A DNA stretch of 40,689 bases, taken from contig NC_068988.1 of assembly GCF_001194135.2 (NCBI RefSeq), forward strand, positions 37,658,973 through 37,699,661, given 5' to 3'. Both the position numbers and the translations under genes were made by a program. The notes under the pieces were generated by a model, which was not told where the DNA came from, did not search any database, and saw only the letters and a list, made by a program, of their open reading frames with translations. This DNA is from Octopus bimaculoides. Its lineage: Eukaryota. The stretch's first letter is position 1. Every line of letters begins with the position of its first letter. Shown here piece by piece: positions 1 to 40,689 of this stretch.

Positions 1-49
1 ACACACACACATACACATGCACGCACGCACACACACACACACACGTCTA

Positions 50-158
50 AGCTTAGCAAAAATAATAAGTACTAGGGTCAATTCATTCGACAAAAAATTC
101 TTCAAGGCGGTGCCCCAGCATGGCCGCAGTCAATTGACTGAAACAAGTAAAAGATTAG
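50..158 (+). mobile_element. 3' tail of SINE family A
   Basis: AATAAGTACT...TTCTTCAAGGCGGTGCCCCAGCATGGCCGCAGTC...TGACTGAAACAAGTAAAAGA matches the reverse complement of the tails of the full copies at 26906-27287 and 36030-36390. Confidence 0.8.
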
Positions 159-409
159 AGAAATCAAATATACACAGCAAAATGTGTATGTGCGCGTCTT
201 ACCCGTATATATGTTTTTGCATGTATATTGCGCGCGCGCGCGCATTGTTTGGTTTCGATTTCACGTAGTTTCTCTTGGGACACTATTAGTCTTTCTGTGT
301 ATGTGCCTCTCTTTCTCCTTAGATTTTTTATTTGTTTATTTATTGTGATGTTATTTTGTTTCTCTACGAATAGGCAAAGTCAGTCAAAGCTCATTTGTTT
401 GAACTGCGT

Positions 410-443
<34 letters not shown>

Positions 444-848
444 TTCACGCAACACACTCACTCATACATACCCGCACATATAAATATACCTGCTCACTCC
501 AAGCACGCACATTCCTGTTAGGATATACACAGTTCATCCTATTCTCGAAAAAAATTTTTAAATTAAAAAAAAACCTTTTTTTTTCTGAAAGTTGATTCCA
601 CTTTCAGTTTGTCACAAGCTCTTCCAATTGTTGACGTGTGTTTTTTTATTTTTTAGTCATTCCCATCTGTTTTACTCTGTCTTTCACAAGCATACACACA
701 CGCATATAACACATACAAACTTAGCATGTGTTTAACAAGCTTGCGGTTAGCTGGAAGACTTTGTTTGTTTCAGTTCATTTATATATTTTTTATACAAACA
801 TCTATCATCTCGTTTCTCATACTTGTTGCTTCACTTTTTCTACGAAAG

Positions 849-1293
849 ATATGCCGACCGCTGGCAATGTGGAAGCCAAACTGAATGACTCCCATGATAA
901 CACTACATCTTGTTCTATCTTGCTTGTCCTAAAGAATGCTTTCCATTCTTGTGTACCGTTTTCGAAATTAAAGCTATTAGTAGAGAAAAATGGGTCGAAA
1001 AACACTTCTCCGCAAGAGATAGCGACTGTTTACGCGAATTTTGAACTTTTTAAATCTGGTCTGAATACGACTATTAATGACGGCGGTGATAGCTGCAATG
1101 GTGGTACTTGTGGTTATAATAATGGTTATGATGATTATTATAGTGAAGCCGTCCCACATCCACATGTACCCATCGGAAAAGTTAAAGAAAGTAGGATAGG
1201 CTTATTAAACGTTGAAGCCGGGATTGAAAATGTTCCGACGAAAATCGATGAGAGTTCTTCTAGTGTTATTAAATATCGCACGCCAAACTTCAG
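849..1293 (+). CDS. Coding exon (first or 5' coding exon) of an unidentified gene; paralog of 21175-21326
   Basis: Pyrimidine tract plus AG at 847-848, ATG at 851, open frame MPTAGNVEAK...NVEAGIENVPTKIDESSSSVIKYRTPNF, then TTCAG|GTAAGT donor at 1293/1294 (phase 2). The last 28 codons are conserved in the second exon with many synonymous changes. The 5' boundary is less certain than the 3' boundary. Confidence 0.8.
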
Positions 1294-1508
1294 GTAAGTT
1301 CTTGTTTGATTCTGTTATTATTTAGTAAAGAAGCATGCTCATAATTTGAAAAGTTGCCATTAACCAAGCATCAAAACACACACAGGTGTGTGTGTAAACA
1401 TTCGTATGTAAGTGTGTGTGTGTGTGTGTGTGTGTGTAAGCATGTGTATGTAAATGTGTAATGTGTGTGTAAGTATGTGTATGTAAATGTGTATTGTGCG
1501 TGTATGTA

Positions 1509-1745
1509 GAGGCGCGCGGCTAGGTGGTTAGAGTGTTGCACTCACGATCGTAAGATTGTAGTTTCGATTCTTTTATCAAGCGATGCGTTGTGATCTCTTT
1601 GAGCAAAACTCTTCATTTCACGTTGCTCCAGTCCACTCAACTGGCAAAAATGAGTAACCCTACGAGGGACGAGTGTCCCGTCCAGGGATGGGGGAATATC
1701 TACGCTGCAGAATCTGGAAAAACCAGCCCTATGAGCCAACGATCT
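1509..1745 (+). mobile_element. tRNA-headed SINE with CORE-like central region (family D)
   Basis: GGCGCGCGGCTAGGTGGTTAGAGTG (A box) ... GTTTCGATTC (B box), followed by TTGTGATCTCTTTGAGCAAAACTCTTCATTTCACGTTGCTCCAGTCCACTC; ends at a (CT)n tract. Confidence 0.75.
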
Positions 1746-1869
1746 TTAATCTCTCTCTCTCTCTCTCTCNNNNNNNNNNGGAGAAAATAAAGTAAAAAGG
1801 TAAAATATAAAGGAGGAATATATATATACATGTGTGTGTGGGGCCATATATATATATTTGTGTGTGGAC

Positions 1870-1905
<36 letters not shown>

Positions 1906-2083
1906 GCTGTATACTCTGAATATGTATACATACATACACACACACATATATATATATATATTTATTTATATGTTTATCCATGCGTACATGTTATATCAAT
2001 GTTTGTTTTTATGTTGTTATAAAAATAGTTTTACATTAGTATGTAGAATACAAATTTATTATTCGTATACAAGAATGTTGTTG

Positions 2084-2128
2084 ATAGTGACTTCGAAGTT
2101 TCGGCCAGCTAAGCCATCGTCATATTAA
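2084..2128 (-). ncRNA. Degenerate minimal hammerhead ribozyme motif (Penelope type)
   Basis: Minus strand reads AUGACGA-U-GGCU uagcu GGCC-GAAACUUCGAAGU-C. C3 is mutated to A, stem II is intact and helix III is a perfect palindrome ending at a GUC site. Confidence 0.5.
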
Positions 2129-3217
2129 TGTTTATGTGTACATATATGTATGTAAGTGTATATAAATATATAATATAAATGTGTGTATATATATATATAG
2201 ATATATATATACACACACACACATTGCCTATGCTTATATGTGTATTCATGTCAGTGTGTGTGTGTAGAGAGAGAGAAAAACATTTAACTTGTATATTATT
2301 TAATAACAATAACAACGACCAATTGTGTAGCGATAGTATAACCATCAGCCGTCACTCTAATGATTAAAAAGAAATCGGTTGAGTAACAGTGACTTATTGA
2401 CTTTATTGTAACAAACAGTGTGACTGACCATATATCGATTCTATCTGGATGATATGATCACACATAGATACTTACAGTAACAATGTTATTGGTTAGCTGT
2501 GTACAAGCACACATCAAATTACGTCCTTTTTTTTTATGAAATTAATGGAAAAATAAACCACAACTTGAATCGCTTTATTCGAGTTTACGTCGGTCTCAGC
2601 GAACATGTTGAAAAGCATAAAAGTAAATAAAAAAAAAACACCTAAGAACCAAAACTCAAGTGCAAAATTAAATAAAATGCATGCGCATATATGTACATAG
2701 CATTTATTAAAACACATGTAAGCTAATAAAGTTTTTAAAATGTATTTTCATACTGCGTCGATTTTCGAGTGAAGTTACATATCTCGGGACCAGTTACCGA
2801 CGTAAGTTGAGGTATGCCTGAACTAATATTATAGCTTGAGTGAGTGTTTAACTATTTACTGTCCAGTTTTGTTTCCACAGTGAAAACTATATTGACAGAT
2901 AACCATCTCATGAATGCTCGTAGAATTACGTTTTAGATAGTGTTAGCCTATCGAATGTGTGTGTAACATTTTATCGATTCTGCTCTATATATTTCTCTAC
3001 AGAAACTCTGTTATTAGTCAGTTAGTTGGTTATCTCTTTCATTTTTAATTAATTATAATAAATATTTTAGGAATTCTTCGAAACCAGATTGTATTCGCAT
3101 ACACACATTCTCTTTCTTTCTCTCTCTCTTTCTTTCTTTCTCTCTCTCTCTCTTTCTTCTTCTCCCTCTCTTTCTCTCTCTCTCTCTCTCTCCTTCTCTA
3201 TCTCAGACACACTCGTA

Positions 3218-3374
3218 CAAGGACTGTTTTTAGTAGCATCATAGGACCTCGGATAAATCACTGCACAGGGCCCAATAGAATTTATTCATTGAGAGCAAAC
3301 CACAGAAGTGGGCCCCTAGACTCGGGAGTCCCCTGGGAAACTGCCTAGTGTGCCATAGTCTTAAGACACCGACC
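3218..3374. mobile_element. hAT-like MITE, degenerate; same family as 39074-39243
   Basis: Aligns end to end with the reverse complement of 39074-39243 (CAAGGACTGTTTTTAGTAGCATCATAGGACC ... GGAAACTGCCTAGTGTGCCATAGTCTTAAGAC). Confidence 0.6.
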
Positions 3375-4327
3375 CGACCCGCACGCATGCACGCACGTAT
3401 ACACAGTTCTCTGCCAATGCTGTTCTGTTTTTAAAAAAAGGCAGGATCTTTTTTAAAACGGGGGCCACATTTTTCATTAATGTTTTACGTAGTGTTTTTG
3501 GTACGGAAAGACTTTCAAACTTCGTATACTTATCTATTTTGTGTTATAGAACAGAAAAATATTTTTGTATTCGAATTTATTTCATGTAAAAAAATTGTCT
3601 TATTTCGATAATTTCAACCAATCACTGACAAGTATTCAGTTGTTTATATTTACTCCTTTGGCTGATTAAGCGGAGTAAAGCGTATTTAATTTCCATAGCT
3701 TCGTTTTGCTTTTTTCTTTTTAAATTTGCTGTTTTNNNNNNNNNNNNNNNNNNNNNNNNNNNNNNNNNNNNNNNNNNNNNNNNNNNNNNNNNNNNNNNNN
3801 NNNNNNNNNNNNNNNNNNNNNNNNNNNNNNNNNNNNNNNNNNNNNNNNNNNNNNNNNNNNNNNNNNNNNNNNNNNNNNNNNNNNNNNNNNNNNNNNNNNN
3901 NNNNNNNNNNNNNNNNNNNNNNNNNNNNNNNNNNNNNNNNNNNNNNNNNNNNNNNNNNNNNNNNNNNNNNNNNNNNNNNNNNNNNNNNNNNNNNNNNNNN
4001 NNNNNNNNNNNNNNNNNNNNNNNNNNNNNNNNNNNNNNNNNNNNNNNNNNNNNNNNNNNNNNNNNNNNNNNNNNNNNNNNNNNNNNNNNNNNNNNNNNNN
4101 NNNNNNNNNNNNNNNNNNNNNNNNNNNNNNNNNNNNNNNNNNNNNNNNNNNNNNNNNNNNNNNNNNNNNNNNNNNNNNNNNNNNNNNNNNNNNNNNNNNN
4201 NNNNNNNNNNNNNNNNNNNNNNNNNNNNNNNNNNNNNNNNNNNNNNNNNNNNNNNNNNNNNNNNNNNNNNNNNNNNNNNNNNNNNNNNNNNNNNNNNNAT
4301 ATATATATATATATATATATACATATA

Positions 4328-4488
4328 TACGACAGGCTTCTTTCAGTTTCCGTCTACTAAATCCACTCACAAGGCTTTGGTCGGCCCGAAGCTATAGTAG
4401 AAGACACTTGCCCAAGATGCCACGCAGTGGGACTGAACCCGGGACCATGTGGTTGGTAAGCAAGCTACTTACCACACAGCCACTCCTA
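4328..4488 (-). mobile_element. SINE family A (tRNA head plus CORE-like region), 3' part lost in the N gap
   Basis: Reverse complement reads GGAGTGGCTGTGTGGTAAGTAGCTTGCTTACCAACCACATGGTCCCGGGTTCAGTCCCACTGCGTGGCATCTTGGGCAAGTGTCTTCTACTATAG; near-identical to other copies in the window. Confidence 0.9.
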
Positions 4489-4964
4489 CACATATTTTAT
4501 ACACCAGAGTTTTTATATTTATCACCATGTGCATAGTACATACATTTACATTTTCACATTTACAAACATGTACAAATACGGAATTACACAGACACACACA
4601 CAAGCATACGCGCGCACACCCACAACGCACGCATAATGTTGTAATGCCTGTGACATTTCGTTTTGCAAAGTCTCATCTTCCAGCGATCATTTATTTTCCT
4701 CACCCTCCCAAGAACAGATTATTTCCCGGTTAAAATTGAAATAGGGTCCGATTAACAGCTTTTCTACTGCTATCCTAGTTGATTGAATAGTAAATCAGTG
4801 ACGATGGGGAGGGGTGAAGCGGAAACAGCTTATTCTATATTCTCAACAATATAACTTGAGGAACGGGCTGCATACTAAATTCACACATATACGGGCAAGT
4901 CCCAGTATATGAGCTGATAGCGTCTTCGTCTTACTGAGATTATCTGTGCAATTAGTTGGCAAAC

Positions 4965-5185
4965 ACTCATTCTAGGGACTCTTATCTGGAGTACCGCCTC
5001 GAAGGGTTTAGTCGAACAAATCGACCCTAAATAATTATGTAATTCTTTTTTTTTTTTTTAAGTCTGGTACTTATTGTGTCTGTTTCTTTTTCTCGGACCC
5101 CTTAGTTGTGGAGACGTAAGCAAACCAGCATCGGTTGTCAAGCGGCGGAGGGCACAAACACAACACAAGCACTTACACACAAAGA

Positions 5186-5217
<32 letters not shown>

Positions 5218-5420
5218 AATGGTTGTTGTTAATACGCGCGCTTACACACCCACACACACATACTTGATGGGCTTCTTTCAGTTTCCGCCTACCAAATCCA
5301 CTCACAAGGCTTTGATCGGCCCGGGGCTACAGTTGAAGACACCTGCCCAAGGTGCCACGCAATGGGATCGAACCCAAAACTGTATGGTTGGGAAGCAAGC
5401 TTCTTAACCACACAGCCACG
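4965..5420 (-). mobile_element. SINE family A, near full length with internal (TA)n/(CA)n
   Basis: Head at ~5255-5420, microsatellite spacer, and tail (CAGCATCGGTTGTCAAGCG, TTAGTCGAACAAATCGACC) collinear with 26906-27287. Confidence 0.85.
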
Positions 5421-5957
5421 TTTGCATCTATAAAAAAAATATGGAACACTGCACTAATCTGTGCGTCATCTTTGCGCTGGGGCCATGCTAATCTTCTCTG
5501 TATCGTTCTAATTTTAGTGTATGTACTTCCAGAACTTAAGGATTTAAAATCAAGCAAGGGACATAATTTCGCTAAGATCAATTAATTGAACTGATTGGAA
5601 AATAGAGAAAATGCAACACGAGAATGGATTTGATGATTAAAGTTACGAGTGTGGTTCGGTTTTATTAGATCTCCTTAGCAAAGCATATTCTATTCAGTTG
5701 GCAAGTCTATAAAGCTGATCAGTAAATATAGATTTAGAGAAAATGTAGTGACTCCGAATATGAATATTTTCAAAGATTCGTTCTGTACGTGAAATAGATT
5801 TTAAACATCACTAAAGGAAGTTTTTGTCTCTTAATTGCGTGGATAATCTCAGTTAAGAGGAAGCTTTTCAACTCAGTGTATTACATAAGTGAGACCCTAT
5901 CGTATTTTATTCAGTGTATTCTACAACATGACGAGCTATTAAGGTAGTCTATAAAGC

Positions 5958-6106
5958 TAGACATGGGCAACCATGTTTTCGAGAAAAGAATCACATGAGA
6001 CACGGCTCATCATTAGGTGGGCCGCATTACTAAAAAGATTCAAAGCAATTTTTCGTTAGGTCTGGTATTTAGAAAGTCCTGCGGACTGAAAGTTTGCTCA
6101 TGACAC
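5958..6106. mobile_element. hAT-like MITE
   Basis: Imperfect TIRs TAGACATGGGCAA / TTGCTCATGACAC; flanks TATAAAGC / TTTAAACC match at 6 of 8 positions. Confidence 0.5.
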
Positions 6107-6110
6107 TTTA

Positions 6111-6363
6111 AACCAGTTCTCAACAGGGGTTCATATGACCCTTGCGGGGTCCATATAAGATTTTGTTGTTGAAACTTATGTGCAATAAATTGGTTATACT
6201 TCTACGAAACACTTAATACTTTAACAGTTTTTTTATATTGTTCTTAATAATATTTAATTATAAAAATTAAATAAGATTTTTTTAAAGCATCGGACAGTTA
6301 TGAGGGTCCAGTTAAGTAAAACAGGAATTAAAGGAATCCATAGTAAACGGTTGGGAAGCACTA
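6111..6363. mobile_element. hAT-Charlie-like MITE
   Basis: Ends CCAGTTCTCAACAGGGG ... GGTTGGGAAGCACTA resemble CAGTGGTTCTCAAC-type TIRs; internal GGGGTCCAT/GAGGGTCCA repeats. Confidence 0.5.
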
Positions 6364-6544
6364 GTCAAAGCGGTCGCTCAACGTATTAAAAAAAAAAAAG
6401 CAGCTAAATCTTCCTCCAAAGCAACATACTTATTTTAAAAAAAGCAAGTGGTGAGCAGCTTCGTGTTTCATGCAGTTGGGTAACCTTTCTTTGGATGTCA
6501 GCTTAGCACAGGAGTTCTACGCAGCCCACCAATCACTGGGTCGA

Positions 6545-6855
6545 GGACTAGTACTAGAATAGAAAGTGATTCAAAGTGATGAAGAATAGTTAGCAAGATC
6601 AAAGGGGTTGCACTTCTTGGAAATGAGACACACTGTAGTGAGTTTCAAAAGATTGGAATATATGATTAAAATATATGCATACAGAAAGAGGAAGGATTGA
6701 AGAGTTTGGTGAGGATAGGGGTTGCTCTGCTATGCATTGTGTGAAGGTAATGGAAGAGACATTGTCAGGGCTGGTGCTTTGTTGGTCTGAACCGATTCTG
6801 CGGAGTGATGTGCTTGTTGGAATGGAGAGAGATAATTTGGTAAGAGATTTACCCA
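6545..6855 (-). pseudogene. CR1/Jockey-group LINE reverse-transcriptase relic, interrupted by a MITE
   Basis: Minus-strand translation STSPDNVSSITFTQC..., then after a frameshift ISKKCNPFDLANYSSSL; resembles the LINE ORF2 motifs PGPD...C and PIPKKGxxxDPANYRPI. Confidence 0.6.
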
Positions 6856-6863
6856 AGAATCTT

Positions 6864-7108
6864 GGTACTACTAAAGCAGCACGGTCCCGAACGTGCAGTC
6901 ACGCAGTCGCGCGTCCGCGCTAGCTAGTCGTGAGTGGTCGATCCTAACCCTATCCCTAATCCTAACCCTAACTCTATCCCTATCCCTATCCCTAACCCGC
7001 GTGTGCAAATGAATACGTGTTTAGGGTTAGGGTTAGGATCGACCACTCACGACTAGCTAGCGCGGACGCGCGACTGCGCGTTCGGGACCGTGCTGCTTTA
7101 GTAGTACC
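6864..7108. mobile_element. Merlin-like MITE/foldback with telomere-type repeats and a perfect 8-bp TSD
   Basis: About 80-bp near-perfect inverted arms starting GGTACTACTAAAGCAGCACGGTCCCGAACG, with (CCCTAA/CCCTAT)n and (TTAGGG)n inside. AGAATCTT is directly repeated at 6856-6863 and 7109-7116. Confidence 0.85.
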
Positions 7109-7857
7109 AGAATCTTCTGGGAAATTTGCTTGATCCGTCGCCTGACGCGACCTTTGGATGCTTTTCATAGAGAAATGTTATTTTCAAAGCGGAAACCAAC
7201 AGGGTTCCAGGTTTGAGAATAAAATTTCTTCACACTAGTCACGGTGACCCAGAAAAGTACTGACCCCCCCCCCCCNNNNNNNNNNNNNNNNNNNNNNNNN
7301 NNNNNNNNNNNNNNNNNNNNNNNNNNNNNNNNNNNNNNCCCCCCACTCACCCGACTAAACCATTACATATGAAATTCAAAAGAAAAAAAATGGATTCCTA
7401 TAAATTGCAACGTTCCTGAATAATTAACAAGACGCTTGTAAGCTTTCTGTATTGTGTTAGTGTTAAACTCCAAGTCACCTTGAATCAGCAAACCTATGAT
7501 CAAAGGCATTCCGGTCGTGGCTATCTTGTTTTTCTTTCTTATATGCAAATAAATACAAGAGCACGCTCTCCAATACTTTCTCTACTATGATTTGAAGGAG
7601 ATTTCGCTGCTATTTCTTGCAGGTTAAGCAAGTACGTAGAGGTTCTCTTATTGGCTCAAGGAAAGTGTTCATGCATTTAGACTTAATCTGTCGACAGGTT
7701 GAATTCCCTCATCTGGCCTTTAGGTGTCGTTAGCAAAGACCTCTCGGCATGTCTCATGTCTGCATATAATTTAATCTTTTCCTCTTATTAGTTCGTAGTT
7801 CTTAAAAGGAGAGATAGGCCCTACTCTTCCCCCTCTGAGTATACCAGAAGCAATAAC

Positions 7858-8140
7858 AACAACAAGAGCATTCAGAGAGCGGAAACACCAACGTCGTCTC
7901 AACGATTAGCCAGAGGTGATTTTTAAAATGAGAATATTTGAAATAAAGTCGACTGCTCTCACAAACGAGAATACTAAAAATGAACCCGACCGATCTCGAA
8001 AACTAAGTATTAAAAAGAAACGGAAAAATAATCCCAAATCCTTGTCCGGTACCTGATCGATTCCAATGGTTGTCATGGAATGTGAAGGTGGTTGTAGAAA
8101 ATTTAGTAACAGTAAAAAATAGTTTATCCTTATCTAATAA
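7858..8140. mobile_element. Non-autonomous interspersed element (possibly Helitron/Helentron-associated)
   Basis: AACAAGAGCATTCAGAGAGCG... resembles an abundant molluscan repeat from memory; class not verified. Confidence 0.35.
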
Positions 8141-8352
8141 AAGCCAAAGTTAACAAATTCACCATTCAAAATAGTTTCAAAGGCGGAGGTAATAATAATA
8201 ATAAGTTCAACTCAAGAATTTTTAAATGAATAGCATGAGAACTTTTGGTTTTCTCTTCTCCGGCCTTCCTTTAGTATTACTGTTGTTTTAGATCGATGTA
8301 TGGATGTATACACATATGTGTAAGTATACTGTAAAATGTTAATATGTATGTA

Positions 8353-8690
8353 TCTATATATATAAAAATGAGAATGTGTGTCTGTCTGTCTGTGTGAATC
8401 CCTAAAACTCGAGAACTACGCAACCAATTTCATTCAAATTTTACACATGCCTTACTTAGGGTTCCAGTTGTGTTTTAGTCAAAAAAATTTTTTAACTTCT
8501 TGCAGAGTTCGAGCACACGGCAACATAATATCTCTTCCACTATTTAAGTATTACGTGTCAAAAGTGAAACAAAAACACTCATGTCAATTACTTTCACTTT
8601 AAAAATGAAACTATTCCACTAACTGAAACAATCACATTTCGATACTGTAATGACAGATACTTTCACAGAGAGAGAGAGAGAGATGTATAT
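8353..8690 (+). mobile_element. Helitron 5' terminal region
   Basis: A|TCTATATATATAAAAATGAG followed by a (TGTC)n tract is a typical Helitron 5' TC end; a helicase fragment follows across the gap. Confidence 0.6.
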
Positions 8691-9393
8691 GTATACATAT
8701 ACATNNNNNNNNNNNNNNNNNNNNNNNNNNNNNNNNNNNNNNNNNNNNNNNNNNNNNNNNNNNNNNNNNNNNNNNNNNNNNNNNNNNNNNNNNNNNNNNN
8801 NNNNNNNNNNNNNNNNNNNNNNNNNNNNNNNNNNNNNNNNNNNNNNNNNNNNNNNNNNNNNNNNNNNNNNNNNNNNNNNNNNNNNNNNNNNNNNNNNNNN
8901 NNNNNNNNNNNNNNNNNNNNNNNNNNNNNNNNNNNNNNNNNNNNNNNNNNNNNNNNNNNNNNNNNNNNNNNNNNNNNNNNNNNNNNNNNNNNNNNNNNNN
9001 NNNNNNNNNNNNNNNNNNNNNNNNNNNNNNNNNNNNNNNNNNNNNNNNNNNNNNNNNNNNNNNNNNNNNNNNNNNNNNNNNNNNNNNNNNNNNNNNNNNN
9101 NNNNNNNNNNNNNNNNNNNNNNNNNNNNNNNNNNNNNNNNNNNNNNNNNNNNNNNNNNNNNNNNNNNNNNNNNNNNNNNNNNNNNNNNNNNNNNNNNNNN
9201 NNNNNNNNNNNNNNNNNNNNNNNNNNNNNNNNNNNNNNNNNNNNNNNNNNNNNNNNNNNNNNNNNNNNNNNNNNNNNNNNNNNNNNNNNNNNNNNTATAC
9301 TTACATTGTGATTTCTGCAATGTGGTGCATAAATTGTCAAGTAAATGAGACGCATCTTTGCCTCCACTGATTCACTTGCAAAGTGTTGAATAA

Positions 9394-9657
9394 AATTATT
9401 TCGTTGCAGACCTCCGGCCATTTTGTTCTGTTGTTAATTCTGTAGATGACCTCAAACACAAAGTCTTTCCCAACTTTAAACAAAACTACCAAAGTCAGAA
9501 TTGGCTATGTGAAAGAGCAATATTAGCTCCAAAAAACGTAGCTGTTACAAAAATTAATCAACACCTGATGCATTCTCTTCCCGGCGATCTTCAAACTTAC
9601 AAGTCTGTTGATACAGTTCCAGATACAAATGAAGTGGTGAACTATCCTCCTGAATAG
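9394..9657 (+). pseudogene. Helitron RepHel PIF1-type helicase fragment
   Basis: Open frame FCSVVNSVDDLKHKVFPNFKQNYQSQNWLCERAILAPKNVAVTKINQHLMHSLPGDLQTYKSVDTVPDTNEVVNYPPE contains the WLCERAILAPKN and YKSVD..NYP motifs of Helitron helicases; truncated at a SINE. Confidence 0.9.
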
Positions 9658-9659
9658 AC

Positions 9660-9860
9660 ACAAAACCTGAAAATTTGGGGGGAAGGGGCTAGTCGATTAT
9701 ATCGACCCAGTCTTCAACTGGTACTTATTTCATCAACTCCGAAAGGATGAAAGGCAAAGTCGACCTCGGCGAAATTTGAACTCAGAACATAAATACGGAC
9801 GAAATGCCGCTAAGCATTTCGCCTGGCGTGCATACGATTCTGCCAGCTCACTACCTTAAT
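9660..9860 (-). mobile_element. SINE family B
   Basis: Reverse complement of GAGCTGGCAGAATCGT...ATGCTTAGCG...GTTCTGAGTTCAAATT..GCCGAGGTCGACTTTGCCTTTCATCCTTTCGG...AAGTACCAGTT. Confidence 0.9.
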
Positions 9861-9884
9861 AATAATAATAATAATAATAATAAT

Positions 9885-10085
9885 TCTCTCTACTATAGGC
9901 ATAAGGCCGGCAATGTTAAGGGGATGAGTTAGTCGATCTTGTCGACTCTAGCGCGTAACTGGTACTTATTTCATCGAACCCGAATATGAAAGGCCAATTC
10001 GACCTCAGCGCAAATTTGAACTCAGAATGTACAGACGAAATGCTGCTAAGCATCTATCCAGCATGCTAACGATTCTGCCAGCTCA
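9885..10085 (-). mobile_element. SINE family B, tandem partner of 9660-9860
   Basis: Same consensus and orientation; separated from its neighbour by (TAA)n. Confidence 0.85.
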
Positions 10086-11226
10086 AAAAAGTTCTCAATA
10101 AAACACGAGTGTCGTTGTTTTTAGTCCAAAAATGTATTCTGTATTCTATTTTTGATTCATTTCGTCGTTGTCGTCGTCGGAGTTTAACCCCCAGTTCTGA
10201 TCAAAGGTGCTCTAGCTTTCGTATATTCAGCCTACAGTTTCAAACTACTGACCTACTGTCATATGTGTGTGTGTGTGTGTGTGTGTGTGTACGTATACGT
10301 GTGTGTAATTTTTATAGTTATTTCCCTGCTATTTTTAGCTATCGCGTAGAGACTTCTTATTGTATTGTTGTCGTATTTATTGTTGCTTATAGATTATAAT
10401 CTAAATATTTTCTTGGCTAATCATCTAATCTCTACCTATAAGAATAAACATTGTTTGTGGTTCTTTGTTGAAGGACTAAAAGTCATTTTGTCTTTTTATC
10501 TTAAGAGAAACAATGAATCTTAGTTGCAAGAACTGACAGGTTTAGCCATACAGCTGCGTCAGTATAAATCAGTATATTAATAAAAACAAAAGGAGTGTTG
10601 TTATTGCTATTTAACCGTCAAGTATTCTATGATAGTTTAAAGGTTAACATGCAGTTTAGTATCCTGAAAAGGGGACTGTAAATTGCGGTAGAAACCAGAA
10701 GTGATGACAATGAAGTCCCATTACATTATATAACATGAAAACGATGCATAGAACGTACATATAGCTTTTCCATGGCCTCTGACCTATTTTACTATATAAG
10801 CTCATATAGATACAAAGTTTAATAAAGTATCGCTCGATCTGTATTTTAAGCTGATGTCCTGTATGCATATATTATATATATATATATATCTACCGTCCTT
10901 CGATAATCTTTGTGTGGATGTTCTCCTCGCTGGATCAGCAAAATATAAATACTTCACAACTGTATATGTGGCCTAAATTTAGCATAGCAAGATCACCCAT
11001 TGGATATCAAATAAGTTCTTGTGGCTTTTTTTACTGGTGTTCATTGTTGGTTATACTACCTTGCTACAGGGTTCCTCAGCTACTATTTCAGAAATGCTCA
11101 TGGTATCACTAGAAGATATTAATTAAACAGGTACATGTAGTTACGCTGTTATGTGACTTCAATATTGTAACTTCTTGTGCAATTAACCGTCACTCTTTTT
11201 TACGACACTAAACAGTGTATTAACCA

Positions 11227-11420
11227 TCTTCTATAATAAAAGCGAAATTCTGTCTGTCCATCTGAGATCCCTGTATCTCAATCTACATTTGCTCTACATA
11301 GAAATTACTATTAAAGAAACAGAATTAATACCAAAAAGCAATCTTTACATCCAACTTAACGTGAATGTTTTGTTAGAACGCCAAATATTGCGGCATTCGC
11401 TTTGAGAGGTCCTCTCAAGA
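11227..11420 (+). mobile_element. Possible non-autonomous Helitron 5' end
   Basis: A|TCTTCTATAATAAAAGCG...CTGTCTGTCC resembles the 5' end at 8353. Confidence 0.4.
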
Positions 11421-11818
11421 CAAATACCTTCACGTTAAATTGGAATCCTAAATACGAAATTACTAGTTCGCTATCACTCGATGCCACGTCGGTGAACATC
11501 GTCTTGAATGTTCTTGAAGTTCGCGCCATTTTTGTCTAATTAAGTAGTTTAGCGCCTAAATCATGGTAGAGATTCACACGCCTCACCTCTTGCCATAAGT
11601 CAGACCAGGGCAGAGTTATGTTGGCATTTTTAACAGGGTATATTTCAGCCCTCGCCAGACAAATCAAGGAAGAAACTTCAACCATTTTGGCGTTCCCTCA
11701 TTTTCCAGATAATGCGTGTGCAAATACAGCTAAGTCGATCTCTACATCTCAGTCTCGTTATATATATGTGTGTGTGTATTATTTATGTATATATATTATA
11801 CATATTTATTTATTTATG

Positions 11819-11864
<46 letters not shown>

Positions 11865-12739
11865 CTTAGTCTTCTCTTAGTAAAATCTGTTAAATGTTCG
11901 CATTTTCTTTTGTTGTAATATACGCAGCCGGCTCAATCTCACACTCGATTAATACAGTAACAGCACCTAACTCCGACATTGATACAATACCTCTATACTC
12001 AACAGCGACTGATATAAAGATTTGGCATATACGTATTTTTTAAATATCTGTTGTGTGCGAAGACTTAATACAGAAATAGTTTTAACTTTGCAAATAGTTT
12101 TTCGTTGAACTCATAAGCACATAGTTGGCGTGGTTTGTTGTTGTATTAATATGATCTAACTTTTAAAACGATTTTCTAAGATATGGTATATGAAATATCA
12201 GAAGATTTTAAAAACCATATGTGATCAGATAAAGCAGTTTTTGTATTTTTTTTTTTTAGTTGATGAGTTAGTGTTTAGGTTGGGCAAAAGCGATCTTTAA
12301 AGGAATTTGAACTCAGAGCTATGTATGAGAAATATGAAGAAGTATGTTGAAGAAAAGAGGCGGGTTGATTTTAAATGCTGTATAATATACGAATTCTTTT
12401 GTTAAATATTTTCCTTGTAAAGAGTATAGGTTTGTGCAAGTTCAATATGGAGTCTTGCTTTTATATTACACAGCACAACACAAAACAAAACTGAATAGGA
12501 AATCATATGTGGATAATATATCTACACTCTACAGCCGTGGTTCCCAAACTGTTATTTATATTTTGTCGCTTTTATCCCCATTTAAATTACTCCAGCGTAA
12601 AATTTGGTTTTATACAAAATACAAGTGTGTAATTCTAGAATAATTCAAAATTTGCTAAAGAGTGCAGTTATAGACTCAGTTTTTGTGAAATGGATGAAAT
12701 TGTATAACCCACCCGATGGTTTTCTATATAGTTTCTATC

Positions 12740-12845
12740 TACTCACAAGGCTTGGATAAATCTGAAGTTATGGTAAATTCATTTGCACAAGATGCCATGC
12801 ATTGGGATTCGACCCGGGACTTCATAGTTTCGAAGCCATACCTTA
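12740..12845 (-). mobile_element. Degenerate SINE family A head/core
   Basis: CTCACAAGGCTT...TTGCACAAGATGCCATGCATTGGGATTCGACCCGGGAC aligns to the family A copies. Confidence 0.6.
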
Positions 12846-13960
12846 TGTGTTTCCACATAGTTTTGGTCACATGATGTTGACGCCATTTTCTTAATAGCCA
12901 TCTTATTCTTAGGTGGAACACGATGACATGAGACTGTGGGATCTTCCTTGCTGCGTTATTGATATTATTACTTCAGCGAAATGTTTGTGTGCTATACACT
13001 AGTTCCCAAAACATGATTTTTTTCCCCCCTATCCCAACCGGGGTAATTATCTTGAGTTTAGGACACACTACTTGCAGAATTCCTCTCAAAAAAAAAAAAG
13101 GAAAAGAAGAGACGATTAATGACGCAAGTAATGTTCATAACAGTACAATGCTTCGAATAAACGAAGAACGCTAGTCACAGAAACAAAACATCGAACTAAC
13201 GATGTATAAATCTAATTGATAATATTCAAATATATGTTTGGAGTGAAGTTTTCCCGTAAATTAGCGAATCAGAAAATAAAAGCTAATAAAATAAGTATAC
13301 ACCGATAAAATAAGTATTACACCCAGGGTTTGATATGGTCAAAATTTTGGAGTTGTGGCCCTGGCGTAGTCGCAATTCAATGACGAAGACTAATGAAAGA
13401 ATTGTTTCTAATATGAGAAGTAATATTTGTTGCCATGTTGAAGTTGTAACAGACATTACTTCTCAGAATTGTTACTACTTTCATCTCTTAGATTTTCTAA
13501 CTAGCTACTTAGCTTAGTGTTTCTCATATTTTTTTTTATCAAGATATTTCTTTTAAATTTTTTTTTTCTTTAAACGGTTTTTGAAATTTCTTAAACAATT
13601 TCTAAAAAATTGTCACCCTTTCTTGTCTTCTTCTTCTTTTAACTTCTCTTAATTGTCTTACTGTACCGCCAAACAAGTGTAATTATTCATAATAGTCAGC
13701 ATATATAAACAATGATTATCAAATTTAATATGGAACAGCAATTAAATCGGTTTCATTAACCCCAGACTCTCATGTTTATTTTTATAAGCATAAAACAGTA
13801 ATTAAGTCAGTTTAATTAAGCATAATAGCCAACATCTGTAAATAATGTTTATAATTGCATCTTGTGCGTCAGCTTATTTACAATGTCTACGTCACTGAAT
13901 ATTAATAAAGATCGGCATCGTTTGCTAATTTAGATGAACGTCTCCGAGAACTCTTCCTAT

Positions 13961-13997
<37 letters not shown>

Positions 13998-14080
13998 TCA
14001 TGTGAAATCGTTAATCCCGACATTTTTTTCTCTCTCCGTCTCCACCCCCCACTCTTACACCATTTTTACCCTCTCATTCC

Positions 14081-14116
14081 TTTCTATGGAAGAGCATTGG
14101 CTCGAAATATCAAAAA
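14081..14116 (+). ncRNA. Degenerate minimal hammerhead ribozyme motif (Penelope type)
   Basis: UUU-CUAUGGA-A-GAGC auug GCUC-GAAAUAU-C-AAAA; perfect 4-bp stem II and AUAU palindromic helix III, but the core is corrupted (CUAUGGA instead of CUGAUGA). Confidence 0.45.
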
Positions 14117-14254
14117 CTTTTCCATTCTTCCCAAGCGTCAAACTAGTACACCTACTTCTTGTTCCCTCACCTGTCTTTGGTTTTTGTAAATTTGAACTAT
14201 ATGTCTACATCTATATCCATCTATCTATCTATCTATCTGTCTATCTATGTGTGT

Positions 14255-14435
14255 GATACCGCTTGACAACTGGTATTGGTTTGTTTATGTTCCATAATTT
14301 GGCAGTTCGACTAAAGAGACTGATAAAATAAATATCAGGCTTTAAAAGACAAGTACTGGAGTGAACTCGTCTGATTAAAACCCTGTAAGGCGGTGTCTCA
14401 GTATGGTTTCAGTCCAGTGACTGAAAAAAGAAAGA
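14255..14435 (+). mobile_element. 3' part of SINE family A
   Basis: CCGCTTGACAACTGGTATTGG...GTAAGGCGGTGTCTCAGTATGG...GTGACTGAAA. Confidence 0.7.
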
Positions 14436-14920
14436 CTCATTTAATTTTATTTACATTCAGTGGAATTTTTTGTCGTATATTTATTTACTTAATTGGTGTT
14501 TTTAGGGGAGGGGAAGCTTTGTTTAAAAATATGTCGTATGACGATTATAGGATGAATGACCTTAACATTTCATAAAATGCAAAGTACACAACGAATAACC
14601 GAAACGAGATCGTCTTTTCCAGAGGTTAGAAGGAAAGAGAAGGAGAAAAAATAACCATAATAAAATGGCCGGAAATTACTTTCATATACAATATGAAAAC
14701 GAATACACTGATATTACAAATGGCGAAAGAGAAAGAAAAGAAACTTATAAAATATCATAAGTAAATTTGAGAGTATATGTATGTCTGTGTACGTATATAG
14801 ACAGAGGTTCTTAAAAGAGAATTTCACATTGACAGTAGGAAAGAAGTGAAAGGGATTCATATTGAAAGTGTGTGTGAGAGAGAGAGAGAGAAAATCACGT
14901 TTTAGAAAGCACGAAAGAGT

Positions 14921-14960
<40 letters not shown>

Positions 14961-15154
14961 GCCCGCGTGCACATATATATATGCGAGAAGTGTGATGATT
15001 GCAATACGGAGAGTGAGTAGGTTATAAATACAGAGATTTGGTGAGACGAGGTGCATAGAGAGATATTGTTTGAAGATAGAGAAATTCTTAGCGGGAGAGG
15101 TGGGTGGAGTAATGAAAAGATTTAATCTAAAGAGAGAAGGAGAAACGAGAGGGC

Positions 15155-15194
<40 letters not shown>

Positions 15195-15776
15195 CCTATA
15201 TATGCAAATATATATAAACATACACATACACATACACACATAAGTAGAAAAAGTATTTTATTTTATTTTTGCTTTTTCATTTCTTCAAATCACAACTAAA
15301 CTGATGTCGCTGCAGTTATTTACTTATATCTATAAATTATAGTGAATAATAAATAAATATTATAGTTGCTCTAGTTAAATACACTTCCTAACTTCATAGA
15401 AGAAAGACACTTCAAAGTCACTAAAATATCACAAGGCTGTTTTTATATATCATATATCAATATCGTGCCATTTTGAAATTGGCATAGAGTTTCTTTCTGT
15501 TGACACTTCGACACCATGTTCTTTCGAGATTCTTCTTTCCCTGAAAGACTTCAGTCAGCCCTGATTAGACAGACCTATGGTCAGAGGCGCTCCCGTTGTG
15601 ACCATCCCACTTTTTTTTATAGATAGTATACCTACAGTTATTTTAAAACTGGAAAGTGTTACAAAGTTGCTTTTTATCCCCAAGTCTCCATTTATCGAAC
15701 AGATCTTTGAACGAAAGCATTCCAAACGTGACCATCTAGAAAATACTGGCCTTGCGCCAAAATTTCGGTATTCATA

Positions 15777-15970
15777 AGGTGGTGAGCTGGCAGTATCGTT
15801 TCCACATCGGAAACATTTCTTTTGACTTTACGTTCCGTGTTCAAATGTCGCCGGGGACGGCTTTCATCCTTTCAGGATCGATAAAATAAGTACCAGTTGA
15901 ACACTAGTGTCGATGTGATCAACGTACCCTTTCCCTCGAAATTACTGGCCGTGTGCCAAAATTTAAAACC
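15777..15970 (+). mobile_element. SINE family B
   Basis: AAGGTGGTGAGCTGGCAG...CTTTCATCCTTTCAGGATCGATAAAATAAGTACCAGTTG...GGCCGTGTGCCAAAATTT. Confidence 0.85.
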
Positions 15971-15993
15971 AATATTTTGATATTCAACTAAAG

Positions 15994-16541
15994 CAGGGGT
16001 CGGGGAACCTTTTTAACCAATTATCCCAAAATATATTTATTTACACCGACGTTACCCCAACCCTTGATTCGAAAAGAAGAGAATCATAGATTTTTTAAAT
16101 TCAAGAGGTTTGTTGAATCTATTTATATGGAGAATACAATTTATAAATATAAAAAGTATAAGACAAACGCCATAAAATAAATTACTATCCTCATTATGAA
16201 ACTTTTTCACTTCAAGTTTTGGAGAAATAATGTTGCATTTTTGTTGCAATTACATCAAAATTGGGGAATTTTGATGCCAGAGCAATTTTGATACAGTCTT
16301 CAGAGTTCAATCAATTTTGTTAAAGAGTTATTGAATAACTACTTAAATCTACTTAGATAAAGCAAAAACACGTGTATCAAACAATAAGGTCAAGGTGGGT
16401 AATAGACAACTAACAAATAATGTTGTCAGAAGAAAATTTCTGTCGTAACAAGGAACACAGTTTTTATATAATTTTACTTATGTCTAATGAGTCCTCATTA
16501 TCTCCAAGAATTTCATTTTTACCCCGGTTCGCAGATCCCTG
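15994..16541. mobile_element. hAT-like non-autonomous DNA transposon (548 bp)
   Basis: TIRs CAGGGGTCGGGGAACC / GGTTCGCAGATCCCTG; 8-bp flanks AACTAAAG / AACTAAGG match at 7 of 8 positions. Confidence 0.75.
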
Positions 16542-16545
16542 AACT

Positions 16546-16775
16546 AAGGCGACGAGCTGGCAGAATCGTTAGCACGCCTGCCGGAATGCTTAGCGGTATT
16601 TCGGCTGCCGTTACGTTCTGAGTTCAAATTCCGCCGAGGTTGACTTTGCTTTTCATCCTTTTGGGGTCGATAAATTAAGTACCAGTTACGCACTGGGGTC
16701 GATCTAATCGACTTAATCGCTTTGTCTGTTCTTGTTTGTCCCCTCTATGTTTAGCCTCCTGTGGGCAATAAAGAA
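16546..16775 (+). mobile_element. SINE family B
   Basis: Close to the window consensus, AAGGCGACGAGCTGGCAGAATCGTTAGCACG...GGCAATAAAGAAATAA. Confidence 0.9.
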
Positions 16776-16777
16776 AT

Positions 16778-16942
16778 AAGAATCGTTAGCACGCCGGGCA
16801 AAGTGCTTAGCAGTAATTCTTTCGGCTTTACGTTCTGATTTAAATTCCACCGAGATCGACTTTGCGTTTCATCCTTTCTGGGTCAAAACCAGTTAAGCAC
16901 TGGGATCAATGTGATCGACTTCCTTAAAATTTCAGGCCTTGA
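16778..16942 (+). mobile_element. SINE family B, tandem partner
   Basis: Starts AGAATCGTTAGCACGCCGGG directly after the tail of the previous copy. Confidence 0.85.
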
Positions 16943-17296
16943 AAGAATATTACTATATCCAACATTATANNNNNNNNNNNNNNNNNNNNNNNNNNNNNNN
17001 NNNNNNNNNNNNNNNNNNNNNNNNNNNNNNNNNNNNNNNNNNNNNNNNNNNNNNNNNNNNNNNNNNNNNNNNNNNNNNNNNNNNNNNNNNNNNNNNNNNN
17101 NNNNNNNNNNNNNNNNNNNNNNNNNNNNNNNNNNNNNNNNNNNNNNNNNNNNNNNNNNNNNNNNNNNNNNNNNNNNNNNNNNNNNNNNNNNNNNNNNNNN
17201 NNNNNNNNNNNNNNNNNNNNNNNNNNNNNNNNNNNNNNNNNNNNNNNNNNNNNNNNNNNNNNNNNNNNNNNNNNNNNNNNNNNNNNNNNNNNNNNN

Positions 17297-17329
<33 letters not shown>

Positions 17330-17349
17330 TGAGAGAGAGAGAGAGAGAC

Positions 17350-17545
17350 CCAGCATCGCTTGACAACGGTGTTGATGCGTTTACGTCCCTGTAACTTAAT
17401 TGTTCGGCGAAAGAAACCGATAGAATAAGTACCAGGCTTTAAGAAAAGAAAACAAAAGGTAGTAGGGTCGATTCGTTCGACTAAAATTCTTCAAGGCAGT
17501 GCCCCAGCATGGCTACAGTCTAATGACCGAAGCAAATAAAAAAGA
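17350..17545 (+). mobile_element. 3' part of SINE family A (head probably in the N gap)
   Basis: CAGCATCGCTTGACAAC...TTTACGTCCCTGTAACTT...CCCCAGCATGGCTACAGTC. Confidence 0.8.
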
Positions 17546-18379
17546 TTAAAGAGAGATACTGTTGACCATGTATGATCACATTATTAGGGAAATAAATGAC
17601 ACATTTTGACAAGCTTTGCGCTTCACTTGTTTATTGACGCGACAAATGCGAAACTGATCGGGGAACTGACTATCAGATAGTTGCAGGTTGATATAGGAAT
17701 TAGCAAAGTACACCCTACGTCAGCACCAGTTAGTTTACTTGCATTTGATAGTGCCATATAGAACACTGTAACTTAACCATTACAGTGATTATTTCTGTAG
17801 TCATGATTGTTCAGCAACTTCATTGGACCCCGTAAGTTTTTCTTTGGTAAGTGATATGATGTAACAGACTACTAATGTTGAGAGACTTAGGAAGAAATTC
17901 TGGTACCTACAGTACTGCTTTGTTGTCACGACAACAATCGGCAGTTTATTTATTTATTTATTTGTTCTCGACCATATCCATTGCAGATTGTTAAAATTAT
18001 TCTATGAATTTTCGTATACATGTTGAATTAACTCTTTCCTTACTAGTGGTATAATGAGCAAGTATGTCAATGGTATCAGTAACTATAGAGTACTAACAAC
18101 ATCAGGAATTCTGTCGTCACTAAATGGCAACATCTATTTAGCGTAGTACACAAAATCGAACGTGTAACATGATGTTATTCGCAGGGAGATAATTCAGGAG
18201 TCTCGTATCAGTACCGAGACAAAAAATGAAAAATAAAAAGAATTACTTGATTGTTTTCAAGCAGACACACACACAATATAAGAGGGCCGTGCTATCCATA
18301 TATGCTGAAAAAATTGGGCGAAAATCGTTTCCCAAGAATGCGAGATGATTCGGTTACTAATATATACTTTTACGTACAC

Positions 18380-18722
18380 ACGACATCGTCAATGAAAGAT
18401 TTGCATTTGAACTCACTGTTTGGTGAATAGACTTGCAACAGCCACAGCTGTCCTTCCTTTAGCATAAGATTCAGATGGCAAACTCTCCTGCGCATTGGGA
18501 TACACTCCATAACACAATCCGTTAGCCAAGGGACTTGTGAGTATCCCCCACACCTGAATAATGGAATTTCCAGCCTCCATCCAAATAGATCTACAATACC
18601 AGAGACACAGAACCGCATAGAGGAGACGCCGACTTTTCCAAGCCGGTAACGTTTGGTCTCCTTCATTGGTCTCTACTCGTTATCCGTAAGGCTTATAACA
18701 TTCCAATTCCCAATCACTAACA
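18380..18722 (-). pseudogene. RTE-clade LINE (Expander/Rex3-like) AP-endonuclease N-terminal relic
   Basis: Minus-strand LLVIGNWNVISL..ETKRYRLGKVGVSS..GSGIVDL..GVGILTSP.LTDCV.ECIP..RVCHL.L...LLQVYSPNSEF..FIDDV matches the RTE APE domain, with stops and frameshifts. Confidence 0.85.
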
Positions 18723-19016
18723 GCTGTTCCCTCCTGGACTCGCTTCGGGGTTTTGTGATCCGCAACCATTGTCCTTCCACCCAACACCTCCCAGAACAAG
18801 TTGCAGGCTTATTGTTGGTTGTAGTAGCATTGAGTGAGGACTGCAATATCTTTTACGAATGCGTCCTTCTACGTAAGGTCCGAACAATTTCCTTGTTAGC
18901 CTGTGCGACGGACGATGTAGTATGACTAATTTTTCTACGCCTTTTCATATTGAGCATTTTGATGATCTTAATCGCGCCTGGCACGAAACTGGTATTTGCA
19001 TTGGACCTGCGCAGAG

Positions 19017-19470
19017 TCGAAATCTTTCCATGTGGGTGTTGGACTTCGGCAGGGGTACATAATGACACTTCCTTTTCATCGACGACATACTGCTACTTAG
19101 CTGCCGAGTGTCGCTAAGCAAGGTTAAGAATTAGTATTAGTGGAACATCACTAAGACAAGTGGAGAAGTTTTCTCTGAAGTAACGTTACTCGACAGGGTA
19201 CGCAGCTCCGGTATCAACGAGTATCTATAGGTCGAGTCGCTACTTCTCCATTTGTTAGAATGTCGCAGGAAAGGATCGCGAGACACATTTTTCAAACCCA
19301 GCCAACAGGCCGGAGATCTAAGGGACCACGAATGAGATGGTTAGTTAATATCCATAGTCTCAGTTGATCACACCTGGAAATTCAGCAGGGAAATTGAATG
19401 ACGGTTGTTTCTGATAGGAACCTATGGAGGAAGTGCTTCAAGACCCTTTCAGGAATAGGGGGCAGCAGCG
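19017..19470 (+). pseudogene. RTE-clade LINE RT and 3' end, serially deleted
   Basis: Plus-strand motif pieces in order: SKSFHVGVGLRQG, LFI|DDILLL, AAEC..LRIS, SGTSLRQVEKF, VTLLDRVRSS, RMSQERIAR..GRRSKGPRMRW, DRNLWR. Confidence 0.85.
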
Positions 19471-20179
19471 AAAGTGGATGTATATACACACTTAAAATAT
19501 CGGCAAGACTTCCGCCCGTCTCCCCACCCCAAACCACCCATTTTTCAACTTTTTTTTTCGACCCCCCCCCCTCTTTTCGGCTACAGGGAATATGAATCTG
19601 CAAAGAAATTGGCAAAAATCGGCATTTTAAAACTAACNNNNNNNNNNNNNNNNNNNNNNNNNNNNNNNNNNNNNNNNNNNNNNNNNNNNNNNNNNNNNNN
19701 NNNNNNNNNNNNNNNNNNNNNNNNNNNNNNNNNNNNNNNNNNNNNNNNNNNNNNNNNNNNNNNNNNNNNNNNNNNNNNNNNNNNNNNNNNNNNNNNNNNN
19801 NNNNNNNNNNNNNNNNNNNNNNNNNNNNNNNNNNNNNNNNNNNNNNNNNNNNNNNNNNNNNNNNNNNNNNNNNNNNNNNNNNNNNNNNNNNNNNNNNNNN
19901 NNNNNNNNNNNNNNNNNNNNNNNNNNNNNNNNNNNNNNNNNNNNNNNNNNNNNNNNNNNNNNNNNNNNNNNNNNNNNNNNNNNNNNNNNNNNNNNNNNNN
20001 NNNNNNNNNNNNNNNNNNNNNNNNNNNNNNNNNNNNNNNNNNNNNNNNNNNNNNNNNNNNNNNNNNNNNNNNNNNNNNNNNNNNNNNNNNNNNNNNNNNN
20101 NNNNNNNNNNNNNNNNNNNNNNNNNNNNNNNNNNNNNNNNNNNNNNNNNNNNNNNNNNTGTGTGTGTGTGTGTGTAGAA

Positions 20180-20265
20180 TGTACAATGTCAAACTCAGAA
20201 CGTAAAGAGGCGGCAGAAATGCCGCTAAGCATTTTGTCCGATATGATTCTGCCAGCTCGCCACCC
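20180..20265 (-). mobile_element. SINE family B 5' fragment
   Basis: AAACTCAGAACGTAAAG...CCGCTAAGCATTTTGTCC...ATTCTGCCAGCTCGCCACC. Confidence 0.75.
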
Positions 20266-21174
20266 CAATAATAATAATAATAGGTTGTAGTATTGGCACA
20301 AGGTCTGAAATTTGGGAAAGGGACTTTGGACGTTTGGAGACAATGCAAATGCGAAATACAGAACAAGATAGCGGGGACGGGAGGGATTAACACACATTCA
20401 CAAACATACACTTGTTCGTGTAACGGTAATGTTAGCTGTTAAATTTGGGTTTGTGATTTCAGTTTCCACCTACAGAGGTGTGTACATGTATGCACGCGCA
20501 TGCGTATACATACATACATACATACATACATAATATAATATAATACATAATAAGAGTTGTGTGGTTAAGAAGTTCGCTTTCAACCATTTGATCCCAGATT
20601 CAATCCTGTAGCTCGGAATATGCTGTAGAGATATATATATTTTTTTAAACTGAAGCTCAGAGTTTGTCTCGCAACTCGAGTTTCACGCAGGCCGGCACAC
20701 ACACACACACACACACATTTATACATACATACATGTGTGTGTGCGTGTGTATGTAAAATACTGTTGTTACATCCGACTGTATCGAAGTTCTTTCCATTGG
20801 CCATCACTCTCCAGCCAAAGATTGCTTTCGTACATGGTAGTCGACCAAGGAATTGGGATGCCTTTACTAAGTATAGTTATTTAGTACGTAGAAATATTTT
20901 CAAATACTACCTGGTGTTGGAGAAAGAAGAGGGAAAAGGGAGATAGTTACTGAGATGCGTGCAATTGTTCTTATTAACGAAAGTCATTGTGACATCATAG
21001 AAAACGTATCAACGTAATGAAGACGGTCTTGGTGGATCGAATTCAGTGGGAAGAAATAAGTACCGAACATCCTCGGCAAACTTTTTCTTTTCCGATCTGG
21101 CCTTTTTAAATTAATCAAAGAACGTTTACAGAACGGGACATAATTGGTAATATATTTCGTGTGTTAAAGTGAAA

Positions 21175-21326
21175 ATGAACAATAACATGTTTATAGGTAC
21201 TGATTCCTTAAAAGATACTGCCAACAGATTAATTGTATATAATGCGGAAGCCACAATTGACCATGAACCAACAAAAATCGACGAATCTTCTCCAACAGTT
21301 CTTAAGTATCGCACACCAAACTTCAG
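21175..21326 (+). CDS. Coding exon, paralog of 849-1293 (shorter N-terminus)
   Basis: MNNNMFIGTDSLKDTANRLIVYNAEATIDHEPTKIDESSPTVLKYRTPNF followed by TTCAG|GTAAGG donor (phase 2). 20 of the last 28 residues are identical to the first exon, with 8 synonymous differences. The start could be ATG 21175, ATG 21187 or an acceptor at TATAG|21197. Confidence 0.8.
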
Positions 21327-22624
21327 GTAAGGTTTGTTGTTGATGTGGCTGTAGCTGTGGTATTGGTGGTAGCAGTATGGGTGGTTGTTTTGTTATATTC
21401 TGTTTATGCTGTTTTCAACCGCTTTTTCGCAAGAATCCGAGAAAACTCTAAACAATGTTAAACAATGAAATTGGGTAAAATGTGACGAGAATCAGCATAA
21501 ACAATGAAAATCGTCTTTTTTGATGGGCGAGGAATTAGGTAATGAAATTCTGTTCTTTGAATTTAAAAGCGTCCAATTTAAAAGAAATGTGCAAATAAGT
21601 ACTGCTGTTTCCCTTGGTGTTTTCTGCATCTCTCATCTGGTAGCTACCATTTGCTGGTTTCGTTTGGTTTCCGTTGTTATATTATCGGAAACCCGATTTT
21701 CCTTCAGTTTAGTCCGTCACCTTTTCTTTCAGTCTGTAGGCTATAACTAGTTTTGACTCGATACAGTTCTAATTTGATTTTAGATCTTTAAAGAATTCAA
21801 GACAGAGAAGAGGAACAGGCTCTCTGGTGGTGATGTTTCACGTTCTTTGTCCCAAATATATCACTTTATGTTGAAAACCATTGCAGTTCATTTATTTACA
21901 ATTGTAAATTTTGTATGGGAAAGGTATAGTTGATTAAACATGCCTTCATACAATACTGGTGCTAATATCATTGATTCCGATATTAAAGTAAAAATCATCG
22001 TTCCTGTTCGATTTGGACTGAGAATAAAAGTAACGTGTAAGTCATGTTTTTTGTAAATTTACTTCACTTTGAACATGTTGCCTTTTAACCCAGAGTTGCT
22101 TACTTTTAAGGTCTTAAGACCTAAAACGAAGAGAAAAATGTAGTATTGTGACAAACTATGCTTTTCTGAAGGATACTATCGACGTAAGAATTGAAATTGC
22201 ATCAATCAGAAATTTAAACCGAATCGTTATTTCAGTTCACCGGAAGCTTGTTGATTGTTATTTTTTTTTTTAATTTTCTTTTGAAATTTTTAGAAACCGT
22301 GCTGTTTCAGGAAGTGTGACTGATCGTAAAACACAGTTCTTGGTCAAATACTGAATGAAAACAAATGAAGTTTTATACTGTAAACGATGTTATATACGAA
22401 AAACAAACAATGTATTTCATAAATTAAGCAGATAACTAGAGAAATAGTTTACATATGAATGTACATCAAAGTTACACTGTTCAATATTAGGTGTTATAAC
22501 TCTTTGCCTCTGGCACAGCAACAATGTCGTCAAGCATTTCCACCAAATTTTGTGGGGTTATCTTTTATGTTCAAACCCGAGGTATCTTCTTTTTTCGTTT
22601 TGTTTATCTGAAATTGATGAAGTA

Positions 22625-23230
22625 TTATAAGCTGCAATTTATTATAATTTTTTTCTATGATCCAATGTATTTTCAATAAAGGTCAGATCAGGAGCTGACA
22701 CCGGCTAATATCTGTACCTCTAAATCACTTTTTAAACACATTTTGTCAAATGACGGGGTCACCCATGCTGTTGGAATATAGTGATGGAATATATACGTAG
22801 CTTCTTCGCAATATCCAGTTTTTAGAATTGTATGCGGTTATATTAGTATCCAAATACCAGTTCATCCATATTTGCAAAAATGGCTGCCTCGCCTGTAATG
22901 GACAAGCTTTGCTTGGCTCTTGCAAGTATATAACCGGGATAGTACCTTTAATGGACGATTAAATGTACATTGCTTGATGTGTTTGCCTCTGAACATAACT
23001 TTAAGCCATTCCTCCTTACTTCAATTTCTATGGTGCCTGCACAATTGCACATGATTCTGAATCTTTTTACGAGATAGCTTTGTTTTTGTACTAGGTATCT
23101 TACAACAAGCTTGAAGCTTTTCTGCGACTGACGTCTTATTATCAAAGGGCTGCGCTAGTTTACATATTCTGCACTGTCCGACGTAATTTGGCCTTTGCAA
23201 ACTATGACAATGATGCATGCCAAAATGCTG
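22625..23230 (-). pseudogene. Tc1-family (DD34E-type) transposase relic
   Basis: Minus-strand KTKLSRKKIQNHVQLCRHHRN*SKEEWLKVMF, IFQQHG*PRHLTK and APDLTFIENTLD correspond to Tc1 motifs; many stops and frameshifts. Confidence 0.7.
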
Positions 23231-23671
23231 AGCATGTTAAATCAGTGTTTGTTCGATCTCAGCAGCCAACAGTAAATGTGCCTCTTTTTCTGTTGAACTC
23301 GTCGACGTGTGAATCTCGTTTTGCACGGATATAGAAGTAACGTAAGAATGTGTGTGTATGTATAAGTATATATATATATATATGTACATGAGTGTGAATG
23401 AATAAATATGTATGTAAAATGCGTATGTGTGTATAAATAAATATATGTGTAAAATGTGCGTGATTGTATGTATGTATGTATGATAGATAGATAGATACAT
23501 CAAGGTTGGCAGTCCTCTCTGCTCACGATTTTCTGAACAGTCATGAACAGCCTAGCTAAGAGTGGGACTCAGAGTAGACTTAGATATAATAAATATCCAT
23601 CTATCCACTCTACCCAACGTATTGAGTTGTATACCAGATAATGCTTGCAGTATATAAAGTATATTATTGAT

Positions 23672-24235
23672 ATTCAAGGTATTCGGGCTAAATTTTAGAT
23701 TTTGCATAAAAGGAAAAGAAAACATAATGTCCCATCCAATAATAAAAATATTTTATAAAATCAAAAAATATCAACCAAGTTATGGTTGGGAGATAACTTT
23801 ATTCAAAGTAACTGCCCTCAGCTTCTACCGCGGCCTCAAGAGGGCTCCAGAACCTAGTGCATGCATCCTTTACAGTGTCCCAGGGAAGATCTTCGAATAC
23901 CTCCTTGATCTTGGCCATCACCTCGGCCTTGGTGTTGCCGGCAGAGTGGTTGGTGTCTTTCTCAACTGCGCTCCACACATAATCTATGGGATTACAATCA
24001 GGAAAATTAGGAAGCCAGAAATTGGAGCTGATGAAGTCGTGGAAATTCTCCGACAACAACTTCTGACTCTTTCCAGAGATATGGCAAGCAGCCGAATCCT
24101 ACTGCCACACATATGACCTTCCAGTAGCAACTTTTTCTAGCTAGGGTTTGAACACAGTCTCCAGCAGCTTCACATAGCTGTCTGAATTGAGCCTCTAAGG
24201 TTCTGTTTAAAGATGTGGGCCGACATGACCTCAAG
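23672..24235 (-). pseudogene. maT/DD37D (Tc1/mariner superfamily) transposase C-terminal relic plus probable 3' end
   Basis: LNSDSYVKLLETVFKP*LEKVATGRSYVWQ*DSA...WLPNFPDCNPIDYVWSAVEKDTN...ACTRFWSPLEAAVEAEGSYFE; I count 37 residues between the QD and NPxD aspartates after correcting one frameshift. Confidence 0.85.
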
Positions 24236-24911
24236 CTGACCCTTGTTTACTGTTTTCCTTTACAATTTGAGTTGTTTTGGCTTCATCTACAATTTCATGA
24301 GAAGGATAACATGACGTCGAAGGAGTCATCGATGAAATTGTTATGTTCGTTGTTGTTAAGAATTTATTAACACTTTAGTATACTTTGATTAATTATATAT
24401 TTAGCGCCGGTTATAATAGAAACTACGTTTTCTGGATCTCTGTAGATGATGTTACATCATTTAAGATTCCTTGCATCTCCCTAATTTCCGTCGAACGTCC
24501 GAAACATGACCTTTCCGCTATTCCCACTGGAGTAAATTGAACCACACTATGTTGATTAATTATGTGTTATTTCAACCGAGAAAGTTTGTTCCGTGTTTTC
24601 TGTTTTACGCTGTTCAATGAACACATAATCGCTTTTCTTTTTTAAAAATCGATTTCTTGTGATAACAGTCAACCTTATTTAACTTAACTTTTAATATTGT
24701 TGCTCTACCGCCCTGTATCGATAACGAAAATAGATTACCTTTTAAATTACGGACGAAAAGTAAAATATTAGACTAGGTTTAGAAGTTATGTTTTGTGACA
24801 GTGCTACGTTGTTTAAAATATTGATGTAGATAAATGCTTTTAATCTTTTAAAGCCAAAACGATGCGACTTATAAGAAATAATGCAAGTTGATAGTGTCCA
24901 CTTAATCTTGT

Positions 24912-24951
24912 ATTTCAATATTTCGGGATTAGGATCCCTACTTCAGGAAAT
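24912..24951 (-). ncRNA. Minimal type I hammerhead ribozyme motif (A9->U)
   Basis: AUUUC-CUGAAGU-A-GGGA uccuaa UCCC-GAAAUAU-U-GAAAU: 5-bp stem I, 4-bp stem II and palindromic AUAU helix III. Confidence 0.65.
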
Positions 24952-24959
24952 TTCCGAAG

Positions 24960-24999
24960 ATTTCCTGAAGAAGGGCACTGAACTCTGAAATATTGAACT
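24960..24999 (+). ncRNA. Minimal type I hammerhead ribozyme motif (intact CUGAAGA/GAAA core)
   Basis: AUUUC-CUGAAGA-AGGG cacugaa CUCU-GAAAUAU-U-GAACU; inverted partner of 24912-24951. Confidence 0.65.
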
Positions 25000-25294
25000 A
25001 CAAGATAAAGTACAAACGATCGACGTGTATTATTTATTATGACTCGCATTGTTTAGGCTTTAGAAAAAATGAAAATCATTTATTCATATCAGACAATACT
25101 TAATGCAAACTACAGTACTATTGTAGATATAGTTTTTCTGAGATAAATTTTGAGAATCCCTGATTTTAAAAATACTTTTCTCCCTATTTAGTAGCTTGTC
25201 ACGTATAACAGATGAAGACAAGCCAACGATGGGTGCCACTGTGTGATAGATCGACCTCCAATACATAGCAGTCAAATCGTTATCACTTCAAAAC

Positions 25295-25810
25295 CTTCCT
25301 TTGAATGACGGAAGGAAACATTGGATAAGATTGTCCTAGACACAATATGTGTCGATATTAAAGATGGGATGATGTAACGCTTAATGATGCAACAACCAAT
25401 AGACAACACATTACCACACTACATTATCACATGACACCAAACTACTAACTTGCATTACATATCAGCACTCTACACCACAAACCACAACTAGGGAATCTCT
25501 ACACGGTCACCCCCCCCCCCCAATTCTACCCTACTATCTTAGATAAGAAGGGCACATTGGAAAATGTAGTTCCTGGTATACGAAAAGATAGAATCGTCTT
25601 GGCTAGAATGCTTTGACCATTTATTTGTCTGGTGTATCCTGCTGGAAATAGAGGCCAAATACCTTTCACGTCATACTACCGTCTTACAAAATGGAAGGAT
25701 ACATTAGGCGTTATACTCACTGACATACAAATAGGCATAATGGCCACGGCTGGAATGCCTCTAATCATAGGTTTTCTTGCTCAGTGTTTATCTACGGCTA
25801 AACAATAACA
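25295..25810 (+). repeat. Three diverged tandem copies of an interspersed repeat (retroposon 3' end-like, (CAA)n-type tail)
   Basis: Recurrent GGAAGGAxACATTGGAxAA..GTxCT...GCTxGAATGCxTxTxAxCATAGG units; related fragments at ~15540-15610 (-) and ~29785-29845 (+). Confidence 0.5.
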
Positions 25811-25894
25811 ATATGAAGTTGTTCCCATGGTGATGGTATTTCGGTCATCGTAAGTGTTCATTTAGGAACAATAAGGAGGGCTGGAATTAATACT

Positions 25895-26070
25895 AGGTTT
25901 TGTGGGAGGGAACTAATAGATTACATCGACTAATTGCTCGACTAATTCTTATTTTATCGACCTTGCTCGCCTAATTCTTATTTTGTCGACCCTGAAGGAT
26001 AAAAGGTGAAGTCGACCTCTGCAAAATTTGAACTCAAAACGTAAAATCGGGAAAAAATGCTACTAAGCAA
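25895..26070 (-). mobile_element. SINE family B, degenerate with a short internal duplication
   Basis: GTCGACCTCTGCAAAATTTGAACTCAAAACGTAAA; TTGCTCGxCTAATTCTTATTTTxTCGACC occurs twice. Confidence 0.7.
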
Positions 26071-26229
26071 CTTGCCATCTAAATTGTGTTCTTTGAGCAG
26101 ATTCCTTCAGGTGTGATAGATATTGTTTCGGCGTTTCGTCACTCTCTTTTTTCCCTGTACTTATATGAGTTTTATCCGACACGTTGCTAGATTTAGATAG
26201 AAAAACAAAACGAAACGAAAGATTGGCTA

Positions 26230-26720
26230 TTAATTACTAGAATTCCTCAAATTATGCGCCAAGCCCCTAAACCAATATTTCATTGAGATATAAGGTATAA
26301 AGGTGTGGATGTTATTTATATGGCATGAATCAAGATGTAGTTCTCTTTTTGTTTAGTTTCTTGAAAATTCCTTTAAATTAATTGTTCTATAATTTACTTC
26401 TTGCTTTTAACTACCTCATAAACGTGTTGAAGATCAACACTAACTGCAACGTATCATCTTTTTAAAGGAGGCGATGTGTAATCGTTGGGGACGGGAATAC
26501 CAACATTTTTAAACGAGTTACGTCTTCGTTCATATCAAGATGAAAAAGTTTATCAATTTCGTTCTCAACTTGTTTTCTGATGTGAAGTGGGACCCACCTT
26601 AAATATTTTTAGATTGGGATAACATTCTTTTGTGGTGATGTGTTTTAGTTAAAAATTCTTTTACGTCTTTGAATTCCTCAATATCTTTGAATGATTTTTT
26701 TTTATCTCATTTCTGAATAT
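26230..26720 (-). pseudogene. Gypsy/Ty3-type LTR retrotransposon RT relic
   Basis: Minus-strand VPLHIRKQVENEIDKLFHLD...VDLQHVYEVVK...GIFKKL...GLGA*FEEF resembles the Gypsy RT N-terminal motifs; heavily degraded. Confidence 0.7.
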
Positions 26721-26905
26721 TGACTTGTTTTTTCGGTATCTCTATTCCGTTTAATAAATAATCCTGAGTTTCTTCATCTTTCCCCAGTACATTACGTGCT
26801 CTTGTCCTGGTTGTACGCTTTTAACTGTCCCCACAGTGCAGTTTAGGGTGTGGTTCTCTGTGAAGCAGATGTAGATTGTTTGAAGTCAACTCTCTCTTTT
26901 ACTCT

Positions 26906-27287
26906 TTTACTTGTTTCAGTCATTTGACTGCGGCCATGCTGGAGCACCGCCTTTAGTCGAGCAAATCGACCCCAGGACTTATACTTTGTAAACCTTGTAC
27001 TTATTCTATCGGTCTCTTTAGCCGAACCGCTAAGTTACAGGGACGTAAACATACCAGCATCGGTTGTCAAGCAATGTTGGGAGAACAAACACAAACACAC
27101 ATATATACATATACATATATACGACGGGCTTCTTTCAGTTTCCGTCTACCAAATCCACTCACAAGGCTTTGGTCGGCCCGAGGCTATAGTAGAAGACACT
27201 TGCCCATGGTGTCACGCAGTGGGACTGAACCCGGAACCATGTGACTGGTAAGCAAGCTACTTACCACACAGTCACTCCTGCGCCTAC
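26906..27287 (-). mobile_element. Full-length SINE family A
   Basis: tRNA-like head GGCGCAGGAGTGACTGTGTGG, CORE-like region, (TA)n/(CA)n spacer, and tail ending ACTGAAACAAGTAAAAGAG. Confidence 0.92.
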
Positions 27288-27289
27288 AG

Positions 27290-27569
27290 AGAAAAGTTAC
27301 GGGGACCTAAACACACCACCATCGGTTGTCAAGTGATGTTTGAGGGACACAGACACAAACATATACACACACACACACATATATATATACATACATATAT
27401 ATACGACGGACTTCTTTCAGCTTCCGTCTACCAAATCCACTCACAAGGCTTTGGTCGGCCCGAGGCTATAGTAGAAGACACTTGCCCAAGGTGCTACGCA
27501 GTGAGAATGAACCCGGAACCATGTGGTTGGTAAGCAAGCTACTTACCACACAGCAACTCCTGCGCCTAT
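27290..27569 (-). mobile_element. SINE family A, tandem copy lacking the distal tail
   Basis: Near-identical to 27040-27287 and directly adjacent to it. Confidence 0.9.
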
Positions 27570-28724
27570 AAATCAAAAATAAAATTTAATGGCCTTAAAT
27601 GAGGAAAACTAGAGCTCATGACCCTTTTCAGGTCCTGCGAGACAAGTGCGTGGAAACGAGGAAGTCACCCTCAAGCTGTGTACCTGGACATAATCATTGC
27701 AATAGAGTGGAGTCTGCTAAGTCACCTAAGAGCGAGATGGTGGTGTCAAACCGTGAGATGAATTAAGTCTATGTCACTTGAACGAGAACAATCCTACCAA
27801 TTGGCTTTCGCACACTTACCGCCTACCAAATTTCGCTCAAAAAGCTTTGTTCGACCCGAAGCTATATGTGCCCTAGCTGTTAACATATTCTTGTGAGTTC
27901 CTGAAGATGTGCAGTATATTTAATAGCTTATTCATTAAGCTTGGATTTTGCCTGACGGAAACATTTTCGTTCAGGCTAAGTGGGTTTTCTTTTGTTTCTT
28001 TTTTTTTTTTTTTTACGAAGTAGACTTCAAACAGTTTAACTGTATTTATGGAAGTGGTTCTTTCGCCACCCCCACTAATATAACAGTAATTACGTTTGTA
28101 TTGACCTGCTGTGTGTGTTTCTAATGTCTCACGTTAATGTGTCCGTGTGATACTCGTTGAAGAGTCGTTGTTAGTTATATATGATTGTGAATGCACCTGG
28201 AATTTTGCACTTACGAAATTTCAGAGACTCTGCAATAATGTATTTAGAAGAAATTGATATTTCGCCGACAAAACTACAACTATGATCCCTGCCCCATCAA
28301 ATACCTGAACATATTGAACCATGTTTGTCTAATCTCACTAGTAAGGTGGAGCCAGGGTCTACGACAGGGGTGCTCAACTGGCACATCAGTATGCGGCCCG
28401 AGGAGCCAAGGAGAAATCCGTGACTATCTACTTTGCTCCTCCTAAAAACAGGGCTCTGGACCCTTGAATTTTAAGAGACCCCCCAACCTCTACCTCGAGG
28501 CCAGAAAATGGTTTTGTTTCGCTTTTTCCAAATTTCTCGCGGAGTCCCTGGTAGTAGCTGTTAGTTCTGCCTGATCAGGAGTCATAAAAACAATGGTACA
28601 CAAATTTGTATTGTAAATAATCAAGTTTTTCCATAATATGTTATTCCACACCGGTTTCATTCTAATACATGATAATGATCGTAATGTACATATGTAATGG
28701 CTGGTTGTTGACAAACACGTACAT

Positions 28725-28775
28725 ACATACCTTGCGATCATGAGCCGAATACCCTAACCACTAAGCCATGCGCTT
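28725..28775 (-). mobile_element. Isolated SINE family D tRNA-like head
   Basis: Reverse complement GCGCATGGCTTAGTGGTTAGGGTATTCGGCTCATGATCGCAAGGT is related to the head at 1509. Confidence 0.6.
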
Positions 28776-28876
28776 TTTTAATTTTTCATGCTTAAATTAA
28801 AATGAGTTCAACAATACATTTTTAAAAAGCATATTGGTTGATTATAAACATACCAGTATTATAAAACATGAGTAGA

Positions 28877-29092
28877 GGTAGCGAGCTGTCAGAATCGTTA
28901 GCATCCTGGACAAAATGCTTAGCGGCATTTAGTCCGTCCTTACGTTCTGAGTTCAAATTCTGCCGAGGTCAGCTTTACCTTTCAGCGTTTTCGAGGTTCG
29001 ATAAAACAAGTACCAGTTACGCACTGGGGTCGATGTAATCGATTTATCCCTTCCCCCTGAAATTACTGGCCCTGTGCCAAAATTTGAAACTA
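28877..29092 (+). mobile_element. SINE family B
   Basis: AGGTAGCGAGCTGTCAGAATCGTTAGC...GGCCCTGTGCCAAAATTTGAAAC. Confidence 0.9.
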
Positions 29093-29111
29093 TTATTAGA
29101 AAACATAGGTA

Positions 29112-29249
29112 GAGCGGCGAGCTGGCAGAATCGTTAGTCTACCGGGCAAAATTCTTAGCAGCATTTCTTTCGGTTACATCTTCAGCCGTGGTCGACTTTG
29201 CCTTTCGGCCTTTCGAGATCGATAAAATAAGTACTGGTTGAACATGGGG
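29112..29249 (+). mobile_element. SINE family B, tandem partner, runs into the gap
   Basis: GAGCGGCGAGCTGGCAGAATCGTTAG...GATAAAATAAGTACTGGTTG. Confidence 0.85.
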
Positions 29250-30331
29250 NNNNNNNNNNNNNNNNNNNNNNNNNNNNNNNNNNNNNNNNNNNNNNNNNNN
29301 NNNNNNNNNNNNNNNNNNNNNNNNNNNNNNNNNNNNNNNNNNNNNNCGATATAATCAGAAAATTTCCGGACTTGTGCCTATTGAAGAAAGAAACAATATC
29401 ACAAAAAGGAAGTGGGAGTTTGCCAGTGAAATTGGGGCGGCGAAAGAAATCACAGCTTTAAATGTTTCCGTTAATTTTCTGTTGTTACAGGGAACAAAAA
29501 TCTTACGTTGTGCAAATATTTTTTTTCTTTTTCTTTATTCTGAGACGGAAATATGCGCGTACTGAATGCATATAGTATGATTATTAATTACTATGTTTTA
29601 GTAAACTAACCTTTTTGTGCGCACATTAATTTCATTATGTTCTCTTATCTGAAACGGTGCGCGCGCGCACGCCCACAGCTAAATATCAACAGTGTAACGC
29701 AGTGGCTCGACCTGCCAGAAATACATTGAATTCTGTAGTCCTAGATAATATGTCTGATTTATTATATTCAAATAGTCCAAATGACTACGTTAGAACGCCT
29801 TTGATCATGCCTGTTGCGTCTGGATTGAGCTGGGATTAAACAACATGGACCGTTAATAAAGTATCGTCTACCTATAACAAAGTAGTAAATCTCGTTGCCA
29901 GAGGAATTTCTCCAAGGGCAAGCAGGCAAGGAGAGAAATTACACTCCTCAGCCTTGTGAACGGAAAATGAGGCTGCTTTCTGTATGCTCTCAAAAGGTTA
30001 GTCGAAGAAATCCCTGGTCGACGTGCAAAAGTGAGTACTTTTCACCGACGTTGTGAAACGTGCAGTAATGTTTGCCAAGACTTCATGGCAGGGCGAAGCA
30101 AAACATAAAACAAAGTACGTTACACGTCCGCTCATAGGCACTGTAGTGTAGTACATTGGTCCATCGCAATACTAGGGGGATAGTCAGGACCACGGAGAGC
30201 AACATTGTCCCTTAGATCGTTGCTACTTTTGTAACACAATATGAGTGGATTGTGGTGTTGAGGTGACATGAAATTGTGTGTGTGTGTGTGTTCTCGTCTT
30301 AGAAGCACTGGAGTTAGTATTTTATAGAAAT

Positions 30332-30575
30332 TATAGTGAACTTCGAAGACTATGTAGCTGTAAAAACAGCCTAGATAATTGGGTAATTACCTCTAGAAGA
30401 CGGGAAAATGTTACCGACAGGCGCCTAAAATGAATCGAATCCTCAGCTTATTTCTGAAAGGTGCAGGTTTCGATTCTCTGTAGATGACTGCGGGCAACTT
30501 TTCTCCGTCTTGTAGGGGTAATTACCCAATTTTCTAGGCTGTTTCATAGCAATCCAGTGTTCGAAATTCGCTTTA
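30332..30575. mobile_element. Foldback MITE with about 80-bp inverted arms and TA ends (Tc1/mariner/pogo-like)
   Basis: Left arm TATAGTGAACTTCGAAGAC...AAACAGCCTAGATAATTGGGTAATTACCTCTAGAAGACGG pairs with right arm CCGTCTTGTAGGGGTAATTACCCAATTTTCTAGGCTGTTT...TTCGAAATTCGCTTTA. Confidence 0.8.
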
Positions 30576-30753
30576 TTTTTGGTAATACACACACACGCGC
30601 GCGAGCACCTGTCAAAGAATTTGTGGTCTTGTGCCTAAGCACAAATCAGTGTTTTGGTTAAACTCAGCAAATTCATAGTTCTTTCATTTATGTGTGTATA
30701 AAGACAGACAGACAGACAGATAGATATACATTGCTTTAGGACGTTGACTCCTT

Positions 30754-30900
30754 GATGAATGGAGGCATAACGTCGTCATCACTAGTGATCACTCCAGACA
30801 CTATGATGTTGACTGGATGCTTGATTTTCATCACTCTTGGTACATGTTTTGGAGACAAGGCAAGCCAACGTTTGTTCTGTGTGTTTGTTCACGATCTGTT
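30754..30900 (-). pseudogene. maT/DD37D transposase middle fragment
   Basis: TQNKRWLALSPKHVPRVMKIKHPVNIIVSGVITSDDDVMPPFI. Confidence 0.75.
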
Positions 30901-31083
30901 CGTTTTGGAGCTTCTGGCGTGAATGCCAAGCAGAACAGCTGGCAGAGTGAATTGAGTCATGGTGCTGTTTTTGTCACAGACGGTGCCTAACTGGCCCTAC
31001 TGTACTGTGTAGTCGACAAAATCAAAAACAAACAATGCGCACGCACGAAATTTAAAAAAAAGAAAATAGTGACAATTTACCCA

Positions 31084-31126
<43 letters not shown>

Positions 31127-31458
31127 AAGGTTGAAAAGGAACGCATGAGTTGATATGTATATGGAAAATAAGACAAGGTAGAAAATGCTAAAATAATTTT
31201 ATCATGAAGAANNNNNNNNNNNNNNNNNNNNNNNNNNNNNNNNNNNNNNNNNNNNNNNNNNNNNNNNNNNNNNNNNNNNNNNNNNNNNNNNNNNNNNNNN
31301 NNNNNNNNNNNNNNNNNNNNNNNNNNNNNNNNNNNNNNNNNNNNNNNNNNNNNNNNNNNNNNNNNNNNNNNNNNNNNNNNNNNNNNNNNNNNNNNNNNNN
31401 NNNNNNNNNNNNNNNNNNNNNNNNNNNNNNNNNNNNNNNNNNNNNNNNNNNNNNNNNN

Positions 31459-31502
<44 letters not shown>

Positions 31503-31923
31503 GCAGACAGACAAACAGGAAAAAGGAAAATGTCCCTTGTATTTGAAAACTATGGAAATATTTTTAAAAAACATTTCATTTAATTTTTCCGCAATATAAT
31601 TGTTTTTCATGCTTTACTCCAAGTTGAAAATGTCGCAAAGACTGAAACCGGTACTAAAATCTTCATGATAAAATTATTTTAGCATTTTCTACCTTGTCTT
31701 ATTTTCCTTTGATATATACATACATATATATGCCCAGCTCTTCGAAACGCCGGTGTTAAAACGGGGGTAGCTGATGAAGTAGAATGTTCTCTATGTGGCT
31801 TGTGTGTTTTCTCGTCTACGTTTTGTTTGCAATGTCCTGTACCCAGATATGCACCTATACATACAGGTGGATGTCGGTATGCACATACCTGTACGTATAT
31901 ATGCATATACTCATTTACTATTT

Positions 31924-31957
<34 letters not shown>

Positions 31958-32722
31958 NNNNNNNNNNNNNNNNNNNNNNNNNNNNNNNNNNNNNNNNNNN
32001 NNNNNNNNNNNNNNNNNNNNNNNNNNNNNNNNNNNNNNNNNNNNNNNNNNNNNNNNNNNNNNNNNNNNNNNNNNNNNNNNNNNNNNNNNNNNNNNNNNNN
32101 NNNNNNNNNNNNNNNNNNNNNNNNNNNNNNNNNNNNNNNNNNNNNNNNNNNNNNNNNNNNNNNNNNNNNNNNNNNNNNNNNNNNNNNNNNNNNNNNNNNN
32201 NNNNNNNNNNNNNNNNNNNNNNNNNNNNNNNNNNNNNNNNNNNNNNNNNNNNNNNNNNNNNNNNNNNNNNNNNNNNNNNNNNNNNNNNNNNNNNNNNNNN
32301 NNNNNNNNNNNNNNNNNNNNNNNNNNNNNNNNNNNNNNNNNNNNNNNNNNNNNNNNNNNNNNNNNNNNNNNNNNNNNNNNNNNNNNNNNNNNNNNNNNNN
32401 NNNNNNNNNNNNNNNNNNNNNNNNNNNNNNNNNNNNNNNNNNNNNNNNNNNNNNNNNNNNNNNNNNNNNNNNNNNNNNNNNNNNNNNNNNNNNNNNNNNN
32501 NNNNNNNNNNNNNNNNNTATATATATATTTGTCGGCTCGTTAAGATACAGGGACGTAAACAAACGAATACCAATTGTCAAGCGGTGGTTAGATACACACA
32601 CACACACACACACACACGACTGACTTCCTCACAGTTTCTATCTACTAATATATATATAGCTCCGGATCGACTAATGTCTTGTGAGAGAATTTGGTAGATA
32701 GAAACTTATACAAGGGATATAT

Positions 32723-32881
32723 ATCTGTAATATAATATGTCACAATTATTCGGTTGCCGTAATAAAACTCCGAGTTTGTCTTAATAACTGACGAGATGCC
32801 GGAGCAGATTTCCGCCCCGACATCCGAAAGTCGGAGTTTTATTATGGCAACGGAATAATTGTCACATATTATATTACAGAT
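32723..32881. mobile_element. 159-bp palindromic MITE with 51-bp TIRs
   Basis: ATCTGTAATATAATATGTCACAATTATTCGGTTGCCGTAATAAAACTCCGA versus the reverse complement of the right arm shows only 3 mismatches; no clear TSD. Confidence 0.8.
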
Positions 32882-33647
32882 CAATTCCTCTATTTACAGA
32901 ATATCGAGGTCTCATTCATTCTTTTGTTGTCATAGAAATTTTCTCCGTTACTGCTGCCATTATCGTCGTTATTGTACAGAAGTATCCTTCCACTGATTTT
33001 TGAATAAAGATTACAATGCTGCATACAAAGACACATTGTACGCTGCAGTCTTATAAAACGCAAATACGGTACGGAATTTCAGATGAGCATCCATCAACGT
33101 AACATTTAAAATTGTGTTATTGTTCTTAGAAATTTCGTTATATTTTTCTATGAGTTATAGCATCGGAGATTACGAATTGGAGATAGTTTTATTAAAAATT
33201 CCATTTTTTTTTTTGGTTTTTTTTTAACACCAGATCAAACACTCCCACAACGTCCACCTCCACACACCCCCGCCGCCTTTTTGCCACCGTGGTAACGTTT
33301 TCAGGTTGACATGTCTTCGGGAGTTTATCTGTGCATACATAGATAAATGCATACGCGCTCACACAAAGACATGCATCCCGCGCATACACATACATGCATG
33401 TTAAAGCACACTTACATTCATGTGTGTACGTCTGTGTGTGTGTGTTTGCCAAAAGAAAAAAAGACAAAAACAAAAAAAGAACTCAAATATTTATAAACTT
33501 ATTGCAAACGTGATTTGAGAGAAATGGGCCTGCATTTCTGATAGATGAAATGATTACGTAGAGATTTCTTTCGTTCACAATTTTCTAAACACGAGCCAGT
33601 TTCACTGCCAAGACACTAACTTTAAGATAGCCTGCAAGTTCGTGCTA

Positions 33648-33693
<46 letters not shown>

Positions 33694-33708
33694 NNNNNNN
33701 NNNGAGAG

Positions 33709-33759
<51 letters not shown>

Positions 33760-33762
<3 letters not shown>

Positions 33763-33975
33763 CCAAAGCAACTGCGACAGATGAATGCCAAAATAGGAAA
33801 GAAGCATTGTCACGACTGCCATCTAATCAAAGCCTACATATTTGCTCCAAGTGCCCCAGAGTTTGTCATCGAGGGATTGGTTTACATAGCCACTTAAGGG
33901 TTTGCCGCTCTTCCTCATTGTCTTCCGACACAAAGAATTACTTTCATCATCATAATCATCTTAATCATCATCATG
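33760..33975 (+). pseudogene. RTE (BovB-like) LINE 3' end with C2H2-type C-terminus and (CAT)n tail
   Basis: Frame LHICSKCPRVCHRGIGLHSHLRVCR resembles the CxxC..RIGLxSHxR terminus of RTE ORF2; followed by CATCATCATAATCATC. Confidence 0.7.
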
Positions 33976-35084
33976 TAATATAAACACACATATATAGATA
34001 GATAGATAATTAGGCTTCAGTCAGGCAAAATTTACATCTCAGGTTTATTCAATGGGCTCTTTGTTCAATTTACAAGCCAAAAAACAACATACACTTTTTT
34101 GAACTCTAGTAAAAATTCAATTCTCATTTCTCAGAGATAAGGAAGGATAACACTCCTCCCCCTCCCCCATTACACCAAAGGAAAGCTATCGGGAAATGGA
34201 GAATGATGTAAGTCTTCACATCCTCACTATTTTTTTTTCTTATTTCTGTAATAAAAGAGGCGATCTCTAAGAAACAAGACTCCACCACAGGACACACACA
34301 CATTACAAACATCATANNNNNNNNNNNNNNNNNNNNNNNNNNNNNNNNNNNNNNNNNNNNNNNNNNNNNNNNNNNNNNNNNNNNNNNNNNNNNNNNNNNN
34401 NNNNNNNNNNNNNNNNNNNNNNNNNNNNNNNNNNNNNNNNNNNNNNNNNNNNNNNNNNNNNNNNNNNNNNNNNNNNNNNNNNNNNNNNNNNNNNNNNNNN
34501 NNNNNNNNNNNNNNNGTGTCATATATATATATATATATATGATGTGGAGCGGGGCAGTGTGAGTGAGTGTGTGTGAGAGAAAGTATCGTCGAATTTTGTA
34601 ATTGAAGTCGGTTTTCATTTTCTTTTTTTAAGCAAATCTTAGATTGACGTCAGAGCTGTTACAGTATAACATTGTGTAAGATATTTGCGATATAAATATA
34701 TTTCTCTGTGTGTGTGTGTGTAGTACACACACACACATAGTGATGTAGCAAAATCATGCAAAGCAATTGTTTATTCACTGATAAAGTTCTATTCTCTTTG
34801 CACATATCTGGATTTTCAAGCCATTTTATTTATGAATAAAAGCTGGCTGAGTTGTTATTTAGCGCCAGATCAGCACTATCTAACGGAACCTATGATGAAA
34901 GGTTTTTCAGCCGTGACTAACCCATCTTTTTTTCAGGCTGGTGGATTGGCACTATCATTAGAGCATCAAGCAAAATGTCTTGCAGTATTTGTTCCGGCTT
35001 TTTACGTTCTAAGTTCAAATCACACCGAGGTCAGCTGTCTACAATCCCCTCCCCCACACTATTTCTGGATATATGCCTATCTTT

Positions 35085-35460
35085 TGCTCTTTGTTTGATT
35101 CAGTCATTAGACAACGGCCATTCTGAGGCACCACCTTGAAGGGTTATTTTTACGTCGAACAAATCGACCCCAGTGAAATTTTTGTTTTAAGTCTGGTAAT
35201 TTATTCTATCGAGGTATGTAAATGAACCAATACCGGTTGTTAAGCGGTGTCAGGGATACACACACACACACGCACGCACGCACATATATACGCGATGGGC
35301 TTCCACACATTTTTCGTCTATCACATTCACTCACATAGTATTGGTCAGCCCGGAGCTTTACTAGAAGACACTTGCCCAAAGTGCCACGCAATCAGATTTC
35401 ACTGGAAACCGAGTAGTTGCAAAGCAAGCATTTTGACCTCAAGGCCATGTCTGCGCTTAT
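35085..35460 (-). mobile_element. SINE family A, diverged full length
   Basis: Tail (GTCGAACAAATCGACCCCAG), (CA)n spacer and head/core (AGAAGACACTTGCCCAAAGTGCCACGCA) are collinear with the other copies. Confidence 0.8.
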
Positions 35461-35539
35461 ATGTTGGAAATCATTATTTAAAATTGGCCTGTAGATGGCA
35501 AAATCAGTAAGCCACCAAACACAATATCTTACGCTATTT

Positions 35540-35700
35540 AATATATCTCTTTACGCGTTCTGAGTTCAATTCCCACCTGAGTTAACTTCGCCTTTTATCC
35601 TTCGGAGGATCAATAAAATAAGTAGCTGTTCGGTACAGTAATCAATATAATCCATTGCATCTGGTCTCGAAATTTATGACCTTGTATCAAAGTTATAAAT
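35540..35700 (+). mobile_element. SINE family B, degenerate
   Basis: GTTCTGAGTTCAATTCCC...CTTTTATCCTTCGGAGGATCAATAAAATAAGTA. Confidence 0.6.
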
Positions 35701-36029
35701 CATTTATATATTTAACATTTTAGTTTAGCTGAGCTAATTTTTAATCAATGTCTTGTGGTATTTGATTGATTTCTGTCTACGATAGCAAATTATGATATAT
35801 AGACATTAATAGAGGGAATATAAATATGGCTTCTTATTTATTCAGTCGATTGACTGGGTGGACTGCTGCGTGTATGTGCAGTTCTTTAAGAAATCATGAA
35901 GTCACAGGTTCGATTCCACAACACGGAAACTTGGGTACGTAACTTCTACTATAATGAAGTAAGTGCAGATACATCTAATGTGGCAAGCATGATAACTAAT
36001 TAATTTATACTATAAGCATATCTCTTTTA

Positions 36030-36390
36030 TTCTTTTACTCGTTTCAGTCATTTGACTGCCGTCATGCTGGAGCACCGCCTTTAGTCGAGCAAATCGACCC
36101 CAGGACTTATTCTTTGTAAGCCTAGTACTTATTCTATCGGTCTCTTTTGCCGAACTGCTAAGTTACGGGGACATAAACACACTAGCATCGGTTGTCAATC
36201 AATGCTGGGAGGACAAACACATATATACGACAGGCTTCTTTCAGTTTCCATCTACCAAATCCACTCACAAGGCTTTGGTCGGCCCGAGGCTATAGTAAAA
36301 GACACTCGCCCAAGGTGCCACGCAGTGGGACTGAACCCGGAACCATGTGGTTGGTAAGCAAGCTACTTACTACACAGCCACTCCTGCGTC
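36030..36390 (-). mobile_element. Full-length SINE family A
   Basis: Near-identical to 26906-27287. Confidence 0.92.
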
Positions 36391-36574
36391 TATATATCGA
36401 TGAGAATTTTAAAATGAGCCAACTCTTAACTCAACTTTAAAAAGGCATGGGAAACAACTTACAATTAAAAAAAAAAAATTATGATTTGACGCACCAAAGT
36501 TTCTGTTGATTAAAACTAGAAACAGACAATGCTGCCAGAGTGGAAACAGTCTTATTTGGCAGACGTAGTGATAA

Positions 36575-36611
36575 CTTCGGACATGTTTCGTCTTATTAGA
36601 CCTCATCGAAG
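36575..36611 (-). ncRNA. Minimal hammerhead ribozyme motif with a 3-nt core deletion
   Basis: CUUCG-[CUG missing]AUGA-G-GUCU aaua AGAC-GAAACAUGU-C-CGAAG: perfect 5-bp stem I, 4-bp stem II, palindromic ACAUGU and a GUC site. Confidence 0.55.
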
Positions 36612-37305
36612 CATAATCATTACAAGCGCAAGCATGGCTGTGTGGTTAAGAAGTTCACTTCTCAAACATATATATTTGATATAAAATGAAAACAATCACA
36701 CCTTAGTGATGTACGTTGCTGGGTATAGTACCTCAGTTGCTACTTCTGAAATACTTAGCACATCATTTATGCTATACTTGTAGGTGCCCGTGGACGTGGA
36801 ATAATGAGAAAGTTCTTTGTGTTCTTTTTATGAAATTTTAGCGTGTCACTGTTATCACTTTTTGGTTCTATTGCAATTTACTTTCACTTTTTATGACCGT
36901 AAACTGCATGTCAGCTGAAAATATGCGAACATAAAAGGATTGATGATTGTGTTTCATTTATTGAATAAAGATGTAACTGCTTTATAATCTTATTGTAATT
37001 TACAACATATTTAAAATATTTAGTAATGCAATAGAACAAAGTCAGAAANNNNNNNNNNNNNNNNNNNNNNNNNNNNNNNNNNNNNNNNNNNNNNNNNNNN
37101 NNNNNNNNNNNNNNNNNNNNNNNNNNNNNNNNNNNNNNNNNNNNNNNNNNNNNNNNNNNNNNNNNNNNNNNNNNNNNNNNNNNNNNNNNNNNNNNNNNNN
37201 NNNNNNNNNNNNNNNNNNNNNNNNNNNNNNNNNNNNNNNNNNNNNNNNNNNNNNNNNNNNNNNNNNNNNNNNNNNNNNNNNNNNNNNNNNNNNNNNNNNN
37301 NNNNN

Positions 37306-37392
37306 AAGTACCAGTGAAACACTGGGGGTCGATGTAATCCACTGGTCCCCTCCTCTCCACAAACATCAGGTCTTGTGCCTTTAGTAGAAAGG
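37306..37392 (+). mobile_element. SINE family B 3' part
   Basis: AAGTACCAGTGAAACACTGGGGGTCGATGTAATC...TCTTGTGCCTTTAGTAGAAAGG followed by (ATT)n. Confidence 0.75.
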
Positions 37393-37437
<45 letters not shown>

Positions 37438-38087
37438 TCCCCCAATCTTCTTGCTGTAATTTTTCCTTTTTTACTTTTTTCCCATAAGTTTCTTTTTTCA
37501 GAATTGTTTTAAACATAACAGATTATGATGTTTTTCAAACACATACACGCACGCACACACACACACACACACATATAGCTTGACTTTTTCATTTTTCCGA
37601 AATTTCTTCTTTTTTTTAAGTTTTTCGATTTTTTTTTCAAATATACACTTTTCTACAATTATATAGAATATGTTATTCTCACAAATTTAGTTTTTAGGAG
37701 AGTTTTGTTCCGATTTTATTTATTTTTTTTTTTTTCATTTTTTTATAGAAGTATTGGGTGCTAGTAGTGGCAGAGGGGCAAAAAAATTGTTTGTAGCCTC
37801 TGATATTTAAAACACAAATCCGAAGAAACAATGGTTTTTAGCAAAATAGATAATTTCCGGGTCTAGTATTCTGAATTTACCAAAACATTTTTTCAATATA
37901 GCTTTTGGCTGTATGCACAAAGTGTGCCTACATATTTCTATTTGCTCTACACAGGACCGGTCTATTTCCAGAGCAAGCTGAATTTCAGCGTCGTTACAAG
38001 TATTTTGTTTGTCGTTTTAATGTTTTGAAGGAGTAATTATAAGAATAAATTGTTTAATACAATTTATTAAACATAGGGATAAAGCAA

Positions 38088-38278
38088 CGAGCAGGCAGAA
38101 TCGTTAGCGCATTGGACAAAATGCTTAGCAGCAATTTTCCGGCTTTTTGTGTTCTGAGTTCAAATACCACCGAAGTCAACTTTGCTTTCAACTTTATGGG
38201 GTCGATTAAGTAAAATACCGAGGCCGATGTAACCGACTTGCCTATTCCTTTAATATTGCTGGCCTTGTGAAAAAATGT
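38088..38278 (+). mobile_element. SINE family B
   Basis: GAGCAGGCAGAATCGTTAGCG...GTTCTGAGTTCAAAT...GCTGGCCTTGTG. Confidence 0.85.
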
Positions 38279-38858
38279 GAAATTATCAAATATAGAAACA
38301 ATGCGTTTATTCACTTATACATTCATTTCTCTTACTTCATAAATCTTAAACATATTACGTGACGCCTCAGCTGACTGCCCGAATTTCAGGTACCTTCAAC
38401 CGACCCTGCCTCTGACGTGTATCGCGAGTAGGCCGAAAGAAGTCTGCTTTCACACACACTTACACGCACACATACTTCCTTTCTCCATCGCAAAATTAAA
38501 ATTAAAGGAGATCGTGAGAGTATCCGTCACTCCCCATTTTTGAAGAAAGAGCTGTGATGTTGTGTGGGGTGTGTAGGATGTGTCGACTGCAAAGGGCAAC
38601 CACTATTTTGGAGGGATTGCACCATCGCTGTTGTTGAAAGTGTGTTGTGTTTAAGGCAGGTGAGTAACCAATTTGGCTACTGCACAGGTCGGCCAATACC
38701 GTGCCGACCACGCGGGCCAGCCAAGTTTTTGGGAAGGGTAGCACAGTTGCTGTAGTAGAAGTCATGTTTAAGGAAAAGGGCAGCCAATTTGGCTTCCGCA
38801 TAGATCGACCAAAACCGTCACTACGCCACTGGGGAAGAACCTGTCATATATTCATAAG

Positions 38859-39041
38859 GGTGCAACTTTAGCGCACGGTCTACTTTGCCATTTATACTTT
38901 AGCGTGCAATCTGCTTTAACTCTAACTTAAACCCTAATCCTAAAGCTTTGCCCTAGCCCTAAACGTAAGCCTGTTCCAGATCAGATCATTTCACAGCGTA
39001 GACTACAGGTACTGTAGTAGACTGCACGCTAAGTCAGCACC
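38859..39041. mobile_element. Older Merlin-like MITE with degenerate telomere-like core
   Basis: TIRs GGTGCAACTTTAGCGCACGGTCTAC / GTAGACTGCACGCTAAGTCAGCACC; internal TAACTCTAACTTAAACCCTAATCCTAAA...CCCTAGCCCTAAA; flanks TTCATAAG / TTCATAGC. Confidence 0.6.
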
Positions 39042-39073
39042 TTCATAGCTTTCTACCGAGTTCTGGGCCGACG

Positions 39074-39243
39074 CAGTGCCATCTTAAAGCTTGAGCACAC
39101 TGGGCAGTTGCCCTAGGACTCCACGGGACTGGAAACCCAATTCTGATGTATTTATGTTGTGACTTGCTGTCAATAAGTAAATATTATAGGGTCCAGTGCA
39201 TTTACTTTGCCTAGGGGCCTATGATGATATTTAGACAGCCCTG
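39074..39243. mobile_element. hAT-like MITE
   Basis: TIRs CAGTGCCATCTTAA / TTAGACAGCCCTG; 8-bp flanks GGCCGACG / GACCGACG match at 7 of 8 positions. Confidence 0.7.
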
Positions 39244-39847
39244 GACCGACGTATCGGTTGAATACCTATTTCTCACTTCTTATAGGCTCTGATCGTAAGT
39301 TAACAAAAAAATTAGAACTAGTACGTTACCAGTAGAATTTTCTATAGAATTTCCTCCATCATACTCTCTATATACTTAGTAGTTCCGCAAATGGAACAAC
39401 TGAGATTACTCGTCATCGGTGCCAAAACGAGATACCATTTACTTTTTCTTTTCTTTTATCAGGTTCTTATTTTATTGATCTCCGAAGAAAGGAGCGAAAA
39501 AGACAAGTCGATGCCGAAAGGGTTTAAAACATTAAACAATGAAGTACGAAACCATATACCATGAGGCATTAGTTTACTGTCTCTCTTTATTCCACTGACC
39601 CACCACCGTGACATCACATATAACATGTATTTATAAACTCTTATATAATTAATGAAAGAGTGGGGAGAAAGAGTGAATGTCAAATACTAAATAACTTCTT
39701 TAGTTCTGTGATAATTGCTTTATTTTTAGATACTTTCGCGTTCTTCATTCATTTCTTATAAGACATCGCTAGAAATTAAACATTAGTTGAAATAATTCAG
39801 TAAATTGATATTATATAGTTCATAGATGAGAATCAGATATTCTTTTC

Positions 39848-40055
39848 TACTCTAGGCACAAAGCCCGAAATTTTGGGGGAGGTAGCCAGTCGATTAGATC
39901 GATTCCAGTACGCAACTGGTACTTAATTTATTGACCCCGAAAGGATGAAAGGCGAAGTCGACCTCGGCAGAATTTGAACTCAGAACGTAAAGACAGACGA
40001 AATACCGCTAAGCATTTCGCCCAGCGTGCTAATGTTTCTGCCAGCTCATCGCCTT
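39848..40055 (-). mobile_element. Full-length SINE family B, young
   Basis: Very close to the window consensus, AGGCACAAAGCCCGAAATTTTGGGG ... CTGCCAGCTCATCGCCTTA. Confidence 0.92.
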
Positions 40056-40394
40056 AAGCATAACAAATATTCTTTTCTACTCAGATATTCTGCGTATAGA
40101 ATACACTTAGTGGTGTTCAATAAATTAAACTTAAGCGGGTATAGAAGTAAATGTAGAGATAAGTTAGACAGATCAATATATAAAGTATAATTAAATACGT
40201 GAAATACAAAAAATGTAGATATGTATACGTACAAAAAGGTCCGACTTACACAGAATACAAATAATATATAGAATTAAAAGGGTTGAAGAAAAGTATTACA
40301 AACCCAACAGCTGTTTGCAGATTGATTCCATCGTTGGATGATACAAGCCTCAAACTGATATCATATTTTTTTTAAATCATTTGAGTCGACAAAT

Positions 40395-40689
40395 ATGTTG
40401 TTGACACTCCGTCGCTTACGACGTCGAGGGTTCCAGTCGATCCGATCAACGGAACAGCCTGCTCGTGAAATTAACGTGCAAGTGGCTGAGCACTCCACAG
40501 ACACGTGTGCTCTTAACGTAGTTCTCGGGGATATTCAGCGTGACACAGTGTGACAAGGCTGACCCTTTGAAATACAGGTACAACATAAACAGGAACAGGA
40601 AGTAAGAGTGAGAGAAAGTTGTGGTGAAAGAGTACAGCAGGGTCCATCACCATCCCCTGTCGGAGCGTCGTGGAGCGTTAGGTGTTTTC
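40395..40689 (-). mobile_element. SINE-like interspersed repeat, 3' part, cut by the window edge
   Basis: GTTGACACTCCGTCGCTTACGACGTCGAGGGTTCCAG...GACCCTTTGAAATACAGGTAC; recalled as the tail of an abundant octopod SINE, not database-verified. Confidence 0.6.

What the first reader, a model, noticed from the sequence alone, without database searches (positions are those of the whole stretch)
849..21326. Two paralogous coding exons 20 kb apart sharing a conserved C-terminal motif and splice donor: tandem genes or a variable-first-exon array
Seen: exons ending at 1293 and 21326 encode NVEAGIENVPTKIDESSSSVIKYRTPNF and NAEATIDHEPTKIDESSPTVLKYRTPNF. They are 20/28 identical, 8 of the identical residues use different synonymous codons, and both end TTCAG|GTAAG in phase 2. 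This indicates purifying selection on protein and splicing. Their upstream N-termini are unrelated (about 120 versus about 22 aa). I found no duplicated downstream exons in either half, although several kb are N. Inference: these may be alternative first exons, each with its own promoter, spliced onto shared constant exons further downstream (UGT1A or vertebrate clustered-protocadherin-like logic) in a gene family I do not recognise. The simpler alternative is two tandem paralogous genes.
Basis: partly seen in the sequence, partly recalled or inferred. Interest (0 to 1): 0.7.

Follow-up and report, generated by a model that had tools for sequence, protein, structure and literature searches.

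The report
Two alternative first exons of octopus FAM78B
The two look-alike exons are alternative first coding exons of one Octopus bimaculoides gene, FAM78B-like, each carrying its own copy of the start of the conserved FAM78 domain; public annotation already lists the two products as isoforms X1 and X2, so the finding is real but ordinary.

Summary
Exon A (ATG 851 to donor 1293) and exon B (ATG 21175 to donor 21326) share a 34-residue C-terminal stretch. In the last 28 residues, 20 are identical and 8 of those use different codons. dN/dS is about 0.19. Both exons end TTCAG|GTAAG in phase 2, and no assembly gap touches either exon.

Exon A is the first coding exon of XP_014790473.1 (FAM78B isoform X1, 378 aa). 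Exon B is the first coding exon of XP_014790474.1 (isoform X2, 281 aa). Both isoforms continue into the same 230 residues, which are not in the window. The gene spans about 105 kb.

A spliced transcript contig from a close Octopus relative joins exon B's donor to the constant part. For exon A the join rests on gene models in four octopods, not on a transcript.

The shared motif is the bilaterian-conserved start of the FAM78 domain, and it forms confident beta-strands in a predicted structure. The intron position and phase are the same in the limpet Patella.

So the alternative-first-exon reading is supported, with two members rather than a UGT1A- or protocadherin-like array. The tandem-gene reading is rejected. 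It is already annotated, so interest is low.

The parts
851..1293 (+). Exon A, coding part. It runs from the ATG to the splice donor and encodes residues 1-147 plus two bases of codon 148 of FAM78B isoform X1 (XP_014790473.1).
   Evidence: Its translation is identical to P0001 residues 1-147. phmmer gives E = 1.1e-93 at 100% identity. Against a close Octopus species the exon is 95.7% identical, compared with 86% for the 5' flank and 77% for the intron, and omega is 0.27.
851..1192 (+). The exon A-specific N-terminal extension (residues 1-114), conserved among octopods, with no counterpart in exon B or in other molluscs.
   Evidence: The four octopod sequences share an invariant core, VLKN.FHSCVPFSKLKLLV.KNG.K..S..EIATVY. 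Omega between Octopus species is 0.145. AlphaFold confidence is below 50 apart from weak helices. Other molluscan orthologues lack it.
1193..1293 (+). Copy A of the shared motif (SRIGLLNVEAGIENVPTKIDESSSSVIKYRTPNF-R), which is the start of the FAM78 domain.
   Evidence: tblastn pairs it with 21226-21327 at E = 1.6e-10. The columns are nearly invariant across FAM78 proteins. In the model it forms strands 116-125, 131-133, 139-143 and 147-155 at pLDDT about 95.
1294..1298 (+). Splice donor GTAAG of exon A (phase 2).
   Evidence: Read directly from the sequence. The X1 protein switches to sequence absent from the window exactly here.
21119..21174 (+). 5' untranslated part of exon B, at least this long. 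An in-frame stop lies 24 nt upstream of the ATG.
   Evidence: Transcript contig L001 nt 1-56 is colinear with the window from 21119, where the contig ends; that is not a mapped transcription start. The in-frame TAA is visible in the frame translation.
21175..21326 (+). Exon B, coding part. It encodes residues 1-50 plus two bases of codon 51 of FAM78B isoform X2 (XP_014790474.1).
   Evidence: Its translation is identical to P0037 residues 1-50. L001 matches 21119-21326 at 98% and then continues into the constant exon. Omega against the related species is 0.085.
21226..21326 (+). Copy B of the shared motif (NRLIVYNAEATIDHEPTKIDESSPTVLKYRTPNF-R). This copy is closer to the consensus of other molluscs.
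   Evidence: Shown by tblastn and by the alignment with molluscan and vertebrate FAM78 proteins.
21327..21331 (+). Splice donor GTAAG of exon B (phase 2). Its use is shown by a transcript.
   Evidence: The L001 alignment ends exactly at 21326 and the contig goes on with AGCCAGTGCC..., which encodes R-ASATV.
21332..40689 (+). Part of the long intron shared by both isoforms. It holds only repeats and transposon relics, and the constant exons lie beyond the window end.
   Evidence: tblastn with the 230-residue constant part finds nothing in the window. No Pfam domain was found in any + strand ORF of 35 aa or more. The gene range is 105,008 bp.

Best explanation
The window holds the 5' part of a single very long gene (about 105 kb), the Octopus bimaculoides FAM78B-like gene. 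Its first coding exon has been duplicated. Each copy has its own start codon and its own copy of the first ~34 residues of the conserved FAM78 domain. Each ends at the same ancestral phase-2 intron (TTCAG|GTAAG).

A transcript uses one copy or the other and splices it to the same downstream exons, which lie outside the window. By analogy with Patella these are a ~38-codon exon and a ~192-codon exon. The result is two proteins with an identical 230-residue body. Isoform X2 (281 aa, exon B) has the short N-terminus typical of FAM78. Isoform X1 (378 aa, exon A) adds an octopod-conserved 114-residue extension.

The motif is under purifying selection in both copies because it forms beta-strands that belong to the folded domain, so whichever exon is used must supply it.

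Shown here: the exon identities, the shared constant sequence, use of exon B's donor, selection on both exons, and the ancestral intron position. Inferred: that exon choice is made by two separate promoters, and that the two isoforms differ in location or tissue. The biochemical function of FAM78 itself is unknown.
For: Exon A equals residues 1-147 of P0001 (XP_014790473.1, FAM78B isoform X1), and exon B equals residues 1-50 of P0037 (XP_014790474.1, isoform X2).

The remaining 230 residues of X1 and X2 are identical, and the same holds for the O. sinensis X1/X2 pair. Those residues are not encoded in the window. The gene range is 105,008 bp on a 97.8 Mb record of GCA_001194135.2.

Spliced contig L001 (Logan, SRR3401912) matches window 21119-21326 at 98%, stops at the donor and continues with the constant exon.

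Exon A-type proteins are also modelled in O. sinensis, O. vulgaris and Argonauta hians.

Both exons are under purifying selection: between the paralogous copies omega is 0.19 with dS about 1.1, and between species omega is 0.27 for A and 0.085 for B.

The motif columns are nearly invariant in 24-25 FAM78 proteins and are present in fish, frog, amphioxus and priapulid sequences. In the AlphaFold model residues 116-374 have pLDDT above 90 and the motif forms four strands, one of which crosses the exon junction.

Patella caerulea FAM78A has three coding exons in 2.4 kb, and its first ends ...KYRTPNF + AG|GT in the same phase.
Against: I could not reach any transcript that joins exon A to the constant exons in an Octopus species. 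That join rests on gene models from several annotation pipelines and on conservation. The only Logan contigs covering exon A are unspliced.

The DNA of the constant exons could not be fetched because the gene range is too long. So the acceptor itself was never seen, and the rest of the intron could not be searched for further first exons.

No transcription start site data are available. A shared upstream non-coding exon with mutually exclusive splicing is therefore not excluded.
Confidence: 0.85

Rival explanations
1. These are two tandem paralogous FAM78 genes, each with its own downstream exons.
For: The first exons are old duplicates (dS about 1.1). About 2 kb of the interval between them is unread N.
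Against: No trace of the 230-residue constant part exists anywhere in the window. tblastx of one half of the window against the other finds only SINE-like repeats and the exon pair. X1 and X2 have identical constant sequence, which could not be so if the downstream exons had diverged as much as the first exons. No single gap (at most 591 N) could hold the ~576-nt last exon unless its length is underestimated. RefSeq treats the locus as one 105 kb gene.
Confidence: 0.03
2. There is one promoter and mutually exclusive splicing. Both exons would be internal, preceded by a shared non-coding first exon upstream of the window or near its start, and the choice would be made by the spliceosome rather than by promoter use.
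For: An AG with a pyrimidine tract (tttgtttgtttcag) lies about 78 nt upstream of exon A's ATG. The 5' end of L001 at 21119 is a contig end, not a mapped start. No transcription start data were available.
Against: L001 is colinear with the genome for 56 nt upstream of exon B's ATG and shows no splice junction. From general knowledge, duplicated 5' coding exons that each carry their own ATG are usually driven by their own promoters; this was not tested here.
Confidence: 0.1
3. Exon A is a decaying or unused duplicate that gene predictors wrongly attach to the gene, and only the exon B isoform is real.
For: Direct transcript evidence was found only for exon B. All Logan contigs with exon A are unspliced.
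Against: Exon A keeps an intact 147-codon ORF and a consensus donor. It is 95.7% identical between Octopus species, against 77-86% in its flanks, and omega for the extension is 0.145. The extension is conserved in Argonauta hians, with many invariant columns. A long N-terminal form spliced at the same junction is expressed in another cephalopod (L002).
Confidence: 0.03

Closest known systems
FAM78A / FAM78B (family with sequence similarity 78), a bilaterian-conserved protein family of unknown function
   Same: The encoded protein is a full-length member. A profile built from it and its molluscan relatives hits fish and frog FAM78A at E about 1e-95 to 1e-99, with 47-50% identity over the whole domain. 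The N-terminal motif I-D-x-x-P-T-x-I-D-E-S-S-x-V-L-[KR]-Y-[RK]-T-P-x-F-R is shared. The three-coding-exon layout and the phase-2 intron after ...TPNF are shared with Patella.
   Different: In octopods the first coding exon is present twice, one copy carries a 114-residue extension, and the gene is 105-148 kb long against 2.4 kb in Patella. Many orthologues start at or contain Met-Gly (MGLASS..., MGCIQS...), and neither octopus first exon does.
Genes with alternative first coding exons that arose by tandem exon duplication (alternative promoter / alternative 5' exon usage)
   Same: There are two homologous 5' exons, each with its own ATG and a donor of the same phase, joined to one set of downstream exons. 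This gives proteins that differ only at the N-terminus.
   Different: Nothing unusual for this class. Separate promoters are inferred, not shown.
UGT1A locus and vertebrate clustered protocadherins (variable-first-exon arrays)
   Same: The logic is the same: a variable 5' exon is chosen and spliced to constant exons.
   Different: Only two variable exons are seen, in the window and in RefSeq isoform lists, rather than 9 to more than 50. The variable exon encodes about 34 residues of the conserved domain plus an optional extension, not a whole substrate-binding or extracellular domain.

Membership tests
FAM78 protein family | Significant full-length sequence similarity to vertebrate FAM78A/FAM78B | tested here: met
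   The profile search hits fish, Xenopus, amphioxus and Saccoglossus FAM78A/B at E from 1e-93 to 1e-99. The sources name P0001 'protein FAM78B isoform X1'.
FAM78 protein family | Conserved N-terminal motif ...ID..PT.IDESS..VLKYRTPNFR leading into ...W.VGWIQAC | tested here: met
   Both exon A and exon B carry it, and the columns are at least 90% conserved in 24-25 sequences.
FAM78 protein family | A curated domain model (Pfam) matches the protein | tested here: not met
   Pfam-A returned no family for P0001 at E <= 0.1. No Pfam entry is precomputed for any homologue either. The library appears to hold no model for this family, so this is a limit of the library rather than evidence against membership.
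FAM78 protein family | Ancestral gene structure: phase-2 intron after ...TPNF | tested here: met
   Patella caerulea L008 exon 1 ends AAT TTC AG|GTTTGT. Both octopus exons end AAC TTC AG|GTAAG.
Alternative-first-exon gene (shared constant exons) | Each variable exon has its own start codon and a donor of the same phase | tested here: met
   ATG at 851 and at 21175; an in-frame stop lies upstream of the exon B ATG; both donors are phase 2.
Alternative-first-exon gene (shared constant exons) | Exon B's donor is spliced to the constant exons | tested here: met
   Spliced contig L001. The X2 models in two species have constant parts identical to X1.
Alternative-first-exon gene (shared constant exons) | Exon A's donor is spliced to the same constant exons | tested here: inconclusive
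   This is supported only by gene models: RefSeq X1 in O. bimaculoides and O. sinensis, and the O. vulgaris and Argonauta hians annotations. L002 shows an analogous long form in another cephalopod. No octopus transcript across this junction could be reached.
Alternative-first-exon gene (shared constant exons) | No copy of the constant exons between the variable exons | tested here: met
   tblastn of the 230-residue constant part finds nothing in the window. Caveat: 2,075 N lie between the exons.
Alternative-first-exon gene (shared constant exons) | A separate promoter or transcription start for each first exon | not testable with these tools
   No CAGE, 5' RACE or read-level RNA data are available. 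The L001 5' end at 21119 is only a contig end.
UGT1A / clustered-protocadherin-type variable-exon array | Many tandem variable first exons | tested here: not met
   There are two copies in the 40.7 kb window, and only X1 and X2 appear in the protein cluster for two species. The remaining ~65 kb of the gene could not be read.
UGT1A / clustered-protocadherin-type variable-exon array | The variable exon encodes a complete specificity-determining domain | tested here: not met
   The variable exon supplies only the first ~34 residues (four strands) of a ~260-residue domain, plus, in exon A, a low-confidence extension.
Tandem paralogous genes | Each first exon is followed by its own diverged set of downstream exons | tested here: not met

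The most novel reading that the evidence does not exclude
The duplicated first exon may be a cephalopod innovation (at least octopod, possibly coleoid) that gives an otherwise uniform and uncharacterised bilaterian protein a second N-terminal module under its own promoter. This module is long, contains cysteines and has been conserved since Octopus and Argonauta diverged. The two isoforms would then be directed to different tissues or membranes. That could replace the Met-Gly start (a candidate lipid-anchor signal, on my own reading) seen in many other FAM78 proteins and missing from both octopus exons.
Probability: 0.35. Interest if true: 0.3.

Novelty: already known. Interest (0 to 1): 0.15.

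Why it matters
It matters little beyond tidy annotation. The case is a clean example of a duplicated first exon kept in two copies because each must supply the opening strands of a folded domain. It also shows how far cephalopod genes have expanded: 2.4 kb in a limpet against 105-148 kb in octopods for the same three-exon coding layout. FAM78 is conserved across Bilateria, and the papers found here mention it only in association and expression studies. The octopod-specific long isoform could give an experimental handle on function, for example through isoform-specific localisation. The architecture itself is already in RefSeq.

Tried and rejected
1. Word-indexed protein search with exon A alone returned nothing. 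This was a false negative: the exhaustive HMMER search and a later indexed search both found P0001 at 100% identity.

2. Pfam on the two exon peptides and on full-length X1 found no family.

3. Pfam on concatenated stop-to-stop ORFs found only sub-threshold noise. This covered the whole + strand at 35 aa or more and a selection of - strand ORFs of 45 aa or more. No other recognisable exon is in the window.

4. tblastx of the first half of the window against the second half, to look for paralogous downstream exons, found only SINE-like repeats and the exon pair.

5. Fetching the whole gene failed in O. bimaculoides, Argonauta hians and O. sinensis because the gene range is too long. The acceptor and the rest of the intron were therefore not examined.

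6. PDB sequence search with the family profile gave no relative. Foldseek of the model against the PDB gave nothing below E = 1e-3, and TM-scores stayed below 0.4. I draw no functional inference from the fold.

7. I tested whether the long N-terminus of the other cephalopod's transcript (P0007) is homologous to the exon A extension. BLASTP found only the shared motif, and hhalign gave E = 0.16 over 13 columns. This is not demonstrated.

8. A literature search for FAM78A/B returned only association and expression studies, none describing a mechanism. A search on octopus alternative first exons found nothing relevant.
Full report
**Observation**

Reading the window confirms the two exons. On the + strand an ORF with its ATG at 851 runs to 1293 and ends ...NVEAGIENVPTKIDESSSSVIKYRTPNF, followed by AG|GTAAGT. 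A second ORF, with its ATG at 21175 and an in-frame stop 24 nt upstream, runs to 21326 and ends ...NAEATIDHEPTKIDESSPTVLKYRTPNF, followed by AG|GTAAGG.

20 of 28 residues are identical, 8 of those use different codons, and both introns are phase 2.

The match extends to 34 residues and has tblastn E = 1.6e-10 within the window, with no third copy. Third codon positions carry 13 of the 23 differences. Nei-Gojobori gives dS about 1.1, dN about 0.21 and omega about 0.19. Fisher's exact test gives p = 0.002. Nucleotide similarity stops right after GTAAG.

**Assembly gaps**

No gap touches either exon. The nearest are 477 nt downstream of exon A's donor and about 1 kb upstream of exon B's ATG. Independent contigs from related octopuses are colinear with 498-1417 and 21119-21326. 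Only the A-to-B distance is uncertain, since 2,075 of its 19,881 bases are N.

**What the gene is**

Pfam and a first word-indexed protein search gave nothing. An exhaustive HMMER search of 1.84 billion representatives with exon A found a 378-residue protein, P0001, identical over residues 1-148. It also found three short unspliced ORFs from other molluscs that end or diverge exactly at ...TPNFR.

P0001 is XP_014790473.1, 'protein FAM78B isoform X1 [Octopus bimaculoides]', from assembly GCA_001194135.2, and its gene range is 105,008 bp. Its cluster also holds these proteins:
- XP_014790474.1, isoform X2, 281 aa.
- The O. sinensis X1/X2 pair, 379 and 281 aa.
- An O. vulgaris protein of 379 aa.

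X2 begins with exactly the exon B peptide. The remaining 230 residues of X1 and X2 are identical, in O. sinensis as well. Argonauta hians has an exon A-type protein of 382 aa.

**Where the rest of the gene lies**

The 230-residue constant part is not encoded anywhere in the window. Comparing the two halves of the window in all frames finds only SINE-like repeats and the exon pair. No ORF of 35 aa or more on the + strand, and none of the selected - strand ORFs of 45 aa or more, matches a Pfam family.

Exon B therefore sits inside the first intron of the X1 model, which is more than 39 kb long. Both first exons reach forward to exons beyond position 40689.

**Transcript evidence**

Logan contig L001 (SRR3401912, 915 nt) encodes a 283-residue exon B-type protein. 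Its first 208 nt match window 21119-21326 at 98% and stop exactly at the predicted donor. The contig then continues with AGCCAGTGCC..., which encodes R-ASATV and is absent from the window. That shows directly, in a close relative, that exon B's donor is used and joined to the constant exons.

For exon A I found only unspliced contigs (L003-L007). The A-to-constant join therefore rests on gene models from several annotations.

Contig L002 is a 1,490-nt spliced mRNA from another cephalopod-like source. It carries a 177-residue N-terminus joined at the same TTCAG|AGC junction. I could not show that its extension is homologous to the exon A extension.

**Is exon A a real coding exon?**

Against a close Octopus species, exon A is 95.7% identical, while its 5' flank is 86% and its intron 77% identical. 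Omega is 0.27 overall and 0.145 for the 114-residue extension. The extension has a long run of invariant residues across O. bimaculoides, O. sinensis, a third Octopus and Argonauta. Exon B has omega 0.085. Both exons are under purifying selection as protein.

**Why the motif is shared**

In alignments of 24-25 FAM78 proteins the motif columns are at least 90% conserved: I, T, E, S, V, Y, T, P, F and R of I-D-x-x-P-T-x-I-D-E-S-S-x-x-V-L-K-Y-R-T-P-N-F-R. Fish, frog, amphioxus, priapulid and bryozoan sequences carry the motif too. A profile of the molluscan sequences hits vertebrate FAM78A at about 1e-95 to 1e-99.

An AlphaFold2 model of X1 was built from 24 aligned sequences (mean pLDDT 74, pTM 0.67). 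Residues 116-374 form a confident beta-rich domain with pLDDT mostly above 90. The motif forms strands 116-125, 131-133, 139-143 and 147-155, and the last strand crosses the exon junction. The exon A extension is below pLDDT 50. The motif is thus the opening part of the fold, and any first exon must supply it.

**Ancestral gene structure**

Patella caerulea FAM78A has three coding exons in 2.4 kb: residues 1-55, 56-94 and 95-285. Its first exon ends AAT TTC AG|GTTTGT, at the same position and phase as both octopus exons. An older O. bimaculoides model (A0A0L8I686) starts just before TSWEFQ, which matches the second Patella intron.

Exon B matches the length of the usual molluscan first exon (51 against 56 codons) and is closer in sequence to it. 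Exon A looks like the derived copy.

**Mechanism and rivals**

The best account is a single gene with two alternative first coding exons that arose by exon duplication and splice to common exons (confidence 0.85). Separate promoters are inferred.

- Tandem genes are rejected. There is no second constant set, X1 and X2 have identical constant sequence, and the locus is one 105 kb gene.
- A shared upstream non-coding exon with mutually exclusive splicing cannot be excluded without transcription start data.
- Exon A as a prediction artefact is unlikely given its conservation.

**Comparison and novelty**

The locus shares the splice logic of UGT1A and clustered protocadherins but not their scale or their domain logic, because it has only two exons, each supplying about 34 residues of the domain. 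The two isoforms are already in RefSeq for two Octopus species, so this is known at the level of annotation.

The function of FAM78 remains unknown. There is no PDB relative by sequence and no significant fold match. The papers found mention it only in association and expression studies.

Noticed in passing
window 9394-9654 (+), directly after the gap at 8705-9295: An 87-residue open stretch (..WLCERAILAPKNVAVTKINQHLMHSLPGDLQTYKSVDTVPD..) matches the Helraiser Helitron transposase (PDB 7lcc_A residues 1277-1320) at E = 1.1e-4. It looks like a Helitron helicase relic inside the intron. Pfam gave nothing.
   Followed up: partly
window 23799-24059 (-): An 86-residue ORF (..WLPNFPDCNPIDYVWSAVEKD..) reminds me of the C-terminal end of Tc1/mariner-type DDE transposases. 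This is from memory only: Pfam and PDB sequence search found no match.
   Followed up: partly
window 4305-4495, 5245-5441, 26893-27286, 27294-27581, 36021-36398; and a second family at 9655-9868, 16545-16715, 28876-29097, 39844-40066: Two families of short interspersed repeats, about 170-390 bp and 75-95% identical, lie in both orientations and account for nearly all self-similarity in the window. Several flank assembly gaps.
   Followed up: no
window 6855-7116, 24822-25091, 30328-30579, 32723-32881: Four segments of about 160-270 bp each match their own reverse complement at 73-77% identity. They are long imperfect palindromes, possibly hairpin-forming repeat elements.
   Followed up: no
Orthologue N-termini (P0010, P0015, P0020, P0028, P0056, P0066, P0077, P0078) compared with window 851 and 21175: Many FAM78 proteins start with, or contain just before the domain, Met-Gly (MGLASS, MGVASS, MGANHS, MGCIQS), which from my own knowledge resembles an N-myristoylation signal. 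Neither octopus first exon (MPTAGN, MNNNMF) has Gly at position 2.
   Followed up: no
Locus L008 (Patella caerulea) compared with the octopod gene ranges: The same three-coding-exon gene spans 2.4 kb in Patella but 105 kb in O. bimaculoides, 113 kb in Argonauta hians and 148 kb in O. sinensis. That is a 40- to 60-fold intron expansion.
   Followed up: partly
P0021 (275 aa, Logan transcript) and the rotifer homologues P0044-P0054: P0021 is a more divergent FAM78 sequence, 55% identical and with its own constant part; it may be a second paralogue, and its source organism is unknown. Bdelloid rotifer homologues are much longer, at 420-495 aa.
   Followed up: no
Tool behaviour: The word-indexed protein search missed a 100%-identical database protein (P0001) when queried with the 148-residue exon A peptide. 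It found that protein later with a different query. Negative results from that tool should not be read as absence.
   Followed up: yes
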